From a virus (lineage: Duplodnaviria; Caudoviricetes): DNA of 64,000 bases. This document shows positions 1-64,000 of this stretch, in pieces. A program made the position numbers and the translations under genes. The stretch spans positions 224,001 through 288,000 of IMG/VR virus record IMGVR_UViG_3300027804_000001. One strand, 5' to 3'. Below the pieces are notes generated by a model. It was not told the origin of the DNA. It saw nothing but the letters and a program-made list of their open reading frames with translations, and made no database searches. How positions within the stretch are numbered: the stretch's first letter is position 1; the number at the start of each line of letters is the position of its first letter.

Positions 1-148
1 TCCACTCATCTTTGTCGATTTCTTCGAACCAAACAGTTAATGCATCTAAAGAATTTGCAATTTTTTCTAATGCCTTTGTTTTTCTTTGTTCAAGAATCAG
101 TAATTCTTCTTCAAATTGTTTGTTTGGTTTTTTTGTTGAGTCTGTCAT
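1..148 (-). CDS. hypothetical protein, truncated by left window edge
   Basis: Manual translation MTDSTKKPNKQFEEELLILEQRKTKALEKIANSLDALTVWFEEIDKDEW is open to base 1; ATG overlaps the upstream TGA (ATGA). Confidence 0.75.
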   Translation of the reverse strand, partial: MTDSTKKPNKQFEEELLILEQRKTKALEKIANSLDALTVWFEEIDKDEW

Positions 149-996
149 ATTGATTTTATTTTATTTATTAATTTATTCCAGTTAGAATACTCTTTATAAT
201 CACCTAATATACAATTTTTTTCGAACATAAACAAGAAATTATCGAGATTAATTTTGAATCTACTTTTTCTTAATGAATTGTACATTATTCTATACTCATC
301 AGAGAACGAATAATCTTGATTATTATCTGCAACGGACTTAATTCTTTCTATGGAAGTTGAATCCCACTTAAAATGATGTACTTGAACCTGAAAATTTGGG
401 TTTATGAGTGGGTGTGACCATCCTTGCCATCTCCATGTTGTTTGTCCTTCTATTTTGGCATAGTGTTGTCCGGAAGTAATTTCAATATACCCCTTTACAA
501 TACATATTTTATTAGGATTTGCTTGACTTAACGGGTATCTGAAAAACCCCGCGTTTGGATATTGTTCAAAAATTAATTGATTTTCTTTTAACTCCACAAA
601 TTCACCATCAGGTCCTATTCTATCAATAAAACCACCCCTAACAATTTCATATCCTTTATCATTACAGTCGTCTATGATACCAATTAAGTCATTATTAGGG
701 TATAAATGGAATTCGTCGATATCGGCAATTACCCACCAATCGTTTGGATGTTTTGATTTTATAAAATTATATAGTTGTGTTACTTTCTCCCAATCAAAAA
801 TCCTGTCTTTTATTGTTCTAACAATAGAAACATTATCGTAATCTTTAATTTGTTCCTCAACTTTTGATTTTAAATCTGGTGAGATTTGAGATTCATAAAC
901 AATTATGTTAATCTCATCAACATATTGTTTATAATGTTGTACGAAATGAGGAATTAAGTTGTGTCCGTGACCTATAACAGTTACTAATCTAATCAT
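145..996 (-). CDS. glycosyltransferase, GT-A fold (GT2-like)
   Basis: 283 aa; HFVQHY near the N-terminus and WWVIADIDEF DxD motif; coupled to neighbours. Confidence 0.75.
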   Translation of the reverse strand: MIRLVTVIGHGHNLIPHFVQHYKQYVDEINIIVYESQISPDLKSKVEEQIKDYDNVSIVRTIKDRIFDWEKVTQLYNFIKSKHPNDWWVIADIDEFHLYPNNDLIGIIDDCNDKGYEIVRGGFIDRIGPDGEFVELKENQLIFEQYPNAGFFRYPLSQANPNKICIVKGYIEITSGQHYAKIEGQTTWRWQGWSHPLINPNFQVQVHHFKWDSTSIERIKSVADNNQDYSFSDEYRIMYNSLRKSRFKINLDNFLFMFEKNCILGDYKEYSNWNKLINKIKSI

Positions 997-1733
997 TTTC
1001 TTCTATTAACCACCGTAATACCGCTTGATGACGGCTTTGTGTTTAATATACGAAAATTAAATAAATTAATCAAATTCCACTCAGTATTTTCTTGTAATTC
1101 TTTGATGAATTTTGATGGTCCGTCAAATCTATCGTGAGTTTCTTTTGTATCTTCCGAAATAATAAATGTCTCCTCATAATCATCATCTGTATCGTGTATA
1201 ATGATTATACCATTATCAGATAATAATTTGGAATATAATTCAAAATCTTTTTTAACTCCTTCATATGAATGGTCACCATCAATAAAAAGAACATCTATTT
1301 TAATATTTTGTCTAACAAAGAAATTATAATATGCTTCTTCGGATGTAGATTTAATAAATCGTGGATGGAAATGTTTTCTAAAAAAAGATTTTTTATCATC
1401 TAAATCATTTGGACCTCCAACACCATTACATGCATCAACCAAATATGTTGCACCTATCTCACCCCAATTTAAATCGGGGTTTCCTTCAAATATACTTTGA
1501 GTATGTAAATCCATTCTCGCTTGTGACATTATTCTTGGAATATAACCACCACCCGATCCAATACATACACAAACTTTTGCTCTCATATGTTGAATGATTG
1601 AGTAGACTATAAGTCCATCTCCCATATGTTCTTTAGTTGCTCCGTGTGTCCACAAATAAGGAACCAATACACCATCATTTGATGTTATGTTATTTTCAAT
1701 GTAATCCTGATTTAATAAGTTTTTATTATTCAT
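993..1733 (-). CDS. class I SAM-dependent methyltransferase (Methyltransf_24-like)
   Basis: CIGSGGG motif I and IDVLFIDGDHSYEGVKKDF...GIIIIHDT; start trimmed to ATG at 1733. Confidence 0.85.
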   Translation of the reverse strand: MNNKNLLNQDYIENNITSNDGVLVPYLWTHGATKEHMGDGLIVYSIIQHMRAKVCVCIGSGGGYIPRIMSQARMDLHTQSIFEGNPDLNWGEIGATYLVDACNGVGGPNDLDDKKSFFRKHFHPRFIKSTSEEAYYNFFVRQNIKIDVLFIDGDHSYEGVKKDFELYSKLLSDNGIIIIHDTDDDYEETFIISEDTKETHDRFDGPSKFIKELQENTEWNLINLFNFRILNTKPSSSGITVVNRRK

Positions 1734-2436
1734 AAACAATTAAGTCTTTTATTATTTCGTAAAGTTCTTCATCTTTTTGTAACGGTGTATTTGAAAAAAT
1801 CGAACTCATAGTCATTGTTATTCCTTCACCTGCACCAACTATATCTTTATTTTCTAAAACATCACAGTATTCTTTTATTATCTGTAATTTTTCATAATGT
1901 TTATAGAATTCTTTATAATCATGTTTTTTAAAAACTAAAAAATGTTCCCATATTGTTTCTTTATCCATAAAATCACTGATTTTAGAATTAACATATGCAA
2001 AATACATTTTCCAATCATTTTTAAAAATCAAGTTCATTTCACTTATAGTAAATTTATTAATTCTATGTTTGGATAAATTTTCGATATATGTTATACCATC
2101 TTTAAAATTATAGTTCTTTAGTTTTTTTAAAACTTTAAAGTCGGCATCATATTTCATATCCGCATCTATCACTATTGCAATATCCATATCCAATAATATT
2201 TCTTTTACTAAAAGTATTTTGTCATGATATGATTTTATTTCTTTTTTATAATCAATTACATTAAGTAGAAATGGTGAATATTTTGGATAAAAAAATTCAG
2301 GGTTATCAGTCAAGACATAACACTTATATCCCAACTCCATCAAATTATTTAATTTTCTAACTGTTCCTTTGAAATATTTTTCATCCCCAAAACAAAGAAT
2401 ACCAAATCCTATTTTATTTGTTTGTTCCATAAGCAT
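1726..2436 (-). CDS. putative nucleotide-sugar transferase-like protein
   Basis: 236 aa; YVLTDNP strand and IAIVIDADM DxD motif; lies inside the GT cluster. Confidence 0.5.
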   Translation of the reverse strand: MLMEQTNKIGFGILCFGDEKYFKGTVRKLNNLMELGYKCYVLTDNPEFFYPKYSPFLLNVIDYKKEIKSYHDKILLVKEILLDMDIAIVIDADMKYDADFKVLKKLKNYNFKDGITYIENLSKHRINKFTISEMNLIFKNDWKMYFAYVNSKISDFMDKETIWEHFLVFKKHDYKEFYKHYEKLQIIKEYCDVLENKDIVGAGEGITMTMSSIFSNTPLQKDEELYEIIKDLIVYE

Positions 2437-3058
2437 ATAGACCTAAATGTTTTATTTCCACACTTAATAGTGTATCTATATATACCTTGTGTCCTACATC
2501 TCTTAATTTTTTTAAAACATTAAAATCCTCACCTAACCAATCATTTGATTGTTCATTATATATAAACTCAAAATATGGTTTTTGTACTTGATTAAAAATT
2601 TCCGTTTTCATTAATAAACAACCCATCCCAACACCTTCAACTTCTATTAATTCCTCTTCGACTTTTAATGATAGAAAACTGTCCCAATCGCCCACATTCT
2701 TATATGCTACAGGTTTAATAGGATTGGTTCTTTTTAAGTAATTACATCCCACAATATCTTTATTGTGTTCTAAAAGTCTTAAAGCTGTTGTGGATGGAAA
2801 AACCATATCACTATCCAACCATAAAACATAATCTGAATTTATATTTTTTGCCTCCTCTATTAACTTTTCTCTCTGATTTAATAAAATAGTACTCGAGTCA
2901 AAAAATAAATAAGTATCAATTACCTCACTGGTTGTTTTATATAATTGAGTTAAACTATATGCAAAATGTGTATGAACGGATTCTCTTGTTGGAACTAAAA
3001 TTGATAGTTTTTTATTGTTTCCACTCCACAATGACCCGTTATATAAATTCTTTCTCAT
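2414..3058 (-). CDS. glycosyltransferase family 2-like protein
   Basis: ILVPTR start strand, YVLWLDSDMVFP DxD, VGMGCLLMK and GEDF motifs. Confidence 0.75.
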   Translation of the reverse strand: MRKNLYNGSLWSGNNKKLSILVPTRESVHTHFAYSLTQLYKTTSEVIDTYLFFDSSTILLNQREKLIEEAKNINSDYVLWLDSDMVFPSTTALRLLEHNKDIVGCNYLKRTNPIKPVAYKNVGDWDSFLSLKVEEELIEVEGVGMGCLLMKTEIFNQVQKPYFEFIYNEQSNDWLGEDFNVLKKLRDVGHKVYIDTLLSVEIKHLGLYAYGTNK

Positions 3059-3501
3059 AATCCTGGTGTGTTATTTGAAAAACTATCTTCTTGGTTTGAC
3101 ATGTTTTTAGCCAATTTGATTAATTCTTGAATTCTTTTTGAAAATAGTTGGTAGTCTTTTATTGGTAATTGACTTATTAATGAATAAGTTTCTTTAGTAA
3201 ATGTATTTGTGGTTACAATTTCAATCGCACCGATTCTTGCCCATTTCTCAATTAAAGAAATTCTTGAAATATTTTCATTGTTCTCTAAAATACCTCGTAA
3301 CCTTTCTTGATTTAGATTATTTAAAATCTCAACCAAAATTTCTCTTTCTTCTCTTGCATTTTTGGAAAAAAACGAAAGAAATTTAAGTCTTTTGATTCTT
3401 TTAATTAATCTGATTAGTTTTTCCCTATCATGATCAACTCCTGACCATATTATATAGGTTAATTCGTATTTAGATGGAAATGATTTATAACTCAAATTCA
3501 T
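3055..3501 (-). CDS. hypothetical protein
   Basis: 148 aa ORF with ATG start and 4-nt overlap with the downstream gene. Confidence 0.7.
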   Translation of the reverse strand: MNLSYKSFPSKYELTYIIWSGVDHDREKLIRLIKRIKRLKFLSFFSKNAREEREILVEILNNLNQERLRGILENNENISRISLIEKWARIGAIEIVTTNTFTKETYSLISQLPIKDYQLFSKRIQELIKLAKNMSNQEDSFSNNTPGL

Positions 3502-3540
3502 TGAGTTAATATACGAAAAAAAATTGAATTTGTGAATAAA

Positions 3541-3771
3541 TTAGATATAATCGTTAGGTGTGGTCAATCCTCCGAAATCTGATGATTCTATTGTTTGAGA
3601 TCCTGATGCAATACTAGCGATTACGGTAGTGGCCCTATTACGACCCACCCCTAAACTTGAATTTAATCCAAGATTTGTATTTGCGGCGTTTCCTGATCCC
3701 GTAATCAGTCCTAATGCTGCCGCGACTTTTCCAATACTTATTTCCGAACCGGTTGCTGGTACTAAACCCAT
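3541..3771 (-). CDS. small Gly/Ser/Ala-rich putative virion protein
   Basis: 76 aa; N-terminus P-x-x-G-x-x-IS resembles small phage fibre accessory proteins; TATTTATA motif upstream. Confidence 0.6.
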   Translation of the reverse strand: MGLVPATGSEISIGKVAAALGLITGSGNAANTNLGLNSSLGVGRNRATTVIASIASGSQTIESSDFGGLTTPNDYI

Positions 3772-3790
3772 TATCTAAAACTAGTTTTTA

Positions 3791-3798
3791 TATAAATA
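3791..3798 (-). promoter_or_regulatory. putative late promoter TATTTATA
   Basis: 19 nt upstream of ATG 3771. Confidence 0.55.
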
Positions 3799-3850
3799 CT
3801 TATAATTTTGATTTATTCTTATGTTATTAATATATGTTTTTTATTTAACA

Positions 3851-4609
3851 CTATAAACCAAATCTTTTTTTTGTGTTATTATAATTTTGTAAAACTTGAG
3901 TTGAGGTTAAAGCTGTGGAATGTACCATAAGTTGAGCCAATGTACCGTTAAAAACCGAACCATAACTATCCGTACCCACCCCATAACTATCAGAATTACA
4001 CGGTCCCCACATTGTACATATAGCACAAACGGGTCCAGTTGTGTTTGTTATTGTTTTAGTTGCATCAAGTGAACCATTTATATACATTTTCATTGAGGTG
4101 GTTGATTCTTTAACCCACACTAAATTTTTCCAACCTCCTGTATTCACCAATGTTGTTCCTAAATATGTTTGCCACGCACCGTCATAATTCCAATATTCCA
4201 TATATCCATTAACAAGTGTATATGCAATGTTTACCGGACCACCACTACAGTGAGATAAGATACCAACCCTTCCTGTAGTGGTAAATTTACACCATATAGA
4301 TACAGTACAAGTATTTCCCAAATTAAAAGAAGAAAATTTACCCCAGTCATTAGTACCATCGAATACAAATTCGTTATTTTTTCGATTTTTATTATGTGTT
4401 GGGGGGCCGGAAGTAGTTGTAGAATATGTACCACCACCAGAATTATATAAGGTTACGTCTCTTCCGTTTCCACTTAAATCTTTCCATGTTGACCCCGACC
4501 CTGAATATGAGAAACCTCTATCGGAGTCTAAAAATAATTCAATATTTGTTAATACTAAATTATTTAAGTTTTTAATTGAATCAGATTTATTATATGGTCC
4601 TACGTACAT
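3851..4609 (-). CDS. LamG/concanavalin A-like lectin domain virion protein
   Basis: LFLD...SYSGSGSTWKDLSGNG, FVFDGTNDW, MYING, ALTSTQVLQNYN. Confidence 0.8.
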   Translation of the reverse strand: MYVGPYNKSDSIKNLNNLVLTNIELFLDSDRGFSYSGSGSTWKDLSGNGRDVTLYNSGGGTYSTTTSGPPTHNKNRKNNEFVFDGTNDWGKFSSFNLGNTCTVSIWCKFTTTGRVGILSHCSGGPVNIAYTLVNGYMEYWNYDGAWQTYLGTTLVNTGGWKNLVWVKESTTSMKMYINGSLDATKTITNTTGPVCAICTMWGPCNSDSYGVGTDSYGSVFNGTLAQLMVHSTALTSTQVLQNYNNTKKRFGL

Positions 4610-4611
4610 GT

Positions 4612-4643
4612 TTTATAAATTAAATCTTTTTTTTGTTGCATTA
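4612..4643. repeat. 32-bp exact direct repeat, copy 1
   Basis: TTTATAAATTAAATCTTTTTTTTGTTGCATTA; identical copy at 5307-5338. Confidence 0.9.
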
Positions 4644-5305
4644 TAATTATTCAAAATTTCGGCGTCTGTCAATGACCTATTATACACTCTAAAAACATAT
4701 AATTTTCCCGACCAACCACTGGCAATTGTTGCTGCGGTTGTTAAATTCCATGTTGATGTTGCAGTTGAGTTTGCACCTGAGCTGACCTGTTCCACCGTAT
4801 TTTTAAACATTTGTCTATATGGTGTGGTATTTGTCCTTACCCTATAAGAAAAATGTCTAATCCCCGCAGTTAAATCAGAATCATTTGCATATTGTATTCT
4901 TTGGGTTACGTTACAACAACCATTAACGTCAAAATAAGTGTTACCATTACTATAGTATAAATGACTAAAAATTGCTCTTGTATCTGAACCAAGACTTGAG
5001 GTTGCTCTCCAATCAAAAAATGTATTCGTTGTTGCAGACGTTGTTTGAACATATGCTTCAATATAACATTCACTTGTAGATGAAAAACCGAACGTGTTAG
5101 AGGCGGGTCCTGTAAAAACACCACCACTACAATCAAAATAACCCGCAGAGTTCCAAGAAATATTTGCACCAAAACTGTAATTCCTATTACCAGTACTTAA
5201 ATCATACCATGTACTCCCTGAACCTGGATATGATCTATTTACACCCGCATCTAAATGTAAAACTAAACCATTTGTTACTATATTAGGTCCACCGTATGCT
5301 CCCAT
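4613..5305 (-). CDS. LamG-like lectin domain virion protein (paralog 2)
   Basis: NGLVLHLDAG...SYPGSGSTWYDLS and VYNRSLTDAEILNNYN termini shared with neighbours. Confidence 0.8.
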   Translation of the reverse strand: MGAYGGPNIVTNGLVLHLDAGVNRSYPGSGSTWYDLSTGNRNYSFGANISWNSAGYFDCSGGVFTGPASNTFGFSSTSECYIEAYVQTTSATTNTFFDWRATSSLGSDTRAIFSHLYYSNGNTYFDVNGCCNVTQRIQYANDSDLTAGIRHFSYRVRTNTTPYRQMFKNTVEQVSSGANSTATSTWNLTTAATIASGWSGKLYVFRVYNRSLTDAEILNNYNATKKRFNL

Positions 5306-5306
5306 G

Positions 5307-5338
5307 TTTATAAATTAAATCTTTTTTTTGTTGCATTA
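5307..5338. repeat. 32-bp exact direct repeat, copy 2
   Basis: Identical to 4612-4643; encodes the last codons of a LamG gene. Confidence 0.9.
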
Positions 5339-6009
5339 AAAATTTCACCTACTTGTGTTGATGTTAATGCTCTGTTATACATTAAAACTTTCCCAACTTT
5401 ACCATTTACATAGTACGCATTGATTCCAATATCACCACCGATAGACAAAGCACCTGTGTTATAATAATTTCCACCAGATGGTGTTGTGGTTGCAGTCTCA
5501 TCATAATTGTTTCTTATAATTGTTTGTGTATTATCCGTTCTATTTAAAATTGCAGTAAACATTGCCCACGTATTAAAAGTGTAACCGATAAAACCTGTAT
5601 CTGTTCTACTACTTGCATCGTTACCTATCATAAATCTAACACCACTTGGATTGTTAGCACCAATATAATAACCATTAGAACCACCCGACCTTTTTGCAAT
5701 CCATAAATCCCAACCATCTCCAGCAATTGAAGGGTCTGAATTTACCCAACATATTATTGTAAACGACCCACTATTTGGATTTATAGTTGAACTATTTGTA
5801 ATTGAAATATAATCATCTACACCATCAAATGAAAAAACACCACCATTAGAATTATTAAAGGTTGCACCGTTTGTTAATGTCCCGTTATTACCATTTTTAG
5901 ATATATCATAAACATTATTTCCACTACCGATATAGGATCTATATGACCCAGCATCAATAGATAATACTAATCCGTTTCTTGTAAAATTAGGCCCTCTAAA
6001 AATTCCCAT
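5308..6009 (-). CDS. LamG-like lectin domain virion protein (paralog 3)
   Basis: NGLVLSIDAG, FSFDGVDDYI, MYNRALTSTQV. Confidence 0.85.
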   Translation of the reverse strand: MGIFRGPNFTRNGLVLSIDAGSYRSYIGSGNNVYDISKNGNNGTLTNGATFNNSNGGVFSFDGVDDYISITNSSTINPNSGSFTIICWVNSDPSIAGDGWDLWIAKRSGGSNGYYIGANNPSGVRFMIGNDASSRTDTGFIGYTFNTWAMFTAILNRTDNTQTIIRNNYDETATTTPSGGNYYNTGALSIGGDIGINAYYVNGKVGKVLMYNRALTSTQVGEIFNATKKRFNL

Positions 6010-7958
6010 TATTTAATTTTTTGCTCTAACGCCTCGATACGTTTTAATAACTCTTTATTTGTTTCAATTAGTAACGCAACTAATTTTTCATATTTAACAG
6101 CTTTAAATCCATTATTTCTTGTTGTTACAATTTCGGGTAAAACTTTCTCTATTTCTTGAGCAACAACACCAATATCGTGTCCTTCATTTTCATGTATTCC
6201 TTTCATTGGTACCCAATCAAATTCATAACCACTTATTTCGTTTAATTTATCCAATGAACCTTTAATTGGTCTTATATTTGTTTTTAATCTTTCATCAGAA
6301 CCATAATATGCAATTACATCATTTGTGGCTCTTATTAAACCAACAGTTGTTGGTGTTTCGGTTCCAACTCCAAGTGCACCCGAAACATATAGATTTCCGT
6401 CGACATCAACTCTCGCAGATGCGCTTACAGATAAAATTGGTGCACCTGAAATATCACCAACACTAAAAACTGTTCCAAGTAAATCGTCTGTAACCGAAAA
6501 TAATTGACCTTGTGAACCTTGTATATCTACAACAACTGAACCCGATTTATAAATTTCTAATGAACCTGAAATAGACATTACTGTTCCTGTAAATCTTGCA
6601 TTTGATTCAACTGTTACATTTGGTGATGTACTGTTTAATGTTAATAAACCATCATTAAGTGTTCCTGATAATGTTACCGTACCACTACTACCCGATGAAC
6701 CACTACTACCGCTTGAACCCGATGTTCCTGAACTTCCACTACTTCCTGATGTACCACTACTACCAGAACTTCCTGAGGATCCACTTAAACCTGAAGAACC
6801 CGAAGAACCTGATGTTCCACTACTTCCTGATGTACCAGAAGTTCCTGAAGAACCCGATGTACCTGAAGTACCCGAACTACCTGAAGATCCCGAAGAACCT
6901 GAGGTTCCACTAGTTCCTGAAGTACCAGAACTTCCACTAGTTCCACTACTACCACTTGAACCTGAACTACCTGATGATCCACTTGTACCTGAAGTACCCG
7001 AAGAACCATTACTACCACTACTACCACTTGTACCAGAAGAACCTGAGCTTCCTGATGTTCCACTACTTCCACTTGTACCTGAAGTACCACTAGAACCTGA
7101 TGTTCCACTTGTACCATTTATACCTGACGTACCACTTGAACCACTACTACCGTTACTTCCTGATGTTCCACTTGTTCCTGAACTTCCACTAGTACCTGAA
7201 GTACCTCTAGTTCCTGAACTACCAGATGTTCCTGAGGAACCACTTGAACCTGATGTACCGCTAGAACCTGATGTACCAGAACTTCCGCTTGAGCCAGAAG
7301 AACCAGATGTTCCTGAAGAACCTGAAGTACCAGAACTTCCTGATGTTCCGCTGGTACCAGATGAACCATTACTACCACTTGTTCCACTTGTACCAGATGA
7401 ACCATTACTACCACTTGTACCAGATGAACCATTACTACCACTTGTACCAGATGTTCCTGAACTTCCAGAAGAACCTGATGTTCCCGAACTACCACTACTT
7501 CCACTTGTACCTGAAGTACCACTAGTTCCTGAAGTACCTCTAGTTCCTGAACTACCAGATGTTCCTGATGAACCTGAACTACCAGATGTTCCTGATGAAC
7601 CAGAACTTCCTGAAGAACCTGATGTTCCCGATGTTCCACTACTACCACTAGTACCTGAACTTCCAGAAGAACCTGATGTACCACTAGTACCTGAAGTACC
7701 CGATGTCGCAGCCGCAAAAGTGGTACCATTTAACACTAAACTACCAGTAACTCTTAATGAACCTGTGAAATCATGACTATCATCACTTGAATTACCAAAC
7801 TTTGTTGAACCACTGCTAAATGATGCGGTTTGATATATTACCGAAGATGAAATTATGTATTGTTGTGCGACGAGATTACCCTGTATATTTAAATCTCCTG
7901 AGATGTCCGCCGAGCCTGATACAATCAGACCATTTTTGACTTTAAATTCGTTTGCCAT
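6009..7958 (-). CDS. tail fibre with Gly-Ser/Thr-Ser repeat stalk and C-terminal intramolecular chaperone (peptidase S74-like)
   Basis: 649 aa; long GTS/GSS tract; C-terminal SDERLKTNI...GYEFDW...GVVAQE...VKYEKLVALLIE plus coiled coil. Confidence 0.85.
   Translation of the reverse strand: MANEFKVKNGLIVSGSADISGDLNIQGNLVAQQYIISSSVIYQTASFSSGSTKFGNSSDDSHDFTGSLRVTGSLVLNGTTFAAATSGTSGTSGTSGSSGSSGTSGSSGTSGTSGSSGSSGSSGTSGSSGSSGTSGSSGTRGTSGTSGTSGTSGSSGSSGTSGSSGSSGTSGTSGSNGSSGTSGSNGSSGTSGTSGSNGSSGTSGTSGSSGTSGSSGTSGSSGSSGSSGTSGSSGTSGSSGSSGTSGSSGTRGTSGTSGSSGTSGTSGSNGSSGSSGTSGINGTSGTSGSSGTSGTSGSSGTSGSSGSSGTSGSSGSNGSSGTSGTSGSSGSSGSSGSSGTSGSSGTSGTSGTSGSSGSSGSSGTSGTSGSSGTSGTSGSSGTSGSSGSSGLSGSSGSSGSSGTSGSSGSSGTSGSSGSSGSSGSSGTVTLSGTLNDGLLTLNSTSPNVTVESNARFTGTVMSISGSLEIYKSGSVVVDIQGSQGQLFSVTDDLLGTVFSVGDISGAPILSVSASARVDVDGNLYVSGALGVGTETPTTVGLIRATNDVIAYYGSDERLKTNIRPIKGSLDKLNEISGYEFDWVPMKGIHENEGHDIGVVAQEIEKVLPEIVTTRNNGFKAVKYEKLVALLIETNKELLKRIEALEQKIK
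6680..7705 (-). repeat. Gly-X-Y (GTS/GSS) coding repeat, 9-bp degenerate units
   Basis: Roughly 110 consecutive triplets in the 649 aa ORF; boundaries approximate. Confidence 0.9.
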
Positions 7959-8005
7959 TTATTCAAATTAGTTTCATTATCCACTAATGGTGTTTATGTG
8001 TTTAC

Positions 8006-8013
8006 TATAAATA
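8006..8013 (-). promoter_or_regulatory. putative late promoter TATTTATA
   Basis: Between terminator and ATG 7958. Confidence 0.6.
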
Positions 8014-8034
8014 CTAAATCAAAGATTATAAAAT

Positions 8035-8062
8035 AAAAAAGGGGAGAATAAATCTCCCCTTT
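8035..8062 (-). terminator. intrinsic terminator
   Basis: AAAGGGGAGA-TTTAT-TCTCCCCTTT plus T tract, just after the 1694 aa gene. Confidence 0.85.
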
Positions 8063-8081
8063 CATCTAATTTATTTTTATC

Positions 8082-11000
8082 TTATATTGACAACGCTCTT
8101 GCGAACATAACTACACTCCATGTTCCTGATGATGATGTTGCCGTAACCGTTCCACTATTGGAAATTGTAAACGATATTGCTGATGTGTTACCTAAGTCAG
8201 TAGTTGTGGTTTCTGTTAATTTAGATGTTGAACCATCCCATATACCTACAATACTACCTGCTCTCATATTAGAACCATTTTTCACTAAGTAATCAAGAAC
8301 TACACCATTGTAACTTGATAATGTAAACATTGTTGATGATGTACTTACAGATTGATTACTTGTTTGAACATCTACTTTACCATTCATCAAGATATCACCT
8401 GTTAATGATAATGTTGATCCACTAAATGTTAAATTGGTTTCAACCGTTGCATTTGTTCCACTACCATCATATGTTATAACACCATTGTTTGTTGAACCTG
8501 TTAATGTTACAAGTCCTGATGTACCTGATGTACCTGCTGTACCACTTGAACCGCTTGTTCCTGAAGAACCACTTGAACCGCTTGAACCTGAAGTACCAGA
8601 TGTTCCACTTGTACCAGATGAACCCGAAGTACCTGATGTTCCAGAACTTCCTGATGTTCCACTACTTCCTGAAGAACCACTTGTACCAGCAGTTCCTGAT
8701 GAACCTGAACTTCCTGATGTTCCACTACTTCCACTAGTACCTGAACTACCCGATGTTCCTGATGTTCCAGAACTTCCTGAAGAACCAGATGAACCTGATG
8801 AACCTGAGCTACCTGATGAACCAGAAGTTCCCGAAGTACCTGATGAACCAGAAGAACCTGAACTACCACTTGTTCCTGAACTACCAGAAGAACCTGAGCT
8901 TCCTGATGTTCCACTACTTCCACTTGTTCCTGAACTACCACTTGTACCGGCTGTTCCTGAAGAACCACTTGTACCAGCCGTTCCTGAACTACCTGAAGTA
9001 CCTGAGGTTCCACTTGTTCCTGATGAACCAGATGAACCCGATGTACCAGAACTTCCTGATGAACCAGATGTACCCGATGAACCACTTGTACCAGCGGTTC
9101 CTGATGAACCACTTGAACCAGATGTACCCGAAGTACCTGATGAACCACCACCACCTTCACCGAGTGTAACCGCAACTAAACCTGCTTGTGGTGATGAAAA
9201 TCCTATTTCAATATTATATAAGTCAATCGCTTCAATTGTCTGTGGTATAATTGAAAAACCATTTGTATCATAAACTTGTACAACAGGATATTTTGCACCT
9301 AAATCGTGTTGGAATGACCATGTTGTTGAAGGTGAGTTAACGGTTAATGAATTATATGCTCCCACAGTTGTACTACCTGAGCTACCGCTTGTTCCTGAAG
9401 AACCCGATGTACCAGATGTACCTGCAGTACCACTACTTCCTGAAGAACCACTAGAACCTGAAGTTCCACTTGTTCCACTACTTCCTGAACTACCACTAGA
9501 ACCTGAAGTACCTGATGTACCTGAGGTACCACTACTTCCCGAACTACCACTAGAACCTGATGTTCCTGAGGACCCTGAAGTACCAGATGTTCCACTTGTT
9601 CCTGAAGAACCAGATGAACCTGATGTACCACTAGAACCTGATGTACCACTTGAACCAGATGTACCCGAAGTACCTGATGTTCCACTTGTACCATCTGCAC
9701 CTGTAGCACCATCTAAGTTAATTGACCAAGATGAATACGTACCACTACCGATTGTTCCATTTGCATCAGGTGCAGAGAATGTTAATGTTGTACCACTATA
9801 ACTTACTACGTCTGATTCTTGATAATTGTTTACATTATAAGCAATGATGATTGATTGTCCAACTGAGTAACTTAATCCCGTAGGAACTGTAACTGAACCA
9901 CCTTGTCCTAATGTATGTGTTGAATTCGATGTTGTTTTATAAACTTCTGAAGTACCTGAAGTACCTGATGTACCAGCTGTTCCTGAAGAACCACTTGTAC
10001 CCGAAGAACCCGAAGAACCTGATGTTCCAGAAGTTCCTGAACTTCCTGATGAACCACTAGAACCTGATGTTCCTGATGTACCAGATGAACCAGAACTTCC
10101 TGAACTACCACTTGTACCTGAAGTACCCGCAGTTCCAGAACTTCCTGATGAACCACTAGAACCCGAAGTACCACTACTTCCACTTGTTCCTGAACTTCCA
10201 GATGAACCCGAACTTCCACTCGTTCCTGAAGAACCAGATGTACCACTTGTACCGGCAGTTCCACTACTTCCTGAAGAACCTGAACTTCCGCTTGTTCCTG
10301 AAGAACCGGATGTACCTGAACTTCCTGAAGAACCACTAGAACCTGATGTTCCACTTGTTCCACTACTTCCTGAACTACCACTAGAACCACTTGTACCGGC
10401 TGTTCCTGAAGAACCACTTGTACCAGATGTTCCACTACTTCCCGATGTTCCCGCAGTTCCTGAACTACCTGAAGTTCCAGATGTACCAGAAGAACCTGAT
10501 GAACCCGATGTACCCGCAGTTCCAGAACTTCCTGAAGAACCACTAGAACCTGATGTACCAGATGTTCCTGATGAACCACTTGTTCCTGAAGATCCACTTG
10601 AACCTGATGTACCAGATGTACCCGCAGTTCCACTACTACCACTACTTCCACTTGAACCTGAAGTACCAGATGTTCCTGATGAACCACTAGAACCACTTGA
10701 ACCTGAAGTACCACTTGTACCAGATGTACCTGAAGTACCATCAGCACCCGTAGCACCATCTAAGTTAATAACCCAATTAGAATATGTACCGCTACCAATT
10801 GTACCGTTAGCATCTGGAGTATCAACTGTTATTGTTGTTCCACTATATGAAACCACATGAGACTCTTGATAATTGTTGACATCATACGCTATGATAATAG
10901 ACTGACCAACAGTGTAACTTAATCCACTTGGTACAGTAAATGACCCCGAATTACCTAATGTATGTGTGGTTGTTGATATTGTTTTATAAACTTCCGAAGT

Positions 11001-13166
11001 ACCTGATGTACCCGATGTACCCGCAGTTCCACTACTTCCTGATGAACCCGAAGAACCTGATGTACCTGATGTTCCACTTGTACCAGCGGTTCCTGATGAA
11101 CCACTAGAACCTGAAGTACCTGACGTACCACTACTTCCTGATGAACCACTAGAACCCGAAGTACCAGAAGAACCTGACGTACCTGATGAACCAGAACTTC
11201 CTGAAGAACCACTTGTACCAGATGTACCACTTGTTCCTGAAGAACCCGAACTTCCTGAAGAACCAGATGTTCCACTTGTACCAGATGAGCCATCACTACC
11301 ACTAGTTCCTGAAGTACCAGATGTACCAGATGAACCTGAGGTACCAGATGTTCCTGATGAACCACTAGAACCTGATGTTCCTGAAGTACCTGAACTTCCT
11401 GAAGTACCAGATGAACCACTAGAACCTGAAGTTCCACTTGTTCCACTACTTCCTGAACTACCACTAGAACCACTTGTTCCTGAGGTACCAGATGAACCCG
11501 AGGTACCAGATGAACCTGATGTACCTGAACTTCCAGATGTTCCACTTGTACCACTTGAACCACTTGAACCCGAACTTCCGCTTGTACCAGATGTTCCGCT
11601 TGAACCCGAGGTACCGGACGAACCAGAACTTCCTGAAGAACCACTTGTACCAGATGTACCAGCCGTTCCCGAACTTCCTGAAGATCCACTAGAACCTGAT
11701 GTTCCTGAAGTTCCAGAACTTCCAGATGTACCTGAAGAACCATCTGCACCTGTTGCACCATCTAAATTGATAGTCCATGATGAATATGTACCACTACCAA
11801 TAGTACCATTAGAATCTGGTGCTGTAAACGTTAAAGTAGTACCACTATATGATACTACATCCGATTCTTGGTAGTTATTTACGTTATATGCTATTATAAT
11901 TGATTGACCAACGGTATAACTTAAACCACTCGGTACAGTTAATGAACCCGCTTGTCCTAAAGTAAATGTATCTGTTGATGTTGTTTTATAGACCTCTGAG
12001 GTACCTGATGAACCACTTGTACCAGCTGTTCCTGATGAACCACTCGTTCCCGAACTTCCTGAACTACCACTAGAACCCGATGTACCTGAAGTACCAGATG
12101 TTCCACTTGTTCCTGAACTTCCTGAACTACCACTAGAACCTGAAGTACCTGAAGTACCTGAAGTACCACTACTTCCACTTGTTCCTGCTGTTCCCGAACT
12201 TCCTGATGAACCACTAGAACCTGATGTTCCTGATGTTCCACTTGTACCACTTGAACCATCACTACCACTGGTTCCCGAACTTCCTGATGAACCACTAGAA
12301 CCTGATGTTCCTGATGTACCACTAGAACCTGATGTTCCTGAACTACCAGATGTACCCGCAGTACCACTTGTTCCTGAAGAACCGGATGTACCTGAACTTC
12401 CTGAAGATCCACTAGAACCAGAAGAACCTGATGTTCCTGAAGTACCGGCAGTACCTGAACTTCCTGAAGATCCACTTGTACCTGATGTACCAGAACTACC
12501 GCTTGTACCTGAAGTGCCTGAACTTCCTGATGTACCACTAGAACCTGAGGTACCAGCTGTTCCTGATGAACCACTAGAACCTGATGTTCCTGATGAACCA
12601 TTACTTCCCGAAGAACCACTTGAACCAGAACTACCACTTGTACCTGAAGTACCTGAGCTTCCCGATGTACCAGATGAACCTGATGTTCCTGACGTACCCG
12701 AAGTTCCAGATGAACCACTAGTACCACTAGAACCACTTGAACCCGAAGTACCTGAACTTCCTGAAGAACCAGATGTACCTGATGATCCACTTGTTCCTGA
12801 TGTACCACTAGAACCTGATGTTCCTGAAGTACCCGATGTTGCAGCCGTATATTCAGTACCATTTATTGATAACGAACCTGTAACTGAAAAAGAACCAGTA
12901 AATTGATGTGTATCGTCTAAACTATCACCAAATTTTGTGGAACCAGAAGAAAATGACGTTGTAATATAACTTACAGAAGATGAGACTATAAATTGATTGG
13001 CGGACAAATTACCACCAACAACTAAATCACCACTAATATTTTGACTACCTGAAACATTTAATGAACCTGTTACACTTAACGATCCAGATATTTGTGAGGA
13101 GCCTGTTATATTTGCTCCACCCTGGTCAACAATTAGACCATTTTTTACTATAAATTGATTTGCCAT
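8082..13166 (-). CDS. giant fibre protein with five Gly-Ser/Thr-Ser tracts separated by globular modules
   Basis: 1694 aa; three copies of an EVYKT...W.INLDG module and one WSFQHDLG..YP module; N-terminus homologous to the 649 aa fibre. Confidence 0.8.
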   Translation of the reverse strand: MANQFIVKNGLIVDQGGANITGSSQISGSLSVTGSLNVSGSQNISGDLVVGGNLSANQFIVSSSVSYITTSFSSGSTKFGDSLDDTHQFTGSFSVTGSLSINGTEYTAATSGTSGTSGSSGTSGTSGSSGTSGSSGSSGTSGSSGSSGTSGSSGTSGTSGTSGSSGTSGSSGTSGTSGSSGSSGSSGSNGSSGTSGSSGSSGTAGTSGSSGTSGSSGTSGTSGSSGTSGTSGSSGSSGTAGTSGTSGSSGSSGSSGSSGTSGSSGTSGTAGTSGSSGTSGSSGTSGTSGSSGSSGSSGTSGSDGSSGTSGTSGTSGSSGSSGSSGTAGTSGSSGTSGTSGTSGSSGSSGSSGTSGTSGTSGTSGSSGSSGSSGTSGSSGTAGTSGSSGTSEVYKTTSTDTFTLGQAGSLTVPSGLSYTVGQSIIIAYNVNNYQESDVVSYSGTTLTFTAPDSNGTIGSGTYSSWTINLDGATGADGSSGTSGSSGTSGTSGSSGSSGSSGTAGTSGTSGSSGSSGSSGTSGSSGTSGTSGSSGSSGSSGTSGTSGSSGTSGSSGTSGSSGTSGTSGSSGSSGSSGTSGTSGSSGSSGTSGSSGTSGTSGSSGSSGTSGTSGSSGTSGTSGTSGSDGSSGTSGTSGSSGSSGSSGTSGTSGTSGSSGSSGSSGTSGSSGTSGSSGSSGSSGTSGTSGSSGSSGTAGTSGTSGTSGSSGSSGSSGTAGTSGTSGTSEVYKTISTTTHTLGNSGSFTVPSGLSYTVGQSIIIAYDVNNYQESHVVSYSGTTITVDTPDANGTIGSGTYSNWVINLDGATGADGTSGTSGTSGTSGSSGSSGSSGTSGTSGSSGSSGSSGTAGTSGTSGSSGSSGTSGSSGTSGTSGSSGSSGSSGTAGTSGSSGSSGTSGTSGSSGTAGTSGSSGTSGTSGSSGTAGTSGSSGSSGSSGTSGTSGSSGSSGSSGTSGSSGTSGSSGSSGSSGTAGTSGTSGSSGTSGSSGSSGSSGTSGSSGTSGSSGSSGSSGTAGTSGTSGSSGSSGSSGTSGTSGSSGSSGSSGTSGTSGSSGSSGTSGSSGTAGTSGTSGTSEVYKTTSNSTHTLGQGGSVTVPTGLSYSVGQSIIIAYNVNNYQESDVVSYSGTTLTFSAPDANGTIGSGTYSSWSINLDGATGADGTSGTSGTSGTSGSSGTSGSSGTSGSSGSSGTSGTSGTSGSSGTSGSSGSSGSSGTSGTSGTSGSSGSSGSSGTSGTSGSSGSSGSSGTAGTSGTSGSSGTSGSSGSTTVGAYNSLTVNSPSTTWSFQHDLGAKYPVVQVYDTNGFSIIPQTIEAIDLYNIEIGFSSPQAGLVAVTLGEGGGGSSGTSGTSGSSGSSGTAGTSGSSGTSGSSGSSGTSGSSGSSGTSGTSGTSGSSGTAGTSGSSGTAGTSGSSGTSGSSGTSGSSGSSGSSGTSGSSGSSGSSGTSGTSGSSGSSGSSGSSGSSGSSGTSGTSGSSGTSGSSGTSGSSGSSGTAGTSGSSGSSGTSGSSGTSGTSGSSGTSGTSGTSGSSGSSGSSGTSGSSGTAGTSGTSGLVTLTGSTNNGVITYDGSGTNATVETNLTFSGSTLSLTGDILMNGKVDVQTSNQSVSTSSTMFTLSSYNGVVLDYLVKNGSNMRAGSIVGIWDGSTSKLTETTTTDLGNTSAISFTISNSGTVTATSSSGTWSVVMFARALSI
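8515..12835 (-). repeat. interrupted Gly-X-Y (GTS/GSS/GTA) coding repeat region
   Basis: Tracts at about 11997-12833, 10990-11757, 9950-10755, 9370-9715 and 8515-9140. Confidence 0.9.
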
Positions 13167-13200
13167 TTCTTCTTCTTTGTTTTTATTACACTAAGTCTTT

Positions 13201-13208
13201 TATAAATA
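13201..13208 (-). promoter_or_regulatory. putative late promoter TATTTATA
   Basis: Upstream of ATG 13166. Confidence 0.6.
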
Positions 13209-13253
13209 TTTCATTATTCGATTAGTTTATTACTTTTGATAAAAAACTTTTTA

Positions 13254-15482
13254 TTATAAAAATGTCGTCATTGACTTGAATGTCCAATTCGCACTTGCGT
13301 TTACTTTCAATTCAACATGACCTTCATTTGAAACCGTTACATCAAAAGATGCATCACTTGTATCTCCAATATCTGCCGTTGTTGTTTCATTAAAATTTAC
13401 ACTATTATTATTCCACACCGCAACAACTATACCCGCTCTCGCATTTGAATTATCATAAATTGTATAATTGTAAAACGCTGACGTGTATGAACCCGTTAAT
13501 GTTGACACTACAGTATTAGAACCTGGTGAAACATTTGACAATGAATTTTTTAGTTGTGCGTTGGTAACATCAATACTACCTGTAACAATTAATGATCCTG
13601 ATATGGTTGTATCATTACCTATTGTTACTATAGTTCCTGTATCAACAATAGATGAGTTTGTAACACCTGTTGCCGATTCAAATTTGACAACAGTATTTAC
13701 ATTACCATTAATTGAAACTGATGTTCCACTTGTTCCTGAAGTACCCCCACTTCCACTAGTTCCAGATGTTCCACTAGAACCTGATGTACCCGAAGTTCCA
13801 GATGATCCACTACTACCGCTAGTACCACTTGTGCCTGATGTTCCTGAAGTTCCTGCTGAACCTGAAGTACCACTACTACCACTTGTGCCCGATGTTCCTG
13901 AAGTACCGGCTGAACCCGATGTTCCACTACTACCGCTAGTACCCGAAGAACCAGAACTTCCACTTGTTCCCGAAGTACCAGAACTTCCACTTGTTCCCGA
14001 AGTACCGGCTGAACCTGATGTTCCACTACTACCAGATGAACCACTACTACCACTTGTACCAGCAGTGCCACTACTACCACTTGTACCGGCAGTACCACTA
14101 CTACCACTAGTACCTGATGAACCACCACCACCTTCACCGAGTGTTGCAACTACAATACCCGCAATTGGTTGTGAAAATGTAATTGTTGCATTGTATAAAT
14201 CAACCGCTAAAATCTCTTGAGGTATAACTTGGTAACCATATTCATCAAATACTTGAAATACGGGATATCTTGCACCTAAATCATGATTAAAATACCACAC
14301 GTCTGACGGTGTTGTAACCGTCATTGATTCATAAGCACCTACTGTTGTACTACCTGAAGAACCCGAACTACCTGATGTTCCACTAGTTCCTGAAGTACCA
14401 CTACTTCCTGAACTACCTGAAGTACCTGAGGTTCCACTAGTTCCCGATGTACCACTAGTACCGGCAGTACCACTACTACCACTTGTACCCGAAGTACCGG
14501 ATGAACCATTACCACCAATCGTTGCAATTACTGTACCTGCTGTTGGTAATGCAAAATAAACATCTAAATTATTTGCATCTAATACTTTAATTTCAGTTGG
14601 GATGATGACCCTATCACTGTTATCAAAAACATTAATTGCTGGATATTTGTAATCTAAATTGTGATTAAAAGACCATGTTGTTTGTTGTGAACTCACAACA
14701 AGTGTTCTTGTCATACCCGAAACAGGGTATGCAGAATCAACATAATTTACTAAAGAGGCCGATAATGCCGATACATTGAATGTTACTTCTTTAATGTAAC
14801 CGTTATCATTTGTATCAACCATTGATGTGGTGATTTCTAAACCACCTTCACCGATAAATTCAACAACATCTGAACCTGTTGCTCTAACTAAATCCTGACC
14901 TTCAACAAATATATCTCTAAAGTGTGAACCAATAGAAACAAATGCGGTACCATCAAAAGATTCACTAACATTTAATCCCGTACTATCGTCAAATTGTAAT
15001 TTGGTAAATTGTTTATCATATGTATTACCATCAACATCAGAACCTGAAATATGAAATGGTACATTTGTTAAACCTAAACCACTACCTGTAAATTCTGTTG
15101 CAGTAATTGAACCTGTTACAGATAAATTTACATTAACTTGTAAACCATCTTCATCAATAGATGCGGTCGCATTACCACTTGCAATTTGAGATAAGTTTAA
15201 TCCTGTGATACCACTTGCCGGAATATTATAAAGACCTTGTCCATCACCTATGAATGAACCCGTAAAAAATGATGCTGTTACATTATCTGTTAGATAAATT
15301 GAACCTGTATTAACCGTGTTTGTTGCAACTAATTCTTGTATTGAAGGACCTAACGCACCTGAAACCGCAAAAAATACTTTACCGTCAGTAGTATTAATTG
15401 ATAATTCCCCTAGTTGTAGATTAGCGTTGGTCGGTTTCCTACCCGATACAGCGCTCCTACGTAGCTTTACTATTTGTGCCAT
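13254..15482 (-). CDS. tail fibre protein with tropism-determinant-like N-terminus and Gly-Ser/Thr-Ser tracts
   Basis: 742 aa; MAQIVKLRRS...P....LQLGELSINTTDGKVF head-attachment-type N-terminus; two W.FNH.L..YP modules. Confidence 0.75.
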   Translation of the reverse strand: MAQIVKLRRSAVSGRKPTNANLQLGELSINTTDGKVFFAVSGALGPSIQELVATNTVNTGSIYLTDNVTASFFTGSFIGDGQGLYNIPASGITGLNLSQIASGNATASIDEDGLQVNVNLSVTGSITATEFTGSGLGLTNVPFHISGSDVDGNTYDKQFTKLQFDDSTGLNVSESFDGTAFVSIGSHFRDIFVEGQDLVRATGSDVVEFIGEGGLEITTSMVDTNDNGYIKEVTFNVSALSASLVNYVDSAYPVSGMTRTLVVSSQQTTWSFNHNLDYKYPAINVFDNSDRVIIPTEIKVLDANNLDVYFALPTAGTVIATIGGNGSSGTSGTSGSSGTAGTSGTSGTSGTSGTSGSSGSSGTSGTSGTSGSSGSSGSTTVGAYESMTVTTPSDVWYFNHDLGARYPVFQVFDEYGYQVIPQEILAVDLYNATITFSQPIAGIVVATLGEGGGGSSGTSGSSGTAGTSGSSGTAGTSGSSGSSGSSGTSGSAGTSGTSGSSGTSGTSGSSGSSGTSGSSGTSGSAGTSGTSGTSGSSGTSGSAGTSGTSGTSGTSGSSGSSGTSGTSGSSGTSGTSGSGGTSGTSGTSVSINGNVNTVVKFESATGVTNSSIVDTGTIVTIGNDTTISGSLIVTGSIDVTNAQLKNSLSNVSPGSNTVVSTLTGSYTSAFYNYTIYDNSNARAGIVVAVWNNNSVNFNETTTADIGDTSDASFDVTVSNEGHVELKVNASANWTFKSMTTFL

Positions 15483-15546
15483 ATATATGGTTCCCTCAAT
15501 CGAATGTGGTATGTACCACGGTTAATTAGACTTATATAAGTCTTTC

Positions 15547-15554
15547 TATAAATA
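15547..15554 (-). promoter_or_regulatory. putative late promoter TATTTATA
   Basis: Between terminator and ATG 15482. Confidence 0.6.
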
Positions 15555-15578
15555 CATAAAAATTTCGTTTGTGTAAAT

Positions 15579-15605
15579 AAAAAAAGGGAGAGTTTTTACT
15601 CTCCC
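15579..15605 (-). terminator. intrinsic terminator
   Basis: GGGAGAGT-AAAA-ACTCTCCC followed by T7. Confidence 0.85.
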
Positions 15606-15633
15606 CCTTATTTAATTTATAAATGTTATAATT

Positions 15634-17961
15634 TTAGTAAGATCCACCATCGATGACTGTTGAGAACTTCAATGAACCATCAGAATTTTTGTATCCTAAA
15701 ATACCATCAAGAACATCAGTTGTTTCGGTAGTCGAAACAAAACCAACAACGTTTGAAGAATTTCTGAACATGATTGTAGATGTTTTATTTCCGTTGTCAG
15801 TTCCTCCTGAATATGATAATGTGAAGTTACCACTTATTGATGTATCACCCGTTCCTGAATCAACTGTGAATTTATTTGTATTAAATGCTAAAGTTGTTCC
15901 AAGATAAGTCAATAAACTATCTGCTATGTGGTCATCATCAACCGCAATTGGGAAGTGACCAACTGTTAAACCTGTTTCTTCACCTAATGAACCTGTATTT
16001 TTTGGTCCCGCAATAAAACGAGCTGAAGCGTATGAGGATCCCGAAGGATTTGCATAAATCCAAACATTATTTTGTGAATCCCAAAGTAATGACCCTGTTA
16101 CACCAACATTTGATCCTGAATCATAAACATCAATTCCTGCAAATCTTTCAAATGGTGAATAGGTATTGAGTAATATTTTATTTGTTCCAATATCAACTTG
16201 AGATCCTGATAATGTAATAATTGAACCTGTACCTAAAACTTGGAAGTTTCCTGATACATACATGTTACCATGTACAGTTAAATCATTATCGAAAGCCGAA
16301 TTACCATTTACATTTAGACTACCACTTAATCTAAAATTAACATTATCTAAAGTTAAACTACCTGTATTATCTAAGAATACACTATGTGTAACATTAGATG
16401 TCACATCCCAAGTATTTAATTCAATACCTCTTTGTTCAACCAATAAATTATTGATTCCCATTTCATCATTTGCTACCGATATTGTTGTTGTACCATTAAT
16501 ATCAGCATAACTACCAGTAAATCCACCAGGTATTGTTAAATTACCATTAACATCAAAATTTAATGTTTTTGATACTCCATTATAATTTGTTATTAATGTA
16601 ATAGACTCTTCGTCACTATAGTTTCTTAATGAGAATGTATCGTTAGAGTATAATCTAAGGTCATCACCGGCAGTTATAGTTACATCGGTGTCCGCTTCAA
16701 AAGTTAAATCACTACTTGAACTAACAAATAAATCGTTACCATCCTCGGTTTTTATATTTAACGAGCCGGAGGTGATAATATCAACACCACCAACAGATTC
16801 AATACTAATTTTTGATAAACTATCATCAATTTTTAAAAAATTGGTGTCATCACCAAAGAAATTATAAGTAGCATTACCTTTAAAATGAATGTCCGAAGGC
16901 GCTGTATTATAAATTTGAAATAATCTTGAGTCGTTTTTGTCTGGTTTCAAATATAATGAACCCGTACCTTGGATATCAGTTACTTCAAGTGCTCCCGATA
17001 AGTTTAAATTACCGTTATCAAATGTTAAACCACTATAATCTGTAAGTATACCATCAGTACCAACAACAACTAATCTTTTCTCTGTTAAATCATCTAAGTA
17101 AACTGAACCAGATAATATTGTTGTTCCTGTAACTGTTAAGTCACCTGGTAATTCTAAATTTGTTGTTGAAACTTGACCGATATTAATATTTTCAATAAAC
17201 GCAGTTCCACTAACATATAAATCTTTCCATGCATTTGTTGGTGAACCTAAATCAAATAGATTTGAACCTGATGGAACAAGGGATGAACTAATTTCAGCGT
17301 TTAAGTCAATAACATCACCACCTTGATTATCACCGATGGTAATGTTACCTTTCATAGTGATTGAACCTGAGGTTCTAATATTACCTGTGTTGTTGTCAAC
17401 TTCAAATTGACCTTGACCTATATTAAATGTTGAACCATCAAATGTTAAATTTGGACTATCTTCAAGTATCCCACCTGTACCAACAAGAACTAATCTATTG
17501 TCAGTTAATCCTGTAATTGTAACATCACCATTAAAAGTTGTATCACCTGTTACATTCAAAGCGGATGCACTAACAAATGTGTCAAAAACACCTGTATTAC
17601 CTGTTAAGTTATTAATAGTAACACCACTTATAACATTACCTTCAATATTACCTGTTAAATCCATAGTAATATTTCCTACGTTACTTAAAAGATATAATGT
17701 TTGGTCAGTAGAACTATAAAAAGGTGTACCATTTAATGTTGATCCGTAACTACCTCCCGTTAAATCGGGTGCAACTGAACCTTGATATATTTTAGATAGT
17801 GTTCTAAAGGCTCCAGCTGAACCCTCGGTTTCACCAACAAAAATCCAAGGACCGTTCATGTTACCAACCGAACCGGTTGCCATTACTAATTCGCCCTTTT
17901 TAGCTGTTGCAGAAACTAAGGAGTCAATCGAACCCCTTCTGTGTTTAATTATTTGTGCCAT
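15634..17961 (-). CDS. tail fibre-like beta-rich virion protein
   Basis: 775 aa; MAQIIKHRRG...GELVMATGS N-terminus paralogous to the 742 aa gene; GSLLWDS motif shared with the next gene. Confidence 0.7.
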   Translation of the reverse strand: MAQIIKHRRGSIDSLVSATAKKGELVMATGSVGNMNGPWIFVGETEGSAGAFRTLSKIYQGSVAPDLTGGSYGSTLNGTPFYSSTDQTLYLLSNVGNITMDLTGNIEGNVISGVTINNLTGNTGVFDTFVSASALNVTGDTTFNGDVTITGLTDNRLVLVGTGGILEDSPNLTFDGSTFNIGQGQFEVDNNTGNIRTSGSITMKGNITIGDNQGGDVIDLNAEISSSLVPSGSNLFDLGSPTNAWKDLYVSGTAFIENINIGQVSTTNLELPGDLTVTGTTILSGSVYLDDLTEKRLVVVGTDGILTDYSGLTFDNGNLNLSGALEVTDIQGTGSLYLKPDKNDSRLFQIYNTAPSDIHFKGNATYNFFGDDTNFLKIDDSLSKISIESVGGVDIITSGSLNIKTEDGNDLFVSSSSDLTFEADTDVTITAGDDLRLYSNDTFSLRNYSDEESITLITNYNGVSKTLNFDVNGNLTIPGGFTGSYADINGTTTISVANDEMGINNLLVEQRGIELNTWDVTSNVTHSVFLDNTGSLTLDNVNFRLSGSLNVNGNSAFDNDLTVHGNMYVSGNFQVLGTGSIITLSGSQVDIGTNKILLNTYSPFERFAGIDVYDSGSNVGVTGSLLWDSQNNVWIYANPSGSSYASARFIAGPKNTGSLGEETGLTVGHFPIAVDDDHIADSLLTYLGTTLAFNTNKFTVDSGTGDTSISGNFTLSYSGGTDNGNKTSTIMFRNSSNVVGFVSTTETTDVLDGILGYKNSDGSLKFSTVIDGGSY

Positions 17962-17986
17962 TTTATATTATTGTTCTTTTTATTTA

Positions 17987-17994
17987 TATAAATA
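17987..17994 (-). promoter_or_regulatory. putative late promoter TATTTATA
   Basis: Upstream of ATG 17961. Confidence 0.6.
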
Positions 17995-18006
17995 CTTTAT
18001 TTTAAA

Positions 18007-18765
18007 TTAAAAAAATCCATCTCCACAGTCTATTTCCTGTAGTAAAGACCTATCTGCCAACGTCCCTAAATTTTGTATTTTCAAAGAAGCTGAAACAATT
18101 TGTGGTGTTAATTCATTTCTAACAATACTCATTGCACCTGAAACCACCAATGATTCTAAATTCTCATCAAGTGTCTGTACTAAGGTTGTCATACCCTCAA
18201 CTCTCAAATCACCTTTAATGACCATTGACCCCGTTACTTGTAAGTCATTCGTTGTTGCAAAAAATGAACCCGTTTCTCTCCAAACACCAGCATCTAAATC
18301 GGTACTTAAAATTACCTTTTGTTCACTACCACTTGGTCCCGCAATCCAATAATCATTTACAGAATCCCAAAGTAATGAACCAGATATTTTATTTGGATTT
18401 GTTGGGTCGTTAACTAACAGACCACCAAAACCTTCTTCGGTACCATTAAGTGAAATAATATTATCACCTAAGTCAATAATATTAGAATCTATTATTGTTG
18501 TTGTTCCTTTAACAGTAAGATTACCTTTGACTGTAAGATTTGAACCGGTTAATTCTATTGCTTGATTAAGTGAAGCGGTATATGCATTTAACGCATTCAC
18601 ACCACCTACTTCACCAACATAATCACTAAACTCTAAACCCGATATATAAAGATTTTCAAAATAACCAGCATGTAATGGACCCGTAAGTTTTCCAATATCT
18701 ATAATAGAACCAGAAGGTACATTTGTTGTGTCAATTTGTGTCCAGTTAATCTGTTGTAATGCCAT
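18007..18765 (-). CDS. putative virion/fibre protein
   Basis: 252 aa; GNLTVKGTTT...DNIISLN...GSLLWDS also present in the 775 aa protein. Confidence 0.65.
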   Translation of the reverse strand: MALQQINWTQIDTTNVPSGSIIDIGKLTGPLHAGYFENLYISGLEFSDYVGEVGGVNALNAYTASLNQAIELTGSNLTVKGNLTVKGTTTIIDSNIIDLGDNIISLNGTEEGFGGLLVNDPTNPNKISGSLLWDSVNDYWIAGPSGSEQKVILSTDLDAGVWRETGSFFATTNDLQVTGSMVIKGDLRVEGMTTLVQTLDENLESLVVSGAMSIVRNELTPQIVSASLKIQNLGTLADRSLLQEIDCGDGFF

Positions 18766-18815
18766 TTGGAAAGTAAAGTCTTTTACATAAATACTTTTAT
18801 AAAATTTATGTGCAT

Positions 18816-18846
18816 AAAAAAAGAGGGAAAAACCCTCTTTTTTTTT
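18816..18846. terminator. symmetric (bidirectional-looking) intrinsic terminator
   Basis: AAAAAAAGAGGG-AAAAA-CCCTCTTTTTTTTT. Confidence 0.8.
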
Positions 18847-18851
18847 ATTTT

Positions 18852-19124
18852 TTATATATGCTTTTTAATTTTTGGTATTAATTCATCAGGACTTTTAAAA
18901 TCTCTACCCGGAACAAAAACGGGTCCCGTGTCCGAACCCTTATTTTTTATAAAAATTGTTGGCAAAACATTGTGTCCTGTTTGTTCAACAACTTTATCCC
19001 ATATTTTTTGATTTGAACTTATTTCAATTTCAGTAAATGGAATAGTTTCTTCGTTCAATTTAGATTTTAAGTTTGAACAATGTACACATCCATTTAAACT
19101 AAAAACTATCAACTCTGAATTCAT
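18852..19124 (-). CDS. glutaredoxin/NrdH-like redoxin
   Basis: 90 aa; FSLNGCVHC active site and VLPTIFI cis-Pro motif. Confidence 0.85.
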   Translation of the reverse strand: MNSELIVFSLNGCVHCSNLKSKLNEETIPFTEIEISSNQKIWDKVVEQTGHNVLPTIFIKNKGSDTGPVFVPGRDFKSPDELIPKIKKHI

Positions 19125-19426
19125 AGGGTATCTAAAATCTTTGTATATATAATATCTTGATTGGCACCCGTACTTCTATCTACTAATGTTTCTCCATTAA
19201 AAATCATAACAGTTGGTACCGTTCTTATGTTTAAATCTAATGCAAAATCAACATTTTCATCCACATTAATCTTTACAAATTTAACATTTGGGTATTTTGA
19301 TTCTAAAGATTCCAAACGAGGAATTAATTGTTTACATGGTCCACACCAAGGTGCCCAAAAATCTACGAGTATCTTTTTACCCTTATTTTGTAATTCTTCT
19401 AATTCTGTTCTATTTACGTTTTCCAT
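19121..19426 (-). CDS. trxA: thioredoxin
   Basis: VDFWAPWCGPCK and IRTVPTVMIF; start trimmed to ATG at 19426. Confidence 0.95.
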   Translation of the reverse strand: MENVNRTELEELQNKGKKILVDFWAPWCGPCKQLIPRLESLESKYPNVKFVKINVDENVDFALDLNIRTVPTVMIFNGETLVDRSTGANQDIIYTKILDTL

Positions 19427-19427
19427 A

Positions 19428-20495
19428 TTAATATAATCCAATTTTACTTTTTGTTTTTGACTTATAAACTTCTACGTCTATGTTATAAATATCCGCCAAT
19501 GACATTGGTTCACTAGATATAAAGTTTTTATTTAAATGTTTTAAAAGTTTATTTGTGTCGTCTATTGATAACAATTCAAACTTATGTTCCGCAATTAATC
19601 TACCCTTTCTTAACAATGCAGAGTCTATTTTTTCTCTTTTCATGTTAAAAGTAGCCACAATCTGTATATTCAAACAATCCCCTAAAATACCGTCCGTAAG
19701 ATTAAGAATATTAGATACTCCTGCAGGTGAACCATTACCTTCTCTATCTGCAATTACCCTTTCAGCGTCCTCAATAATTAAAATTGAGTTTCTATGGTCC
19801 ATTAAGAAGGGTATAATTGACGGTTCGGATAACATTTCAGCCATAGAAGGTGGAATGAATAAAACGTCTTTATCTTTAACCAAAGATGTTAAATATTTTA
19901 TATATGAAGTCTTTCCTGTTCCAGGATCTCCATGTAAAAGTATAATCCCTTTACCATTTTGTTTATTTAATGAATCCACAATGACTTTGTGGATGTTTGA
20001 AAATTCCGAACCATAGTTTAATTTAATATCCATTTTAGGAACAGACAAATCATAATCTTCTGTATCCAAATGACCCATATCAGATCTAATTAAACTAATA
20101 TTTGATTTTTGTTTTTTCTTTTCAAATGTTTCAATTTCTTTCAAATTAATTTGATTCTTTAATTCACCATTTTTTAAAGAATATAAAATTTTAACATTAA
20201 AAAGATTATTATCTTTTGATGTTGAATTTAATTCAATTGCAAGTTGTTTTTCTTGATTAGATAATAAAACATTATAAGATAATTCACCTCTTCTATTTGA
20301 AGTGTTTAGTGAAACAATTTTATCAAATCCATTAGAGATAAAATATTCTTCAATCTTTTTATCGAAAGTTAATGATGACAACTCATATTTCGATGGTAAA
20401 TAATTAAAAGAAATTAAAAAATATTGTTCTGCAGGTATCTCGGTTCCATATGATGTCTCATATAATGCATAACCATTAGGTAGAATTTTCTCCAT
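19428..20495 (-). CDS. AAA+ ATPase
   Basis: Walker A GDPGTGKT, Walker B ILIIEDAE, SRH ALLRKGRL. Confidence 0.9.
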   Translation of the reverse strand: MEKILPNGYALYETSYGTEIPAEQYFLISFNYLPSKYELSSLTFDKKIEEYFISNGFDKIVSLNTSNRRGELSYNVLLSNQEKQLAIELNSTSKDNNLFNVKILYSLKNGELKNQINLKEIETFEKKKQKSNISLIRSDMGHLDTEDYDLSVPKMDIKLNYGSEFSNIHKVIVDSLNKQNGKGIILLHGDPGTGKTSYIKYLTSLVKDKDVLFIPPSMAEMLSEPSIIPFLMDHRNSILIIEDAERVIADREGNGSPAGVSNILNLTDGILGDCLNIQIVATFNMKREKIDSALLRKGRLIAEHKFELLSIDDTNKLLKHLNKNFISSEPMSLADIYNIDVEVYKSKTKSKIGLY

Positions 20496-20530
20496 AAAAA
20501 AATTATAGGAATTATTTTTAATAAAATAAA

Positions 20531-20803
20531 CTAATTAAGACAAATTTTGCCGAAATCTTTTAAATCAAAAAATATATTATCTTCTTTAGTTTTTGTTTTT
20601 TGTAAAGCTTCTTTTATTGATTCAAATTGATCTCTTGTTAACATCGGGTCACCTTTTTCTATAAAATTTTTTTCTGACTGTGATATTAATTCATTATAAA
20701 AATCGTTTGGATTTAGTCCATTTAAAAAATAATTATTTGCTTCTTTATTTGTTGAGAGGTAGTTTTTTATTTTTTGTAAATAAATTAAAACTTCAGATGA
20801 CAT
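20531..20803 (-). CDS. hypothetical protein
   Basis: 90 aa ATG ORF, 3 nt after the nusG stop. Confidence 0.7.
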   Translation of the reverse strand: MSSEVLIYLQKIKNYLSTNKEANNYFLNGLNPNDFYNELISQSEKNFIEKGDPMLTRDQFESIKEALQKTKTKEDNIFFDLKDFGKICLN

Positions 20804-20806
20804 CTA

Positions 20807-21331
20807 TTATATTTTTTCTATTTGACGCAAAGTTAATTCAACCGGAGTTACTCTACCAAAAATTTTCACTTCTAATGAAACTTTTTCACCGTTTATACTT
20901 GAAATAATTCCTTCAAACGTAGTGAATGGACCATCATTGATTCTAATTGATTCACCAATTGTATATTGATACTTCATGGTTGTGTTATACTCATCTAAAA
21001 TTTCATCTTTTAGAATACGTTTTATATCTGTATCTTTTAACTTAATTGGTGTTCTATCTCCCATCATTCCCATCAAACCATTCATACCTGATACGAATTT
21101 TAAATCTTCTTTGGTCAATAATTTTTCCGATTCAAAATAAAGATATCCAGTATAAAGGACCTTTTCTCTTACGATTTTTTTATTCTTTACAATTTTTAAT
21201 TCCTTTTCGGTTGGACACAGGAACCTATTAATACCTTTTAACTTTCCTTGTGTTATTTGTTTGTTGTATTCTTCTTTTAATGTTCTTTCTTTACCGGGTA
21301 AAACTTTTACCACGTACCAATGTGATTCCAT
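20807..21331 (-). CDS. nusG: transcription termination/antitermination factor NusG
   Basis: WYVVKV..GKE NGN domain, YTGYLYF, KOW domain GESIRINDGPF..FEG...VKIFGRVTPVEL. Confidence 0.95.
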   Translation of the reverse strand: MESHWYVVKVLPGKERTLKEEYNKQITQGKLKGINRFLCPTEKELKIVKNKKIVREKVLYTGYLYFESEKLLTKEDLKFVSGMNGLMGMMGDRTPIKLKDTDIKRILKDEILDEYNTTMKYQYTIGESIRINDGPFTTFEGIISSINGEKVSLEVKIFGRVTPVELTLRQIEKI

Positions 21332-21357
21332 AATCTTGATTTTTTAATAAATACGAA

Positions 21358-22194
21358 TTAATAGTTCATTATTAGTAATTCGGTCCCTTTAGTTTTCTCT
21401 TTTTTAGTGGATGCTGCTTTACTAAAGTCTTTTTGTTCCCATTTAAATTCTTCTTTAGGGAACCATTCTAATAATTGTGGGAATTCATAATATGATAAAC
21501 CAAACTTCCCTTTGATACTTTTAATACAATTAGCCAGACGAATATGGTCTTCAGAATCAAATTCATGATTTGAATAATAATTTTCAGTTTTCCAATATGG
21601 TGGGTCCATATAGAAATATGTTGTTGGTGAATCATATTTTTCAACCACTTCTTGGAAATCGGAATTTTCTATAAACGTGATTTTATCAAAATGTTCACGG
21701 TATTTTGGATTCTTTAGTTTATCCATAAACACCAAAACTTTACAACGATATTTTCCTTTATAATCCATATATGACGCCTTTTCTGGTTTTGAACCAGAGA
21801 ACACTTGTCCTAAAACATAAACATATTTACATGCGATTTCTAAACTGTTTTCATCGGTTATAATAAGTTTAGGATTAAACAACTCTTGTTGGTAACGATT
21901 AAACATTTCACCATATTCAGGTGGAGTATCAACCACCCCTAGTTGTTGACATGGGTAATGTGACAACGCTTCCCATAAAACGTCATATTGTTTACTCCAT
22001 TTCATTAGATTATAATTTAATCTATTATAATCATTATATACTACGGTTTTTAAATTAGGGAACTTACTAAGATCCATATTAAAAAAAACCCAAAACATAC
22101 CAGAGAATCCTTCTACGTATGTCTCAATATCATTTGGAATTTGTGGAACTATCCATTTACCAATTGTTGCTTTTCCGCCAATATAAGATATCAT
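21358..22194 (-). CDS. dam: DNA adenine methyltransferase (Dam/D12 class)
   Basis: ISYIGGK, YVEGFSG, YNDYN, catalytic FYMDPPY, ELLIMNY. Confidence 0.85.
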   Translation of the reverse strand: MISYIGGKATIGKWIVPQIPNDIETYVEGFSGMFWVFFNMDLSKFPNLKTVVYNDYNRLNYNLMKWSKQYDVLWEALSHYPCQQLGVVDTPPEYGEMFNRYQQELFNPKLIITDENSLEIACKYVYVLGQVFSGSKPEKASYMDYKGKYRCKVLVFMDKLKNPKYREHFDKITFIENSDFQEVVEKYDSPTTYFYMDPPYWKTENYYSNHEFDSEDHIRLANCIKSIKGKFGLSYYEFPQLLEWFPKEEFKWEQKDFSKAASTKKEKTKGTELLIMNY

Positions 22195-22268
22195 TATTTA
22201 TCAATAAAGTTTATTAAAATATAACCTTTAAAATTGAAAAAAAGAAATAAAATCCTTATATTTTTATT

Positions 22269-22421
22269 ATGTCATGTACAAAATGTAAACAAAAAAATGA
22301 ATTTAGAGAAGAGATAGAAAAAACAACTGGATTCATAAATAAAGGTGCAATATGGTTTGTTGTTATTTGGTCGATGCTTGCACTATATGGTCTTTATTCT
22401 CTTATTAGTAAATTTTTATGA
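22269..22421 (+). CDS. 50 aa small membrane protein with N-terminal CxxC (not in ORF track)
   Basis: MSCTKCKQKNEFREEIEKTTGFINKGAIWFVVIWSMLALYGLYSLISKFL; ATGA coupling to the next gene. Confidence 0.7.
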   Translation: MSCTKCKQKNEFREEIEKTTGFINKGAIWFVVIWSMLALYGLYSLISKFL

Positions 22422-23056
22422 AAAATGGTAAGTATTTTATAGTCTTGTTCTGTAATAAGAAAAAAATTAAAATATTATATAAGTGTATGAAAAGAACCAC
22501 TATTACTGAATATTGGCACGAATTTAAGACACAGAAAAAACCAGATTTTGTTAAGATTCAAGGTGGTAAAAGAAATCAAGAACAAATCTTTGAATTAGCT
22601 TTAATTTTTCCCAATACAAGGTGGTCGACCAACCCTTGGGTTAAAGATAGTTTAGGTAGAAATATAGAAGCCAAAATAGAAGATGATAAATTTCGTATCA
22701 AAGAGATTATACCCTATTGGAAAGAAGAACTGATTTATGATTTTCAAACCAAGAAAAGAATTAGGTTTCATGAAATGATGGAAAAAATATATCTCGTTAG
22801 TGAAATTGCACAAATATTCACATTAAATAATAAACTATTTGTACAGGTTGAAAATGATGTTTGGTTGTACGGAAACAAAAATTTAAACGATGCAGAAAGA
22901 CTGTTTGAATTGGTAAGGGAAAATTTAACAAAAAAGAAAAGAGGTAATTTTATCTTTGTTAAAGATATTACCACACACCAAAGAAAACAACTATATAATT
23001 TACTTGAGTCTAAGGGATTTAAAAGAAGGGAATTGTTTAGACATTATTCGTACTAA
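22418..23056 (+). CDS. hypothetical protein
   Basis: 212 aa; the only long plus-strand ORF without a competing minus-strand gene. Confidence 0.8.
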   Translation: MKNGKYFIVLFCNKKKIKILYKCMKRTTITEYWHEFKTQKKPDFVKIQGGKRNQEQIFELALIFPNTRWSTNPWVKDSLGRNIEAKIEDDKFRIKEIIPYWKEELIYDFQTKKRIRFHEMMEKIYLVSEIAQIFTLNNKLFVQVENDVWLYGNKNLNDAERLFELVRENLTKKKRGNFIFVKDITTHQRKQLYNLLESKGFKRRELFRHYSY

Positions 23057-23270
23057 AAACTATATCAACGTTACCAATTGTGATTGTAAATCTATCTTTT
23101 GGTTTATCACTTTTTCTGTTATACTTTTTTTCAATGTACTCGAAAATATTATCAAATTCATTTTTTGAAACTTCAAAAACTAATGTATTTGATTTTATAT
23201 TTGCATTAACTTTTTCAATTAAATCCGATATTATTGCTAGTTGGTTTAGTAAATCACCTTTTTTTTCCAT
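23037..23270 (-). CDS. hypothetical protein
   Basis: 77 aa ORF convergent with the plus-strand gene. Confidence 0.65.
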   Translation of the reverse strand: MEKKGDLLNQLAIISDLIEKVNANIKSNTLVFEVSKNEFDNIFEYIEKKYNRKSDKPKDRFTITIGNVDIVFSTNNV

Positions 23271-23457
23271 ATCCTAATATCATAAGTATTTTACTTACTA
23301 TAGATATTTTCTTTTTAGGTTTTTGGATAAACATTTTAGATTTATCCCAATTTTTTATTTCATCAATCATCAGATTCTTGTGATTCTGAATCTCCGTCTT
23401 GTCCTTCTCCATCTCCCTGTTCAACCAATCCGATGCTTGTTGTATCCTCTTGTCCAT
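23254..23457 (-). CDS. hypothetical protein
   Basis: 67 aa; start uncertain (95-nt overlap with the upstream gene if the first ATG is used). Confidence 0.6.
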   Translation of the reverse strand: MDKRIQQASDWLNREMEKDKTEIQNHKNLMIDEIKNWDKSKMFIQKPKKKISIVSKILMILGYGKKR

Positions 23458-23818
23458 CTTTGTTCAATAGGTTTATATCTTTCAATTTATCTAAACTTTG
23501 ATTTTTAAATAACTCTTCAAGTTCTTTTACTTTTTGTTGGAATAATTTTTGTTTCTCTTCTTCCTCTTTGTTTAATTTTATAATTTCAGAAGCACATGCA
23601 AATACCACATCATAACCATTTTGTGTTGCACCACCAATTAATGAAACCAATGTGAATTTATCATTCTTGTCTTGGATTTTTACTTTTATTGTACGGTATG
23701 GTTTTACGATATCTTCATACAACCAAGTCAATGGTAATTTAATATCTAAACTTACATTATTTTCAATTTCTCTTAAAGAGAAAAAATATGGTTTCAATGA
23801 CTTTATTACTTCAAACAC
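23363..23818 (-). CDS. hypothetical protein with coiled coil and acidic tail
   Basis: 151 aa, GTG start. Confidence 0.7.
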   Translation of the reverse strand: MFEVIKSLKPYFFSLREIENNVSLDIKLPLTWLYEDIVKPYRTIKVKIQDKNDKFTLVSLIGGATQNGYDVVFACASEIIKLNKEEEEKQKLFQQKVKELEELFKNQSLDKLKDINLLNKDGQEDTTSIGLVEQGDGEGQDGDSESQESDD

Positions 23819-23843
23819 AAATTCAAATTAAAATATAGGTTAT

Positions 23844-24002
23844 TATATACGAAACGGCAAAATACAAAAAGATTTTTTCCGTCTCTTTCAGTTTTAATTG
23901 TTCAGGATTTTCTCTTGTTAATTCATAAACGAATTGAAAAATAAATCTTAAAACAAATACGATACTAAGAACAAAAATGAAAAGTTTAATTTCGTTAATC
24001 AT
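23844..24002 (-). CDS. 52 aa small membrane protein (not in ORF track; possible frameshift near 3' end)
   Basis: MINEIKLFIFVLSIVFVLRFIFQFVYELTRENPEQLKLKETEKIFCILPFRI; overlaps the Hc1 gene stop. Confidence 0.6.
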
Positions 24003-24174
24003 GTTTTTTTGTTTCTTCTAAAATTTCTTTACGATAAATCGCAATTAGGAGTTTAATTTCTTGAGCATATTTTCTTGCTCGTATTGATGCACTTCGATTT
24101 CCCTTCTCGTAAACTTTCTGGGTGTCTACTGACATCTTCTCAACCAACTCCTTAATTTTTCTTAAGGTTTCCAT
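23995..24174 (-). CDS. histone H1-like protein, Hc1 family (59 aa, not in ORF track)
   Basis: METLRKIKELVEKMSVDTQKVYEKGNRSASIRARKYAQEIKLLIAIYRKEILEETKKHD fits the Hc1 pattern KGNK.A..R.RK...E......YRK. Confidence 0.75.
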   Translation of the reverse strand: METLRKIKELVEKMSVDTQKVYEKGNRSASIRARKYAQEIKLLIAIYRKEILEETKKHD

Positions 24175-24212
24175 ATTATTTCGGTTTTTAATACTAATAT
24201 ATGGAAAAATAT

Positions 24213-24668
24213 CTACTTTTTCAAGTTTTGATCTAACAATTTGTAAATTTCGGTTAACATGTCTAATTCAGGCCTGGATTTCTTATGTTGAAATGTGAAT
24301 AACTTGTTGAAATATTCTTTAATTTTGGGTGTTCCTCCCTCCAAATTGATGATATAAAATGCTTCAATATAGAAGTTAAAAAAATATTCCTTATGTCTTC
24401 CTGATTCTTTAAATACTATTCTTTCTTTTGAGAAGTTTTCAATGGTTTTATTCCAACACCATGTAAAATGACCCATCTGGTCTTTTTCATATTCAAAAAC
24501 ATCGGGTCCTAAATAAGTGTTCTCTATTAACTCATGTAATGAAATGAGAAAGTCGTGAAAAAGTTCAATTTTCTCACGACTTATATTGTAAGCCCTATAC
24601 CAAACATCAATTTGATTTTTGTAACTCTCAGATGAGATAAACTCTAAATAACTCTCTTTATTTTCCAT
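24213..24668 (-). CDS. hypothetical protein
   Basis: 151 aa ATG ORF preceded by a TATATT element. Confidence 0.75.
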   Translation of the reverse strand: MENKESYLEFISSESYKNQIDVWYRAYNISREKIELFHDFLISLHELIENTYLGPDVFEYEKDQMGHFTWCWNKTIENFSKERIVFKESGRHKEYFFNFYIEAFYIINLEGGTPKIKEYFNKLFTFQHKKSRPELDMLTEIYKLLDQNLKK

Positions 24669-24717
24669 ACCCTATTATTGTTATAATATAAGGATAAAAG
24701 AAAAGAAAAAGAAAAAA

Positions 24718-27219
24718 TTACTGAGTTTTCTCGTTATAAGATGCCATTTTTTTGATCTTTTCGATTTCTTCTTTCAATACTGTAGAAGTTTTCTCTTCAG
24801 ATTCGTTGACATTTTTTGTTGGTTGAGTATCCTTGTTATACATTGGAGCCTCTTCTTCTTTTTTCTCTTTTCTTTCAGCCTTTTTTGCTAATTTTTTACC
24901 TAAATCACTTTTTACTACATTTGCAGCATCTTGTGAATTACCCATTTTAGTACTACCTTCTAAAGCATCTCTTAATCTTTCAGTAAACTTTTTAGAAGGT
25001 ACATGGTCGTAATCCAAATTTAATAACGTTCCACCTCTGTTATCATCAACATATTCATCCTCCTCATCATCATTCTGTCTTGCAACTTTTGTTCCACTAT
25101 TATTTTGATGAGGAAAATCTGGATTATCACCACCAGGAATTGTTGTAGCCGCTTTTATTTTATCACCCACTTCTTTAGCATTTGCCTCATTATCTTTTTT
25201 AGATTGTGCTTGTGCCGCCCTAGTAACTGTTTGACCAGGTACCGATTCAGCAACAATCTTCTTTATCATTTCAGTCATTTGTGATTCTGTTAAACGTATT
25301 ACCCTTTTCTTTTTAGTGGATTCTTTCATCATACCACACTCACTACACATACCTTCTTCATTCAACATTGAACCACATTCATTACAAGTACCCATACCTT
25401 CTTCTTTCATATCTCTTAGTTTTTTGAAATCGTCGGCATCTATTTCACCATTTTTATTGGTGTCTATTTTATCTTGGTTACCTGTTAATTCTTCTTCCAT
25501 TGATGAATCACCACATTCTTTACATTCTTCCTCGTCCCACTCTCCTATGGCCTCATCTTCTTCTAATTGTTTCCAACATTCTTCAACGTCATGTGTTTTT
25601 CCACCATGTTTAAATGTTTTTTCACCTTTTTGTTTAGCCTTTAATACTGCATGTGCGAAGGAATTACCTTCCATTGGTTCTTGGTTTTCCATATTTTGAT
25701 TTTCTTTTTCTTCTAATTCTTGACCCATCTGATCCATTTTTTCAATCATATCAGAATATGATTCGTATGTTTCGGGTTCTATTATAAGTTCACCTTTATG
25801 TTTTTCTTGATATTTTGGAAGTGCTTCTTCAGCTTCTTCTTTTGAGTTAAATGTTTCAACAGGTTCACCATCTACTTTTATATGGAAAACTTGTTTTTTA
25901 GACTCTTCAGACTCAGAAATTATAGTTTTTCTGACTTCTTCAGATGCCACACTCTCAATCAAATTATTTAAATCAGATAAGTTCATGTCTATAAATATCT
26001 TATTTATCTCATTTAATACGATTTTTTCCATTTCTTTATATGGAATTCCGTATTTATCTGAGATTTCTTTAATATCGTTCTCAATTTCAAGTAATTCTAT
26101 TGCATTTATATCACCTTGATTACAATATGGGAACTTTTTACACTTTTCTTTTATTTTAATAAAAATACCTTTAGGTCCACCCCATTTAGGAAATTTTTTA
26201 TCTTTTACCGCTCTACTTTTTTTAACACTGTCAGGACCATTAATTTTCAAAGGATTTTTACCACCATCACCAAAAGGTACATCATATTGACCAGATGAAG
26301 ACGCGTCTGTAACCTCATTAATTTCTTCTTTATCTGAATTGTATTTCTTAAAATTCTTTGGTTTATATAAGTCTTTTTTCTTTATTACGTTACTAAACGC
26401 AGGTCCTTCAAATGAACCAGATGCATCTGCACCCATAGATTCTTTAGTTTCCATTTTCTTTAATTTGCTGTAATAACTTGGGTCTTCCCATAAATGATCT
26501 AATGCAATCTCTCTTGCTTTATCTTTATTATCGGTATGTTCCATCTCCACCTCAAGTCCCATTTCAAGTTGTTTTTTCAAAGATGATACCATATTAGTAA
26601 TATGATAATAACCTTTACTATCATGTTTCTTTGCAATTTGTATTAGGGATTTATTATCCGCTAAACCACCCTTTAATTCTTCAGATTCGTTTGTTTTCTT
26701 TTTTCTCCCTTGACAATGTGCTCTTTGACTAAACCCTTTAGGGTTATTACAGTCTATTGAACGTTTATATTTTTCTGACCATTTTTCGTTTAATTCAGAA
26801 TCCACATTAATATTTGCGATGAATACTTTAGGATTCACTCCCATGGCAGCGGCGGTACAAAGTCTTGTATTACCCGCAACTAAAATATACCTTTCACCCA
26901 ATTTAACAATTAAAGGTCTACTATAGTCACCTTTCTCAATTGAAATCTTTAATTTTTTTGGGTTTGTTTTTTTATATTTCTTTGCAATATTCATAACCGA
27001 ATCCCAATCACCTTTCTCAATTTCATTTGACTCGGTATTCTCTAAGTTAATCCAAACATCATTACTTAATGTTTGTTCTTCTGATTCTTGAAATGCTTTA
27101 ACTAAATCATCAACCGAAACGTCAATATCCTCATCACGTTTTAAATCTTGTGACAATCTTTGAAGTTCATCCATTTCGCCTTCAATATTCGGTCTTATAT
27201 GATTTTCTTTATTTAACAT
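24718..27219 (-). CDS. mosaic acidic protein (ParB-like N-terminal domain, DUF5661-like module, EF-hand-like loop, Zn knuckle); probable head-internal/scaffold-type polyprotein
   Basis: 833 aa; RPLIV...YILVAGNTRL; MGLEVEMEHT...IALDHLWEDPSYYSKL; DTNKNGEIDADDF; CNEC...CSEC. Confidence 0.6.
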   Translation of the reverse strand: MLNKENHIRPNIEGEMDELQRLSQDLKRDEDIDVSVDDLVKAFQESEEQTLSNDVWINLENTESNEIEKGDWDSVMNIAKKYKKTNPKKLKISIEKGDYSRPLIVKLGERYILVAGNTRLCTAAAMGVNPKVFIANINVDSELNEKWSEKYKRSIDCNNPKGFSQRAHCQGRKKKTNESEELKGGLADNKSLIQIAKKHDSKGYYHITNMVSSLKKQLEMGLEVEMEHTDNKDKAREIALDHLWEDPSYYSKLKKMETKESMGADASGSFEGPAFSNVIKKKDLYKPKNFKKYNSDKEEINEVTDASSSGQYDVPFGDGGKNPLKINGPDSVKKSRAVKDKKFPKWGGPKGIFIKIKEKCKKFPYCNQGDINAIELLEIENDIKEISDKYGIPYKEMEKIVLNEINKIFIDMNLSDLNNLIESVASEEVRKTIISESEESKKQVFHIKVDGEPVETFNSKEEAEEALPKYQEKHKGELIIEPETYESYSDMIEKMDQMGQELEEKENQNMENQEPMEGNSFAHAVLKAKQKGEKTFKHGGKTHDVEECWKQLEEDEAIGEWDEEECKECGDSSMEEELTGNQDKIDTNKNGEIDADDFKKLRDMKEEGMGTCNECGSMLNEEGMCSECGMMKESTKKKRVIRLTESQMTEMIKKIVAESVPGQTVTRAAQAQSKKDNEANAKEVGDKIKAATTIPGGDNPDFPHQNNSGTKVARQNDDEEDEYVDDNRGGTLLNLDYDHVPSKKFTERLRDALEGSTKMGNSQDAANVVKSDLGKKLAKKAERKEKKEEEAPMYNKDTQPTKNVNESEEKTSTVLKEEIEKIKKMASYNEKTQ
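25990..25997 (-). promoter_or_regulatory. putative internal late promoter TATTTATA
   Basis: 3 nt upstream of the in-frame ATG at 25986 inside the 833 aa ORF. Confidence 0.45.
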
Positions 27220-27448
27220 TTTTTAATGATGTTTCCCAAAACGATTTTCTTTGCCATAATGTCTTGAATAGTTCAACCACCACTTTGGTAGATAAATCGA
27301 TAACTTTATCATTAATATCTCTAGTACCCATTTCTTTCTTAACCATGTCAATAACAACCTTATGGGCTTGTGTTGAGTCCATAAAGTTCTTAATTTCCTT
27401 TTTAGTTATTCTTTCTATTTCTTGTTTATCTTGACTAGTTAGGGCCAT
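27209..27448 (-). CDS. hypothetical protein
   Basis: 79 aa, coupled on both sides. Confidence 0.7.
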   Translation of the reverse strand: MALTSQDKQEIERITKKEIKNFMDSTQAHKVVIDMVKKEMGTRDINDKVIDLSTKVVVELFKTLWQRKSFWETSLKNVK

Positions 27449-27951
27449 TAGTTATTATTTCTTTCTCTTATTATTGGGTTCACCGCATCCTCAAATGCTA
27501 AATGAAATTTAATTAATTTTTGAATCGTATTTAAAGTTTCGTCCTCAACTTTTAACATATCTGCATTTATATAAAATCCAGATTCTTCTCCTGATATCAA
27601 TACAAAATTAATATCAACATCGGGAATCGACCCATCTAATCTAATTTGGTTCATGTTTATTGTGAAACCAGGTTCTAAATTAGCAAGTTGTGATACCTGT
27701 TCTCTGAAGGAATCAACCAATCCAGATAACGTGTTTTTCTGATTATCGGTTAATTTCATATCCTGATTGTCAGAAGACAACATTTTAACATCAACATCGT
27801 TAATAACGTCGATATTATCGTCTATTTTATCTGTTTGAGGTAATTCCTCTTCTTTTAGGATTTTAGTGTTTCTTGTTGACTCTGTGAGATTCCTCATAAT
27901 GTTTAACATCTTTTTGGTCTCATCGTATCCTATATTTTTTCTATTTGTCAT
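27448..27951 (-). CDS. hypothetical protein
   Basis: 167 aa; TATTTATA motif 43 nt upstream. Confidence 0.75.
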   Translation of the reverse strand: MTNRKNIGYDETKKMLNIMRNLTESTRNTKILKEEELPQTDKIDDNIDVINDVDVKMLSSDNQDMKLTDNQKNTLSGLVDSFREQVSQLANLEPGFTINMNQIRLDGSIPDVDINFVLISGEESGFYINADMLKVEDETLNTIQKLIKFHLAFEDAVNPIIRERNNN

Positions 27952-28546
27952 GATTAAATAATATTCTAAAATTGAATGATGGGTTTATATCTGTATAAAT
28001 ATTTGAAAAGTTCGATTTACATACAATACCGTTAAATTTGGAGATATTTTCCAAATAACCTTGTGATGGGACGTGTTGTTTGAATATTTCGTGTTTTTCA
28101 CACAACATATCACATAGTTCTGAAACCTTCTCTATTTGTATTTCGTTATATTTGTCCCAATAGTAGTAGTTCCTCCAATTTTTTATAAAAGGTTCGGATC
28201 TATATGGGTCTCCAACCCAATTTGTATATATACCATTTATTGTATTTTTATTTAACCAACCGAGATTTTCAATTGCAATCTTAATCTGTTTTTTATCTAC
28301 CTTGGGTTCATTGAATGTGACGGAACTATGGTTGGTATCAAAAATTTGAAAAACCATACCTAACTTATTTACAATAAAATGTGGGATATCTTCGTAATTT
28401 CCGTTCTTACGATATTTTAATTTTTGAACAAAATCATCTACCCTTCTTTGAGTGTCATAAAGTAAAATTTGAGTTTTTTTACTTTTCCTTCTGGTGATGT
28501 TTAATTTGTCCTTATCTAATACGTCTACGTCTTGAATTACCAACAT
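27941..28546 (-). CDS. N-acetylmuramoyl-L-alanine amidase-like protein (Amidase_2 fold, degenerate Zn site)
   Basis: IPHFIVNKLGMVFQ, IKIAIENLGW and TDINPSFNF match the fold; expected HxT reads YDT. Confidence 0.65.
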   Translation of the reverse strand: MLVIQDVDVLDKDKLNITRRKSKKTQILLYDTQRRVDDFVQKLKYRKNGNYEDIPHFIVNKLGMVFQIFDTNHSSVTFNEPKVDKKQIKIAIENLGWLNKNTINGIYTNWVGDPYRSEPFIKNWRNYYYWDKYNEIQIEKVSELCDMLCEKHEIFKQHVPSQGYLENISKFNGIVCKSNFSNIYTDINPSFNFRILFNHDK

Positions 28547-28775
28547 TTCTAGAAACTATTTTTTTTATTATTGGTTGTTCGGTAGGTGTTGGTGTTGTTG
28601 TAATTTCTTCTTCTGACGGAATGATAGTTTCGTTATTGTCTAAATCATAGATAACATGATTGGGATTTATATCGTCTGATTCCCAATATAATTCATCAGG
28701 TGTTAATGTTGGGGTTGGTACCGCCAAATCTAAGGATGGAAAATCTTCCGTGTCTAAGGGGTTGTTTTCCAACAC
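28512..28775 (-). CDS. acidic Pro/Thr-rich ORF with basic tail; probably the -1 frame extension of the upstream membrane protein
   Basis: Frame is open back to the A10 run at 28803-28812; only a GTG start; composition continues the upstream acidic tail. Confidence 0.6.
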   Translation of the reverse strand: MLENNPLDTEDFPSLDLAVPTPTLTPDELYWESDDINPNHVIYDLDNNETIIPSEEEITTTPTPTEQPIIKKIVSRNVGNSRRRRIR

Positions 28776-28795
28776 CTCTAAGGGGTCTTCCTCCG

Positions 28796-30007
28796 TTAGG
28801 AATTTTTTTTTTCAACCTCTTCGTTTGGAACTACTGGGGTTGCGGTTACGTTAGTTTGTAACTCTATTTCTTCTGGTGTTGCAAATGGTTCGGGTACCTG
28901 TTCATCCCAAAATTGTTGTTCCAATTCTTCAGTCCACCCATCTTCTTCATCTTGGAAAATATTCTCTGAAATTGGTTCTATAGTGGAAAAATTTTCATTT
29001 TCTTCCTCTTGTGTTGGTTCTATAGTGGAAAAATTTTCATTTTCTTCCTCTTCGACCATATCAAATTTTCTTTCGGGTTCAGTTTCTTCTTGAATAGGTT
29101 CAAACACGACTTGTTTCAATTCTAACTTTTTTTCTTCAATAGATATCGGTGTATCGTTTATAATTTCTTTATTTATGTTAGGGATTTCGTCATCACCGAT
29201 TAATTCCTCTTCAACTTCTTTATGAGATTGGGGTTGTTCTACTGCTTTAACTTCAACCTCAAAATCATTAATATGAACATGTTTTTCTTTTATTTTTTCA
29301 CTGTATCTTTTAGCGGCCTCTTTTAATTTTTCATTAGGTAATGGAGGATTTAATAAAACCTCTTCTAATATTTTTAAATCTTCTTCACTTAATCTCAATC
29401 TAGATGTTTCACCAACTAAATCACTCGCTTCTATTTTATTTAATTCTTGTTCTTTTTTATAATTTTCAATTGCATTATTAATTAATTCATCATCTATAAT
29501 GTGTTTTTTTCCTTCTTCGATTGATATTTCTTCTTTTTTTCTATCTTCTTCAGTAAACTTAACTAACATGTGAAGGAATGAAAGAGAGATAATTGGTAAC
29601 ATACCTCCCGCGAAAAAGGCTAAAAATCTCTTGTGACCAACAAAATCAGTTGATTCGACACCCATAAAAGAAACTAAGGGTGAGACTAAATCAACCCAAT
29701 CTTTAAATGATTGAGAATTAATATCAATATAAGAGTAGGCAAAAAATATGTTACCTATAAATTGAACGACTGTTACAATTGCAAATGGAAAATAAACTTT
29801 CTTACCCATGTCCGCCGAAATTGCAGCCAATGCGGATAGTGCTGCAATCTCAATACCAATTGATAGGTAAATCGACCAACTTACAGGATTAGAAATTCCA
29901 TACCACTTTGTTACGTGTGATATCGAAACAATTGCCACCGTTATGATTGGTATCAAAAACGCGGCAATGATTAGTGTTTTAAAATTATTGTTTATCCAAT
30001 GTTTCAT
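28796..30007 (-). CDS. multi-pass membrane protein with long acidic disordered tail
   Basis: About four hydrophobic helices in the first 150 aa, then a Glu-rich tail; start trimmed to ATG at 30007. Confidence 0.75.
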   Translation of the reverse strand: MKHWINNNFKTLIIAAFLIPIITVAIVSISHVTKWYGISNPVSWSIYLSIGIEIAALSALAAISADMGKKVYFPFAIVTVVQFIGNIFFAYSYIDINSQSFKDWVDLVSPLVSFMGVESTDFVGHKRFLAFFAGGMLPIISLSFLHMLVKFTEEDRKKEEISIEEGKKHIIDDELINNAIENYKKEQELNKIEASDLVGETSRLRLSEEDLKILEEVLLNPPLPNEKLKEAAKRYSEKIKEKHVHINDFEVEVKAVEQPQSHKEVEEELIGDDEIPNINKEIINDTPISIEEKKLELKQVVFEPIQEETEPERKFDMVEEEENENFSTIEPTQEEENENFSTIEPISENIFQDEEDGWTEELEQQFWDEQVPEPFATPEEIELQTNVTATPVVPNEEVEKKNS

Positions 30008-30008
30008 A

Positions 30009-30302
30009 TTACCACTTAGTGACCTCTTTTTGTAATTTAGATATTTCTTCATCTATTTGTGTTTGACGTTGAACATCTAAAATTTTACGGTCAGTCGCCT
30101 GTATCATCCTTTTTTCGGATTTTAACCCCTCCACTTGTAAAATAATGGTTAATTCCCTTTTATTATATGTGGAATCTTTAATTTGTTTTATTTCGTTTTT
30201 AATTTTGGTTATTTCTCTACTATCTGAACATCCTTTAAAAAATGTTAATAGTACCACAACCAATACAATAATTGTAAAATTATTTTCAATAAACTTTTTC
30301 AT
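30009..30302 (-). CDS. putative lipoprotein with coiled coil
   Basis: MKK + hydrophobic core + FKGC lipobox-like site, then heptad-rich helix. Confidence 0.65.
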   Translation of the reverse strand: MKKFIENNFTIIVLVVVLLTFFKGCSDSREITKIKNEIKQIKDSTYNKRELTIILQVEGLKSEKRMIQATDRKILDVQRQTQIDEEISKLQKEVTKW

Positions 30303-30317
30303 ACGATATTTTTACTT

Positions 30318-31127
30318 TTATAAATAGTTTAATAGCTCAAAACTTTCGTTTCTTAGCTTCTTTATTGCTTTATCTTTCAATTGTCTAATCCTTTCTTTAG
30401 TACAACCAAACTCTTCTCCAAGGTCTTCCAAGTTAGATTCTACACCTGTTAATCCAAAATATTTTGTTACAATAATACGTTCTCTTTCATCTAAAATACC
30501 TAACATTAATTGTACTTTCTTTTTGATTTCTTCATTTGAATTCAAAATTTGTTCGGGTGATTCTGCGTTATTATTAGGTATCACATCTAAAAGAGTGTCA
30601 CCATCTTCATTTATTTGACTGAACAAACCAACACAATATGGTAAGTTATTACTAAACGGGACTTCATCGGTACTTGAAAACTTATCTTCTTCAGGTACCT
30701 CATCTTTTCTTTTATTCTTTTGTGCCTCTTGTACTAAATTTGAGGGGATTCTAATTGTTCGTGCGTTTTCATTTAGTGATGCCATTATGGATTGTCTTAC
30801 CCACCAAACTGCATACGAAATAAATTTAAGTCCACTGGTAGGATCAAATTTTTCTGATGCTTTCATTAATCCAATGTTACCTTCAGATATTAAATCCATG
30901 ATATCTAATCCCTGATTTTGATACATCTTAGCAACAGATATAACGAATCTCAAATTTCCAACAACTAATTCATTGTAAAGAGATGTCCTTTCATTCTTAG
31001 ATAAATTCTTATTTCGTAATTCTTCAAAAATAACTTCTTGTCTTTCGTGTGTAATGACAGGAATTTTACGAATGTCTTTGATGTACTGTTGGATTTCTTC
31101 GGTGGAGATAATAACAGACTTTTTCAT
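30318..31127 (-). CDS. RNA polymerase sigma-70 family factor (Bacteroidota primary-sigma-like)
   Basis: NLRFVISVAKMYQNQG..DLISEGNIGL...KFISYAVWWVRQSI (region 2); LEDLGEEFGCTKERIRQL (region 4.2). Confidence 0.92.
   Translation of the reverse strand: MKKSVIISTEEIQQYIKDIRKIPVITHERQEVIFEELRNKNLSKNERTSLYNELVVGNLRFVISVAKMYQNQGLDIMDLISEGNIGLMKASEKFDPTSGLKFISYAVWWVRQSIMASLNENARTIRIPSNLVQEAQKNKRKDEVPEEDKFSSTDEVPFSNNLPYCVGLFSQINEDGDTLLDVIPNNNAESPEQILNSNEEIKKKVQLMLGILDERERIIVTKYFGLTGVESNLEDLGEEFGCTKERIRQLKDKAIKKLRNESFELLNYL
30319..30326 (-). promoter_or_regulatory. putative late promoter TATTTATA
   Basis: Overlaps the sigma gene stop; 16 nt upstream of ATG 30302. Confidence 0.55.
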
Positions 31128-31177
31128 AATGGGATTAGTTTAGTTTTGTTTATAGAATTAAAAATAACTAAAAAAAA

Positions 31178-31627
31178 TCACTTATCAAAATTATCCAAGA
31201 ATTTTTTTTCGTCATCCGTTAAACTATCTAATCCGGCCTTTTCAATCTTTTCTAAAACCTCATCTAAATCAAAATTCTTTTTACTAGGTTTTATATATTC
31301 AACCCTAATATTCATTGAGTTTTCTTGTGGTTTGAAAATGAAATCTTTAAGTTTCTGTGGTAAATGTGCTGTAACTATTGTATCTGTTGGGAATAATAAA
31401 TAAAACTTTATAGTGTCATTTGTCATAATTGATAATAACTCTGTGGACAAATTGACTGGTGGATAATCAGAATCAAATATAACAATTATATTGTTATTAC
31501 TTTCTATGACGTATCGTAAAGTTTTAATTGCGGGTGAATCCAATAGAATATCCATACAAAAAAACTCTACTTCTTCATGGTCTTCAAATGTACCATAAAT
31601 AAAAAGAGTATATGATTTTAAATCCAT
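31178..31627 (-). CDS. hypothetical protein with C-terminal DUF6576-like motif
   Basis: LDEVLEKIEKAGLDSLTDDEKKFL; start trimmed to ATG at 31627. Confidence 0.65.
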   Translation of the reverse strand: MDLKSYTLFIYGTFEDHEEVEFFCMDILLDSPAIKTLRYVIESNNNIIVIFDSDYPPVNLSTELLSIMTNDTIKFYLLFPTDTIVTAHLPQKLKDFIFKPQENSMNIRVEYIKPSKKNFDLDEVLEKIEKAGLDSLTDDEKKFLDNFDK

Positions 31628-31628
31628 A

Positions 31629-32276
31629 TTAGTAACGATTACCCTTAGATCGAATTTTCCAATAGACTCCACCACCAACGTATGGTGAAAGTTTACCTAT
31701 TGTATTATCAAAAACTCTATTATTTAACCCTACATCAACTCTAAAAATTTTATCCGACTTAGTTTTCATCATTGCACCAACACCTAAAGAATTAACAAAA
31801 TCTTGTTGATTCATACTAAAATTGAATCCGTAATAAAATTTATTTTTTGGTTCTTCGGGTATTCTTAATGTGTCAAGAACTATTTGTTTTTTAATTTTTG
31901 AATTAGAAATATTTCTTTCAATTACTTTATTCTCACTAACAACTTCATCCAATACTAATGTTCCCACATTGTTGGGTAAAGTCAACGTTTCTGAAATTTT
32001 ATTCTTAGCAAAATAAACTTTTAAAATATTGGCAGTGTCAACTGGTTGTATTATTTGAACCTCGACAGGAACCTTAACCTCAATAGGGACTTCAACCGGT
32101 ACTTCTACTTCAACTTCCACCTCCACACTATCATGTACAGGGTATGGTATTGAATCAACAATTCTAGTATATTCTACTCTATTTGGCATTATACCCTTAG
32201 GATTACAATACTCCAATACCGCAATTAATAATAAGATTAAAATTATTATATTTCTTAATTCAAATATTTTTTTCAT
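31629..32276 (-). CDS. envelope protein: N-terminal TM helix, VEVPV linker, C-terminal amphipathic beta-strands
   Basis: IIILILLLIAVLEYC anchor; ends FYYGFNF...PYVGGGVYWKI; start trimmed to ATG at 32276. Confidence 0.65.
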   Translation of the reverse strand: MKKIFELRNIIILILLLIAVLEYCNPKGIMPNRVEYTRIVDSIPYPVHDSVEVEVEVEVPVEVPIEVKVPVEVQIIQPVDTANILKVYFAKNKISETLTLPNNVGTLVLDEVVSENKVIERNISNSKIKKQIVLDTLRIPEEPKNKFYYGFNFSMNQQDFVNSLGVGAMMKTKSDKIFRVDVGLNNRVFDNTIGKLSPYVGGGVYWKIRSKGNRY

Positions 32277-32277
32277 T

Positions 32278-32706
32278 TTATTTAACAAGTAAAACCGATG
32301 TGGCAATCACACCAACGAAAGTTCCAACTTTATAAAGAAAGGTCTTTCTTCTTTGTCCTTTTAGTTCTTTTAATAAACTATTAGACTTTTCTCTTTCAAG
32401 TGAAAATTGTTCGTCTTTTTTTATTATTATCGTTTCTAAGTTTGCAATCTTTTGATCTTTAAGGGTGTCTTTTTGTTTTAAAAGAGATATTTGTTCGTCT
32501 TTTAATTTTATAACATTACCCAATTCTTTAACTTCGGATATTGCTCCGTCACCCTTAATTAAATCTTTGATAACCAACTTAGCGATTGGAACTTTTAGTG
32601 GTACTATCGTGTCCTGAGCCACCGATTTCTCGTCCTTCGTAACGGTCTGAGAAAAACTTAGCAAGGTCACTAAAAGTAAACTCGTTAACAGCATCAACTT
32701 TTTCAT
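32278..32706 (-). CDS. secreted coiled-coil protein with C-terminal hydrophobic anchor (spanin-like)
   Basis: Signal peptide MKKLMLLTSLLLVTLLSFS-Q; C-terminal FLYKVGTFVGVIATSVLLV. Confidence 0.65.
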   Translation of the reverse strand: MKKLMLLTSLLLVTLLSFSQTVTKDEKSVAQDTIVPLKVPIAKLVIKDLIKGDGAISEVKELGNVIKLKDEQISLLKQKDTLKDQKIANLETIIIKKDEQFSLEREKSNSLLKELKGQRRKTFLYKVGTFVGVIATSVLLVK

Positions 32707-32968
32707 TTGTGTTATTTTTAATAATTGTTATGTTTTTTGTTACCTTATCGATGTCACCATCAATGTTATTAATTTCTTTATCTATTGTTATAATTTTATC
32801 GGTTATTTTTTCATTTAAAACGTATACCGAATCTATTTCTTTTTGAATAGAGTCAATCTTGGTATTATACCCATTTATGTCGGTTTTTATACCTTTCATC
32901 TGAAAAATGGAATAACCTGCTAAAACTACAATTAACAATAAAAGAACGTCTTGTTTATTTAGTTTCAT
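32579..32968 (-). CDS. N-anchored coiled-coil protein (i-spanin-like)
   Basis: VLLLLIVVLAGYSIF TM then a long heptad repeat; 128-nt overlap with the next gene. Confidence 0.65.
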   Translation of the reverse strand: MKLNKQDVLLLLIVVLAGYSIFQMKGIKTDINGYNTKIDSIQKEIDSVYVLNEKITDKIITIDKEINNIDGDIDKVTKNITIIKNNTNEKVDAVNEFTFSDLAKFFSDRYEGREIGGSGHDSTTKSSNR

Positions 32969-32983
32969 AATGATAGATTTATA

Positions 32984-32991
32984 TATAAATA
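32984..32991 (-). promoter_or_regulatory. putative late promoter TATTTATA
   Basis: Between the clpP terminator and ATG 32968. Confidence 0.6.
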
Positions 32992-32995
32992 GTTT

Positions 32996-33025
32996 AAAAA
33001 AAATAAGGGGATTAAAAATCCCCTC
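32996..33025 (-). terminator. intrinsic terminator after clpP
   Basis: GAGGGGATT-TTT-AATCCCCTT followed by ATTTTTTTT. Confidence 0.8.
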
Positions 33026-33051
33026 ATTTATTTCTACCCATTTTACCTATC

Positions 33052-33723
33052 TTACTTCTTTCTAACAATTTCATCAATAATACCGTATTTGACTCCGTCC
33101 TCAGCAGATAACCAAAAGTCCCTTGTTGCGTCTCTCATAACCTCTTCTGCGGGTTTTCCACAATACCCACCTAAAAGTTCAAACAATCTATCGTTTTTCT
33201 TTTTCCACCATTTCATGGTAATTTCTGCATCTTGGATATTACCCACGGCCCCACCTGATGATTGGTGTAACATGATTTCTGAATCCTCCAACGCCCCTCT
33301 TTTACCTTTAGTACCTGCACCTAACAATACAGAACCCATAGACGCAGCCATACCGGTACAAATTGTACGAATGTCAGATTTGATATATTCCATTACATTG
33401 ACCATAGATAGTCCTGACTTTACAGAACCACCCGGACTGTCAATGTGCATAGTAATATCATTATAATCCAAACTATCAAGAAACATCAATTGGGCTTGAA
33501 CAATTGTGGACATGTGGTCATTTACCTCACCAGCAACCCAAATAATTCTTTCCATCATTAATCTACTGAAAACATCCATAACTGTAACATTCATCTGTCT
33601 TTCTTCAAGAATGTATGGTGTTAAACTGTTTTCAATAAGGTTGTTATACTGATGTAATTTTAAAGAACCAATTCCTTTGTCTCTTGCATAAAGATTAAAA
33701 TCTTTAATATCTTTTAATTCCAT
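33052..33723 (-). CDS. clpP: ATP-dependent Clp protease proteolytic subunit
   Basis: DVFSRLMMERII, IDSPGGSV, GMAASMG (Ser), IMLHQ (His), RDFWLSAED; start trimmed to ATG at 33723. Confidence 0.95.
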   Translation of the reverse strand: MELKDIKDFNLYARDKGIGSLKLHQYNNLIENSLTPYILEERQMNVTVMDVFSRLMMERIIWVAGEVNDHMSTIVQAQLMFLDSLDYNDITMHIDSPGGSVKSGLSMVNVMEYIKSDIRTICTGMAASMGSVLLGAGTKGKRGALEDSEIMLHQSSGGAVGNIQDAEITMKWWKKKNDRLFELLGGYCGKPAEEVMRDATRDFWLSAEDGVKYGIIDEIVRKK

Positions 33724-33744
33724 ATAAGTATGTTTTGTTTTTAA

Positions 33745-33776
33745 CAAATATAAACCAAAAAAAACCAAAAACCAAA
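33745..33776 (-). promoter_or_regulatory. Bacteroidota-type sigma promoter upstream of clpP
   Basis: TTTG-N20-TATATTTG, an exact match to the -33 TTTG / -7 TAnnTTTG consensus. Confidence 0.7.
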
Positions 33777-33777
33777 A

Positions 33778-36120
33778 CTAAGATATTTTTGTGGTAATAA
33801 AATCTATTGAGGAAATATTATCGTCCTTTTTAATCATAATAATATTATCCGACCAATTACGAATTAGAGAGTTGTGAGAAATAACTAATATATGTTCAAA
33901 ATAATTTTTGATTTTCTTGAAAAATTCACCTACCATATCCAAATTCTCATCCGCAATCTTACCAAAAACTTCGTCCATTACCACAATATTTGGTTTAGGT
34001 AATGACGATATTTTAGTCAAAACACTACGAAGTGCCAATGATGATATTGTTCTTTCATAACCCGAACCAGCATTTAATGGTTTAACTACCCTCGTTTCCG
34101 TATCAATCATGACAAATTCAACTTCATTCTTATCATTCACATTTAACTCTAAAATAAAGTGACAACTATCAACCAACAAACGATATAATTCTTGATTTAA
34201 CAATGGTATCATGTTTTTCATGATAACTTTTGAAATCCCATTTTTACCATATATTGTCAGATAAATTTTAAACACATTCAATAACTCTTCTTCTGATTTA
34301 ATTTTCTTTATTAAATCATCGTTTGTTAATATTTTAGTTTTCATAACCTCAATATTTGTGTTATGTTTTTCAATTGTTGTATTTGCAACTCTTATGTCGG
34401 CGTTTGCGGTTTCAATCTTAGATCTTAATGCAATTATTTCCGCATCGATTTTTTGATTATGTTCTAATTTCTTTTTATTATTTTCATAATTGTTTAATTT
34501 ACCTTGTTTGGTGTCAATCTCTAATTGTTTTTGTTCAACCTCTAATTCGTATCTTGCCTTACGAAGTTTATTTTTTTCGTAAGTATCAAATTGAGTTTTT
34601 AGATTTTCAAATGATTCTGATTGTTCTTTTAATTTATCAAAATCTTTTTGATTCTCTTCTTTATCTTTTAGAATATTTTCTATTTCTTTTTTTAATTCTT
34701 CAATTTCATCAGTGTGGTCAACTTCATCCAATGCTCTTTTACATGTTGGACAAATTGTACCTTCTGTTAATTGTTTAATTAATTTTTCTTTTTCAGTCTT
34801 TTCGTAATTACACACAACATCAAACCCTTGAAGTTCTGCCATTTGTCCTTTTAATTCCTTATGGTCATCTTCATTATAGTATTGAGTTGGTTCTGCCACA
34901 TCAATCCCATCTGCGTTTTTTTGACTCAGATTTCTTTGTGAAATTAAATCATCAATCTCACGTTGTAAAAGTGTCGGGTTTGTTTTTATTAATTCTTGGT
35001 CGACATCATTATTTTTAGAACTAAGAACTTGTTCTTTTTTCTCTTCTAATTTTTTTAAATTTTTATCTAGTTTACCAAGTTCATTTGTAAGTCTTTCTAT
35101 TTCATTTTCAGAATTGGTGATTGAATCTTTATAATTTGTATTATCAATTTCTAATTGAGTTATGTTGTATGTATTAGATACAAGTTTCCTACTCCAATCA
35201 TTGTACAAGTTTTTTGCAACTTCTTCTTTCGCCCTTAAACTTTCTAAACCCATAAATTTAGTTAGAATTTGACCTCTGGCAGTTGGTTTGGACTCTATTA
35301 ATTGTTCTAAATTGTTTCCCGTTGTCATGATTGTTGATAGGAAATCTTCTTCACTACCGATTGCAGACGAAATAAATGATTCGGTTTCTCTTCTCTGTTC
35401 TCCTGTTAAATTTTCTACTGCACCGTCTTCTTTTCTTTTATAGAACTCAAGTTTGTTAGTGACATTGTATTCACCCGATTTACTTTTTTTACGAGTAAGT
35501 TTTCTTTCAATAACATAATCTTCACCATCAATTGTTATTTCACCTTTAACTAACACCTCATCTTTGTCAGTAAATTTATTGAAAATTTCACCGGCGGTTT
35601 TAGTCTTTGTTGTGGAATTAAAAAATAAAAACATCAACAAATCAACAGATGAAGTTGATTTACCACCAAAGTTTTTTGGTGTTGATTCTATAACGGTAAT
35701 ACCATCTAATGTAGTATAATCAATTTCGTTGTTATCCCCAAATGATAAGAAATTTGAGAATTCTATCCTCTTTACAAACCATTTATTATATCGAACTTTA
35801 TTTTGATTTGTTTTATCAATCTCACCATTTACTTTATTGTCAAGTCTATCTACTAACTCCCATTTTGTTTGGATACTGTTTTCCTTAATGAAATCCTTCA
35901 TTAATTTTTTTTGGTATTCATGGTCTAAAATATTGTCAGATGCCTCTAAAGATTCTAATACAATATCTGATTTATTAGTAAGACTTTTAGTAATAACCTG
36001 AATAGATTTGGTTTTATATTTGTCCTGAAAATATGATTTAACTCTTCTGATTTTTTCAGGAGTAAAATTTTCAGGTGTATCTTCCCAAGTTACTTTTATA
36101 AATGGATTATTATATTTCAT
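33778..36120 (-). CDS. sbcC: SbcC/Rad50-like recombination ATPase (T4 gp46-like)
   Basis: NFLSFG, Walker A FGGKST, CPTC hook, signature SGYE, Walker B VVMDEVFG, LVISHN. Confidence 0.92.
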   Translation of the reverse strand: MKYNNPFIKVTWEDTPENFTPEKIRRVKSYFQDKYKTKSIQVITKSLTNKSDIVLESLEASDNILDHEYQKKLMKDFIKENSIQTKWELVDRLDNKVNGEIDKTNQNKVRYNKWFVKRIEFSNFLSFGDNNEIDYTTLDGITVIESTPKNFGGKSTSSVDLLMFLFFNSTTKTKTAGEIFNKFTDKDEVLVKGEITIDGEDYVIERKLTRKKSKSGEYNVTNKLEFYKRKEDGAVENLTGEQRRETESFISSAIGSEEDFLSTIMTTGNNLEQLIESKPTARGQILTKFMGLESLRAKEEVAKNLYNDWSRKLVSNTYNITQLEIDNTNYKDSITNSENEIERLTNELGKLDKNLKKLEEKKEQVLSSKNNDVDQELIKTNPTLLQREIDDLISQRNLSQKNADGIDVAEPTQYYNEDDHKELKGQMAELQGFDVVCNYEKTEKEKLIKQLTEGTICPTCKRALDEVDHTDEIEELKKEIENILKDKEENQKDFDKLKEQSESFENLKTQFDTYEKNKLRKARYELEVEQKQLEIDTKQGKLNNYENNKKKLEHNQKIDAEIIALRSKIETANADIRVANTTIEKHNTNIEVMKTKILTNDDLIKKIKSEEELLNVFKIYLTIYGKNGISKVIMKNMIPLLNQELYRLLVDSCHFILELNVNDKNEVEFVMIDTETRVVKPLNAGSGYERTISSLALRSVLTKISSLPKPNIVVMDEVFGKIADENLDMVGEFFKKIKNYFEHILVISHNSLIRNWSDNIIMIKKDDNISSIDFITTKIS

Positions 36121-36643
36121 ATGAATTCTCGAGTTCCCAAACTTCGTTAATTAAATTGTAGGTTTCTACATGTTCTCTTTTAAATGATAACCAATCTTCA
36201 AGTTCATCACTATTATTTGGTTGAAATCTTGTTCTATATACTTTATCTGGATTACGTATTGTGTCAGGCCTAACTACAATCATCTGTGTAAAATCTTTAT
36301 TTGACCTAACGTATGTGTTAATTTTTGCCGATGGGTTCTCTCTTAATTTATTATAAAAATAATATTCCTCTAACCAATATTTTTCTTTTCTTATTGGTAT
36401 GTTTAAAGTTTTAAATGATAAACCTGAAATTAAAGAATACTTTTCATTAGACCAAAAATCACCATTCCAACCACCTCGTTCAACTTCTACACCCAAAAGA
36501 GTTTCAGTTGCACCTGTCAAATCGATTACTCTCATTTCTGGTGGGGTTTCATTCAATTGAATTTTAAAATGTGTTTTATAAAAATCAATAACGGCATTTC
36601 TAACTGGTTCATCATTGTAACTTGTTCCTCTTAAATTTGGCAT
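36110..36643 (-). CDS. putative PD-(D/E)xK endonuclease-like protein
   Basis: 177 aa; IDL...GVEVERG and NIPIRKEKYW. Confidence 0.45.
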   Translation of the reverse strand: MPNLRGTSYNDEPVRNAVIDFYKTHFKIQLNETPPEMRVIDLTGATETLLGVEVERGGWNGDFWSNEKYSLISGLSFKTLNIPIRKEKYWLEEYYFYNKLRENPSAKINTYVRSNKDFTQMIVVRPDTIRNPDKVYRTRFQPNNSDELEDWLSFKREHVETYNLINEVWELENSYEI

Positions 36644-36648
36644 TAAAC

Positions 36649-36960
36649 TTATTTTAATCTACTCTCCTCAAAAAACTCTATTATGGCATTTAATGCCCAA
36701 ACTGAACCGGCGGTAAACATTCCATCAAAGAAAATACCTAAAGTCCAGTGTACGTTAAGAACCGGACTTGTTACACCACCTAAAACGATTGACATAAAGA
36801 AACCAACCCATGTTGATGTACACAACGTGCAACTAATTAAATCACCAAAAAATTTAGAATGTTTTTTAATAAATTCTCTCGTAGATTCAAAAATGGTACC
36901 CCAAACAAGTATTGATGTCATACCATACGCAATCATAATCCATAAAAATAATATATCCAT
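36649..36960 (-). CDS. small membrane protein, DUF1360-like
   Basis: Three hydrophobic segments and LISCTLCTSTWVG motif. Confidence 0.65.
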   Translation of the reverse strand: MDILFLWIMIAYGMTSILVWGTIFESTREFIKKHSKFFGDLISCTLCTSTWVGFFMSIVLGGVTSPVLNVHWTLGIFFDGMFTAGSVWALNAIIEFFEESRLK

Positions 36961-36977
36961 AATGATTAAATTTTACT

Positions 36978-37009
36978 AGAATATAAGGAAAAAAATTTAC
37001 AAAGACAAA
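36978..37009 (-). promoter_or_regulatory. Bacteroidota-like promoter
   Basis: TTTG-N20-TATATTCT, 17 nt upstream of the ATG at 36960. Confidence 0.55.
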
Positions 37010-37552
37010 CTATTCAGAATAAAGACTTCCTAAATCACTATTCTTCATGTATTTTGCTTTACTAAACTTATCTAAAGATTGATTTATCTTATCGAGTTCT
37101 TTTTTTAATTTTTCGTTTTCTTTTTTAAGTTCATCAATTTCTTTGGTGTCAACAACTTCTTTAATTGTTGGTACTTCTATCTTAACTTCTTTGATTACTT
37201 CTTTTGTTATTATTTGTGTATCTCCCTTAATTTGAACGGGTACCTCTTTAATAACCTCAACAATTTTTTCTACCGGTACTTCTTTAATGACCTCTTTAAT
37301 CACCACTTTCTCAACGGGTACTTCCTTTATTACCTCTACTATTTTTTCTACGGGTACCTCTTTTATTACTTCTTTTTCAATAATTTTTTCTTTGGTTGAT
37401 TTAATAGGGGTATCAGGATATTTTAAAAATGAGAATCCTCTATTGAATGTTTCTTTCGCAAGTTTTTCAACGTCATCAATATTATTTAATTGACAATATT
37501 GTATAAATTCATCATCTAAATTAAGTGTCTTCTTTTTTTTGAAATTACTCAC
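37010..37552 (-). CDS. protein with EVIKEVPVEK (alveolin/articulin-like) repeats and coiled coil
   Basis: About six imperfect EV(I/V)KEVPVEK units; GTG start. Confidence 0.7.
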   Translation of the reverse strand: MSNFKKKKTLNLDDEFIQYCQLNNIDDVEKLAKETFNRGFSFLKYPDTPIKSTKEKIIEKEVIKEVPVEKIVEVIKEVPVEKVVIKEVIKEVPVEKIVEVIKEVPVQIKGDTQIITKEVIKEVKIEVPTIKEVVDTKEIDELKKENEKLKKELDKINQSLDKFSKAKYMKNSDLGSLYSE

Positions 37553-38243
37553 TTTCTGTTTGTTTACTCAAATAATCTCTAATAAGTCTAAGATCCGTCA
37601 TTCTTTCGTTGTGCTTTTCTTCAGTAAAAAAACTAAAGTATGCTATAAAGTTTTTATCGGGATGTGATTCAATTGTTATTTCATCTTGAATAAATTCTCT
37701 TTCATGAAAAATTTGTATATCGTCTTCATATATCGATATATTTAAATCATTACTAATTAACTGAACCCAACTATCACAAGCACCACTATTTGACCATCTA
37801 CCTGTGACATCTATCCATTTTTTAGGGATTATTGGAAATAACATTTGATTGTCTTTTCTACAATAATCTGTTTGATTGGTTACTAACGGATTAACAACTA
37901 CAAATTTATTTTTGTATTTATCCATTACCAAATCATAATCTTTTGATGTCATCATACAATCATCATTCCACAATAGTAAAAACTCACCTGTGGCATCTTT
38001 TGATGTTGCATTAACATATAAATTTAGGTTTCTATAAAAATGTCTCTCAGATACATACAACTTAATAAATGGTTTATCTGTAATGTATTCTTTTGTTTTT
38101 TGAACAGTTTCAACATCGTCATCATCCATTGCAACCAATATTTCTAAATTATTTAAATCTGAACAATTTTCAATTAGGCTGTTTGTAGATTTAACAAACA
38201 AATCATATCTTTTTCTTGTTGGGAATATTATACTTATTTTCAT
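37545..38243 (-). CDS. glycosyltransferase family 2-like protein
   Basis: KISIIFPTRKR, ILVAMDDDD, FLLLWNDD. Confidence 0.8.
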   Translation of the reverse strand: MKISIIFPTRKRYDLFVKSTNSLIENCSDLNNLEILVAMDDDDVETVQKTKEYITDKPFIKLYVSERHFYRNLNLYVNATSKDATGEFLLLWNDDCMMTSKDYDLVMDKYKNKFVVVNPLVTNQTDYCRKDNQMLFPIIPKKWIDVTGRWSNSGACDSWVQLISNDLNISIYEDDIQIFHEREFIQDEITIESHPDKNFIAYFSFFTEEKHNERMTDLRLIRDYLSKQTESE

Positions 38244-38244
38244 A

Positions 38245-39063
38245 TTATCCTAAATTTAATAATTCTTCTTTTTCATTTTCAATATCTGTTATATCATCAA
38301 TTGAGAAATGTAAAAACGGTTGTTCATTTTGCAAATCGTGAAAAGTATATTCATCGGATTTGATATCATAAATACCATATCCATGATGTTTTACGGTTTC
38401 ACCAAAATTCTGTTGGATTAAAGAACCAACCATTATTCCTTTACCTCCACCAGGTAATTTAAATTGTTGTCTTTTGTGAATATCACCACAAAGAAGTAAA
38501 TCCAAATCAACAAAATTTAATCTATCATAACCATCTTCAAATTGATATCCTATATCGGTTGACATTCCTTGGATTACTCCGTGAAATAAACCAATATGGA
38601 ATTGACCTTCTTCTTTTTTAAAGTCAGGTCTTTCATTATGTTGGTACAATGAATAAACAACCCAATTTATATTATCATCTTTATAAACACCACTATCTTT
38701 TAGATAGGTGATGTTTTTATTGTCAAGTAATTCAACTATTGGTGTTATACTATCTATACGTTGTGTGTTGTTCTCTAAAAAATCATGATTACCTGGAATT
38801 ATAATTGTCTTACCATAACTTGATAATTGATTCAAAAACCAACTTGTTAATAACAACTGTTCGTTTGAAATATTAATCTTTTGGTGTGCAATGTCACCAG
38901 CAATAACAATACGAATTTCATCCCATCTAATACCTTCAGATGTCCATTTTGCACTATGTTCTTTAATCTCTTCAATTAATTTTTCAAATTGTTTTTTGTA
39001 CAGTTCGTGTAATTGAATTGTTCTGATATGGATATCAGCGATATGTATAAGTTTTTTTACCAT
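38245..39063 (-). CDS. sbcD: SbcD/Mre11-like metallophosphoesterase nuclease (T4 gp47-like)
   Basis: IADIH, AGDIAH, PGNHD, FHG, GDIH motifs. Confidence 0.92.
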   Translation of the reverse strand: MVKKLIHIADIHIRTIQLHELYKKQFEKLIEEIKEHSAKWTSEGIRWDEIRIVIAGDIAHQKINISNEQLLLTSWFLNQLSSYGKTIIIPGNHDFLENNTQRIDSITPIVELLDNKNITYLKDSGVYKDDNINWVVYSLYQHNERPDFKKEEGQFHIGLFHGVIQGMSTDIGYQFEDGYDRLNFVDLDLLLCGDIHKRQQFKLPGGGKGIMVGSLIQQNFGETVKHHGYGIYDIKSDEYTFHDLQNEQPFLHFSIDDITDIENEKEELLNLG

Positions 39064-39916
39064 AATTAATATATTTTGAAAGGTCTAAATCCATTACAAT
39101 TTTATTTACTTTTTGTGGTACTTTATATTCCACATATGAACCATCTTCTTTCAATAAGACAATCACACACCCTAATAATTTTAGGTTTTCATATTTGGTA
39201 CCTTTTAACATCTTTAATAACAATCTCGCATACAATGGTAATTGTAAATAATAATGACCTAATGCCGTATCGTGATATTCATTAAATGGTGAGAACATTT
39301 TACCCGTGTAATGTTGTACTTCAAAGTTCTTTGGTTGATTTGTTTTCCAATCTGTAATTACCAAACCAAAATCGGTTTGTTCTTTATTTAACATCAACCA
39401 ACATTTATCGGGTTGTCCTGTGTAACCCAATTCATTATCACCAAGAACAATTTCGGTATCAAGTAAAACCGCACCTCTTTCTTCCATTAATGTTAAAAAT
39501 TCTTTACCGGCTTTAATCATGTTATTACTCCTGGTCAACTGAGTTTCATCACATTCGAAAATTGGTTGTCTCACATCTTTGTAATTACCATTTCTATTAA
39601 CGGCTTCAGTCTCAAGTTCAAAGTGAACTCTACTACCCATGTTTGTAGCATAACTACCTGCTTGTCTCCATTGTTCTTGTAATTCGGCGGCGGCTTCAGG
39701 GTCACCATTGGACATTCTCAATGAGGTTCCTTCCGCATCAAACGCTTTATGAAATTTCTTGATTAATTTGGAAACAGATGGAAATGTTTTTCTAAGAACA
39801 CCATCAATATCTCTCATATAATAAATGTGTTCTTCCTCCACAAATGTTATATCAAGTTCATTTCTTCTTTTTTCTAATAATTCATTTATCTCTTTTGAGA
39901 TTTCTACTAAATTCAT
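39035..39916 (-). CDS. PD-(D/E)xK exonuclease (RecB-like superfamily)
   Basis: FPSVSK, GSRVH..LE, GQPD, ITDWKT, YLQLPLY. Confidence 0.85.
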   Translation of the reverse strand: MNLVEISKEINELLEKRRNELDITFVEEEHIYYMRDIDGVLRKTFPSVSKLIKKFHKAFDAEGTSLRMSNGDPEAAAELQEQWRQAGSYATNMGSRVHFELETEAVNRNGNYKDVRQPIFECDETQLTRSNNMIKAGKEFLTLMEERGAVLLDTEIVLGDNELGYTGQPDKCWLMLNKEQTDFGLVITDWKTNQPKNFEVQHYTGKMFSPFNEYHDTALGHYYLQLPLYARLLLKMLKGTKYENLKLLGCVIVLLKEDGSYVEYKVPQKVNKIVMDLDLSKYINYGKKTYTYR

Positions 39917-40854
39917 TAATCTAATTGTTTTATTTTATATTCACTTAAATCACCTTTCAAATCGGCAATATCTTTATCTCCTTCTAATTTTACTATCCAT
40001 ACTTTACCCATTAATTTACCACAATTTAACTTGTGGAATAATTTTTCAGCATCAGACCAAGCATCAGGATCCAAGACTATAATAATCTTTTTAGCAGAAT
40101 TATAAAGTCTATTGAATAAATTTTGAGTCATATATTTTCCCAACATTGGTATTGAGTTGTCAAGAAATATGGAATCAAACGCACCTTCAACAATATAAAT
40201 TGGTTCATCCCAATTTATTAAATGTTCATTCCACAATAAACTTTCCTTATCAATTTCAGGATTTTTATACTTCATTTTGGTTCTTGTAAGAAAAGAACGA
40301 GCAATAAAATAATTTAAGTTTTTATTTATATCATAAGATGGAATGATAATTCTATTTTCATATAATCCTTGGTAACAAAATCCAATATTATATTTCTCAA
40401 TCATTTCATCTGTTATGTTTCTACTTTTTATATAATTCCAAGCCTGTTTAAATTGTGGTGTCAATTTAAGTCCAAGACTTACATTTTTAAAAGGAATAAA
40501 TTCTTTTGGTAATCTTACTTGTTTATAAACCCTTTTTGGTGAATCAAAATCTTCGGGTTTTAATAATTGATATTTTTTTAATTGTTTAGGGGTTCCGTAT
40601 TTTTTAATTAGTTTAAATAAAGATCCGTGTGTTTCATGTGTTTCCGCACAAACCCAACATTTAAAAACATTTTGTTTATAGTTTACCTCAAGATTTCCCT
40701 TTCCATCTCCGTGGTCTAAACCTTTTATATCGTAAGAACAAACAGGACAGTCAAAAGACATCTGTCCTCGGTAATCATTGTGCATTTTATAATCACCTAG
40801 AATATCTTCTAGTATTTCAATTACACCCGAAAAGTCTACCTCTTGTTCAGTCAT
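39916..40854 (-). CDS. DNA primase (Zn finger plus TOPRIM)
   Basis: CPVC...CWVC, RIIIP, VEGAFD, LDPD; start trimmed to ATG at 40854. Confidence 0.9.
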   Translation of the reverse strand: MTEQEVDFSGVIEILEDILGDYKMHNDYRGQMSFDCPVCSYDIKGLDHGDGKGNLEVNYKQNVFKCWVCAETHETHGSLFKLIKKYGTPKQLKKYQLLKPEDFDSPKRVYKQVRLPKEFIPFKNVSLGLKLTPQFKQAWNYIKSRNITDEMIEKYNIGFCYQGLYENRIIIPSYDINKNLNYFIARSFLTRTKMKYKNPEIDKESLLWNEHLINWDEPIYIVEGAFDSIFLDNSIPMLGKYMTQNLFNRLYNSAKKIIIVLDPDAWSDAEKLFHKLNCGKLMGKVWIVKLEGDKDIADLKGDLSEYKIKQLD

Positions 40855-40885
40855 AGTTAGAAATAATATAACCAAAAATTTTTGC

Positions 40886-40960
40886 AAAAAAAAATCCCCC
40901 AGAGACACCACCCTCCAGGGGAACCAACTAAACATGTATTTCTACACGTCCCGTCCTACT
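40886..40960 (-). ncRNA. candidate small structured RNA
   Basis: TATTTAT motif upstream; hairpin ACGTGTA-GAAA-TACATGT; then terminator TCCCCTGGAG-N8-CTCTGGGGGA-T9; GC-rich island between ruvC and primase. Confidence 0.5.
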
Positions 40961-40998
40961 TTAATAAATATATCCTATTCTACTTTATAAAAAAAATA

Positions 40999-41616
40999 TC
41001 AGTTGCCGGATTTTTCTGATTTAATCATATTGATGTATCCAATCACTGCGGTTGCCGCATCCGCCATATCGTAATTCTCTTTTTTAAGGTTACCAGTTTT
41101 ACCATATAACCAATTTACATCAGAACAAACGGCGTTAACATGTTCCCATATTACGTGTTTCTTATCGATATCTTTTGGATAACCACCAAACAATACGTTT
41201 CTATTTTTATCGTTCTTTCCGACTAAATCAGGAAACGCAAATTTTCTTGCATTATAAGTTGAAATGAAGGTTGGTATAATACCTAAAATATCATAACAAT
41301 TTTTCAAAATCAAAGTGTTATATCTTAATAGGGTTCCCACTGTATAAATGTTATTAGATTGTAATAATGGTTCTTCTATTATTACACGAGTAATCCCCAT
41401 ATCTTTATAACCCTCAAGATGTTTCTTGAACGCATCAGCCTTTTTTATTAATTCCTCTATTTTGTCTTCAGGCTGAGGTTTTATTTTTGGTGAGAAATGA
41501 GTTAACTCTAATAATTTGGATCCTGTTATATCAAACAGTGCCCACCCAATTGTTTTGGTTGAAATATCCAATCCCAAAATTTTTGGCTTGTTCTTAAATT
41601 TAATATCTATACTCAT
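40999..41616 (-). CDS. RuvC-like Holliday junction resolvase
   Basis: ILGLDISTKTIGW, VIIEEP, DMADA acidic tetrad pattern. Confidence 0.85.
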   Translation of the reverse strand: MSIDIKFKNKPKILGLDISTKTIGWALFDITGSKLLELTHFSPKIKPQPEDKIEELIKKADAFKKHLEGYKDMGITRVIIEEPLLQSNNIYTVGTLLRYNTLILKNCYDILGIIPTFISTYNARKFAFPDLVGKNDKNRNVLFGGYPKDIDKKHVIWEHVNAVCSDVNWLYGKTGNLKKENYDMADAATAVIGYINMIKSEKSGN

Positions 41617-41654
41617 ATCAAAATATATAAGTAATATTTTTTGATAAGTAAATA

Positions 41655-43832
41655 TTAAAAATCTAATCTAATAGAAAAAACTTGTGTACCACTTCTTTTT
41701 ACGGGAACCGCTGTTTTGGTTTTAACTAACACATCTTTATTTGAGTCCAATAAAGCAATTTCTGTAATGTATTTGTTACCTGAAGTATATGATGGGTTTT
41801 GTGTTTCAGTAAATTGTGTTGCGGGTAAGTTTACTAAGAAGTTCATTTCTTCAACATCACTTGCTCTTACTAATCTAACACTACCAGGGAATGGTTGTTC
41901 GTCACCAAATTGTGCCTCAGTTGTTGCACCTGTGGTTAACAAATAATCATTACCCATAAAACTTTCTAAATCAAATAAACTTGCACTTGTAATATCGGAT
42001 TTAGTAATTGTAAATGTGGTTCCGGTTAAATTTGCTGCGGTTAAATAAGATGTTCCGTTTCCACCTGCTTGTGTTGTATAATCAATAATCTTCCACAATT
42101 CAGGATTAGGTAAACCGTCTAAATCTTGTGTGGTTTCTTGTATTAAAACATAAAAACGTTTTGGTTTGAATTGTGTTAAGAAACCATCTGCAGTCAAATA
42201 GTTAAATGTATTACCACTAAATTTAACATTTATATTAGAAGGATATGTAACCGTTTGATATTTTGTATCACCCGTATTATTAACTGATAACTTTACATAA
42301 TAGTTACTTGGCAACGTATTAAGTGGTGATGTTGTTCCGTTTGTTTCTGACAACATGTACGTCACATAAAATGTTTGACCTGTTGTTCCTGATATGATTG
42401 AATTTGATACCACATCATTGCTTGGAACCGCGGTAACTTTCGGTGCACCTAAAGTAAATTTTCTATTACTTCTATAATCTAAAATTGCAACAAGTTCTTG
42501 GTCATCAAAAACTACAATTTTATTTTTAGGAAATACTTTACCAACTTTATTACCTGATTCATCAATCAAATATCTAAATAACAATTCATGTCTTTCACTT
42601 TTGGTTGATTTCACATAATAATCAGTTGTGTCCATATAGAAAATGGCACCATATGTTGTACCTGTGTTTCTATGATAATAAATAAATGGAATATAAACCT
42701 CAAAATATTGAGTATCACTTATCCCTTCATCATCTCTATCGTATGCTATTGAGATATCATCACCGGTTGTTCCTGTTTTATAACTGATGTAATCATCATA
42801 CTTATAAAATCTTTCAGGGTCGTTAATTAAATCACCTAATTCTGAATAATGTATTATTGCAACACATCTTTGTTCTTTTGGTGATACTTCAATTAATTCG
42901 TTAAATGAGTTTAAAAATCCTGTACCAATTTTTGTTGAACTAAAACTACCGATTGTTCCGCCTGTTAAGTTTTCGAATGTCTGTCCTGTTGATGTATACC
43001 CTAAAAATTCTTTTGTTGAAACGAATCTATTACTTGTGTATCCAGATAAACTTTCATCTAATGCTCCAACATCTGCACCAATTGGTTTTTTGTCCCATAC
43101 CGTATTCAATGTCCAAGCATTTTGTTGGTCCATTGGGTCAATCGGATTTGGTATACATGAACCGTTAACTTCGTTTGGATATTCTAATTCACAATTATTA
43201 CAAATTACTTGTATGTTTCCAGACAAAGCACTAAAATTCGGTGTCTTTCTATCTAAATTAATTGTGTTTCCTGATATACTTTCAATTCTATAAATTAAAC
43301 TACTTGAATTTCCAGTAACTGTTGGGGGGATACCACAAAATTCATCAAACACAATTGTTATAAATTCACAATTATTAAAACTGTCACCAGTTAAAACTTG
43401 TATTGAGGTTCCTCCTGTTAATGATGTTACACTAATTGATTGTGTTTCACATTGTATTGTTGTAGATTTAATACCAGGGTCCCCTGTACAATCCTCAAAT
43501 TCGTTGTACTCTGAAATGAATCCAGCAGGACCCATTACATTTCTAATTGTATCAGTTGAAGATTGTTCTATTGGTGTGCCATATGTGGTTCCACTTGTCG
43601 ACGCATCTATTTTGTATGGATATTTTATACCAGTTTCTTTATCAAATGGAGCTAATACTTTTTGATGAGTTGTCTGACCAGTTAATGATGAATAAATGGA
43701 ATTATAGTCAAATTCAGAATCTCCAATTTGAAAATACTCAATATTGAAATTACCTTTAGCAATAGAGTTTCTACCCTTTTGGGTTATTCTTGCTGATAAA
43801 AATTCCGAATTGTTACTATCTAAAAAACTCAT
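41655..43832 (-). CDS. virion structural protein, baseplate/tail-collar-like
   Basis: 725 aa; ARITQKGR...FQIGDSE N-terminus and YITEIALLD...K..VP..R...RLDF C-terminus resemble phage tail-collar-type domains. Confidence 0.55.
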   Translation of the reverse strand: MSFLDSNNSEFLSARITQKGRNSIAKGNFNIEYFQIGDSEFDYNSIYSSLTGQTTHQKVLAPFDKETGIKYPYKIDASTSGTTYGTPIEQSSTDTIRNVMGPAGFISEYNEFEDCTGDPGIKSTTIQCETQSISVTSLTGGTSIQVLTGDSFNNCEFITIVFDEFCGIPPTVTGNSSSLIYRIESISGNTINLDRKTPNFSALSGNIQVICNNCELEYPNEVNGSCIPNPIDPMDQQNAWTLNTVWDKKPIGADVGALDESLSGYTSNRFVSTKEFLGYTSTGQTFENLTGGTIGSFSSTKIGTGFLNSFNELIEVSPKEQRCVAIIHYSELGDLINDPERFYKYDDYISYKTGTTGDDISIAYDRDDEGISDTQYFEVYIPFIYYHRNTGTTYGAIFYMDTTDYYVKSTKSERHELLFRYLIDESGNKVGKVFPKNKIVVFDDQELVAILDYRSNRKFTLGAPKVTAVPSNDVVSNSIISGTTGQTFYVTYMLSETNGTTSPLNTLPSNYYVKLSVNNTGDTKYQTVTYPSNINVKFSGNTFNYLTADGFLTQFKPKRFYVLIQETTQDLDGLPNPELWKIIDYTTQAGGNGTSYLTAANLTGTTFTITKSDITSASLFDLESFMGNDYLLTTGATTEAQFGDEQPFPGSVRLVRASDVEEMNFLVNLPATQFTETQNPSYTSGNKYITEIALLDSNKDVLVKTKTAVPVKRSGTQVFSIRLDF

Positions 43833-43855
43833 ATATTTTTAATAATTTAAACTGA

Positions 43856-45145
43856 TTAAGCACTACCTCCTCCTCCAGAACAATTAGTAATATATTGAAC
43901 GTCATCAACACCGCCGAAATCATTTACAAGTATTGCGTAATATGGTGGATTATTTGTATTAAATGTATTATCGGATGAAACGGCGTAATATTGATCACCT
44001 CCCTGCCATACCGTATATTCGGTATCAATATAAACCGTTGTATTTAACATATTTGAAATCGTACTAGAGGTACTATAGAATTGTGCACTTGTTACCTGAT
44101 TCTGATTACAATGACCATTACTTAAAGCCGCAGGATTAGATCGGAAAAATCCATATAAAGGTGGTGTTGGTGTTTGTGTCATCGTTGGCGTTATGGTTGG
44201 TGTTGGTGTTATTGCATTACATTGAACTACGTTATTAATATAACCTGTAGGTCCAATTGTCATTGCATATTTTGTACTGTTAGCCAATACCGCATAATAT
44301 GTTCCGTCTCCAACAAATGTTGTTACACAAAGATTTGAATCGTATGCATAATCACCATTTGCAGGTATTGTATGACCACTTAAATAAAGAGTTACACTAT
44401 TTGTTGCAATTTCAGATTCATACATTGCACAAGGTGCTGCTGTTCCACCAAATGTTGATCCGGTGTGTACTAACATTGAAATTCCTGGTGTTGGTGGCGG
44501 TGGTGGTGGAACAATTACATAATCTTCACATGTACCTGTTACTATTGTACCATCTAGTTTATTAGAACAATCACCTGTTCCTGGATCATTTGCAACATCA
44601 TTAGTATTCCAATAACTTCCCATTGTGTAATAATTTCCACCTGAAGACCAGAATATTTTTCCAACATTTGCCGCTCCACCCTCAATAGGTACGGAATAAC
44701 ATATAGTTGCATCATCACATCTTAATAACTCATACCAATATTGGAAATTTGGTGTAATTGTTGGTGTGACTGTAGGTGTTGGTGTTGGATCTCCCGGTGT
44801 TAATGTTGGTGTTATTGTAAATGTTGGTGTTATTGTAAATGTTGGTGTAATAGTTGGTGTAATAGTGTTAGTTATAGTAGGGGTTGGGGTTGCACCTCCA
44901 CCACCTGTTATAGTGATACATTGAGTTGTTCCTGCACAACTTCCACCATCAACCTTAACAAATAATGAAACAACATTATCAGGAATTCCTGTTATTACTT
45001 TTGGAAATCCGGATACTGCTTGTGAGGTTACTAAACTTGAGCAACCACTACCACAAGACGCACCCGTACAACCAGATATTGATACGGTTTGACCTGTTAT
45101 ATCTGAACCAACTGTTCCTAAATCTACTGTAGCGTTAAATGCCAT
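43856..45145 (-). CDS. Cys-rich virion fibre/decoration protein with Thr-Pro linkers
   Basis: 429 aa; two TP tracts and two related G...YYAV...Y.I...G..V..C domains. Confidence 0.65.
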   Translation of the reverse strand: MAFNATVDLGTVGSDITGQTVSISGCTGASCGSGCSSLVTSQAVSGFPKVITGIPDNVVSLFVKVDGGSCAGTTQCITITGGGGATPTPTITNTITPTITPTFTITPTFTITPTLTPGDPTPTPTVTPTITPNFQYWYELLRCDDATICYSVPIEGGAANVGKIFWSSGGNYYTMGSYWNTNDVANDPGTGDCSNKLDGTIVTGTCEDYVIVPPPPPPTPGISMLVHTGSTFGGTAAPCAMYESEIATNSVTLYLSGHTIPANGDYAYDSNLCVTTFVGDGTYYAVLANSTKYAMTIGPTGYINNVVQCNAITPTPTITPTMTQTPTPPLYGFFRSNPAALSNGHCNQNQVTSAQFYSTSSTISNMLNTTVYIDTEYTVWQGGDQYYAVSSDNTFNTNNPPYYAILVNDFGGVDDVQYITNCSGGGGSA

Positions 45146-45149
45146 ATTC

Positions 45150-45157
45150 TATAAATA
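45150..45157 (-). promoter_or_regulatory. putative late promoter TATTTATA
   Basis: 4 nt upstream of ATG 45145. Confidence 0.6.
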
Positions 45158-45175
45158 TTAATTCTTTTATTTTTA

Positions 45176-46078
45176 TTATACAGAACACATTAATAATGGT
45201 GATAATGGTACTTGAGAGTGTAATGCAACACTAGCTTCTGTTGGAGTTGGGTCCATTAGATATAATTCTTCTGAATTATAGTTAAATCCATTATCTATAA
45301 TTGGGCTTGTATAAATTTCACCTATTACAGATATTCCACAAATTCTAAATTGAAGTGTGTTTCCACTACCTCCTGTCCATCTACCTTTTATCGTGTAAGG
45401 ACAATTTGATACTAATATATCGATATATCCAGATTTTGCAGTTGAAGTTGTTAGTTCATCTAACAAATCACCCTCAACGCCTCCGTTACTTGTTACTAAC
45501 AATTGACCACCTGTTTTATTATTTGTTGACCAATATAATCTTACTGTTGGTTCTCCAGTTGGTGTTATGGTTGGAGTATATGTTGGTGTTATTGTAAATG
45601 TTGGAGTAATAGTTGGGGTTGGTGTTGGAGTCGTGTTAGTTTGTACCGCAGAACCACCACTAAAATTACAAATAGGTGTATGAGTTGGTGTAATCGTTGG
45701 TGTTGGTGTAAGATTTGAAATAGCAGAACCACCACTAAAATTACAAATAGGTGTGTAAGTTGGAGTAACTGTTGGAGTTGGGGTAAAACATTTGGTATAG
45801 AAATCTAATTCATGTATATAAATGTTTTCAATAATATAACTATTGGTTACCGTGTCCAATATTTTAAACCAATATTGTTTTCCGTATGGGTTTGGGTCTA
45901 CTTCTACATCAAAATCAATTGTGATTGAGGATGTTCCACCAGCAAAAACACTACCATATTGGGCACCCCAAGTTGGATTTTCTTGTTCAGATACCGAACC
46001 CGGTGTTCTACCGTTTTGATAGAATAATTTAAAATTATTTGGTGAAACTATATTTTTTATCTCAATTACTAGACCCAT
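45176..46078 (-). CDS. virion fibre/decoration protein with Thr-Pro linkers
   Basis: 300 aa; TP tracts and a duplicated PICNFSGGSA. Confidence 0.65.
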   Translation of the reverse strand: MGLVIEIKNIVSPNNFKLFYQNGRTPGSVSEQENPTWGAQYGSVFAGGTSSITIDFDVEVDPNPYGKQYWFKILDTVTNSYIIENIYIHELDFYTKCFTPTPTVTPTYTPICNFSGGSAISNLTPTPTITPTHTPICNFSGGSAVQTNTTPTPTPTITPTFTITPTYTPTITPTGEPTVRLYWSTNNKTGGQLLVTSNGGVEGDLLDELTTSTAKSGYIDILVSNCPYTIKGRWTGGSGNTLQFRICGISVIGEIYTSPIIDNGFNYNSEELYLMDPTPTEASVALHSQVPLSPLLMCSV

Positions 46079-46083
46079 ACCTA

Positions 46084-46091
46084 TATAAATA
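46084..46091 (-). promoter_or_regulatory. putative late promoter TATTTATA
   Basis: Between terminator and ATG 46078. Confidence 0.6.
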
Positions 46092-46111
46092 CCAATAATA
46101 AAAATTTAAAT

Positions 46112-46136
46112 AAAAAACCCCTTTAAATAAAGGGGT
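46112..46136 (-). terminator. intrinsic terminator
   Basis: ACCCCTTT-ATTT-AAAGGGGT followed by T tract. Confidence 0.8.
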
Positions 46137-46164
46137 CTTTTAATAATTAAAAAATCTTTATTTG

Positions 46165-46704
46165 TTATGGAGCAAAACCACTATTAATTGTGATTGCTAC
46201 AGTATCAGGTGAAGTACTACCAATTGTTGTTGTATAAGTTGTTGCACTTCCAGATGAATTTGGACAAGTAGTTGTATTATCGGCGCCATTCATAACATAA
46301 CTTTGTGCTGTTGAGAAGGTTACTGTGTCCCCCTCCGTTAATCCTGTAATTGCACCTAAATCGGAACATATATTTTCATTAGTATTGTAGAAGTTGAAAT
46401 TTCCACCACCATTTATATTGTATATAAGCATTATTGAACCACCGTTAACATCTTTAGCAAAAACACTCAAGGCTATTGTTGGTTTAGTCCAAGGTTGTGA
46501 GGTGGTACATGTTCCTATACTTGCTACCGTCCCACCTGTTATGTTACTATTTGGAATTGTTACTTCATAACCCGCTTCTAATGTTGCTTTTGCAACACCA
46601 GATTCAATTAATGTTGTAATACCTCCGCTAGTTGTTCCCGAGATGTCAAAAGGTCCGGTATCTGATCCGGCCCCTGAAACTGTGAAAATTACGTTATATG
46701 CCAT
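46165..46704 (-). CDS. two-domain virion protein (stalk-less paralog of the 718 aa fibre)
   Basis: C-terminal Y.INGG...C...G.ITGL..D.VTF.T...Y.M.G...C shared with 46769-48925. Confidence 0.7.
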   Translation of the reverse strand: MAYNVIFTVSGAGSDTGPFDISGTTSGGITTLIESGVAKATLEAGYEVTIPNSNITGGTVASIGTCTTSQPWTKPTIALSVFAKDVNGGSIMLIYNINGGGNFNFYNTNENICSDLGAITGLTEGDTVTFSTAQSYVMNGADNTTTCPNSSGSATTYTTTIGSTSPDTVAITINSGFAP

Positions 46705-46727
46705 TGTTTTTTATTTTTATCTTTTTA

Positions 46728-46735
46728 TATAAATA
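46728..46735 (-). promoter_or_regulatory. putative late promoter TATTTATA
   Basis: Upstream of ATG 46704. Confidence 0.6.
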
Positions 46736-46768
46736 TATCATTATTCAAAACAAATCTGTAGTTTATTT

Positions 46769-48925
46769 TTATGGTATGGCACCCGTGTCAATTCCTAAAT
46801 AGACATAATCATTACCAGAACTTATTCCTATGGTATGTACATAATTAACATTTCCACTAGGTGCGGTACAATTAGAACTAGAACCCGTCATTGAATACCC
46901 AATGTTGGTACCGAATGTAACTTGGTCGGACTGACTTAAACCTGTTATTTGTCCATAATAATCACAATTTCCATTTAATGGTCCATTATAAAAAGTATTA
47001 TATGAACCACCATTTATTTGATAGGTTATTTCAATTGAGTTGTATGAATTATCATAATCCTGTGCATTTACATAAAGTGTAACATAATTTGCAACACTTA
47101 CTATTTCTGTTACACCACTATTTGTAACACAACCATTCGCATCTGTTACCTCAACACAATATCCACCCGCACATAGAGTACCTACTGATTGTGTTGCTGT
47201 TGATTCAGTTACTCCTGTTATTGTTGTCACCAACGTGCCTCCACATGTTGTATATGGTGCTGTTGAGTCGAGATATAATTTATAAGTTTTTGGCCATACA
47301 CCACCAGTTGAACTCATATCAAGAGTACCATTACAACCACCTGTATCATTTGCTGTAATCGTAATTGAAGCTGATTGTGCACTTGGTTGAGTTATTGTAA
47401 CAGAAATTCCTTTTACTGCACCATTACTAGCTTTAACATTAAGGGTATAACCTGTTGCAATTAAACTACTAAATGTCTTAGGTAATGCAAAATAATTTAC
47501 ACCATCCAACGATACCGTATAAGCTCCACCTGAACCACCTGATGCACTATTAACTGTTAATGAACCGTCTGAACCACCATTACATGATACATTTGTTTGT
47601 GTATAACTAGCACTAATCTCAGTATAAGTTGGTGTCACCGTTGGTGTGAACGTCGGTGTTATTGTAAACGTCGGCGTTATTGTTGGTGTAATTGTATAAG
47701 TAGGTGTTATAGTTGGTGTAAACGTAGGCGTTATTGTTGGTGTAATAGTAAACGTAGGTGTAATAGTTGGTGTAATAGTTCTAGTTGGTGTAATGGTAAA
47801 TGTTGGCGTTATTGTAAACGTCGGTGTTATTGTAAACGTAGGTGTTATAGTTGGTGTAATTGTTTTAGTTGGAGTAATAGTTGGGGTAGGAGTTGGTGCA
47901 ACATAAGTTGTACTTACTGTGAAGTTACAAGCCGGTGTTGGTGTTGGTGTAATAGTAAATGTTGGTGTAATTGTTGGTGTAACAGTTCTAGTTGGTGTTA
48001 ATGTAAACGTTGGTGTAATTGTATAAGTCGGAGTTATAGTTGGTGTAATAGTTGGTGTAAATGTAGGTGTGATAGTTGGTGTTATAGTTTGACTTACTGT
48101 TTGAGTAGGTGTAATAGTATAAGTTGGTGTAATAGTATAAGTTGGTGTAATAGTCTGACTTACAGTTTGTGTAGGTGTAATAGTATAAGTTGGTGTAATA
48201 GTTGGAGTAGGTGTAGGTGCCACATAAGCAGTGCTCACTGTGAAATCACAATCCGGAGTTAACGTTGGTGTAACTGTATAAGTTGGAGTAATAGTTGGTG
48301 TTATAGTATAAGTTGGTGTAATAGTAAATGTCGGTGTGATAGTAAACGTTGGGGTTACTGTTACTGTTGGAGTGATTGTAAGTGTAGGTGTAATAGTTGG
48401 TGATAACGTTTGTGTTGGTGTAATAGTATAAGTTGGTGTTATGGTATATGTAGGAGTAACTGTCGGTGTAGGTGTTGGTGCAACATAAGTTGCATTAACA
48501 ACAAAGTCACAAGCCGGAGTTAACGTTGGTGTTATTGTATATGTTGGTGTTAAAGTTTGTGTGAACGTCGGTGTTATTGTAAACGTCGGCGTTATTGTAT
48601 AAGTCGGTGTTATTGTTGTTGTAGGTGTAATTGTGTATGTTGGTGTAACTGTTAACGTTGGTGTTAAAGTTGGTGTTGGGGTTGGTGCGTAGAATGTCTC
48701 ATTAGTAAAACATGATTCATTGTAAAGAATCACATTTACTGTACTATCAGGTACATAAACATCAACACCCGGATTTGTTGTTAAGTCGTTATAAGTAATT
48801 CCTGTTGCATTATCATTTGTACTAACTCTTGTGGCATAATTAGATGGATTTACATCATCATAGTAAACCGAATATGGTCCTGGTGATGTTCCTCCTGTTA
48901 TTAATATGTGAAAATATCTTGCCAT
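46769..48925 (-). CDS. fibre protein: Thr-Pro stalk, two SprB-like repeats and a tip domain
   Basis: 718 aa; [15 protein letters not shown]...SGG...YTVSLDG and [16 protein letters not shown]. Confidence 0.75.
47625..48685 (-). repeat. T-[IVL]-T-P-T-[YF] hexapeptide coding repeat (18-bp degenerate units)
   Basis: Continuous in the 718 aa ORF, punctuated by three CxFxVxxxYVAP modules. Confidence 0.9.
48468..48562. repeat. 95-bp exact repeat, copy 1
   Basis: Identical to 51252-51346 in the neighbouring gene. Confidence 0.85.
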
Positions 48926-48937
48926 TTATATTAATTA

Positions 48938-51900
48938 TTATACCGTATTAAAACCTAATTCAACTTGATAGTAAGAATTCACATGATATAACGCATCATT
49001 TGTTGTAAACTCAATTCTCAATGTATGTACAGAGTTCGCCGCTAATAAGTATGGTGACGGTACTGTAAATGTTTTTATCACAGGTCCCATTGCACATCCC
49101 TGATTTAAATCTTGTGATGTTGCTCTGGCGATTTCTGTTCCATTTAATTTAAATTTAATGTTCTCAAAATTAGTATCTTGTAACTCCGCAAGACCACTAA
49201 AGTCTAAAGACATATTCGTATTTTGTGGTCCAACTGTTATAGTTGCTTCCGCCCAACCAATTTGTGTTTGATTACAAGTTCCATTAGGACAATTTGACGA
49301 ATTCGAAACATTAAATCTAACTGTTTGATTCAAGTTTGAAATTGCCCATCCAGCATTAATTCTATTTTGTGCTGAAACTGTTGGGTCAACATATAAACAT
49401 TGTGAAAAACCTGTAACATTAGTATATGTCGTCCATGTTAATCCTGAAACAGGTAGTGGTGTTGGTGTTATTGTCATTGTTGGTGTAATAGTTGGTGTTG
49501 TTGTAACTGAAGGTACATACTCACTAAATGATGCCGCAAATGAACAATCAATTGTTGGAGTAATTGTTAATGTCGGTGTAATAGTTGGTGATACTGTTAC
49601 TGTTGGTGTAATAGTAAATGTTGGTGTTATTGTAAACGTTGGTGTAATTGTAGGAGTAGGAGTAGGTGCTACGTATGTCGTACTAACCGTGAAATCACAA
49701 GCCGGAGTTAATGTTGGAGTAATTGTATAAGTTGGGGTAATAGTTGGTGAAACTGTTACTGTTGGCGTAATAGTATATGTTGGAGTAATTGTTAATGTCG
49801 GTGTGATTGTTAAAGTTGGTGTAATCGTCTGACTTACAGTTTGTGTAGGTGTAATAGTAAATGTTGGTGTAATTGTATAGGTTGGTGTAATAGTCGGTGT
49901 AATTGTATAAGTCGGAGTTATTGTATACGTTGGAGTTACGGTTGGTGTTGGGGTTGGTGCAACATAGGTTGTATCAACATTGAAATCACACGCTGGTGTC
50001 AATGTAGGTGTAATTGTATAAGTTGGTGTAATAGTTGGTGTAACCGTTAATGTTGGTGTAATTGTTTGAGTTGGTGTAATAGTAAATGTTGGCGTTATTG
50101 TTAACGTCGGAGTAATAGTTGGTGATAATGTTTGTGTAGGTGTTATTGTATACGTTGGAGTAATTGTATAAGTCGGAGTTATAGTTGGTGTAATAGTAAA
50201 CGTAGGTGTAATAGTATAAGTTGGAGTAACTGTCGGTGTAGGTGTTGGTGCTACATATGTAGTAGTAACCGTAAATTCACAAGCCGGTGTTAGAGTTGGT
50301 GTAACTGTAAATGTTGGGGTTATAGTTGGTGTAACAGTTAATGTAGGTGTAATTGTATAAGTTGGGGTAATAGTTGGTGTTGGTGTTATGGGTAAAATAA
50401 CAACATTAACACAATCACATTGTGGTGTAACTGAATTTACAGTAAATCCGCTAACACATTCACCAGGTAATAAACCCGCACCTATATTAAATCCGTGTGT
50501 ATGGTCGTTGTATGCAATTGTTTCTGTTCCATTAAATACGGTACCCAAGTCACCATACGCAGTACCCGAAACAATATAATCACAAATTGCATTTGCATTA
50601 TCTGTTAAATCAGGATTATTGAATAATTGGATGTCAAAGTTTGAACATCCTAATAATCTAACTCTTAAGTATTGTGTTACAAATGGATCACATGTTTGTG
50701 TTGGTGTGATTGTATAAGTTGGGGTTACTGTAAACGTTGGTGTAACGGTTTGTGTTGGTGTAATTGTATATGTTGGAGTTACAGTTGGAGTAGGAGTTGG
50801 TGCAACATAGGTTGTGTCAACATTAAAATCACAAGCCGGTGTAAAAGTTGGTGTAATAGTCGGCGTAATTGTGAATGTTGGCGTTATAGTATAAGTTGGT
50901 GTTATAGTATAAGTTGGTGTTATAGTTGGTGTAATAGTATAAGTTGGTGTTATAGTATAAGTTGGAGTTACTGTTTCTGTTGGTGTAATAGTAAACGTTG
51001 GCGTTATTGTTAACGTCGGAGTAATAGTGGGAGTTATACTTTGAGTTGGGGTAGGTGTAGGTGCAACATAAGTTGTACTAACTATAAATTGACAATCTGG
51101 TGTCAATGTTGGTGTGATAGTATAAGTTGGTGTTATAGTTGGTGTAAATGTTGGTGTTATTGTAAATGTAGGTGTAACAGTTTGTGTTGGTGTTATTGTT
51201 AACGTCGGAGTTAAAGTTGGGGTAATTGTATGAGTAGGTGTGACTGTTGGGGTAGGTGTTGGTGCAACATAAGTTGCATTAACAACAAAGTCACAAGCCG
51301 GAGTTAACGTTGGTGTTATTGTATATGTTGGTGTTAAAGTTTGTGTTATAGTAGGTGTTATTGTATAAGTTGGTGTAATAGTAAATGTTGGAGTAATGGT
51401 AAATGTAGGTGTTACTGTTGGTGTTGGTGTGGCCGCAACATAAGTTGTATCAACAATAAACTCACAATCAGGAGTTAACGTAGGTGTTATTGTATATGTT
51501 GGTGTTAAAGTTTGTGTGTAAGTTGGTGTAATTGTTGGTGTAACAGTGAATGTTGGTGTGATAGTTGGTGTAATAGTAAACGTAGGTGTTGGAGTTGGTG
51601 TCGGTGTCTCAGGACAATAAATTAATTTCCAACAATTTCCATCACATGGTGCGTATTCATATCCACTTGGGCAAGTATAACCAGATGAAAGATAATTACC
51701 ATTTATATCTTTAATAACAGGAATTGTTTGACCAATAAAATCTGAAGATGAGAATATTACATTTAAATCATTTATTGATGTTGCACCAGTTAATTGAGGT
51801 AATGTGTTATCATAAATTTCACAACCAAATGACGCAGGGTTTGTTTGATTACCTGTTAAATTATATCCATATAAACCAATAATGTGATCACCTGCCGTTA

Positions 51901-54900
51901 ATGTTATTGGGTAAACGTGCCATGTTCTAAATTTCGATAATTCATTAAGACCTGAATTAGCAAACGTATCTAAAATAACATTACCATCAATCTCCAATCT
52001 AAATTCATTATCAGCACCAATACCGATATAGTAATCACCACCTGTTATACCTGTGATACAAACATTAAATCCTAACCAAGTTTGTAATGGATTATCCACG
52101 TTGTCATTTACACCATCATTTGCCCACAAACCTGTTCTATTTAATGGTCCATTACCGGGGTTGAATATATTATAACCAGTTGTATTTTTCCATAAATCTG
52201 CGGTGTTTAGATGTATCTCTTCTGTCCCTGTTCCGTTTATATTCCAACCTAATTGATAAACAGTTGTTCCACTCATACTATATTCAAAGTATGTTCTTCC
52301 ACTTGCGGTGTAAGGTGTTGTTGGTGCGGTCGCGGAAACAATATCAATTGCCGTACAATAACCTCCATCTATTGGTGTCCATGTATATCCTGAAGGACAA
52401 TCCACACAAGGAATTGCTGTAGGTGTAATAGTATTTGTTGGTGTTATCGTTAACGTTGGTGTTACTGTTTCTGTTGGTGTAATTGTATAAGTCGGTGTAA
52501 TAGTTTGAGTATACGTCGGAGTAATAGTTGGTGTTATCGTTAACGTTGGTGTTATAGTTTGTGTTAGTGTAAACGTCGGCGTTATTGTAAACGTCGGTGT
52601 AATAGTTGTTGTTGGTGTTATTGTATATGTTGGTGTAACAGTTAACGTAGGAGTTACTGTTGGAGTAATTGTAGGAGTTGGTGTTGGTGTTGGGTATGCA
52701 GAATTACAATCTCGATAAGGAGTTATTTCACAATCAACATAACCAGTTGTGTCTCTTTCACTTGATGTTTGTGTGATATCTTGACACAATCCACCATCAT
52801 AATATTGAATAATATATTCATCTAATGTTTTGAACTCGTCATAAACATGTTGTAATAATATTTGGTGATTTGAGTTACCATTAAATGCAATTAAATTTGT
52901 TGGTGTTGTTCCCGATAAATTTAAATTAAAATATAAATCAGATTCACAATACTCTAAATTAACTGAAATAACTTCAATAAGTCTACCACTTTCAGTGATT
53001 AAATAATCACCATGTTCATAATAATCATTTGAATAATCACAACATGGTTCCTCTTGTATTGGTTTTATTTGTAAATGTTCAGGAAATCTTTCAGTAAAGA
53101 AAAATCTTTTTAAATCTATTACTTCATCTGTAGACTCGTCAACATACTTTCTCGTGTAAACTTTAACTTTTGTTGTTTGTAAAATTTCAAACACCTCAAC
53201 ATCTCCATCCTTAGTTGTACCTGTTATGTGATATTTTTTAATTGTTCCCAAACAATCTTTTGCGGTTACTTTTTTGGGTGTGTAATCAAAAACAAATGTG
53301 AAATCATCATTTGTTAAACCATCTACTAATGATTGATTTGATAATTCACTACAATCATTAAATGTTGCCGAAAGAATTGTATCACCTGAAACAATATCTT
53401 TTACATATGTTTTAGTATAACTTGTTAATGTTGTTTGACTACCACCTGTATATTTTAAAACATACGAATTACCACCCAATCCATAATTGAAAGAATTTCT
53501 ATATTGGATTTTAGGTACTAATTTGTAAAGAACTTCATCATCAACCGGTGATGGTGTTAAACCACTATAACCAATCCATTGAATGTTTATACCTTCAAAT
53601 TTTACTTTGGTGTCGCAGTTGGCTGCGTCGGTAAATAAGAAATCAATTTCATCTGTTTCTTTAACATTCGACACCACCCAAACACATTCGTATCCACCAG
53701 GAATATCCATAGTAGAACCATGAACCGTATAACCTGTTGTTTCATTTACACCATATTCACAATTTCTATATACAAATAACGGCCAATTCTTAACTCTATT
53801 TTTCTGAATTATATTGTTAGTATCTCCCGTGATTTTTATTTTTAAATCACCATTTAAAATACATTCAGGTCCATTAGGATAATTTATATCATCACCTGCA
53901 AATAGTCTATTTGGGTCTTCGTCGTCATCCGGGCAATCAAAAGAAAAATCAAGTTCTAATGTACAATCAGCAGGTGTTGTTGCACCGTTTGAAGCAACAA
54001 ATCTGTAATCAAGATATTCTTCAACAGAACAATCATTTGGTCCGTACTTTATAGATGTGAATGTAACTTGTTCGATACCATTTTCATCTGTAAAAAATGA
54101 ATAGGATATTTTTGGTTTTGGAACTTGGGTACATGTACTGCTACTTGTTGCTGCTGTATATGGTGCATATGTATCAATACAACCCGGAGTGTTCATTGTG
54201 TCTTCCGAATTGATTGAATCGATTAAACCAATTAACGCATCAACCCATAAATCTTTAATTGCATTAACATCAGGTTCCAAATAATCTTTATAATCACATA
54301 TTAATGGTAAATGTGTTGATGAGGATGTCGTTCCTGTACAATTATCAATTGGAAATGAGTTAAATAATTTTGCGCTTACTCCTGGTATTGATGTGTTGCC
54401 ACTCACAATAACTTCAAATCCTGATTCAGGCCCACCATATTGAATACCATCAATTTCTATTAATGGATAATAAGTAACGCCAGTTGCATTAATTAAACCT
54501 CTAAAATAATTTTCATGATGACTACCTAATAATTTTTCAAAATCTTCTTCGATTGCCTCTTCAAAACTTGGATAAAGGCTTTCTGTAAAAGTCTTTGGTT
54601 GACAACCGTATCTATATTTGTATTTTGGTCTACCGAAAATATTATTTTCAATTAAATTACCACCAGTCCATAACGTTGTTGATGGTATAACTTGATCTAA
54701 TACTTGAGTCCAATATGGACTCATCTTATTGATAAATTCGTTTAAATCCGGTATAGTATATGGTACAAAATCAGTTGAACTTACATAATCTTGATAAATG
54801 TCTTCAAGTTTTATGTAATTCTTTTTGTATTTGATAATGTGTGAGTTTTTAATTTGTGTACTCAACATTTTATCAACATATTCCGCAAATGTAACACCTG

Positions 54901-56923
54901 TTTGTGGTTCTAATGTTGCACTACCAAATGATATCTCTAACTCTCTTGACTTTCTCCATATATCATAGTTGATAGCATTTGCAGAAGAAAGATACACTTC
55001 AATATTTTTTCTATTGAATATAAATGAAGAATATTCGTCAGCTATTTGTCTTTGTCTGTTATCTAATTTACTAACAATTTCGTAACCAGTGTCTAAACCG
55101 GGTAAACTTCTATAGATATCAAAATAATCTTCACCATAAGTAAAAGATTTATTTTTTGTTTTAATTGTTTTGGTTCTTCCCGTTAAATTAGACTTATCAC
55201 CATCAATTATGTCTATTGATCTGTGATCTAATGTTATATCATACCAACCCGCACCTTTTTGGAAAAACGTGTTAGATGATTCGTCAAACGCCGTTTTTGG
55301 TATTTTAGTACCTTCAACAATTGGGTACGTTTCGGATGTGAAAGTTGTTGATGCCTTAGTTGAAGATATTGAATAGGTATAACCACTCGGAATAAATTCT
55401 GCAACATTGTATGTTTTTGTTCCTGCAATAACATCATAGATATCACTATCTAAATCAAATGATTTTGGTAATGAGGTTATTTGATAAACAAATTCATTAA
55501 TTTTAATCATTGGTTCAGGTGCACCTAAGAACTTTAAGAAAAATTCTATTGATGAACGTGTACCTTTTGATTTATATATGTGAGATAGATTAACTAATAA
55601 TCTTCTATAAAATTCGTTTTCTGCGTCAACAACGTTTTTACCAATTGTTAGACCGATATATTGTGTGTCTTGTCTTGTGTATAATAAATCTTCTAATTTA
55701 TTTTCATCAAATAAATTTACAGTAGATAAACCTAAGGTGTTTGATAAATTTTTTAATAATATATCGGGTAAGTTATTAATACCATCATAACTTACATTTC
55801 TCATGTAAGCAATGTTTTCAATATATTTTTTTACTTTATCGAAACTATGTCCATATAATTGGAAAATCGCTTCAGCCTTCTTGTCATCAGTATCAAACTC
55901 AAATAACTGTGGAGAAGACATAAATCTAACAAATAAATTAGATTTATAATCATCTATTTCGTCAGCCAAATTTGATAATTGTTCGATATATAAATCATAA
56001 TCAATACCAACAATTTTAACGTTCCAATTATCTTTTGAAAGTGGCCATGTTACTTCAACATCACTAAGTACTGTGTTTGAACTATCTATACTATCTTTTG
56101 GTACACTAAATGTTGCGGTGTATTTTGGATTTGTATCTCTATCAATTAAACATTGTTCTAATTCATCTAAATTAGAAAAGAAGTCTTCAACCAAACCATT
56201 ATTTGGTCTTATTAATATGTTCTCACTATAATTTGTGTTAGTTCCAAATGGTTTACCCTTAACCTTTAATACGATTTTATAATCGGTACTAGGTTCGGTA
56301 TAATTTATAATGTCATAAGTGATACCACTTATTTCTATAACATACTTTGTATATGAAGAATAAAAATTTCTTAATGTGTTTGTGGTGTTTGGGTCGACTT
56401 GACTATTTGGTGTTACAAATATTACATCGAGTGGATTGTATAATCTACCAAAGTCAACCTCGAATTGTGTGGTGTTTAAATTAATGTCATAAACAACATT
56501 ATCTACAGTATAATCTGATGACCTTACTGAACTGTTTTTATCAATTAAAACACCAGCCGGAAACTTTTCAATTATATTTCCTAATGTTGCACCAATTCTA
56601 CTTTTTAATGAACCAAATAATGATTTACCCGCATCATTTTTTGATGACCTAAATTTTACCTCTTTATTTTCATTTGAAGTACCATTTGGGTTATTTTGGT
56701 CATTTGACTTATATTTTTCTTCTTTTAAATCGTCTAAGGTTAGAAAATCAGAAAATTGTCCAGAACGAAATGTTTTCACATCTCTTTCAGGGATAGATCT
56801 GTCAATAGCGAAGTTAGTATTAGTCAATTGACTAGTACCATCGGTAATTTGTCTACCGACTAAACTATCACTAAACGTTTCAGACCCATTCGCCGCCTGA
56901 CTTGGAACTTTTCTTCTTGCCAT
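48938..56923 (-). CDS. giant baseplate-wedge-like protein with Cys-rich domains, PA14-like domain and Thr-Pro stalks
   Basis: 2661 aa; LPDILL...LSNTLG and IYKSKGTRSSIEFFLKFLG wedge-type motif; ADNEFRLEIDG...LTAGDHII; long TP tracts. Confidence 0.65.
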   Translation of the reverse strand: MARRKVPSQAANGSETFSDSLVGRQITDGTSQLTNTNFAIDRSIPERDVKTFRSGQFSDFLTLDDLKEEKYKSNDQNNPNGTSNENKEVKFRSSKNDAGKSLFGSLKSRIGATLGNIIEKFPAGVLIDKNSSVRSSDYTVDNVVYDINLNTTQFEVDFGRLYNPLDVIFVTPNSQVDPNTTNTLRNFYSSYTKYVIEISGITYDIINYTEPSTDYKIVLKVKGKPFGTNTNYSENILIRPNNGLVEDFFSNLDELEQCLIDRDTNPKYTATFSVPKDSIDSSNTVLSDVEVTWPLSKDNWNVKIVGIDYDLYIEQLSNLADEIDDYKSNLFVRFMSSPQLFEFDTDDKKAEAIFQLYGHSFDKVKKYIENIAYMRNVSYDGINNLPDILLKNLSNTLGLSTVNLFDENKLEDLLYTRQDTQYIGLTIGKNVVDAENEFYRRLLVNLSHIYKSKGTRSSIEFFLKFLGAPEPMIKINEFVYQITSLPKSFDLDSDIYDVIAGTKTYNVAEFIPSGYTYSISSTKASTTFTSETYPIVEGTKIPKTAFDESSNTFFQKGAGWYDITLDHRSIDIIDGDKSNLTGRTKTIKTKNKSFTYGEDYFDIYRSLPGLDTGYEIVSKLDNRQRQIADEYSSFIFNRKNIEVYLSSANAINYDIWRKSRELEISFGSATLEPQTGVTFAEYVDKMLSTQIKNSHIIKYKKNYIKLEDIYQDYVSSTDFVPYTIPDLNEFINKMSPYWTQVLDQVIPSTTLWTGGNLIENNIFGRPKYKYRYGCQPKTFTESLYPSFEEAIEEDFEKLLGSHHENYFRGLINATGVTYYPLIEIDGIQYGGPESGFEVIVSGNTSIPGVSAKLFNSFPIDNCTGTTSSSTHLPLICDYKDYLEPDVNAIKDLWVDALIGLIDSINSEDTMNTPGCIDTYAPYTAATSSSTCTQVPKPKISYSFFTDENGIEQVTFTSIKYGPNDCSVEEYLDYRFVASNGATTPADCTLELDFSFDCPDDDEDPNRLFAGDDINYPNGPECILNGDLKIKITGDTNNIIQKNRVKNWPLFVYRNCEYGVNETTGYTVHGSTMDIPGGYECVWVVSNVKETDEIDFLFTDAANCDTKVKFEGINIQWIGYSGLTPSPVDDEVLYKLVPKIQYRNSFNYGLGGNSYVLKYTGGSQTTLTSYTKTYVKDIVSGDTILSATFNDCSELSNQSLVDGLTNDDFTFVFDYTPKKVTAKDCLGTIKKYHITGTTKDGDVEVFEILQTTKVKVYTRKYVDESTDEVIDLKRFFFTERFPEHLQIKPIQEEPCCDYSNDYYEHGDYLITESGRLIEVISVNLEYCESDLYFNLNLSGTTPTNLIAFNGNSNHQILLQHVYDEFKTLDEYIIQYYDGGLCQDITQTSSERDTTGYVDCEITPYRDCNSAYPTPTPTPTITPTVTPTLTVTPTYTITPTTTITPTFTITPTFTLTQTITPTLTITPTITPTYTQTITPTYTITPTETVTPTLTITPTNTITPTAIPCVDCPSGYTWTPIDGGYCTAIDIVSATAPTTPYTASGRTYFEYSMSGTTVYQLGWNINGTGTEEIHLNTADLWKNTTGYNIFNPGNGPLNRTGLWANDGVNDNVDNPLQTWLGFNVCITGITGGDYYIGIGADNEFRLEIDGNVILDTFANSGLNELSKFRTWHVYPITLTAGDHIIGLYGYNLTGNQTNPASFGCEIYDNTLPQLTGATSINDLNVIFSSSDFIGQTIPVIKDINGNYLSSGYTCPSGYEYAPCDGNCWKLIYCPETPTPTPTPTFTITPTITPTFTVTPTITPTYTQTLTPTYTITPTLTPDCEFIVDTTYVAATPTPTVTPTFTITPTFTITPTYTITPTITQTLTPTYTITPTLTPACDFVVNATYVAPTPTPTVTPTHTITPTLTPTLTITPTQTVTPTFTITPTFTPTITPTYTITPTLTPDCQFIVSTTYVAPTPTPTQSITPTITPTLTITPTFTITPTETVTPTYTITPTYTITPTITPTYTITPTYTITPTFTITPTITPTFTPACDFNVDTTYVAPTPTPTVTPTYTITPTQTVTPTFTVTPTYTITPTQTCDPFVTQYLRVRLLGCSNFDIQLFNNPDLTDNANAICDYIVSGTAYGDLGTVFNGTETIAYNDHTHGFNIGAGLLPGECVSGFTVNSVTPQCDCVNVVILPITPTPTITPTYTITPTLTVTPTITPTFTVTPTLTPACEFTVTTTYVAPTPTPTVTPTYTITPTFTITPTITPTYTITPTYTITPTQTLSPTITPTLTITPTFTITPTQTITPTLTVTPTITPTYTITPTLTPACDFNVDTTYVAPTPTPTVTPTYTITPTYTITPTITPTYTITPTFTITPTQTVSQTITPTLTITPTLTITPTYTITPTVTVSPTITPTYTITPTLTPACDFTVSTTYVAPTPTPTITPTFTITPTFTITPTVTVSPTITPTLTITPTIDCSFAASFSEYVPSVTTTPTITPTMTITPTPLPVSGLTWTTYTNVTGFSQCLYVDPTVSAQNRINAGWAISNLNQTVRFNVSNSSNCPNGTCNQTQIGWAEATITVGPQNTNMSLDFSGLAELQDTNFENIKFKLNGTEIARATSQDLNQGCAMGPVIKTFTVPSPYLLAANSVHTLRIEFTTNDALYHVNSYYQVELGFNTV
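49460..52695 (-). repeat. interrupted T-[IVL]-T-P-T-[YF] coding repeat region
   Basis: Tracts at about 52420-52695, 50690-51605 and 49460-50390. Confidence 0.9.
51252..51346. repeat. 95-bp exact repeat, copy 2
   Basis: Identical to 48468-48562. Confidence 0.85.
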
Positions 56924-57840
56924 TATTGGGTAATATCATCGAAATTTAGTGTCTCGTCAATATCAGTTTTTTCTTCCCTAACTTCATAAAGGGTTTCGTT
57001 AAACTCATCCTTAACTTCGTATAGGTTGTATTGTTTGTAGATACTGTTATTGTTGTTATTATCGTAAATGGTGTAGATACCAGAAGAAACTGCTTTAGTT
57101 TGGTTACCATAAAGTGCGTGTGCCAATGTAGACGCATCATGTTCAACCATTTCAATTTCTATGGTAGTAGGATTAAAAAATGTATTTGTTAATATAATAT
57201 TTTGAGCGGGTTGACCTATAAAAGGTACAACATTTGGTCTACTACCCGGTGCAGAAGATGGTGTAACAGTCAAAAACATTAAGTTTGTTGCACTGTTACT
57301 ATATTGATATCTTATTGCTTTTTGTGTTGTACTCGTTAAGTTTGAAACAACGGGAGTACAATAAAATGATGACGTAACAATTCTATAAAAATTTGTAAGT
57401 TTTGTTCCATCATTATTCAAATATTCAATTCTATAACCTATTAAACCTTGTGGTGTAAATTTACCTCTATCATCATCAGAAACGTTTGATAAATCAATTA
57501 CCAAACCTCTTACAGAGGGTAAAGAAGCCAAAATACCACAATCCGTGATTGAGGTTCTTATTTGTTTTGGTCTGATGTGAAGTGTATACACTCCTAAATC
57601 AGAAAAATCAGTAGAACTTAGTTTTAAATTATAAAGACCACCCAAAATTTCTGTACCTGTTTGGGCGTTTGTATCTGTATCAGAATTATGATATATTGGT
57701 GTTAAAATTTCCTGAGATGATAACTTCGTTAAAGTTACCTCCGCGGTTGACAACCTATTTGGTGCATAATGAAGAAATATATCCACATCTGCTGGAGACA
57801 CATCTGCTGGTCTTATTGTTCCGTAACTACCTACTGCCAT
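56923..57840 (-). CDS. putative virion structural protein
   Basis: 305 aa in the structural block, with an upstream TATTTAT motif. Confidence 0.7.
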   Translation of the reverse strand: MAVGSYGTIRPADVSPADVDIFLHYAPNRLSTAEVTLTKLSSQEILTPIYHNSDTDTNAQTGTEILGGLYNLKLSSTDFSDLGVYTLHIRPKQIRTSITDCGILASLPSVRGLVIDLSNVSDDDRGKFTPQGLIGYRIEYLNNDGTKLTNFYRIVTSSFYCTPVVSNLTSTTQKAIRYQYSNSATNLMFLTVTPSSAPGSRPNVVPFIGQPAQNIILTNTFFNPTTIEIEMVEHDASTLAHALYGNQTKAVSSGIYTIYDNNNNNSIYKQYNLYEVKDEFNETLYEVREEKTDIDETLNFDDITQ

Positions 57841-57865
57841 ATCTTTTTATTAATAAATATAATTT

Positions 57866-58843
57866 TTATTGTTTCCTAACGTTAAAATATCCATTTCCAT
57901 ACACAGATAATTCTCCCATGTTATCGATTTCTCCTAATCTTAATGTTTTTTCCAAAACCCCTTGTTTTCCTCTCTCCACAAAAATGTCAGAATAAATTGT
58001 TGGGTCTTCAACAAAACCCAAAAAATGTTCATTTCTGGTTATCATTTCATTTATGATTTCCTCTTTAGTAAATCCTGTGGTGTTTCCTGTAATAAGAGTT
58101 GTTCCATCCTCATAATCTCTATAATAAACTGTGGTCGTTCCTGTTGTATTTCCCGTATATGTGAAACTATATCCCGTATAATTTCCAACATCATCTGTAC
58201 CCGATGTTGTACCTGAATAAGATGTTGATCCATATTTTCTTTTCTCTTCTATTCTACTACCACCAATACCCAAATAATTAAACGTTGTGTTTCCTGTTGG
58301 GGGATTAAATTCCTCATCAGATAAATAATTTTGTGTTCTACCACTTTCTAAATAATATTCTGTTGGTGTTATGTTATAATATGGTAAACTTGTACCTGTA
58401 TATACGAATATACCCAATGGGTCGGCTACCGAAATATCTTTTGGTATTGTTACTTGTTTACTTAATTTTTGTGTGGCCCAAGGAGCATCTAAAGTAATTG
58501 ATATTGTATACCCACTTGATGTTGAGTATGTATGAGATATTGTTGGAAAGTTTGTTCCAACTACTCCACTATTAACAGTTAAACCTGATATGTTTCCATC
58601 CCCCCAATTAATTGTAAATGTTTGTTCAACTATTTTTCTTAGTTTATCGGGATTAACAGTATTATATACTTGTATTGTACTTCCTGTTTGTGTATACGAA
58701 AAATTACATAGTTGTTCCACTTGTTCAATGTCACCATCAAACCCCACCATAACACCCATTTCATCAACCAAAGATTCTAAAAATATTGGTAGACTGTAAG
58801 TTGTACCTGTTTGTTTTAATATTTCGTATCTATTCTTATTCAT
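57866..58843 (-). CDS. putative virion structural protein with PKD-like motif
   Basis: 325 aa; INWGDG...SHTYSTSSGYTISIT. Confidence 0.7.
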   Translation of the reverse strand: MNKNRYEILKQTGTTYSLPIFLESLVDEMGVMVGFDGDIEQVEQLCNFSYTQTGSTIQVYNTVNPDKLRKIVEQTFTINWGDGNISGLTVNSGVVGTNFPTISHTYSTSSGYTISITLDAPWATQKLSKQVTIPKDISVADPLGIFVYTGTSLPYYNITPTEYYLESGRTQNYLSDEEFNPPTGNTTFNYLGIGGSRIEEKRKYGSTSYSGTTSGTDDVGNYTGYSFTYTGNTTGTTTVYYRDYEDGTTLITGNTTGFTKEEIINEMITRNEHFLGFVEDPTIYSDIFVERGKQGVLEKTLRLGEIDNMGELSVYGNGYFNVRKQ

Positions 58844-58850
58844 TTATAAA

Positions 58851-59693
58851 TTACTTTGTTGCCGTTCCGTCATTAAAATTGCAATCACTACAACCAATCT
58901 GATAAACATAACCGTATTCTGTATCTTCTTTATTGATTTGAACACAGTAATACATATCATCACTCTCATTCACTTCATTTCCACCTGTTATACCTTTTTG
59001 AAAAAACAAAATAGGATTCATAGATGTGCCGATTCTTTGAGATGGGTCTGTTCCTGATAGTGTTATCATGTTTTTATTTGTAAAATCCACAATAGACCCA
59101 TCTTCCGCATTAAAAAATTTTGCGGTCATATAAAAAGTATTTCCTTTTAGTAACTCTTCACTAAAAACGGAATCATCTGCAAACCAAAACAAATACATGT
59201 TTTCTTTATTTCTGTAATTTGAACCCATAAAAACAGGTTTAAAAATGTAATCATTTAATGTTGTATAAAAATATTTTTCACCTAATGGTAATGCTAAGTT
59301 TTTAGTAAAAACTAGTTTTCTATTAGATCTACTGGGTTCATCGTTGTTTGGTGTTTTGTAAAACTCAAGTCTAAAAAAACTTTCAGTAGTTTGTCTTAAC
59401 ATTTGTGCGTTTTCGTTAGCACTTAAACCAGTTGGTTCATAGTCTTGAACATATGTTGAACCGCTGATGAAATGAAATTTAAACCATATATCTGATTGTA
59501 ATAAACCTAGATTAGATGTGTAGGGTTTGTGAATATATCTTATTGTTTCATAATTTTGAGTGGGATTAATTATAGTTTTTAATGTTTCCTTTTCCATTTC
59601 CTCAGCATTATCCTGCCATCCAAGGTCAGTTTTGAAAACATCCTCAACATTTAAAATTATTTTTTGGTCAATATCTTTTCTTAATATTTTCAT
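58851..59693 (-). CDS. putative virion structural protein
   Basis: TAATG overlap with the upstream gene; start trimmed to ATG at 59693. Confidence 0.7.
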   Translation of the reverse strand: MKILRKDIDQKIILNVEDVFKTDLGWQDNAEEMEKETLKTIINPTQNYETIRYIHKPYTSNLGLLQSDIWFKFHFISGSTYVQDYEPTGLSANENAQMLRQTTESFFRLEFYKTPNNDEPSRSNRKLVFTKNLALPLGEKYFYTTLNDYIFKPVFMGSNYRNKENMYLFWFADDSVFSEELLKGNTFYMTAKFFNAEDGSIVDFTNKNMITLSGTDPSQRIGTSMNPILFFQKGITGGNEVNESDDMYYCVQINKEDTEYGYVYQIGCSDCNFNDGTATK

Positions 59694-61450
59694 TAACAAA
59701 TATTATTTTTGTCAAACTTTTTAATTCCGTTAGTTTTATTTACATAATCCTTATCACTTCTTAAATAGAAATTTATATCATTTTTTATATAATGAATGTT
59801 GTTTATAAATGGATAATTTGTTCCGTACCCATCTTGGTCAACAAATCCTTGGTCATATAAGTCTCTCCATTTCCAAAGTCCCTCTTTTTCAAAATATTTT
59901 ACATTCTCAGGTAAATCAAGAATTTCATCTGTGTCAGATGTTTCTACATAAGGAGATAGTTGTCTTACTTTAACTCTATAGAATGGTTGATAATACCAAC
60001 CCACCAAATTGTTATTTGATGAACCAGAATAAACTGCACCACTGTTTTGTCCAAAATTGAACACTGACATTGGGCAACTGAATTTGTGAAATGCTTCACT
60101 TATTATTCTCTCCTTTAATTCACTTTCGTTATATTCAACAAAGGCACCTGTCAAACCTGTTGTTCCTATTGACAGGGGTTCTCCAACAGTAAAAGTTTCA
60201 GGACCACTATTACTGGTTAATGTTGATGTTGGAATTCCTAATTGTTGTGATGTTGTTCCACTAAAGTGACTATCAGCCCAACTATCATGAAAATTAAATT
60301 TCCAACCAACTTTAGGTGGGTATGTAAAATATCCATTACCATTTCTTAATAATATTGTAACATATAAATCTGTTGGTGTGTAATCATGATTATTTGTAAT
60401 ACCTGTTAAGGTATATGGATTAACAAAGTCATATACAACAGATTCCATTCTATTTCTTTCTACCACTACATCATTATCACCCACATTATTTTCAAAAAGA
60501 ACTTTTTTTTCTTCTTCCCAAATTGGAGTTTCAAATCCAACTTTGTCCATAATATAATCTTTACTTGTTGTTAAGATTTTATGTTTATGAACATAATATT
60601 GTGATGTTGTTCCTGATATATTATTTTTATCTAAACATCTTTTACCTAATACAACTGTATTGTTTGATAACGTCAAACCTGTGGGTACATCATTATTTAA
60701 AATGTTAATTACATATTTTTCAGAATCATAAATTTCGTCACCAAGTTCGGTTATGAAAATTGCTTTATCGTTTATAACAATATATTCACCTTTAGACATT
60801 CCATGTTCTACTGGTGAAGTTAATGTTGTATATGTTGCACCTGTTAATACCCTAAATGGTATACCTTCACCAGAATTAAAACAATACGTTTTTCCGTCTC
60901 CACATCCACTTGTTGTACCTGATAATGTATATTTTATTGGATGATTACTATCGTGTCCATAAACATAACTTAAATAAATGTTCCAATTATGATAAGGAGC
61001 TTCGATTGGTGTGATACTTGTATGTCCTGTATAACCAGTCGTAATTATTGATGGTGAATATGATGATAATGATGAACCTGTAATAGATAAAGGGTTAATT
61101 ATTTCTCTAACAACATCGTTTCTTAAAAGTGCAAATTCATTATAAGGTAAAAATCCTGTTGGGTCTCCGTCGGAACCATCACCCACTAAATAAAGATATT
61201 TGTTTAGTGGGTCATATGATGAAACACCTGAATATGTGTTTTTAAAAATCATTCTTATTTTACCATGTATTTTATAATTTTTACTTTCGTTTCTTTCTTT
61301 GTAAAAGAGTTCATTTATATCTAAAATAATGTTTCTCTCACCTTCACGTAAAAGATTTTTCTGTTCGTCTAAATTTAAACGAATATCAATATCTTCCGCA
61401 TCCGCATTAGCAAATCTTTTTGTTGGTAATATGATTTTCTTTTTTTCCAT
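59693..61450 (-). CDS. putative virion structural protein
   Basis: 585 aa, coupled on both sides. Confidence 0.75.
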   Translation of the reverse strand: MEKKKIILPTKRFANADAEDIDIRLNLDEQKNLLREGERNIILDINELFYKERNESKNYKIHGKIRMIFKNTYSGVSSYDPLNKYLYLVGDGSDGDPTGFLPYNEFALLRNDVVREIINPLSITGSSLSSYSPSIITTGYTGHTSITPIEAPYHNWNIYLSYVYGHDSNHPIKYTLSGTTSGCGDGKTYCFNSGEGIPFRVLTGATYTTLTSPVEHGMSKGEYIVINDKAIFITELGDEIYDSEKYVINILNNDVPTGLTLSNNTVVLGKRCLDKNNISGTTSQYYVHKHKILTTSKDYIMDKVGFETPIWEEEKKVLFENNVGDNDVVVERNRMESVVYDFVNPYTLTGITNNHDYTPTDLYVTILLRNGNGYFTYPPKVGWKFNFHDSWADSHFSGTTSQQLGIPTSTLTSNSGPETFTVGEPLSIGTTGLTGAFVEYNESELKERIISEAFHKFSCPMSVFNFGQNSGAVYSGSSNNNLVGWYYQPFYRVKVRQLSPYVETSDTDEILDLPENVKYFEKEGLWKWRDLYDQGFVDQDGYGTNYPFINNIHYIKNDINFYLRSDKDYVNKTNGIKKFDKNNIC

Positions 61451-64000
61451 TATTCTGCTGTTGTAAATGCTCCTTTATCTCCAAACATTTCAATAAATTT
61501 ATCCATACCAGTTTTACCAGCTTTTAATCCAAAGTAAAACATAAATGGTGTTGACAAAATTTGATATCTACTCGTATAATAATCAATTGTTGGTCTTATT
61601 ATGAAGTCATCGGTATTGTTCCAAGCTTGTGAATGCCATCCATTCGTTATTGTTATTCCTTGATACGTTGTATTTCCCGATACAGGTCCAACTCTTGTAT
61701 GTAATGTTCCCGATGTTGGTGTTATTGTGTCACTATTAGAACTAACTAACACAGTAAAACCAGGGTATTCCGTATCATGTATTGTATGTGATGTTCCATA
61801 CGGTAAAATAGAATCAAAAATTAAATCGTTTGTTGCATTACCCGTATCTATTGTTAAACCACTAAACGTATAAGTCATAGGTAATAATAGATATTGATCT
61901 GAAGTATCATTCGGTGCGGATGTATATGCATAACCATATGTCATTCCCTGAAGTGGTTGTATTTGTGGATTACTGTAATCCCACGATTGGTTATCCACGG
62001 TTATATCATTATAGGGTCCAAATCCTGTACCTTTTTTATCCCACAAAAAGAATGGTACCTTTTGAGATGATTCTGTTAATCTTCCGGGCTCGTTTAAACA
62101 AGCTCTAACCCTTTCTCCATCTTCATCTAAATAAAGAGTAACTGGTAATGGTCCATATGTTGTTCCATTACTAAATACATTTTTTGTAGCTGGATCATCT
62201 GGATCTAAGAACTGATACGAATAACCCAAATATTTTGCATTTTGCAAATCAAATTCTTCAATACCCACTTCATTGTTTATTGAAATTAATTGCATAATAT
62301 CACCATCAAAAATCTTTTGGTTTGGTAAATTGAATCCACCATTATCAAAAAATCCATTAATACTAAAATCGTTATTACTAACATCAAGTCTGTAATTTAT
62401 TGCAAGACCTAATAACTCACCAAAACTTTGGAATGATGTTGGTCCTATTGCTCTACTTACTGAACAGTTAGGGTCTAATGATGGGTCTACACAAATTTCT
62501 TTTATAAACTCATCTCTTGGTCCTAAATCAACCATTGTGGTTGGTCTACCTAAGTATCTTGTTGGTTTAGAACTACCTTGCCATGATGTTAAACCCCAAG
62601 TGGAACCATTAAATCGAGATGATCTATAGTAAAACACACCTTGACTATTTGAATATCTAATTACATCTTCACAATATTTTCCTTTCTTTTCTTTGAATAA
62701 GAAAAAATATAACGAACCCGACAACCAGTTGTCTATATAAGAATAATTAACAATACCACCACAGAATAATTTAGATACTCTTTTTCTTCTTCTATATTCC
62801 TTTAATATTTTAAAAAGTTGTTGATTTGTTTGAGAACCAGGAACAATTACAAATACACCGTTTTTAAATTCAGATTGACCACTTGCTGTTTTTCTAATAT
62901 GTATGTCCCCCTCAAATGATTCCGCTAATTGGTATATATCGTTTCCATTGGTTTTATCACCATAAAAATACAACGTTTCGGTTATATCACTACCTTCGTC
63001 ATCTCTAGTTGGATTAAAGTTTGATGCTGAACCGTCTGCGTTTGATATATTTGTTGAAATAACATCCATACCAAGTGTGTAACTTGCAGGTGCAACTTTA
63101 ATTATAGTTGAACCGGATTTAACATTGTAATATGTAATTAGTGATTCATCATAAGGTGTGTCAAATAATTCACAACCACCTTCTATTTCAACTGTTGTTC
63201 CTGATGATGCAACATAATATTGTATATCAAAATTATATTGTCCATAATATTGACCGGTATAATCAACTAGTTCTAATTGTGTCGTATCACCAGTACTTAC
63301 TTGAAAAAATATAGATCCTGGTACTAAATTAACATATTCTAATGTGTCAGTACTTTGTAAAAAATAATCAAACTGATTTGCCACAAAGAACTCATTTTGT
63401 TCTTCAATTGTGGCACCATCTATTAAAACAGGTGGGGGTGTACATGTTGATGTTGATAAATAAGTCGGTGTACTTGGGTTTGAATTCGCTCCAATTATTG
63501 GAAATAATAATGAAATACTACCAACAGAACAATAAGATATATTTGCTTCTCCTGATGCAGGGACCTCACCAAATTCTAATTCATTACCATTCTCATCAGT
63601 GTTACAACTTTCACATTCAGGATAACTTATGAGATATAATTCTCTTTGATTATCTTCTTGTATGTTATAAGCAATTCTTTTTATCTCTCTACCAACTTTT
63701 CTAACCGGCCACACATCTGTTCTTCTACCTAATGCAAACATAAATCTTGTTATTGTATTAATAATTAAAATTGATATTAGATTTGCAATATGTTCAAACA
63801 ACAGTAAAACATCTGCAGCCAATAATTGGAATGTAAAATTTTTCGTTCCATAATTTACAGGTGGAGTTAAATTTTCTGAACAATCTTCTTCCTCTGTTGG
63901 GACTAACTCTTTTAAACCGATATATCTATCATTTCTAAATGATTCACTATCATAGTACATACTTTGAAAAGACGACACAGTGTAAACTTTGTTATATGTT
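61450..64000 (-). CDS. large putative virion structural protein, 5' end beyond the window
   Basis: Frame stays open from 63978 to the right edge (TYNKVYTVSSFQS...). Confidence 0.75.
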   Translation of the reverse strand, partial: TYNKVYTVSSFQSMYYDSESFRNDRYIGLKELVPTEEEDCSENLTPPVNYGTKNFTFQLLAADVLLLFEHIANLISILIINTITRFMFALGRRTDVWPVRKVGREIKRIAYNIQEDNQRELYLISYPECESCNTDENGNELEFGEVPASGEANISYCSVGSISLLFPIIGANSNPSTPTYLSTSTCTPPPVLIDGATIEEQNEFFVANQFDYFLQSTDTLEYVNLVPGSIFFQVSTGDTTQLELVDYTGQYYGQYNFDIQYYVASSGTTVEIEGGCELFDTPYDESLITYYNVKSGSTIIKVAPASYTLGMDVISTNISNADGSASNFNPTRDDEGSDITETLYFYGDKTNGNDIYQLAESFEGDIHIRKTASGQSEFKNGVFVIVPGSQTNQQLFKILKEYRRRKRVSKLFCGGIVNYSYIDNWLSGSLYFFLFKEKKGKYCEDVIRYSNSQGVFYYRSSRFNGSTWGLTSWQGSSKPTRYLGRPTTMVDLGPRDEFIKEICVDPSLDPNCSVSRAIGPTSFQSFGELLGLAINYRLDVSNNDFSINGFFDNGGFNLPNQKIFDGDIMQLISINNEVGIEEFDLQNAKYLGYSYQFLDPDDPATKNVFSNGTTYGPLPVTLYLDEDGERVRACLNEPGRLTESSQKVPFFLWDKKGTGFGPYNDITVDNQSWDYSNPQIQPLQGMTYGYAYTSAPNDTSDQYLLLPMTYTFSGLTIDTGNATNDLIFDSILPYGTSHTIHDTEYPGFTVLVSSNSDTITPTSGTLHTRVGPVSGNTTYQGITITNGWHSQAWNNTDDFIIRPTIDYYTSRYQILSTPFMFYFGLKAGKTGMDKFIEMFGDKGAFTTAE

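Follow-up and report, generated by a model that had tools for sequence, protein, structure and literature searches.

The 64,000-nucleotide stretch of DNA analysed here (the window) comes from a freshwater phage with a low-GC, very large genome (about 300 kb or more). On balance, it is probably the upstream end of a glycosylation system linked to the fibres, one that would be primed by a BAHT enzyme (bacterial autotransporter heptosyltransferase, a type of protein O-heptosyltransferase) and extended by the transferases of a sugar-enzyme island, including four genes within the window. Phage-encoded glycosylation of the virion, as an earlier note had proposed, is the best reading because an enzyme of the TibC/Aah family is encoded directly upstream of a paralogous Gly-Ser/Thr fibre, and this reading is strengthened because the pairing recurs in two viral clades and tracks collagen-like genes record by record. 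The earlier note had built its proposal on the four genes, which turned out not to be specific to the repeats. O-glycosylation of the fibres by phage enzymes appears likely from gene content and neighbourhood.

All ORFs in the first 18 kb lie on the minus strand (Table 1), in the order three collagen fibre genes, three LamG genes, a 76-aa ORF, a 148-aa gene and the glycosyltransferase/methyltransferase block. At the head of the fibre group, the 775-aa protein has no Pfam or PHROG match, and its residues about 534-696 are 40-47% identical to a globular module that relatives carry inside their collagen-like fibre ORFs. Two Gly-(T/S)-S collagen-like tracts are found in the 742-aa fibre (residues 323-379 and 451-588) and five, totalling 1134 residues with repeated globular modules between them, in the 1694-aa fibre, the length of which is called identically on L001, a contig of a second assembly with the same genes, and in the related phage L090. 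The 649-aa fibre combines an unbroken Gly-(S/T)-S tract of 342 residues with a C-terminal Peptidase_S74 chaperone domain. Ser and Thr account for 61-63% of the repeat residues in the fibres, close to the two-thirds noted earlier, but the stalks are not generic Ser/Thr tracts: they are proline-free collagen triplets, Gly-(Thr/Ser)-Ser, recognised as Gly-X-Y collagen by Pfam, with Thr or Ser in the X and Ser in the Y position. Thr-Pro stalks, claimed for 44-53 kb, are likewise real and were found in four proteins by a composition scan. The transferase block had also been placed directly downstream of the fibres. It is co-directional with them, and from 8037 down to 1 the minus strand shows no terminator-like hairpin, but five small genes intervene. 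Three of these, the LamG trio, match the virion structural protein family phrog_8510 and lie 5' of the block in most relatives; the 76-aa ORF has a 77-aa counterpart in L090.

Table 1. Features of the window (all on the minus strand) and the evidence for their assignment.
Feature	Coordinates	Strand	Evidence
775-aa fibre-module protein, first of the fibre group	15634..17961	-	module match to relatives' fibres
Terminator-like hairpin separating the 775-aa gene from the first collagen fibre gene	15582..15609	-	12-bp stem + T-run
742-aa tail fibre	13254..15482	-	Pfam Collagen E 2.6e-23; PHROG tail fibre families
1694-aa fibre	8082..13166	-	Pfam Collagen E 1.3e-149, 18 stretches
Terminator-like hairpin 3' of the 1694-aa fibre gene, last before the window start	8037..8063	-	11-bp stem + T-run
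649-aa fibre	6009..7958	-	Pfam Collagen E 1e-49; Peptidase_S74 E 4e-17; many PHROG tail fibre families
LamG/ConA-like gene 1 of tandem three	5308..6009	-	Laminin_G_3 E 1.5e-12
LamG/ConA-like gene 2 of tandem three	4613..5305	-	Laminin_G_3 E 0.053
LamG/ConA-like gene 3 of tandem three	3851..4609	-	Laminin_G_3 E 4e-13
76-aa ORF	3541..3771	-	gene-called in two other assemblies, L001 (7226-7456) and L002 (4680-4910)
148-aa protein travelling with the 214-aa glycosyltransferase	3055..3501	-	homologues 46-53% identity
214-aa GT-A glycosyltransferase, Anp1/Mnn9-like, DSD motif	2414..3058	-	Pfam Anp1 30.3 bits, cut-off 28.8
236-aa GT-A fold enzyme, virus-only family, D91-x-D93	1726..2436	-	AlphaFold model + Foldseek
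248-aa class I SAM methyltransferase, Methyltransf_24	993..1739	-	Pfam E 1.4e-13, 52 bits, cut-off 26.3
283-aa GT2/GT92-like GT-A glycosyltransferase, DID motif	145..996	-	Glyco_tranf_2_4 29.4 bits, cut-off 27.5
84-aa ORF, start only, runs off the window	1..148	-	L001 10849-11103
232-aa GT2-family glycosyltransferase, separate, among replication genes	37545..38243	-	Pfam Glycos_transf_2 34.1 bits, cut-off 23.3
Four proteins with (T-P-T-x-T-I)n Thr-Pro stalks	43856..56923	-	composition scan

The three GT-A genes and the Methyltransf_24 gene described earlier at 145-3058 were confirmed by family or fold matches, and their coupling by overlaps of 23, 14 and 4 nt between successive genes. The 214-aa glycosyltransferase, the start of which overlaps the 148-aa gene by 4 nt (ATGA), matches phrog_1574 (E 1e-20) and, weakly, Mnn9 (E 0.0011) and STIV A197 (E 0.09). 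The 236-aa protein has no Pfam match; its AlphaFold model (pLDDT 90) retrieves retaining GT-A enzymes with Foldseek (UGGT, ABO transferases and LARGE1, match classes GT24/GT6/LARGE1, E about 3e-7), D91 and D93 are invariant across 33 homologues, 153 homologues are known in all, and the nearest Atlas clusters are viral. Atlas clusters of the 283-aa protein are named GT2-like/GT92. For the methyltransferase, relatives of solved structure are uninformative and the RMNT_CmcI score (13.8 bits) is below the cut-off of 23.2; the enzyme is thus not assignable to sugar O-methylation, and the methyl-capped glycan of the earlier note, like the role of the four genes, is an inference.

How closely is this block tied to the collagen-like fibres? 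L090 repeats the arrangement, with a homologue of the 236-aa protein that is 70% identical, and in about 40 of 46 viral loci fibre and LamG genes are followed by the syntenic series 236-aa enzyme, methyltransferase, 283-aa glycosyltransferase, GT7, GT7 and radical SAM. Given this recurrence, the arrangement is not due to chance. The 236-aa enzyme, methyltransferase and 283-aa glycosyltransferase are, however, also kept in the 20 of the 30 related records that lack a collagen-like gene, one of them 93% complete, where they lie 3' of S/T-rich non-collagen fibres and LamG genes. The specific tie to Ser/Thr-repeat fibres that had been suggested for the cluster is therefore lost, and the link of the four genes to the collagen repeats is one of conserved position only; they may act on some virion protein that does not carry these repeats. 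Among the four, only the 214-aa glycosyltransferase, together with the 148-aa gene, directly follows BAHT-linked collagen fibres: ten relatives share the order BAHT, collagen fibre, 148-aa gene, glycosyltransferase homologue. This glycosyltransferase is present too in relatives devoid of both collagen-like genes and BAHT. The 148-aa protein has no significant family match in Pfam or PHROG, its homologues (46-53% identity) are found between a collagen fibre gene and the glycosyltransferase homologue in 10 viral loci, and it may act in fibre assembly.

A sugar-enzyme island of about 47 kb begins with the four genes and is composed of genes for soluble sugar-nucleotide enzymes and transferases. 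Past the 84-aa ORF, L001 continues with two GT7 genes, a radical SAM gene and the remainder of the island, which contains radical SAM enzymes, DegT aminotransferases, a NodU-like carbamoyltransferase, 2OG oxygenases and a halogenase-like flavoprotein. Fibre genes flank it on both sides in this genome and in G005. None of the proteins encoded by the 71 island ORFs scanned has more than one predicted membrane segment, alternative frames inside collagen repeats aside, and therefore Wzx, Wzy, WaaL and phosphoglycosyl transferase are absent from the island, as is an ABC permease; this fits a cytoplasmic acceptor. Counting against the favoured reading, a GmhA-type isomerase for heptose synthesis was not found in a 97%-complete relative.

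At its far end the island encodes P0004, a 705-aa protein in which a GT-A domain and a beta-sandwich are fused to a C-terminal BAHT domain. After a gap of 68 bp its gene is followed downstream by a fourth fibre gene, also collagen-like and with the same repeats. The C-terminal 340 residues of P0004 pass the family cut-off shared by TibC and Aah (283 bits on TIGR04414 hepto_Aah_TibC, curated cut-off 200), and residues 365-701 match TibC (PDB 4RAP) with E 3e-54, although identity to bacterial members does not exceed 40%. The catalytic Asp, three of four sugar-binding residues (equivalents of Lys230, Trp305 and Thr226) and the four Cys of the iron finger are retained in P0004 and kept in 77-78 of 78 viral sequences. 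The fourth, Arg286, is required by TibC and replaced by Ile, Val or Leu throughout this phage's BAHT clade, so activity or donor may differ. In tibC-tibA and aah-aidA the enzyme gene lies just upstream of a large ORF on the same strand. The phage gene likewise immediately precedes a gene for a long Ser-rich repetitive protein, but its neighbour is a collagen-like Gly-(S/T)-S tail fibre instead of the beta-helix of the autotransporters TibA and AIDA-I, and the N-terminal GT-A and beta-sandwich domains set the enzyme apart.

Among the 66 viral BAHT loci with sufficient flanking sequence, 35 carry an S/T collagen-like ORF no more than 3 kb downstream and in the same orientation; upstream such a gene occurs at only one of 71 loci, and of 50 primase control loci 3 carry one at any position within 10 kb. 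The pairing is found in two viral clades with unpaired BAHT lineages between them, and the enzyme-then-large-ORF order is also seen at 26 of 50 bacterial BAHT loci. Ten of the 30 related records have collagen-like genes, and 7 of these encode BAHT, against 0 of the 20 others (Fisher 6e-5; about 3e-3 after crude dereplication); of the three collagen-positive records lacking BAHT, two are near-identical in sequence and one is only 24% complete. Also counting against the favoured reading, in L072, L074 and L213 BAHT relatives adjoin collagen-like proteins with charged or Pro-containing instead of S/T triplets. A BAHT-fibre link is suggested by co-occurrence, homology and neighbourhood in related, non-independent genomes.

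It could be imagined that the virion is glycosylated but that the BAHT branch alone serves the Gly-Ser/Thr-Ser stalks, while the four genes, or the six-gene block, act on LamG tip proteins, non-collagen fibre domains or the Thr-Pro stalk proteins. Retention of the block in the 20 collagen-less records is consistent with this, as are the LamG genes, the commonest immediate neighbours of the block, and the LamG domains inserted in or fused to downstream island enzymes (GT7). We consider it unlikely, as the block is co-directional with the collagen fibres in the window with no terminator-like site after 8037, the 214-aa glycosyltransferase lies 3' of BAHT-linked collagen fibres in ten relatives, and nothing favours any one of these acceptors specifically. 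That the island alters glycans at the host surface (LPS, capsule, S-layer or exopolysaccharide) during infection, to exclude superinfecting phages or aid release, would follow the classic reading of large phage sugar clusters, for which serotype conversion is cited in PMC12619734, and since all relatives form one syntenic family the fibre adjacency may reflect inherited order. An island with no polytopic protein and no polymerase, ligase, flippase, permease or initiating enzyme argues against it, as do BAHT enzymes, which are protein O-glycosyltransferases (PMC4358343) and here track collagen-like fibres; such a function seems very unlikely.

Still less credence is given to production of a free, glycosylated metabolite resembling an aminoglycoside or nucleoside, or to a rewiring of host sugar-nucleotide pools. 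The radical SAM, DegT, NodU-like, 2OG oxygenase and halogenase-like genes do resemble natural-product tailoring sets, but no scaffold synthase or exporter was seen in the island, fibre genes bracket it, and BAHT and the many glycosyltransferases suggest a macromolecular acceptor. Least probable of all is hypermodification of phage DNA (glycosylated hydroxymethyl-pyrimidines), with the methyltransferase as a DNA or nucleotide enzyme. Phage glycosyltransferases acting on DNA are well known (PMC9614988; PMC12619734), but the PHROG label DNA methyltransferase stems from a match to only 42 residues of the SAM-binding core, and the relatives' thymidylate-synthase-family gene, in principle a hydroxymethylase, scores as an ordinary thymidylate synthase (320 bits). 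Moreover, the cluster lies in the fibre and not the replication region, and no DNA activity of BAHT is known.

Glycosylation of virions by phage enzymes has precedent in mycobacteriophages (Freeman et al., 2023, as cited in PMC12619734), where, in that account, a few glycosyltransferases encoded near structural genes suffice and are proposed to place O-glycans on virion proteins, at the C-termini of capsid and tail-tube subunits. The putative system described here differs by its candidate collagen-like acceptors, its predicted BAHT initiator and about 47 kb of sugar-synthesis genes. BclA of the Bacillus anthracis exosporium, as covered in PMC6222408 and PMC9614988 (ref. 237), carries O-glycans with the methylated terminal rare sugar anthrose on its collagen-like region. 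Like the phage stalks, it is a microbial Gly-X-Y fibre. BclA repeats contain proline (GPT), whereas the phage repeats are proline-free and Ser-dominated, and the BclA transferases are not BAHT. Mimivirus likewise encodes sugar-nucleotide pathways and glycosyltransferases for its fibrils beside collagen-like proteins, which are modified by the bifunctional L230 (PMC9614988). However, L230 acts on hydroxylysine and the phage repeats have neither Lys nor Pro; in addition, the phage has a bacterial host and unrelated enzymes, and in scale its system is one island within about 300 kb or more. The moraphages (PMC12619734) are likewise large aquatic phages known from freshwater metagenomes; they measure 200-307 kb, have Bacteroidota as predicted hosts and carry several conserved glycosyltransferases, in four core groups whose role that paper leaves open, but their description mentions neither collagen-like fibres nor a heptosyltransferase.

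In the fibre-linked system favoured here, the BAHT domain would, in a cytoplasmic step, attach the first sugar to hydroxyl groups of Ser and Thr in the fibre repeats, as TibC modifies TibA. The fused GT-A domain and other transferases, including those of the window, could then extend and tailor the glycan with island-made sugars, and the methyltransferase may methylate a sugar. Such glycans would stabilise or solubilise the imino-acid-free triple helix, shield it, or act in adhesion.

Every gene in the 1-18 kb stretch of the window lies on the minus strand, where the gene for a 775-aa protein is followed by three fibre genes, three LamG genes, two small ORFs and four enzyme genes that overlap one another by 4 to 23 nt (Table). 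Between 8037 and the window start no terminator-like site was found on this strand. A DNA search of the phage collection with the window yielded no relatives except for the collagen repeat itself, which was found in a 735-kb megaphage record. Upstream of this long co-directional fibre and glycan region are encoded a phage NusG homologue (NGN and a weak KOW domain) and a D12-class N6-adenine DNA methyltransferase, and a separate GT2-family gene is located amid replication genes (primase, SbcC-like, metallophosphoesterase) some 6 kb from the first Thr-Pro stalk gene.

Features of the window and of contigs L003, L006 and L009, which carry the region past the window start
Feature	Position	Strand	Remark
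775-aa protein	15634-17961	minus	first in transcription order
Terminator-like hairpin	15609-15582	minus	between 775-aa and 742-aa genes
742-aa fibre	13254-15482	minus	Pfam Collagen E 3e-23
1694-aa fibre	8082-13166	minus	Pfam Collagen E 1e-149
Second terminator-like hairpin	8063-8037	minus	between 1694-aa and 649-aa fibre genes
649-aa fibre	6009-7958	minus	Pfam Collagen E 1e-49; Peptidase_S74 domain
Three LamG genes	5308-6009, 4613-5305, 3851-4609	minus	
76-aa ORF		minus	between LamG genes and 148-aa gene
148-aa gene	3055-3501	minus	
Four overlapping enzyme genes	2414-3058, 1726-2436, 993-1739, 145-996	minus	
NusG homologue and D12-class methyltransferase	20807-22194		
GT2-family glycosyltransferase	37545-38243		
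Thr-Pro stalk proteins	43856-56923		
Tandem GT7 pair	L003:2847-5692		107 nt to ~3 kb past window start
Carbamoyltransferase-halogenase gene set	L006:12382-18472		inside the island
P0004	L009:10660-12777		last gene of the island
Convergent sugar genes	L009:15965-20660	minus	after the fourth fibre

The 742-, 1694- and 649-aa fibres match PHROG tail-fibre families, and their stalks carry Gly at every third residue in uninterrupted runs of up to 342 residues. The earlier note had described these stalks as Ser/Thr repeats with a Ser/Thr content of about two-thirds; the estimate agrees with the 61-63% of Ser plus Thr among the repeat residues, while the repeats themselves turned out to be collagen-type triplets, with Thr or Ser at X and nearly always Ser at Y. 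Pro and Hyp at the X and Y positions stabilise the collagen triple helix. Among the listed X and Y residues of the fibre repeats there is no Pro, and the imino-acid signature of collagen is absent. A trimerisation module is present, as the C-terminus of the 649-aa fibre is a Peptidase_S74 intramolecular chaperone domain. Several ORFs in alternative frames or on the opposite strand of the collagen repeats (window 7118-7729, 8434-9273, 9908-12862 and others) were discarded as triplet-repeat artefacts; hydropathy scanning makes some of them look like multi-pass membrane proteins. The Thr-Pro stalks noticed before at 44-53 kb are real and extend over 43.9-56.9 kb, where four proteins, one of them 2661 aa long, contain long (T-P-T-x-T-I)n stalks broken up by Cys-containing modules. 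They constitute a second type of low-complexity virion stalk in this phage, unrelated to the collagen-like one.

What lies past the window start was traced by exact protein look-ups, which recovered the window genes on a 150-kb ENA contig and on JGI contigs. Co-directional genes continue for about 47 kb, and this island encodes two GT7 enzymes, radical SAM enzymes, three DegT aminotransferases, five epimerase/dehydratase-type enzymes, a UDP-glucose dehydrogenase, a dTDP-sugar isomerase, a split TPP E1 pair, a GT4-FkbM methyltransferase fusion, a second Methyltransf_24 protein, a NodU-like carbamoyltransferase, 2OG oxygenases and a halogenase-like flavoprotein. The GT7 enzymes form a tandem pair of the beta-1,4-galactosyltransferase type, the first with a LamG domain inserted after its Glyco_transf_7C segment, and both genes are kept in about 40 related viral loci. 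The set on L006, in which the NodU-like carbamoyltransferase stands with an APS-kinase-like P-loop protein, three 2OG-Fe(II) oxygenases and the Trp-halogenase-like flavoprotein, is more reminiscent of natural-product tailoring than of simple glycan synthesis. Last in the island, about 46 kb past the window start, is the gene for P0004 (705 aa), and 68 bp after it follows the gene for P0003, a fourth collagen-like fibre of 1035 aa with Gly-(S/T)-S repeats as in the window and an S74-like C-terminus very similar in sequence to that of the 649-aa fibre. Past P0003 genes converge from the opposite strand; since three GT2 genes, an epimerase/dehydratase gene and a third Methyltransf_24 gene are clustered there, the sugar-related region extends beyond P0004 and its fibre.

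TibC/Aah-type protein O-heptosyltransferases (BAHT) transfer heptosyl residues from ADP-heptose and assemble into dodecameric rings. By the curated equivalog cut-off of 200 bits P0004 is a member of this family, as the whole protein scores 283.4 bits against TIGR04414. Its residues 365-701 match TibC (PDB 4RAP) with E 3e-54 over 337 residues, and the N-terminal 364 residues are modelled as a GT-A domain and a beta-sandwich (pLDDT 82). When the key residues of the TibC structure (PMC4358343) are mapped onto P0004, the catalytic base Asp110 corresponds to Asp435, and Thr226, Lys230 and Trp305 correspond to Thr549, Lys553 and Trp624. Across 78 viral sequences the Asp, Lys and Trp are invariant and the Thr226 site holds Thr or Ser in 77; the iron finger (Cys339, Cys342, Cys358 and Cys370 in TibC; Cys659, 662, 676 and 688 in P0004) is likewise kept in 77 of 78. 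Bacterial homologues are at most 40% identical. In bacteria the substrate is an autotransporter passenger encoded beside the enzyme gene, and a large ORF on the same strand comes next in 26 of 50 bacterial loci, in the enzyme-then-substrate order expected for the family. In the phage the adjacency is kept, but what adjoins is the gene for a collagen-like tail fibre, S74 chaperone-like at its C-terminus, instead of an autotransporter gene.

Is this pairing a peculiarity of a single genome? A scan of viral contigs for BAHT relatives gave 78 loci, and in 35 of the 66 with at least 1.5 kb of flank a Ser/Thr collagen-like ORF lies on the same strand within 3 kb downstream of the BAHT gene, as compared to 1 of 71 loci with such an ORF upstream and to 3 of 50 control loci in related phages with one anywhere within 10 kb of the primase gene. 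In the BAHT tree the pairing occurs in two well-supported clades with unpaired lineages between them. The distance from the BAHT gene to the start of the fibre is 43-71 bp in clade A; clade B has fusion enzymes of 1016-1294 residues, with one small gene between enzyme and fibre. Among 30 IMG/VR records with a member of the 1726-2436 family, BAHT is found in 7 of 10 with collagen-like genes and in 0 of 20 without (Fisher 6e-5; about 3e-3 after crude dereplication), figures that are indicative only because the records are fragmentary and mutually related. Exceptions to the rule include two phage records, G011 (the 269-kb record of locus L106) and G030, which carry a 1044-aa collagen-like gene and in which no BAHT match above threshold was found, one candidate having been scored and rejected. 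At four loci (L213:1005-3975; L235, a Lentisphaeria MAG; L072; L074) the gene right after the BAHT relative encodes a collagen-like protein with charged (GEKGDK) or Pro-containing triplets instead of Ser/Thr triplets. Possibly BAHT enzymes pair with collagen-like fibres generally, with acceptor sites elsewhere than in the triplets.

The donor sugar of P0004 may differ from that of TibC. Arg286 binds the sugar in TibC, and the R286A exchange abolishes activity (PMC4358343). This residue is replaced by Ile605 in P0004 and by Ile, Val or Leu in all 32 clade-A sequences (including those at loci L012-L042), whereas it is Arg in clade B and in most other viral BAHTs; the replacement may reflect a change of donor. 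As to the ADP-heptose pathway, neither a GmhA-type SIS isomerase nor cytidylyl/adenylyl-transferase-like genes were found in a relative that is 97% complete. The missing isomerase and the lost Arg286, taken together, suggest that the donor is not ADP-heptose or that it is supplied by the host.

Family profiles, motifs and a fold match bear out that the four window enzymes are three GT-A transferases and a methyltransferase. The product of 2414-3058 matches Pfam Anp1 with 30.3 bits (cut-off 28.8), has a DSD motif and weakly resembles Mnn9 and the STIV A197 transferase; that of 145-996 matches Glyco_tranf_2_4 with 29.4 bits (cut-off 27.5), has a DID motif and has as closest Atlas clusters those named GT2-like or GT92. 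For 1726-2436 no family profile matched; its closest Atlas clusters are viral, it has 153 homologues, D91 and D93 are invariant in 33 homologues, and its model (pLDDT 90) has retaining GT-A enzymes as Foldseek matches (E 3e-7). Informative homologues of solved structure were found for neither the methyltransferase nor two of the transferases. The O-methylation of glycans that had been proposed for 993-1739 was not confirmed at the family level: the protein scores 52 bits with Methyltransf_24, a generic SAM-binding fold family, and only 13.8 bits with the sugar O-methyltransferase family RMNT_CmcI, under the cut-off of 23.2.

How closely are these four genes tied to the fibres? In 10 relatives the 148-aa gene and the 2414-3058 transferase gene come next after a BAHT-linked collagen fibre. 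The block of 1726-2436, methyltransferase, 145-996, two GT7 genes and a radical SAM gene keeps its gene order in about 40 of 46 loci, usually downstream of fibre and LamG genes, and a relative with a 70%-identical 1726-2436 homologue has the gene order of the window minus the LamG genes. However, both the block and the 2414-3058 transferase also occur in relatives that have neither a collagen-like gene nor BAHT, one of them a 311-kb record of 93% completeness, and the fibres upstream of the block in collagen-less relatives are non-collagen and only moderately Ser/Thr-rich. Co-occurrence with Ser/Thr-repeat fibres across relatives, by which the earlier note had proposed to judge its four genes, is thus seen for BAHT but not specifically for them, and covariation of the block with the collagen repeats was rejected. 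The tie of the four genes to the fibres is positional and may be a gene order inherited within one phage family; evidence for a protein hydroxyl as acceptor of the three GT-A enzymes is confined to gene neighbourhood.

How could these enzymes act together? In the cytoplasm, the BAHT domain would prime the fibre repeats at Ser/Thr residues, its GT-A fusion partner and the remaining transferases would lengthen the glycan with sugars made by the island, and the methyltransferase would tailor it. A microbial collagen-like region is able to bear methyl-sugar-capped O-glycans, as in BclA (PMC6222408; PMC9614988). Glycosylation of the collagen-like fibres by BAHT is probable, the model as a whole is only somewhat favoured, and action of the four window enzymes on these fibres is possible and proposed tentatively. 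An unlikely reading gives the glycans a structural instead of a decorative part: a proline-free triple helix consisting of nothing but Gly, Ser and Thr would depend for its folding or stability on dense O-glycosylation by a phage BAHT that was retargeted from autotransporter beta-helices to collagen-like triplets and whose donor pocket (Arg286 to Ile/Val/Leu) was retuned to an island-made sugar. If true, this would be a phage counterpart to the Thr-galactosylated Riftia collagen and a new route to long virion fibres.

Alternatively, the island could remodel the surface polysaccharides of the host, a reading disfavoured by the hydropathy scan of its 71 ORFs, which found no polytopic membrane proteins beyond the alternative frames in collagen repeats; a flippase, polymerase, ligase or initiating phosphoglycosyl transferase, the marks of an Und-P-dependent locus, is equally absent from these ORFs. 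The tailoring enzymes of the island suggest a small-molecule product, yet neither a scaffold enzyme nor an exporter was seen there. That the transferases hypermodify phage DNA and the methyltransferase is a DNA enzyme is very improbable: relatives do possess a ThyA-family gene, but it scores as an ordinary thymidylate synthase, and the PHROG label 'DNA methyltransferase' on 993-1739 stems from a match of 42 residues.

To our knowledge, only a few mycobacteriophages have been shown to glycosylate their virions with enzymes of their own, and autonomous glycan 'factories' count as a hallmark of giant eukaryotic viruses. We know of BAHT-type protein O-glycosyltransferases from bacterial adhesins only, and a full-text literature search found no paper that joins TibC-type enzymes with phages or collagen-like fibres. 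Virion glycosylation and the BAHT family are known, and what we rate as new is the apparent substrate class, collagen-like fibres. A 2025 paper on large aquatic 'moraphages' described four core glycosyltransferase groups and left their role open (PMC12619734). With BAHT in 78 viral loci and the glycosyltransferase block in 46, a widespread group of aquatic phages is indicated in which BAHT is paired with collagen-like tail fibres and to which, in the largest members, about 47 kb of sugar-synthesis genes are added. If confirmed, BAHT enzymes would gain a new substrate class, the existence of proline-free Gly-Ser-Thr triple helices would be explained, and the finding would be relevant to host recognition by phages, particle stability and shielding from immune factors and proteases.

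Follow-up and report, generated by a model that had tools for sequence, protein, structure and literature searches.

Proline-free Gly-[Ser/Thr]-Ser shafts in three collagen-like fibre genes of an uncultured phage

Introduction

Three minus-strand genes in a 64-kb window of viral DNA (the window being the whole stretch that was analysed) encode long Gly-X-Y tracts, which lack the proline and the charged residues that stabilise characterised collagens. In host-guest peptides, serine and threonine form triple helices poorly, and a Gly/Ser-rich sequence is the classic composition of flexible linkers. The locus raises the question of what structure, if any, such tracts form and what they are for. 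The analysis suggests, with moderate confidence, that an uncultured freshwater giant phage makes homotrimeric virion fibres, most probably tail fibres, with collagen-type triple-helical shafts from genes A, B and C.

Composition and genuineness of the tracts

A six-frame scan of the window for (G-x-x)n runs of at least five triplets found exactly eight tracts, all on the minus strand and spanning 6675-14516. A preliminary description of this DNA had placed proline-free tracts dominated by Gly, Ser and Thr in three genes at 6680-14515, which holds apart from this small shift in coordinates. The tracts lie in ORFs A (6009-7958), B (8082-13166) and C (13254-15482), all on the minus strand. They are uninterrupted, comprise 19 to 114 triplets each and 557 in total, and contain not a single Gly lapse. 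GSS (254), GTS (250) and GTA (24) predominate, with a few GSN, GSD, GTR and GSA, much as the triplet types had first been listed. Position X is occupied near-equally by Thr (277) and Ser (268), and position Y is Ser in 505 triplets (91%) and Ala in 27. Proline is absent from all 557 triplets, only 7 of the 1,114 X/Y positions (0.6%) carry a charged residue, and Lys and Glu do not occur at any of them. KGE/KGD salt-bridge triplets, which have been proposed as a general collagen folding device (PMC11923368), are likewise absent from the tracts, as are Cys and turn motifs. When the residues of gene A were shuffled 2,000 times, the longest in-phase run of Gly had a mean of 3.8 and a maximum of 8, compared with 114 observed.

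At the nucleotide level, synonymous codons are mixed (Gly as GGT 356 times and as GGA 194 times; Ser from both TCN and AGY), and Tandem Repeats Finder reports only degenerate arrays, with periods that are all multiples of 9 nt and matches mostly of 60-80%. Low-complexity repeats may be mis-joined from short reads, and a Gly-X-Y frame may be the opposite-strand shadow of a real gene, as in Erwinia phage pEa_SNUABM_48, where it shadows a (V/E)PEVP-repeat protein. None of the independent contigs extends across a complete tract, and short spurious joints are numerous among the tracts. Nevertheless, an artefactual origin is very improbable, because the Gly-X-Y frame runs on into conserved domains at both the N- and the C-terminal end, among them a Peptidase_S74 (S74) domain, and lies on the strand of all neighbouring genes, and because exact direct repeats in 6001-15500 reach no more than 59 nt. 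Moreover, four runs, each from a different study, contain difference-free pieces of the sequence that cover both the insides of tracts and their borders with the domains, and an ortholog of the same architecture is present on L135. Such pieces occur in both DNA and RNA libraries of separate freshwater studies. The plus-strand 'PEVPDVP' ORFs that overlie the tracts were rejected as real genes, since they are shadow frames confined to the tracts.

Modular architecture of the three fibres

Gene A consists of the following parts.

6009..7958, minus strand: gene A, 649-aa fibre with N-terminal anchor, 114-triplet shaft, stalk and predicted S74 chaperone (ORF, Pfam, PHROG, L135 ortholog)
7701..7958, minus strand: N-terminal domain, aa 1-86, common to gene B (similarity)
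6675..7700, minus strand: Gly-X-Y tract, 114 triplets, ~98 nm if triple-helical (scan)
6300..6674, minus strand: post-collagen stalk or tip region, aa 429-553
6012..6299, minus strand: predicted Peptidase_S74 intramolecular chaperone, aa 554-649 (Pfam, 62.6 bits)

Gene A matches Pfam Collagen (1e-49) and, at its C-terminus, Peptidase_S74 (4e-17), the score of 62.6 bits lying well above the Pfam cut-off of 22 bits. The N-terminal domain matches no Pfam family and is 57% identical to the N-terminus of gene B (E 9e-37) and ~90% identical to that of the L135 ortholog. The region of aa 429-553, which also matches no Pfam family, is replaced by unrelated sequence in the same ortholog. Peptidase_S74 makes phage fibres and spikes fold as trimers before it is released by self-cleavage; the stalks folded in this way in characterised cases are triple beta-helices or beta-prisms, and we know of no study of this domain behind a long collagen-like shaft. 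The C-terminus of gene A resembles the endosialidase and T5 L-shaped-fibre chaperones (PF13884) in its Ser...Lys motif, Ser554 and Lys559 lying within SDERLK, which starts at aa 554. The S74 region matches the PDB tail-fibre chains 8jov and 6f45, and S74-type C-termini with 75-82% identity are found in many homologs.

Genes B and C are composed as follows.

8082..13166, minus strand: gene B, 1,694-aa beaded fibre (ORF; Pfam Collagen 1e-149; PHROG)
11997..12833, minus strand: gene B tract 1, 93 triplets
11760..11996, minus strand: D1 knot copy 1, aa 391-469, predicted small all-beta (alignment; AF2)
10995..11759, minus strand: gene B tract 2, 85 triplets
10758..10994, minus strand: D1 knot copy 2, aa 725-803 (alignment)
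9948..10757, minus strand: gene B tract 3, 90 triplets
9711..9947, minus strand: D1 knot copy 3, aa 1074-1152 (alignment)
9369..9710, minus strand: gene B tract 4, 38 triplets
9156..9368, minus strand: D2 knot, aa 1267-1337, predicted all-beta (alignment; AF2; PHROG 21918)
8508..9155, minus strand: gene B tract 5, 72 triplets
8085..8507, minus strand: gene B C-terminal domain, aa 1554-1694
13254..15482, minus strand: gene C, 742-aa fibre (ORF; Pfam Collagen 3e-23; PHROG)
14517..14729, minus strand: D2 knot copy a, aa 252-322 (alignment)
14346..14516, minus strand: gene C tract 1, 19 triplets
14133..14345, minus strand: D2 knot copy b, aa 380-450 (alignment; AF2)
13719..14132, minus strand: gene C tract 2, 46 triplets

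Thus, gene B leads from its N-terminus through tracts of 93, 85, 90 and 38 triplets, with a D1 knot after each of the first three, to a D2 knot, a tract of 72 triplets and the C-terminal domain, and gene C leads from 251 N-terminal aa through D2, 19 triplets, D2 and 46 triplets to its C-terminal domain. The three-gene layout of the preliminary description is retained with two amendments, namely that the tracts of B and C are broken by globular domains of ~70-80 aa and that the coding strand is minus. The C-terminal domain of gene B, a candidate distal or receptor-binding end, is 36% identical to that of gene C (E 4e-15), and other viral contigs also carry fibre ORFs that end in it; it has no Pfam or PDB match. 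The best PHROG matches of all three genes are tail-fibre families. Judging from the sequences, A, B and C are modular phage fibres with shared end domains, all-beta knots and, in A, an S74 domain.

Both knots are modelled by AF2 as small monomeric beta domains, D1 with six strands (pLDDT 91.9) and D2 with a pLDDT of 90.4 and the invariant pattern W..H.L...D...P...F...G in the alignment. Neither shows significant similarity to known trimerisation modules. The D1 family comprises 5,353 cluster representatives at E<=1e-3, and 229 of the 389 D1 copies in the top matches directly abut a Gly-X-Y tract. Among the 223 abutting tracts of at least 8 triplets, 126 contain at least 10% Pro (GPT, GPQ) and the remainder grade down to Pro-free; the G-[ST]-S shafts thus mark one extreme of a compositional range built on the same scaffold.

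Selection on the repeat and its occurrence in relatives

Comparison of gene A with its L135 ortholog revealed that Gly is changed at 0 of 114 positions, although the third base of the Gly codon differs at 64 of them (56%), indicating that selection acts on the protein. Ser at Y is kept in 103 of 114 triplets, about half of which have codons that differ at the first two bases, and X varies in 36 of 114, mostly by exchange of Ser and Thr. The sole indel within the tract is 21 residues long, a multiple of three. Purifying selection thus maintains both Gly and Ser at Y, and the earlier proposal that mixed synonymous codons reflect conservation of the repeat at the protein level is confirmed.

The same asymmetry between X and Y recurs among 24,338 triplets from IMG/VR (GSS 42%, GTS 39%, GST 2%, GTT 2%). 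Thousands of metagenomic proteins contain G-[ST]-S tracts, and the idea of a singular, unusual fold is not supported; the Pro-free class is a widespread form of the collagen-like tail fibre already known from phages.

Fold of the shafts

Flexible, PPII-biased tethers of mucin-like or 'GS-linker'-like type, probably heavily O-glycosylated, would space the knots and the tip from the virion, with the chains joined only at folded domains. A composition almost only of Gly, Ser and Thr, with neither Pro nor charge, would suit such tethers, as would the glycosyltransferase genes downstream and the random-coil state of (Gly-Pro-Thr)10 without sugar (PMC11923368). Furthermore, L002, a close relative of the flanking genes, has homologous fibres without any Gly-X-Y tract, implying that the shaft type is dispensable. 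However, a disordered linker needs no Gly at every third residue, yet the repeat is kept without lapse in all 557 triplets here, single tracts in relatives reach 843 triplets, and Gly is invariant relative to the ortholog at near-saturated synonymous divergence. The strict preference for Ser at Y also points to a defined structure, and the same knot domain is used in Pro-rich collagen-like tracts. Tethers are thus a distinctly less probable reading, although one that deserves some weight.

Alternatively, the tracts might double back as bundles of polyproline-II/polyglycine-II helices, the fold of snow-flea antifreeze protein and of the T-even gp38 tip, with ordered hydroxyl arrays that may bind ice or polysaccharide. 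Such a fold would agree with the tripeptide Gly periodicity, with the abundant hydroxyl side chains and with the fact that the runs holding the sequence come from cold fresh water. Known PPII bundles, however, consist of short helices joined by turns, with Gly well above one third and often with disulfides. The present tracts have Gly at exactly one in three over 19-114 triplets with no turn motif or Cys, their end domains and S74 chaperone are typical of elongated trimers, and nothing in the neighbourhood suggests ice binding. A bundle is accordingly highly unlikely, and the ice-binding idea gains no support here. Between the two folds considered in the preliminary description, these features, together with the occurrence of the knot beside Pro-containing tracts, favour the collagen-type helix over the bundle. 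As D1 elsewhere stands mostly beside ordinary Pro-containing collagen-like tracts, the shafts are read as collagen-type triple helices.

In a collagen-type fibre of this kind, each protein would comprise an N-terminal attachment domain (common to A and B), a Gly-[Ser/Thr]-Ser shaft and a distal domain (common to B and C), with the D1 and D2 knots splitting the shafts of B and C into segments. In gene A, the S74 chaperone would bring about trimerisation before removing itself by cleavage. Three PPII strands would form the shaft, each triplet burying its Gly in the core. At 0.286 nm per residue, the result would be thin rods of ~98 nm in A, ~56 nm in C and, knots not counted, ~324 nm in B, with shaft length tuned by whole-triplet gain or loss. 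As imino acids and salt bridges are absent, the helix would need other supports, for which the flanking and inserted folded domains may act as nucleation and registration clamps, together with hydration networks of the Ser/Thr hydroxyls and possibly O-glycosylation by phage transferases encoded downstream.

Comparison with known collagen-like proteins

EPclA and EPclB of E. coli O157:H7 prophages are likewise phage fibres in which folded domains at both ends enclose a Gly-X-Y shaft, with trimerisation modules beside the collagen part and a modular, exchangeable architecture (PMC3368898). In EPclA, Pro occupies about half of the X positions, charged residues are many, and a triple helix with a Tm of 42 C was shown experimentally (PMC3368898), whereas the tracts of A, B and C have no Pro, 0.6% charge and 19-114 triplets, with D1/D2 beads in B and C. 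Like the present fibres, orf028 of P-SSM2 and similar cyanophage candidates come from large aquatic myophages, devote about half of each protein to Gly-X-Y, with Ser and Thr frequent at X and Y, and have been proposed as tail fibres (PMC1079782). By description, orf028 combines Pro with Ser and Thr (PMC1079782), in contrast to the strictly Pro-free G-[S/T]-S repeat of the present fibres. In BclA of Bacillus anthracis/cereus and in Riftia cuticle collagen, hydroxy amino acids similarly replace hydroxyproline, and glycosylation is a proposed or demonstrated helix stabiliser (PMC8968730, PMC11923368). The triplets of these proteins are GPT, with Pro at X and a glycosylated Thr at Y, whereas here Thr is at X, Ser at Y and Pro is missing, and the nearby transferases belong to other families (Anp1-like and GT2; GT9 in relatives).

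Gene neighbourhood and possible glycosylation

Downstream of the fibre genes, the following features are found.

3851..6009, minus strand: three tandem LamG/ConA-like genes (252, 230, 233 aa), directly downstream of gene A
3055..3501, minus strand: 148-aa protein, conserved partner of the Anp1-like transferase
2414..3058, minus strand: Anp1-like (GT62-like) glycosyltransferase, 214 aa (Pfam Anp1 30.3 bits, cut-off 28.8)
145..1739, minus strand: Methyltransf_24 gene (993-1739) and GT2-like gene (145-996), further downstream (Pfam)

Two of the LamG/ConA-like genes match Pfam Laminin_G_3 and the third matches the same PHROGs; all are missing from the L135 ortholog locus. L131 and L133 retain the gene order fibre, 148-aa protein, Anp1-like transferase at 50-60% identity, the 148-aa protein having counterparts of 49-50% in the same position and the transferase, with 417 IMG/VR relatives, being 60% identical downstream of a homologous fibre. 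The Methyltransf_24 and GT2-like block adjoins G-[ST]-S fibres on L038 and L089. Among the 15 closest transferase loci, 12 have the end of a Pro-free tract on the same strand at 1.2-1.8 kb upstream, two lack enough upstream DNA for a judgement, and all 15 contain the 148-aa protein. At distant transferase loci, an S74 fibre is matched in 41 of 65 and a tract in none of the 65. The transferase, paired with the 148-aa protein, thus also follows tract-less S74 fibres, which links it to the fibre family rather than to the tract. The suggested glycosylation is plausible, given the conserved trio of fibre, 148-aa protein and transferase, but not specific to the tracts. Directly upstream of the fibre, L131 and L133 encode a 709-aa GT9-family protein, a Methyltransf_24 and a GT4 protein, an arrangement reminiscent of the autotransporter heptosyltransferases TibC and Aah with their Ser-rich adhesin substrates, whereas no GT9/TibC-type gene is present in the 64-kb window.

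Around and upstream of genes B and C lie three further features.

8037..8063, minus strand: terminator-like hairpin after gene B (11-pair stem then T run)
15582..15609, minus strand: terminator-like hairpin that follows the 775-aa gene and precedes gene C (12-pair stem then T run)
15634..17961, minus strand: upstream 775-aa fibre-like gene without collagen tracts (ORF)

The 775-aa gene begins with MAQI.K.RR, as does gene C, matches annotated tail-fibre genes weakly and has relatives of 57% identity on L001 and L002.

Composition of the Gly-X-Y tracts

An ORF listing combined with a six-frame scan of the whole window revealed eight (Gly-x-x)n tracts of at least five triplets, all on the minus strand between 6675 and 14516. 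The preliminary description had placed fibre tracts with Gly at every third residue in three genes at about 6680-14515, and this is borne out by the eight tracts, which comprise 557 triplets and are distributed over three adjacent genes.

Fibre genes bearing Gly-X-Y tracts
Gene A: 6009-7958, minus strand, 649 aa, tract of 114 triplets
Gene B: 8082-13166, minus strand, 1,694 aa, tracts of 93, 85, 90, 38 and 72 triplets
Gene C: 13254-15482, minus strand, 742 aa, tracts of 19 and 46 triplets

GSS (254) and GTS (250) are followed by GTA (24) and few others, and Gly never lapses inside the tracts. The X position (second residue) is Thr in 277 and Ser in 268 triplets, and the Y position (third residue) is Ser in 505 of the 557, Ala in 27 and Thr in 5. 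The in-phase Gly run of gene A reaches 114, compared with 8 or fewer in residue shuffles. The Collagen family of Pfam (PF01391) scores 82-486 bits for the three proteins against a cut-off of 27.2, and PDB sequence matches to the tract (collagens I and VI, 8zxl) were set aside as reflecting Gly periodicity only.

Current explanations of collagen stability invoke imino acids, hydroxyproline, charge pairs or glycosylated Thr at Y. Pro, Lys and Glu are each absent from the tracts, and 7 charged residues (Asp 5, Arg 2) occur among the 1,114 X/Y positions, in agreement with the initial remark that the fibres are Pro-free and built almost only from Gly, Ser and Thr. By the standards of PMC3368898 and PMC11923368, none of the known collagen stabilisers (imino acids, hydroxyproline, KGE/KGD charged pairs) is found in the 557 triplets.

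At the DNA level, the tract arrays are degenerate, with periods that are all multiples of 9 nt, matches of mostly 60-80% and a longest exact repeat of 59 nt. Gly is encoded by GGT (356) and GGA (194), and Ser through both TCN and AGY. The plus-strand 'PEVPDVP' ORFs above the tracts are shadow frames, as only the minus-strand frame continues into conserved non-repeat domains.

Domain organization of the fibre proteins

The best PHROG matches of A, B and C are tail-fibre families. Besides Collagen in all three, Pfam detected a Peptidase_S74 (PF13884; S74) chaperone at the extreme C-terminus of A (aa 554-611 of 649; 62.6 bits against a cut-off of 22), a region also matched by the solved tail-fibre chains 8jov and 6f45 (PDB). 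The S74 cleavage site in the endosialidase literature consists of a catalytic Ser with a Lys five residues downstream; in gene A, SDERLK begins at aa 554 and supplies Ser554 and Lys559. The C-terminal third of gene A matched annotated long tail-fibre distal subunits of many cultured phages in tblastn, and a fibre-like 775-aa gene and LamG genes flank A, B and C.

A and B have a common N-terminal domain (57% identity), B and C a common C-terminal domain (36%), and one short motif opens both gene C and the upstream 775-aa gene. Pfam and PDB sequence searches with the end domains other than S74 gave no match. Two small domains interrupt the shafts: D1 (~79 aa) is present in three copies in B, within 9711-11996, and D2 (~71 aa) in one copy in B and two in C. 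AF2 with relatives' alignments predicted both confidently as small all-beta domains (pLDDT 91.9 for D1, 90.4 for D2), for which no Pfam family and no Foldseek PDB match at E<=0.001 were found; the weak Foldseek rows for D1 are beta-barrel parts of tailspikes and ATPases. Candidate trimerisation or nucleation domains beside the shafts are the S74 chaperone in A and the D1/D2 knots and unclassified end domains in B and C. From their sequences, A, B and C appear to be phage fibres of modular build whose collagen-like shaft has an extreme composition. An unusual fibre fold had been proposed for them; the composition is indeed extreme, but collagen-like phage fibres had been described before, and their G-(S/T)-S variant, which lacks Pro and charge, is widespread yet uncharacterised.

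Protein-level selection and exchange of the shaft

An ortholog of gene A on the IMG/VR contig L135 matches it almost completely in the N-terminal domain, has 147 triplets where gene A has 114, and differs in the C-terminal part. In the 114 aligned triplets, no Gly is changed while 64 Gly codons differ at the third base; Y is changed in 11, with about half of the remaining Ser residues differing at the first and second codon bases; and X is changed in 36, mostly between Ser and Thr. A single indel, of 21 residues, lies within the tract. Positional orthology within such a repeat is uncertain, and the conclusion is independent of the exact pairing of triplets: divergence of the tract DNA is near saturation while the G-(S/T)-S pattern is kept, and the tracts are under strong protein-level selection. 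The proposal that the repeat, with its mixed synonymous codons, is maintained at the protein level therefore agrees with both the codon counts and the ortholog comparison.

For the flanking genes, the closest relative is L002 (57% identity), whose fibre genes (12527-22308) have homologous ends and no Gly-X-Y tract. Since L002 is tract-free, and L135 differs in tract length and distal part, the shaft is an exchangeable, length-variable module. L002 also offers a natural comparison for the contribution of the collagen-like shaft. Gly-X-Y tracts were likewise absent from the five relatives of the 775-aa neighbour (L001-L005) and from the cultured phages S-SRM01 and HTVC008M, which share the S74 end.

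Distribution of G-(S/T)-S tracts and shadow frames

A word-based search with gene A scored 8,000 candidates, of which 2,364 proteins reached E<=1e-3. Of the 120 relatives listed, nearly all contain Pro-free tracts rich in GSS/GTS, many with S74 and some on contigs of up to 334 kb. A degenerate DNA pattern of 20 G-(ST-like)-(ST-like) triplets matched at least 119 loci in IMG/VR. Among the matches listed, 136 selected IMG/VR ORFs contain 24,338 triplets, in which GSS and GTS make up 81% and GST and GTT 4%, so that the X/Y asymmetry is general; Pro is absent from 102 of these ORFs, and the largest examples are one ORF with 952 triplets and one single tract of 843. Some small ORFs in this tally could be shadow frames.

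The published uncultured 735-kb phage LR756501.1 (389275-414287) contains an unannotated 3,488-aa ORF with 827 mostly GTS triplets, including single tracts of 246, 308 and 238. Pro-rich GPT/GPQ collagen-like ORFs adjoin it, and both shaft chemistries therefore coexist in one phage. No paper describing the Pro-free G-S/T-S collagen-like class as such was found in the literature searches; an ORF of P-SSM2 is half Gly-X-Y, 'often proline, serine, or threonine' (PMC1079782).

Regarding cultured phages, a blastn match in Erwinia phage pEa_SNUABM_48 (MW879340.1) was rejected as the shadow of an opposite-strand protein. The real gene, at 2595-4364, encodes 590 aa comprising (V/E)PEVP repeats and an extended non-repeat C-terminus. 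Read on the reverse strand, it yields a spurious frame of 34 Gly-Thr-Ser triplets; nucleotide matches to G-(S/T)-S tracts therefore require a frame check. Microcystis phage Mel-JY01 (PP395634.1, 1-3050) presents the reverse arrangement. Its minus-strand 'hypothetical proteins' at 1-651 and 739-2298 consist of PEVP/LVPE repeats and look like shadow ORFs. On the plus strand, an open frame exceeding 1,000 aa encodes 202 Gly-X-Y triplets (GTS 77, GSS 57), and its folded C-terminal part includes a D2-like motif. The fibre gene of this cultured phage is probably annotated on the wrong strand.

Conformation of the shafts

Gly-X-Y repetition had been said to fit either a collagen triple helix or a polyproline-II (PPII) bundle. 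The known PPII (polyglycine-II) bundles of snow-flea antifreeze protein and gp38 consist of short PPII segments joined by turns, with Gly well above one third. The collagen helix is preferred over them because Gly is exactly one third, the tracts are long (up to 342 residues) and free of turn motifs, and Cys is absent; neither a PPII bundle nor the ice binding suggested with it finds support here. The triple helix is also preferred because gene A ends in S74, a chaperone domain known from trimeric fibres.

A further argument comes from the D1 knot family, which has no Pfam family and comprises 5,353 cluster representatives at E<=1e-3, with as many as 11 copies in a single protein. In the top 149 members, 229 of 389 D1 copies directly abut a Gly-X-Y tract. 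Pro makes up at least 10% of 126 of the 223 abutting tracts of at least 8 triplets and less than 3% of 37; 45 are intermediate, and 15 are Pro-free and Ser/Thr-rich. D1 is mostly embedded between collagen-like tracts of any composition. That the same D1 scaffold carries both kinds of tract argues that ordinary collagen-like tracts and G-(S/T)-S tracts would be structurally equivalent. Taken together, a collagen-type triple helix is the best-supported reading of the shafts and a reasonably probable one. At 0.286 nm per residue, triple-helical shafts would be ~98 (A), ~324 (B) and ~56 nm (C) long. A homotrimer prediction for gene B aa 355-505, covering D1 with tract on either side, scored 0.03, which counts neither for nor against the triple helix.

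Against a triple helix stands the absence from the tracts of every characterised stabiliser. EPclA, a phage protein, depends on charged residues and on Pro at X (PMC3368898), and KGE/KGD salt bridges have been proposed to serve folding in every domain of life and in viruses (PMC11923368). Without glycosylation, (Gly-Pro-Thr)10 is a random coil (PMC11923368), and animal collagens seldom contain three or more Pro-free triplets in a row (PMC13138384). Given the lack of a characterised stabiliser and the literature on EPclA, KGE/KGD and (Gly-Pro-Thr)10, the conformation of the shaft is one that we infer. The main rival explanation, which we regard as rather improbable, is that the tracts are glycosylated flexible tethers; a flexible Gly/Ser/Thr linker would not need the marked preference for GSS and GTS. 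If the tracts were such disordered tethers, they would represent a different, also little-described fibre design. As for the triple helix, a tentative proposal, about which doubt slightly outweighs confidence, is that the G-(Ser/Thr)-Ser shafts form true triple helices without imino acids or salt bridges, held by Ser/Thr hydration and/or O-glycans added by phage transferases and clamped by the beta-knots.

The shafts lack imino acids, hydroxyproline and charge pairs and have Ser rather than Thr at Y, and yet they are selected and abundant in lake and river viromes. If triple-helical, they would reveal a third, uncharacterised mode of stabilising a collagen helix, on which thousands of aquatic phage fibres would rely, including some whose single tracts exceed 800 triplets, and would offer a counter-example from nature to the universal KGE/KGD folding code that has been proposed (PMC11923368). 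In that case, they would also provide a simple, repetitive, length-tunable natural system for studying the minimal chemistry of the collagen helix and a scaffold for recombinant collagen-like materials. Triple-helical shafts would further explain how giant aquatic phages use cheap sequence to build very long, thin fibres (~0.1-0.3 micrometre in this phage and longer in relatives), and could tie virion glycosylation to fibre assembly.

Transferases associated with the fibres

Several genes follow gene A downstream on the same strand.

Genes downstream of gene A
3851-6009, minus strand: three tandem LamG/ConA-like genes, ~230-250 aa
3055-3501, minus strand: 148-aa protein
2414-3058, minus strand: Anp1-like transferase
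Minus strand: unclassified gene
Minus strand: Methyltransf_24 gene
Minus strand: GT2-like gene

The LamG/ConA-like genes, situated between gene A and the 148-aa/transferase pair, are not present at the corresponding place in the L135 locus and may have been inserted as a set of lectin-like fibre accessories or adhesins. In L131 (136 kb) and L133 (214 kb, with a Gp23 marker), a homologous fibre is followed by the 148-aa protein and the transferase (50% and 60% identity, respectively).

The Anp1-like transferase has 417 IMG/VR relatives. At 12 of the 15 closest loci (55-85% identity), a Pro-free tract ends 1.2-1.8 kb upstream, and two of the three closest loci without a tract have too little upstream DNA. 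None of 65 more distant loci (46-52% identity) has a tract, and at least 41 have an S74-type fibre match; in the four inspected, an S74 fibre lies directly upstream of the transferase. The order is an S74-terminated fibre, a protein of ~150-190 aa belonging to no family, and an Anp1-like (GT62-like) transferase of ~215 aa. Because many of the tract-free distant loci keep the S74 fibre, the conserved unit is 'S74 fibre, small protein, Anp1-like transferase'. This trio (2414-3501 in the window; L131, L133 and L135-L214) is widespread in IMG/VR, with or without a collagen tract in the fibre.

Conservation of the trio supports glycosylation of these fibres in general and does not support a specific tract-stabilising role. 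The suggestion of a glycosylation-stabilised fibre thus retains the synteny of fibre and transferase in its favour and loses the role specific to the tracts, since the trio also occurs with tract-free S74 fibres. Unlike BclA-type repeats (Gly-Pro-Thr), in which Thr at Y is the glycan acceptor, the tracts have Thr at X, predominantly Ser at Y and no Pro. A coupling of the TibC/Aah type would place a GT9 gene next to the fibre gene. Glyco_transf_9 (GT9/TibC type) had no match among 36 window proteins scanned against Pfam, whereas a fibre-adjacent GT9-family gene was found in the relatives L131, L132 and L133; in L131 and L133, a 709-aa GT9 protein, Methyltransf_24 and a GT4 protein lie directly upstream of the fibre.

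Genomic surroundings, occurrence and assembly

Elsewhere in the window are genes for a sigma factor, ClpP, NusG, an SbcC-like protein, a primase and a Dam methylase, and GC is ~26-36% outside the fibre genes. The flanking 6.5 kb had no megablast match to cultured phages, so no close cultured phage was identified. Gene B and the 775-aa gene are each followed by a strong terminator-like hairpin. The motif TATTTATARWAA precedes genes A and C; as TATTTATAG(T/A)AA on the minus strand, it has only two copies in the window (8002-8013 and 15543-15554), each just past a terminator hairpin and 45-60 nt 5′ of the ATG of A or C. Its count is not significant, as 9 of 100 shuffles yield at least two matches.

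The window sequence is present in freshwater and river metagenomes of 16 studies. Zero-difference contigs from four runs of four studies (two DNA and two RNA libraries) cover tract interiors and tract-domain borders, all of them short, and no independent contig bridges an entire tract, so that the tract lengths are those of the assembly; the presence of fibre genes in RNA-library contigs is not proof of transcription. Many contig joints among the tracts were discarded as repeat noise, with sides of only 20-30 nt. Gross mis-assembly of the tracts is unlikely because the longest exact repeat is so short. Between 6548 and 13027, in the lake metagenomes of sequencing runs X1 and X6, the tracts exceed the flanking non-repeat parts in word depth by a factor of tens to hundreds. 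This is attributed to cross-mapping of similar tracts from other organisms, which implies that the samples are rich in very similar G-(S/T)-S coding sequence contributed by many other organisms.

Follow-up and report, generated by a model that had tools for sequence, protein, structure and literature searches.

The open reading frame (ORF) at 23995..24174 on the minus strand of the 64,000-nucleotide stretch of viral DNA analysed here (the window) is a genuine, selected gene, which encodes a stand-alone Hc1 N-terminal domain. It starts with ATG, and its basic product of 59 amino acids matches the Pfam family PF07432 and ends without a tail, and we put at roughly 0.5 the probability that it is a small, dimeric nucleic-acid-binding protein acting inside infected cells ahead of the late phase. 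That it binds nucleic acid, when it is expressed and what it acts on are what we infer, and the fold and the dimer are predictions obtained by modelling.

A conserved gene for a stand-alone Hc1 domain

The 59-aa ORF includes both strings quoted in the earlier note, KGNRSASIRARK and YRKE, and the properties of its product (7.05 kDa, pI 9.6, net charge +5), together with a helical model, bear out the description of a basic ORF at 23995-24174. When the protein was compared with the Pfam Hc1 profile PF07432, a check that had been proposed along with the assignment to the Hc1 family, residues 1-57 were aligned with positions 1-57 of the 57 in the profile with an E value of 2.7e-15 and a score of 56.4 bits, the curated gathering cut-off of this family being 23.5 bits, and the assignment is confirmed by this match over the full profile. 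The window protein has every signature residue of PF07432 (GN..A..R.RK and a later R, located in the turn and the second helix). No PHROGs family was found for the 59-aa protein. The gene had been called hidden and was said to be missing from a list of ORFs; public gene callers do predict it and label it PF07432, and the word hidden therefore reflects an ORF-length cut-off and not a matter of biology.

Comparison of 60 distinct orthologous Hc1 genes gave a median pN of 0.083 and a median pS of 0.727, the latter being near saturation, and a median dN/dS of about 0.055 was obtained from unsaturated pairs. It is evident that the gene is under strong purifying selection. In a scan of IMG/VR, 109 stretches were found to encode a close relative of the protein, and 80 of these were compared. 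The same order of genes, namely a gene for a protein of 151 aa, the Hc1 gene, a gene for a small hydrophobic protein and a second gene for a protein of 151 aa, is common to all 80 loci, which continue with a 77-aa gene and a 212-aa gene on the opposite strand, followed in most cases by genes for Dam, NusG and an AAA ATPase. The Hc1 proteins encoded at these loci are 76-92% identical to the window copy (median 83%), whereas the medians for the neighbouring genes range from 48 to 79%, and in 73 of the 80 loci Hc1 outranks all other genes of its block in conservation. More distant representatives, at 51-66% identity, retain the Hc1 gene between its upstream gene and the genes for the membrane protein and the second 151-aa protein. 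Random ORFs of about 59 aa are frequent, this one is short and the genome is AT-rich, so that a fortuitous frame or a functionless, decaying remnant could be considered; however, the Pfam match, the low dN/dS and the gene order fixed over 80 viral loci, two contigs of metagenome-assembled genomes (MAGs) and the more distant relatives examined refute this explanation, whose probability is negligible.

Three relatives of 288-324 kb, judged 92-97% complete, have one Hc1 copy each, and no second copy was found in the 64,000 nt of the window; the Hc1 gene is a single-copy core gene of this phage group. A separate observation concerns a 248-kb contig of a related phage, assigned to a Flavobacteriaceae MAG in binning, on which a second, very divergent Hc1-domain ORF (L092, G001:C1:232754-232912; 34 bits) is located about 88 kb from the orthologue.

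Among 185,579 species-representative genomes, the phage protein found only two matches, both on MAG contigs with the phage gene order, and because of this gene order both are likely to represent phage DNA that was mis-binned, and not copies belonging to hosts. Recent capture from a host, to which many homologues of 80-95% identity might have pointed, was rejected, as all those examined sit in the phage gene order.

The earlier note had taken the DNA to come from a phage, and this setting is corroborated by the fibre genes, by the conserved viral gene order and by a contig of about 333 kb. Nearly all long ORFs of the window are on one strand, its G+C content is about 30%, and it encodes collagen-like tail-fibre proteins, an SbcC-like nuclease subunit, a NusG-like factor, a Dam methylase and a sigma factor. 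Eight contigs, of which the longest has 333,612 bp, encode an identical Hc1 protein, which is found in metagenomes of lakes and other waters. When 12 kb around the Hc1 gene were searched by megablast against GenBank phages, no match was obtained, and the SbcC-like protein is matched only by distant phages, at 25-29% identity, which indicates that no sequenced isolate is close.

A predicted dimer and a missing tail

When the window protein was aligned with 60 homologues, R34 proved to be invariant, and at least 90% of the rows share K20, N26, A29, R32, K35 and R48. A model calculated with AlphaFold2 from this 61-row alignment is a hairpin of two helices (residues 2-24 and 27-58) with a mean pLDDT of 97.6. 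Searches of PDB sequences and with Foldseek revealed no solved relative and only generic helical hairpins with E values above 0.5. For the homodimer a score of 0.72 was predicted, compared with 0.00 for the best of three controls; the mark set for this score was attained for 20 of 30 proteins whose structures had been solved as pairs and for 1 of 23 solved as single chains. Three runs share at least 97% of their contacts, with a partner pLDDT of at least 89, and prediction thus supports pairing of the phage protein. The predicted contacts (11-11, 40-40, 4-18 and 48-34) correspond to an antiparallel four-helix bundle with the turns at opposite ends.

The Hc1 domain would accordingly be expected to fold as a two-helix hairpin of which two copies pack antiparallel into a four-helix bundle, and the conserved basic cluster near the turn (K20, R32, K35 and neighbours) would be exposed at each end of the dimer. 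In the model R34 and R48 are within the dimer interface, and K20, R32 and K35, which are not listed there, are near the hairpin turns. Part of the basic signature, namely R34 and R48, may thus serve pairing and not contact with DNA. The median pI is 9.5-9.7 in all clades of Hc1-domain proteins, and in the phage clade most positions are invariant, many of them outside the predicted interface. The uniform basic charge and the conserved basic residues that appear exposed in the model make nucleic-acid binding plausible.

The earlier note had gone further and proposed, by reference to the chlamydial protein, that the phage uses this protein to compact or silence DNA. Passages of PMC2848022 and PMC3469542, which cite Pedersen 1996 and Remacha 1996, assign DNA binding by chlamydial Hc1 to its Lys-rich C-terminal part and describe the conserved N-terminal part as the site of dimerisation. 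By sequence comparison the phage protein is only the N-terminal domain of chlamydial Hc1: it shares the homologous PF07432 domain with Chlamydia trachomatis Hc1 (HctA), and its predicted pairing fits the reported dimerisation site, but it stops at residue 59, two residues beyond the domain, and has no Lys/Ala-rich C-terminal tail. It is also encoded by a phage gene and not by a developmental one. With the HctA equivalog model NF051889 of NCBIfam, residues 2-56 were aligned with positions 5-58 of 121 at a score of 23.6 bits, compared with a cut-off of 100. All 52 distinct orthologues have 59-70 aa and no Lys-rich extension, and longer forms are limited to three, each of them a single sequence on a short contig.

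Hc1 reportedly resembles eukaryotic histone H1 by virtue of its Lys-rich tail, a point ascribed to Hackstadt in 1991. As for the eukaryotic linker histones H1/H5 themselves, they have a winged helix, in contrast to the two-helix hairpin modelled for the phage protein, which has no Linker_histone domain (a Pfam scan at E ≤ 10 gives only Hc1). As the tail is missing, DNA condensation cannot simply be transferred from Chlamydia to the phage protein; nothing in the analyses supports compaction or silencing of DNA, and the absence of the Lys-rich DNA-binding tail weakens this proposal, which is a reasonable guess built on the wrong half of the chlamydial protein. In the literature searched no paper was found in which DNA binding by a tail-less Hc1-domain protein had been tested, nor any other experiment on the function of the domain alone, the bacterial proteins included.

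The target might also be RNA, in which case the protein would be a regulator that binds mRNA or rRNA and modulates translation, and would not act on DNA structure. Chlamydial Hc1 is reported (Pedersen 1994) to interact with both RNA and DNA and to inhibit translation in vitro; the phage protein is modelled as a basic helical hairpin, and its nearest structural look-alikes include hairpins of ribosomal proteins, at non-significant scores. However, the activity in Chlamydia belongs to the full-length, tailed protein and the fold matches are generic, none of them at E ≤ 0.001. We regard an RNA-binding regulator as quite improbable.

The Hc1 domain in Bacteroidota and in other large phages

Short homologues lacking the Lys-rich tail had been said to occur in Bacteroidota, and this turned out to be correct: of the 400 other Bacteroidota genomes in the sample, 230 have the Hc1 domain, usually within an open frame of 58-100 aa, and Bacteroides thetaiotaomicron, which was part of the control set, was positive as well. 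These chromosomal proteins resemble the phage protein in belonging to the 58-100 aa class, in the signature and in their basic charge, but they score 75-95 bits with PF07432 whereas the phage clade scores 55-60 bits, and their identity to the phage protein is only about 40-50%. One MAG, whose record is titled Flavobacteriaceae, includes a related phage contig; of 150 other genomes sampled from its family, only 9 have the domain.

These counts bear on a further possibility raised in the earlier note, interference with a homologous host protein. The phage protein would form mixed dimers with the Hc1-family protein of its host and so disable or redirect it. Heterodimers make this mechanistically possible, the N-terminal domain of Hc1 being the dimerisation part and a homodimer being predicted; more than half of the sampled Bacteroidota genomes have the domain, and surface positions are so tightly conserved within the phage clade that a constant partner is suggested. 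Against mixed dimers stand the low frequency of the domain in the family just mentioned, the limited identity of the bacterial copies, and the position of the phage clade apart from both bacterial clades in a tree, at weak support. We consider this mechanism improbable.

The tree was a quick maximum-likelihood reconstruction from 172 rows and 68 columns, in which most forks are weak. The phage clade and unlabelled relatives form one group (SH-aLRT 85), separate from both bacterial groups, and the copies from other large phages are found at different positions: that of LR756500 in the group of chromosomal Bacteroidota copies, those of the Lak megaphages in the Flavobacteriaceae group, and that of Synechococcus phage S-SRM01 elsewhere. 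This topology suggests several separate acquisitions of Hc1 by large phages. The Hc1-like ORFs of the Lak phages, which infect Prevotella (L137, L138), join the copies from 12 Flavobacteriaceae loci (L093-L104) with an SH-aLRT of 99, apart from the remaining Bacteroidota copies, a grouping that may be an artefact of the 68 columns.

In GenBank, S-SRM01 has a coding sequence annotated as "histone H1" (QPX48246.1, 62 aa), and unannotated Hc1-like ORFs were detected in Lak megaphages, LR756500, LR745206 and LR756502. All of these are tail-less ORFs, of 62-68 aa where read out, from phages of 240-642 kb. With 36-46% identity to the phage protein and their different places in the tree, they probably represent separate acquisitions, and their neighbouring genes differ from those of the phage locus. 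In S-SRM01 (L135, 2971-3335) a 59-aa ORF follows the "histone H1" coding sequence and overlaps it by 4 nt, an arrangement similar to that of Hc1 and the small ORF in the window; its product, however, is hydrophilic and is not a membrane protein.

That large phages carry an Hc1-family gene is already known from the annotation of S-SRM01 and from Perez-Hernandez et al. 2025 (Arch Virol 170:253, PMC12619734), who described PF07432 in aquatic jumbo "moraphages"; besides that report, no paper naming PF07432 was found in the literature searched. The moraphages are 25 phages of 200-307 kb with predicted hosts in the Bacteroidota or Flavobacteriales, and their core genes include those for a sigma factor, glutaredoxin, exonuclease subunit 2 and Clp (PMC12619734). 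The PF07432 gene is reported from only four complete moraphage genomes, and its product was treated as a homologue of linker histones and suggested to condense DNA in the capsid (PMC12619734). Like the moraphages, the window phage is an aquatic jumbo phage with PF07432, a sigma factor, glutaredoxin, an SbcC-like exonuclease subunit and ClpP near Hc1, and by these shared genes it probably belongs to the moraphage lineage or adjoins it. It differs in size, at about 333 kb compared with 307 kb for the largest moraphage, and, whereas the moraphage gene was reported from four complete genomes, the gene analysed here is a single-copy, best-conserved gene for the N-terminal domain in 80 viral contigs. 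What is new is this single-copy and best-conserved status, the tail-less architecture with a predicted antiparallel dimer, and a conserved promoter-like site of non-late type.

Expression signals, neighbouring genes and possible roles

The promoter-like site, TTGAAA-N17-TATATT, was located by a consensus scan at 24196..24224 on the minus strand and ends 21 nt before the Hc1 ATG. The 38-nt spacer ahead of this ATG is nearly invariant among relatives, although synonymous sites are near saturation. In 58 of 62 distinct upstream regions, TTGAnn or TTTAnn is followed after 16-18 nt by TAYAYT, and the site ends 17-26 nt before the ATG; as the first hexamer is inside the last codons of the upstream gene in most loci, only the second element is free of coding constraint. 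An alternative reading of the site, TTG-N20-TAnnTTnG, holds in 30 of the 62 upstream regions. This form is close to that of promoters in Bacteroidota. The conserved site is a candidate for a promoter of the Hc1 gene itself. Overall, the sigma-70-like scan was not above chance in the region (28 sites, 26.7 expected), and the exact word found upstream of Hc1 is not repeated in the window above chance, so that no regulon could be defined.

A second motif, TATTTAT[AT], was taken as the late motif. In positions 1-64000 of the window the coding (minus) strand has 19 copies and the plus strand 3, and the motif is found no more than 70 nt upstream of 13 of 58 minus-strand genes, among them the genes for the three fibres and for the NusG-like factor, as well as several genes at 43-58 kb. 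These counts support its designation as a late motif. It is absent in front of the window Hc1 gene, and only 3 of the 62 orthologous upstream regions have it; with the late motif missing, the Hc1 gene would appear to lie outside late transcription and not to be transcribed with the late structural genes.

Both findings bear on the DNA-condensing role in the capsid mentioned above, according to which the protein would be made late, enter the head and neutralise or compact the genome of about 330 kb. The protein is small and basic, the role has been proposed in print for moraphages (PMC12619734), and the GenBank phage records in which an Hc1-like ORF was detected are all 240 kb or longer. However, bacterial-type Hc1 copies are also encoded on 51 IMG/VR contigs of 4-290 kb and of unspecified completeness, and the link between Hc1 and genome size is therefore not taken as established. 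In addition, the motif of the fibre and other structural genes is rare upstream of Hc1, and the putative non-late transcription that this suggests counts mildly against packing; the Hc1 gene is located amid regulatory genes and outside the head module, and its product has no Lys-rich tail. Packing in the capsid is in our judgement unlikely.

Directly downstream, at 23823..24002 on the minus strand, the ORF list and a hydropathy profile reveal a small protein of 59 aa with two hydrophobic segments, whose gene, starting with ATG, shares its first 8 nt with the end of the Hc1 gene. In 76 of the 80 loci a homologue with 36-64% identity begins at or just past the end of Hc1, and this succession together with the 8-nt overlap suggests that the two proteins are translationally coupled.

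The module is flanked by two conserved genes without a known family. The upstream gene (24213..24668, minus; 151 aa), directly 5' of Hc1, is present in 80 of 80 loci with a median identity of 63% and in the distant relatives L140 and L142-L144; its product is modelled as all-helical with a pLDDT of 88.5, and neither a fold match in PDB nor a Pfam or PHROG family was found for it. Fourteen residues of this protein are invariant, many of them aromatic (W23, H67, F68, W70, Y105, F124 and Y142 are among the fourteen), and within its coding region, at 24550-24582 on the minus strand, an inverted repeat of 13 pairs is followed by a T-rich stretch and resembles a terminator. The downstream gene (23363..23818, minus; 151 aa) is likewise present in 80 of 80 loci (median identity 65%) and in L140, L143 and L144, and no Pfam or PHROG family matched its product. 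The C-terminal tail of this protein is strongly acidic and rich in Asp, Glu, Gly, Gln and Ser, and its gene is the second after that for the basic Hc1 protein. Matches of both 151-aa proteins in the Atlas were unconvincing, and candidates of the CobT type were rejected as they share too few features. The two 151-aa neighbours give no functional clue to the Hc1 gene; those nearby genes that have known families encode regulators and DNA enzymes, namely a sigma factor, NusG, a Dam methylase and an AAA ATPase.

In the reading that we prefer, a small, basic and dimeric nucleic-acid-binding protein, a conserved non-late promoter of its own would drive transcription of the Hc1 gene along with the gene for the small membrane protein. 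The product, a protein of the nucleoid-associated type, would bind and perhaps bridge nucleic acid in the infected cell, and it would act on phage or host DNA in the pre-late phase and not as a packing protein of the capsid. A much bolder version, which we offer as an improbable extension, is that the stand-alone Hc1 domain is a DNA-bridging antiparallel dimer with a basic tip at each end, for which a lysine tail is not needed, that several unrelated lineages of large phages have taken it up independently to organise their very long genomes in the cell, and that in this group it has become part of a fixed four-gene module whose membrane protein could tether DNA to the membrane.

Over half of the sampled Bacteroidota genomes encode tail-less Hc1-domain proteins, which are also met repeatedly in very large phages. 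The name "histone H1" in genome annotations and the treatment as linker-histone homologues in the phage paper of 2025 are analogies with a chlamydial protein whose DNA-binding part these proteins lack. The phage copy, which is short, very strongly conserved and confidently predicted, is a handy test of whether the domain serves DNA, RNA or only pairing, and an answer on the role of the domain would confirm or correct a widespread annotation.

Follow-up and report, generated by a model that had tools for sequence, protein, structure and literature searches.

A run of ten adenines (A10) close to the 3' end of a phage membrane-protein gene is very probably a site of programmed recoding, whether acting during RNA synthesis or during translation. 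Transcriptional slippage is on balance the probable main route, and it would give two isoforms of 403 and 498 aa with a common N-terminus, the longer one reaching into the start of a downstream amidase-fold gene. The site is a new addition to the class of programmed slippage and frameshift sites, and it is distinctive in its phage setting, in the size of the protein family that carries it and in its hairpin-plus-homopolymer architecture. The window (the whole 64-kb stretch of DNA analysed) comes from an uncultured AT-rich phage of freshwater metagenomes, related contigs of which extend up to 330 kb. The features of the locus are collected in Table 1.

Table 1. Features of the recoding site and of its gene cassette in the window.
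Feature	Positions	Strand	Remark
A10 run, putative slippage or shift site	28803..28812	-	sole homopolymer of at least 10 in the window
0-frame CDS, short isoform of 403 aa: predicted four-helix membrane domain and acidic tail	28796..30007	-	TAA at 28796-28798
-1 frame extension, 96 codons and stop	28512..28802	-	LYWE and NPN-VIYDL motifs; basic end ...KKIVSRNVGNSRRRRIR
Overlap of extension end with start of amidase-fold gene, 35 nt	28512..28546	-	
Hairpin-forming sequence, 3' end abutting the A run	28813..28842	-	window copy weak, CAACC...GGTTG, large loop
Downstream gene, 201 aa, predicted Amidase_2/PGRP fold	27941..28546	-	AlphaFold and Foldseek; weak Pfam match
Upstream 97-aa ORF with lipobox-like N-terminus	30009..30302	-	stop and membrane-protein ATG 1 nt apart
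Phage sigma-70 family gene heading the conserved cassette	30318..31127	-	Pfam Sigma70_r2, Sigma70_r4

Direct reading of the window letters on the minus strand gives the junction GTT GAA AAA AAA AAT TCC TAA. The 0-frame TAA lies 4 nt beyond A10, and the short product has the C-terminus VEKKNS. The -1 frame is closed on its upstream side by a TGA at 28812-28814, which shares the first A of the run. After this codon it reads KKK FLTEEDPLEVLENNPL... and stays open for 99 codons, 96 of them past the run; the open frame (KKKFLTEEDPLEV...RRRRIR) has its stop in the TAA at 28512-28514. The next ORF starts with an ATG at 28546 and so shares 35 nt with the extension. The layout of the A10 run and the -1 frame exceeds chance: with stops expected at 0.076 per codon, 99 codons would remain open with a probability of ~4e-4. 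Homopolymers of at least 10 occur once in the 64 kb, against about 5.6 by first-order expectation, long runs being under-represented overall. The start of the membrane protein was placed at ATG 30007 because the alignments of all homologues, without exception, begin at residue 16 of the longest ORF (418 aa). Counted from this codon the products are 403 aa unshifted and 498 aa with the shift. A first-pass annotation of this DNA had described the A10 run, the nearby 0-frame stop and the open -1 frame ending in RRRRIR, and all of them are seen on the minus strand; the 35-nt overlap with the amidase ATG that it gave was measured at 28512..28546, and its isoform sizes of 403 and about 498 aa match the ORF lengths computed here.

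The arrangement is conserved far beyond the window. A set of 104 related loci was collected from IMG/VR and metagenome scans, 83 of which have a run of at least nine A's at the end of the membrane-protein ORF (48 non-redundant, 78 complete). An identical shift to the -1 frame, which a single added A would also bring about, is required in 83/83 of these loci, with A10 in 73, A9 in 7 and A11 in 3, and the 0-frame stop follows 0-16 nt past the run. The -1 ORF comprises 55-161 codons and reaches or overlaps the amidase ATG in 77 of the 78 complete loci. The overlap equals 35 nt in 32/46 non-redundant loci and ranges from 29 to 46 nt, except at locus L050, in which the extension ends 21 nt short. 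At the protein level the C-terminus is EKKN-x or KKK in 118 of the 120 closest 90%-identity clusters (the best 120 of 4071 matches), and such endings are also found in many 50%-identity representatives. The first-pass annotation had proposed, as a check, that homologues should keep the A run and a nearby stop, and this is what the 83 loci and the 118 clusters do, in support of its proposal that two isoforms are made by -1 frameshifting or slippage at the run. As evidence to the contrary it had named uninterrupted homologues devoid of the motif, whereas the few uninterrupted ones found still bear the run and have the C-terminal module in frame. One locus (L109, JGI sample 3300004240) is identical to the window over 3612 nt, A10 included, and may share its source. 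A Logan contig (L108) carries A10 where A11 would yield the canonical layout, an exception without explanation. No match was obtained at the DNA level among cultured and GenBank phages, and the protein search gave one distant match only, in an uncultured 462-kb phage.

This conservation bears on two explanations that place the shift in the DNA itself or in its sequencing. Homopolymers are error-prone on some platforms, so that an assembly or sequencing error, or else a decaying pseudogene, might be suspected at such a run. However, the 83 loci that have the same layout were produced by many projects and assemblers and range from 50 to 90% in protein identity, and both parts of the protein are under purifying selection. 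On these sequence comparisons the assembly error is effectively refuted, and the probability left for an error or a pseudogene is negligible. The other explanation is phase variation, in which the A tract would change its length at replication and the genomes with an extra A would encode the long protein. A10 homopolymers are indeed mutable, fixed in-frame variants exist, and the A10 of L108 stands in place of A11. Nevertheless, the consensus requires the shift in every one of the 83 assemblies, and the A9 and A11 loci hold the same -1 relation as the A10 loci. In the one A11 locus compared by eye (L001, against its A10 relative L044) the longer run arose through substitution, with no indel. 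Only one in-frame form, L106, was set against a relative of the shift type (L021), and what distinguishes the two is an additional C past the run and not run length. Phase variation would also leave the conserved RNA hairpin (described below) without a role. Altogether we consider it improbable.

The extension is coding and under purifying selection, as judged from its pattern of substitution. Differences among relatives number 429, 607 and 1007 at codon positions 1, 2 and 3, the third position varying most, and among single-nucleotide codon changes 634 are synonymous and 578 non-synonymous (52% synonymous). Its conserved motifs (LYWE; NPN-VIYDL-NN; KK-x-x-S-RNVGN-S/T-RRR-FR) are well clear of the overlap with the amidase gene. 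Reassignment of the 0-frame stop codon was also considered as a way of reading on, and it was ruled out by the presence of several more 0-frame stops beyond the first one.

A further explanation is that the extension is a gene of its own, namely a protein of ~87 aa translated from GTG 28775 or by reinitiation past the 0-frame stop. One gene caller does annotate the extension of L109 as an 86-aa gene, and initiation of the Bacteroidota type works without a Shine-Dalgarno sequence. Against this, an ATG before the last 30 codons is missing in 36 of 46 extensions, and in most loci the -1 frame opens only 2-14 nt upstream of the run. Furthermore, both parts are fused in frame in six lineages (L011, L036, L059/L063, L105, L106 and L107), the fused proteins having the same C-terminal module as the -1 extension; L106 looks like an L021-type locus that has gained a single C behind the run. 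Two separate genes would account for neither the A run nor the hairpin, and this explanation is very improbable.

At the junction of the fused lineages an A9 or A10 run is still present, and each of the two other frames closes there within 0-24 codons; slippage in these lineages would give a short form. The shorter and more distant members of the family (224-281 aa) have an in-frame end, ...KRLSY-x-RRDA, which also overlaps the amidase start. The ancestral protein therefore probably extended up to the amidase gene, and the lineages with the shift-requiring A run would have added a truncated isoform to it.

The second conserved element of the site, a hairpin, adjoins the run on its 5' side. It ends 0-3 nt before the run in 45 of the 48 non-redundant loci, the spacer being 0 nt in 29 of the 48, and typically (median) spans 24 nt, with 8 pairs and a loop of 5-6 nt. 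Its mean folding energy is -6.8 kcal/mol, against -2.1 kcal/mol at 1213 other A6-8 runs of the same loci (p=6e-23); the p-values given for the hairpin overstate independence because the loci are homologous. The median within-gene percentile is 0.036, with 33/48 loci below the 10th percentile and a shuffle z of -2.3. The hairpin of the window itself is weak (-3.9 kcal/mol, within-gene percentile 0.17). In the clade of the window, however, RNAalifold run over positions -28 to +80 predicts this 5' hairpin as the only helix, compensatory changes are found in 9 of its 10 pairs, and its covariation score is reached by 0/500 shuffles and lies above all slid controls. Since the geometry and register of the hairpin vary, RNAalifold finds no consensus helix over all 48 non-redundant junctions; for this reason the hairpin was evaluated for each locus separately and in a clade-level alignment. 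A helix of fixed register over all 48 loci receives modest support (52% vs 44% paired cells). A search of Rfam gave nothing relevant. The six in-frame variants have a mean hairpin energy at background (-2.1 kcal/mol, p=0.001): 5/6 of them have a weak hairpin or none, L036 and L106 retaining moderate ones.

The same two isoforms could be produced by programmed -1 ribosomal frameshifting on A_AAA_AAA or A_AAA_AAT, both of which are present in phase at the run of the window, perhaps with help from the nearby 0-frame stop and from structure downstream. An in-phase slippery heptamer is available in every locus, in both of the observed codon phases, and is followed by the 0-frame stop at the 0-16 nt already mentioned; sliding of ribosomes on poly(A) has been reported (PMC4363877). 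In the window itself the 5' hairpin is weak while the downstream sequence is fairly well folded: the 70 nt downstream have -17.3 kcal/mol (z=-2.0), and over the window, L018 and L019 the z values of downstream folding range from -2.0 to -4.1. The stimulatory structure of a -1 frameshift cassette is expected 5-9 nt downstream, and the family as a whole has a mild excess of downstream structure. The hairpin starting 0-8 nt past the run has a median percentile of 0.31, with 12 of 47 loci below 0.1 (mild enrichment), and downstream windows of 50 nt have a family-wide median percentile of 0.20.

Several observations nevertheless speak against the ribosome as the slipping enzyme. RNAalifold predicts no consensus structure downstream of the run in the clade of the window, and the conserved element is located immediately 5' of the site, a position in which a hairpin attenuates rather than stimulates -1 ribosomal shifts. 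The hairpin is moreover weak or lacking in five of the six variants that need no shift. Finally, the run is never shorter than 9, although a ribosomal heptamer needs only 7, and this favours slippage of the polymerase. It is the presence of the 5' hairpin, without a consensus structure predicted downstream in the clade of the window, that makes us prefer transcriptional slippage; ribosomal frameshifting is rather unlikely as the main route.

Transcriptional slippage would operate in the following way. Unslipped mRNA would be translated into the 403-aa protein, i.e. the four-helix membrane domain with an acidic tail ending in EKKNS. In some transcripts RNA polymerase would slip on the T10 of the template and add one A. 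The enzyme is proposed to be the host core RNA polymerase because the phage has an adjoining sigma factor gene. In most relatives the nascent-RNA hairpin ending at the run probably aids slippage. The A11 mRNA would direct ordinary translation into the frame that is -1 in genomic terms, so that 96 residues with the conserved motifs and the basic C-terminus would be added to make 498 aa, and translation of the long form would end 35 nt within the amidase-fold gene. Slippage at the RNA level, the ratio of the isoforms and any coupling of the long isoform to translation of the amidase are what we infer. The conserved 29-46 nt overlap, together with the precedent of spa13/spa32 discussed below, suggests that such coupling is plausible.

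The genes around the site form a cassette whose order in relatives is DUF6576, sigma-70, a ~97-aa lipoprotein-like ORF, the membrane protein, the amidase-fold gene, a ~170-aa ORF, a 79-aa ORF and DUF5661; at the position of the lipobox-like ORF the relatives have a gene of 94-104 aa. A scan for sigma-70 promoters and terminators gave counts not above those of shuffled sequence. The downstream protein is predicted from its AlphaFold model (pTM 0.78) to adopt the zinc amidase/PGRP fold. Foldseek aligns this model with LysC, AmiD, AmpDh2, PlyL and PGRPs with E values from 1e-4 to 1e-3 and a probability of 1.0. Its match to Pfam PF01510 is 23.5 bits, under the cut-off of 26, and the relatives give weak matches too; sequence and profile searches against PDB sequences returned no match. 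The first strand of the fold carries LLYDT with a nearly invariant Tyr30, as seen from sequence comparison. This is the position at which, we assume, the first zinc-binding His of the His/His/Cys (or Asp) ligand set would be expected.

The N-terminal membrane domain was modelled as a bundle of long helices, and from the sequence its four helices are predicted to span the membrane with the tail in the cytoplasm. Its fold has no match in a search against the PDB. The sole structural look-alike of the domain is DUF2637 (PF10935), found in the ESM Atlas (TM 0.60/0.56), but membership in DUF2637 was rejected as there is no Pfam sequence match. Pfam gives only a TacA1-like stretch and nothing for the fused forms, and PHROGs has no match to any of the three products examined (membrane protein, extension and amidase). 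Identification of the protein as a holin was likewise rejected: it has no Pfam or PHROGs holin match, and with 403-498 aa and four helices it is far above the known size of holins.

It is possible, though doubtful, that the hairpin and the A10 run form a dedicated, tunable slippage device, which would set the ratio of the isoforms and, via the overlap, the dose of the amidase-fold protein, and would thus act as a switch of lysis timing or of the envelope, with the two isoforms resembling a holin/antiholin pair. If this is true, the device would in effect be an intrinsic terminator whose U's are replaced by A's, spread across a family of thousands.

The production of two protein lengths by recoding is well known, but DNA phages have provided few examples of transcriptional slippage. 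Literature searches revealed no case of transcriptional slippage for a cassette of a membrane protein and an amidase, nor any account of this site. The protein family over which the site is conserved comprises more than 4000 clusters in the database. Gene callers shorten the protein in nearly all of these clusters or split the extension off as a small gene; the site also points to a systematic misannotation of phage proteomes from metagenomes. The family also provides a natural experiment, with a hairpin in the lineages that require the shift and little or none in 5/6 of the fused ones, by which the role of the hairpin in slippage can be tested.

Among known recoding systems, E. coli dnaX (A_AAA_AAG) and the phage tail-chaperone genes G/GT are -1 frameshift cassettes that use downstream structures or an upstream Shine-Dalgarno-like element. 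The present site resembles them in having a slippery heptamer and two products with a common N-terminus, and G/GT is likewise a phage system. It differs from them in the hairpin that abuts the run on the 5' side and in a run that is never shorter than 9.

The length of the run agrees with what has been described for slippage by RNA polymerase, since a run of 9 is given as the length for efficient slippage of the bacterial enzyme (PMC5009743). In Thermus thermophilus dnaX such a run of 9 leads to a mixed mRNA population and two products (PMC5009743). The in-frame variants L011, L036, L059 and L105-L107 resemble Thermus dnaX, as described there, in that the long form is the default (PMC5009743). 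In most phage loci, in contrast, the short form is the default and slippage would lead to the long one.

For Shigella flexneri, transcriptional slippage on A/T runs is described in spa13/spa32 and also in mxiE, and in spa13 it adds a C-terminal extension of ~112 aa to 25-30% of the product (PMC5009743). In spa13/spa32, as in the phage locus, the extension runs on into the start of the following gene, and the Shigella overlap affects the expression of that gene (PMC5009743). The Shigella genes, on the other hand, belong to a type III secretion operon in which the coupling was measured, whereas in the phage it is deduced from the layout (PMC5009743).

A hairpin in the corresponding position is described for a Roseiflexus transposase of the IS630 family, where slippage is stimulated by a nascent hairpin 5' of the motif (PMC5009743). 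In both systems a stem-loop directly adjoins the slippage motif on its 5' side, an arrangement similar to that of an intrinsic terminator. They differ in the motif and in the direction of slippage: according to the description of the transposase (PMC5009743) it has a T5C5 motif on which a C is deleted, while the phage loci have an A9-A11 homopolymer and require an insertion.

The closest known case is tssM1 of Citrobacter rodentium, which together with tssM of Yersinia pseudotuberculosis is reported to undergo transcriptional frameshifting on an A11 run (PMC4256274). As in the phage, tssM1 encodes an inner-membrane protein that is cut by a stop just past poly-A, and extra A's in the mRNA restore a C-terminal domain, so that two lengths of the protein result (PMC4256274). 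In the abstract on tssM1 a conserved 5' hairpin goes unmentioned (PMC4256274), while the phage family has one. Unlike tssM, a secretion gene reported from two bacteria (PMC4256274), the present site is located in a phage gene known from sequence.

Public protein sets mis-annotate this membrane-protein family systematically: by gene callers the -1 extension is either called as a separate gene of 86–87 aa or left unannotated. Its coordinates in the window and in L109, an assembly record identical to the window over 3612 nt, are listed in the table together with a Pfam match in the cytoplasmic tail of the protein.

Coordinates of the separately called or callable extension and of the Pfam match in the membrane protein
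Feature	Location	Strand	Basis
Extension as called/callable separate gene	L109:2436-2696		GTG start
Extension as called/callable separate gene	window 28512-28775	-	GTG start
TacA1/DUF1778-like stretch	window 29300-29431	-	Pfam match

The cytoplasmic tail of the membrane protein contains this TacA1/DUF1778-like stretch at residues 208–251 of the 418-aa ORF (E=1.9e-6, above the cut-off), and the same match is precomputed for most relatives. In the acidic tail, EEENENFSTIEP is encoded twice by a tandem duplication of ~46 nt (window 28962-29046). The short motif NFSTIE...ENIFQ is encountered again in the distant relatives L011, L030 and L053, and because of this recurrence it may represent a conserved linear motif.

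The Logan contig of run SRR7764486 has A10 (L108:2678-2687), whereas A11 would yield the canonical layout; in the assembled sequence the 0 frame stays open for 20 codons further, with the extension in the +1 frame. This A10 may reflect a genuine deletion variant, an error or a contig derived from RNA. A sister group (L076, L088, L089, L092, L095-L097, L099, L103 and L104) encodes uninterrupted short membrane proteins of 224–281 aa with the C-terminal end ...KRLSY-x-RRDA. These genes have no A run and likewise overlap the amidase start, by ~20–44 nt.

Only three homopolymers of at least 9 nt occur in the window. One of them is the T9 that follows GAGGG-AAAAA-CCCTC; together they (18823-18846, + strand) look like a classical intrinsic terminator, placed in an intergenic gap with minus-strand genes on either side. 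An A9 run at 40886-40894 (T9 on the coding strand) is located ~41 nt inside the ORF 39916-40935 (-). Judging from the ORF list, no frame break is seen at this run, since the upstream ORF ends at 40999 without overlap.

In the amidase-fold protein (window 27941-28546, -), Tyr30 of the LLYDT motif is nearly invariant and stands where an Amidase_2 enzyme would be expected to have its first zinc-binding His. This protein may bind peptidoglycan rather than cut it.
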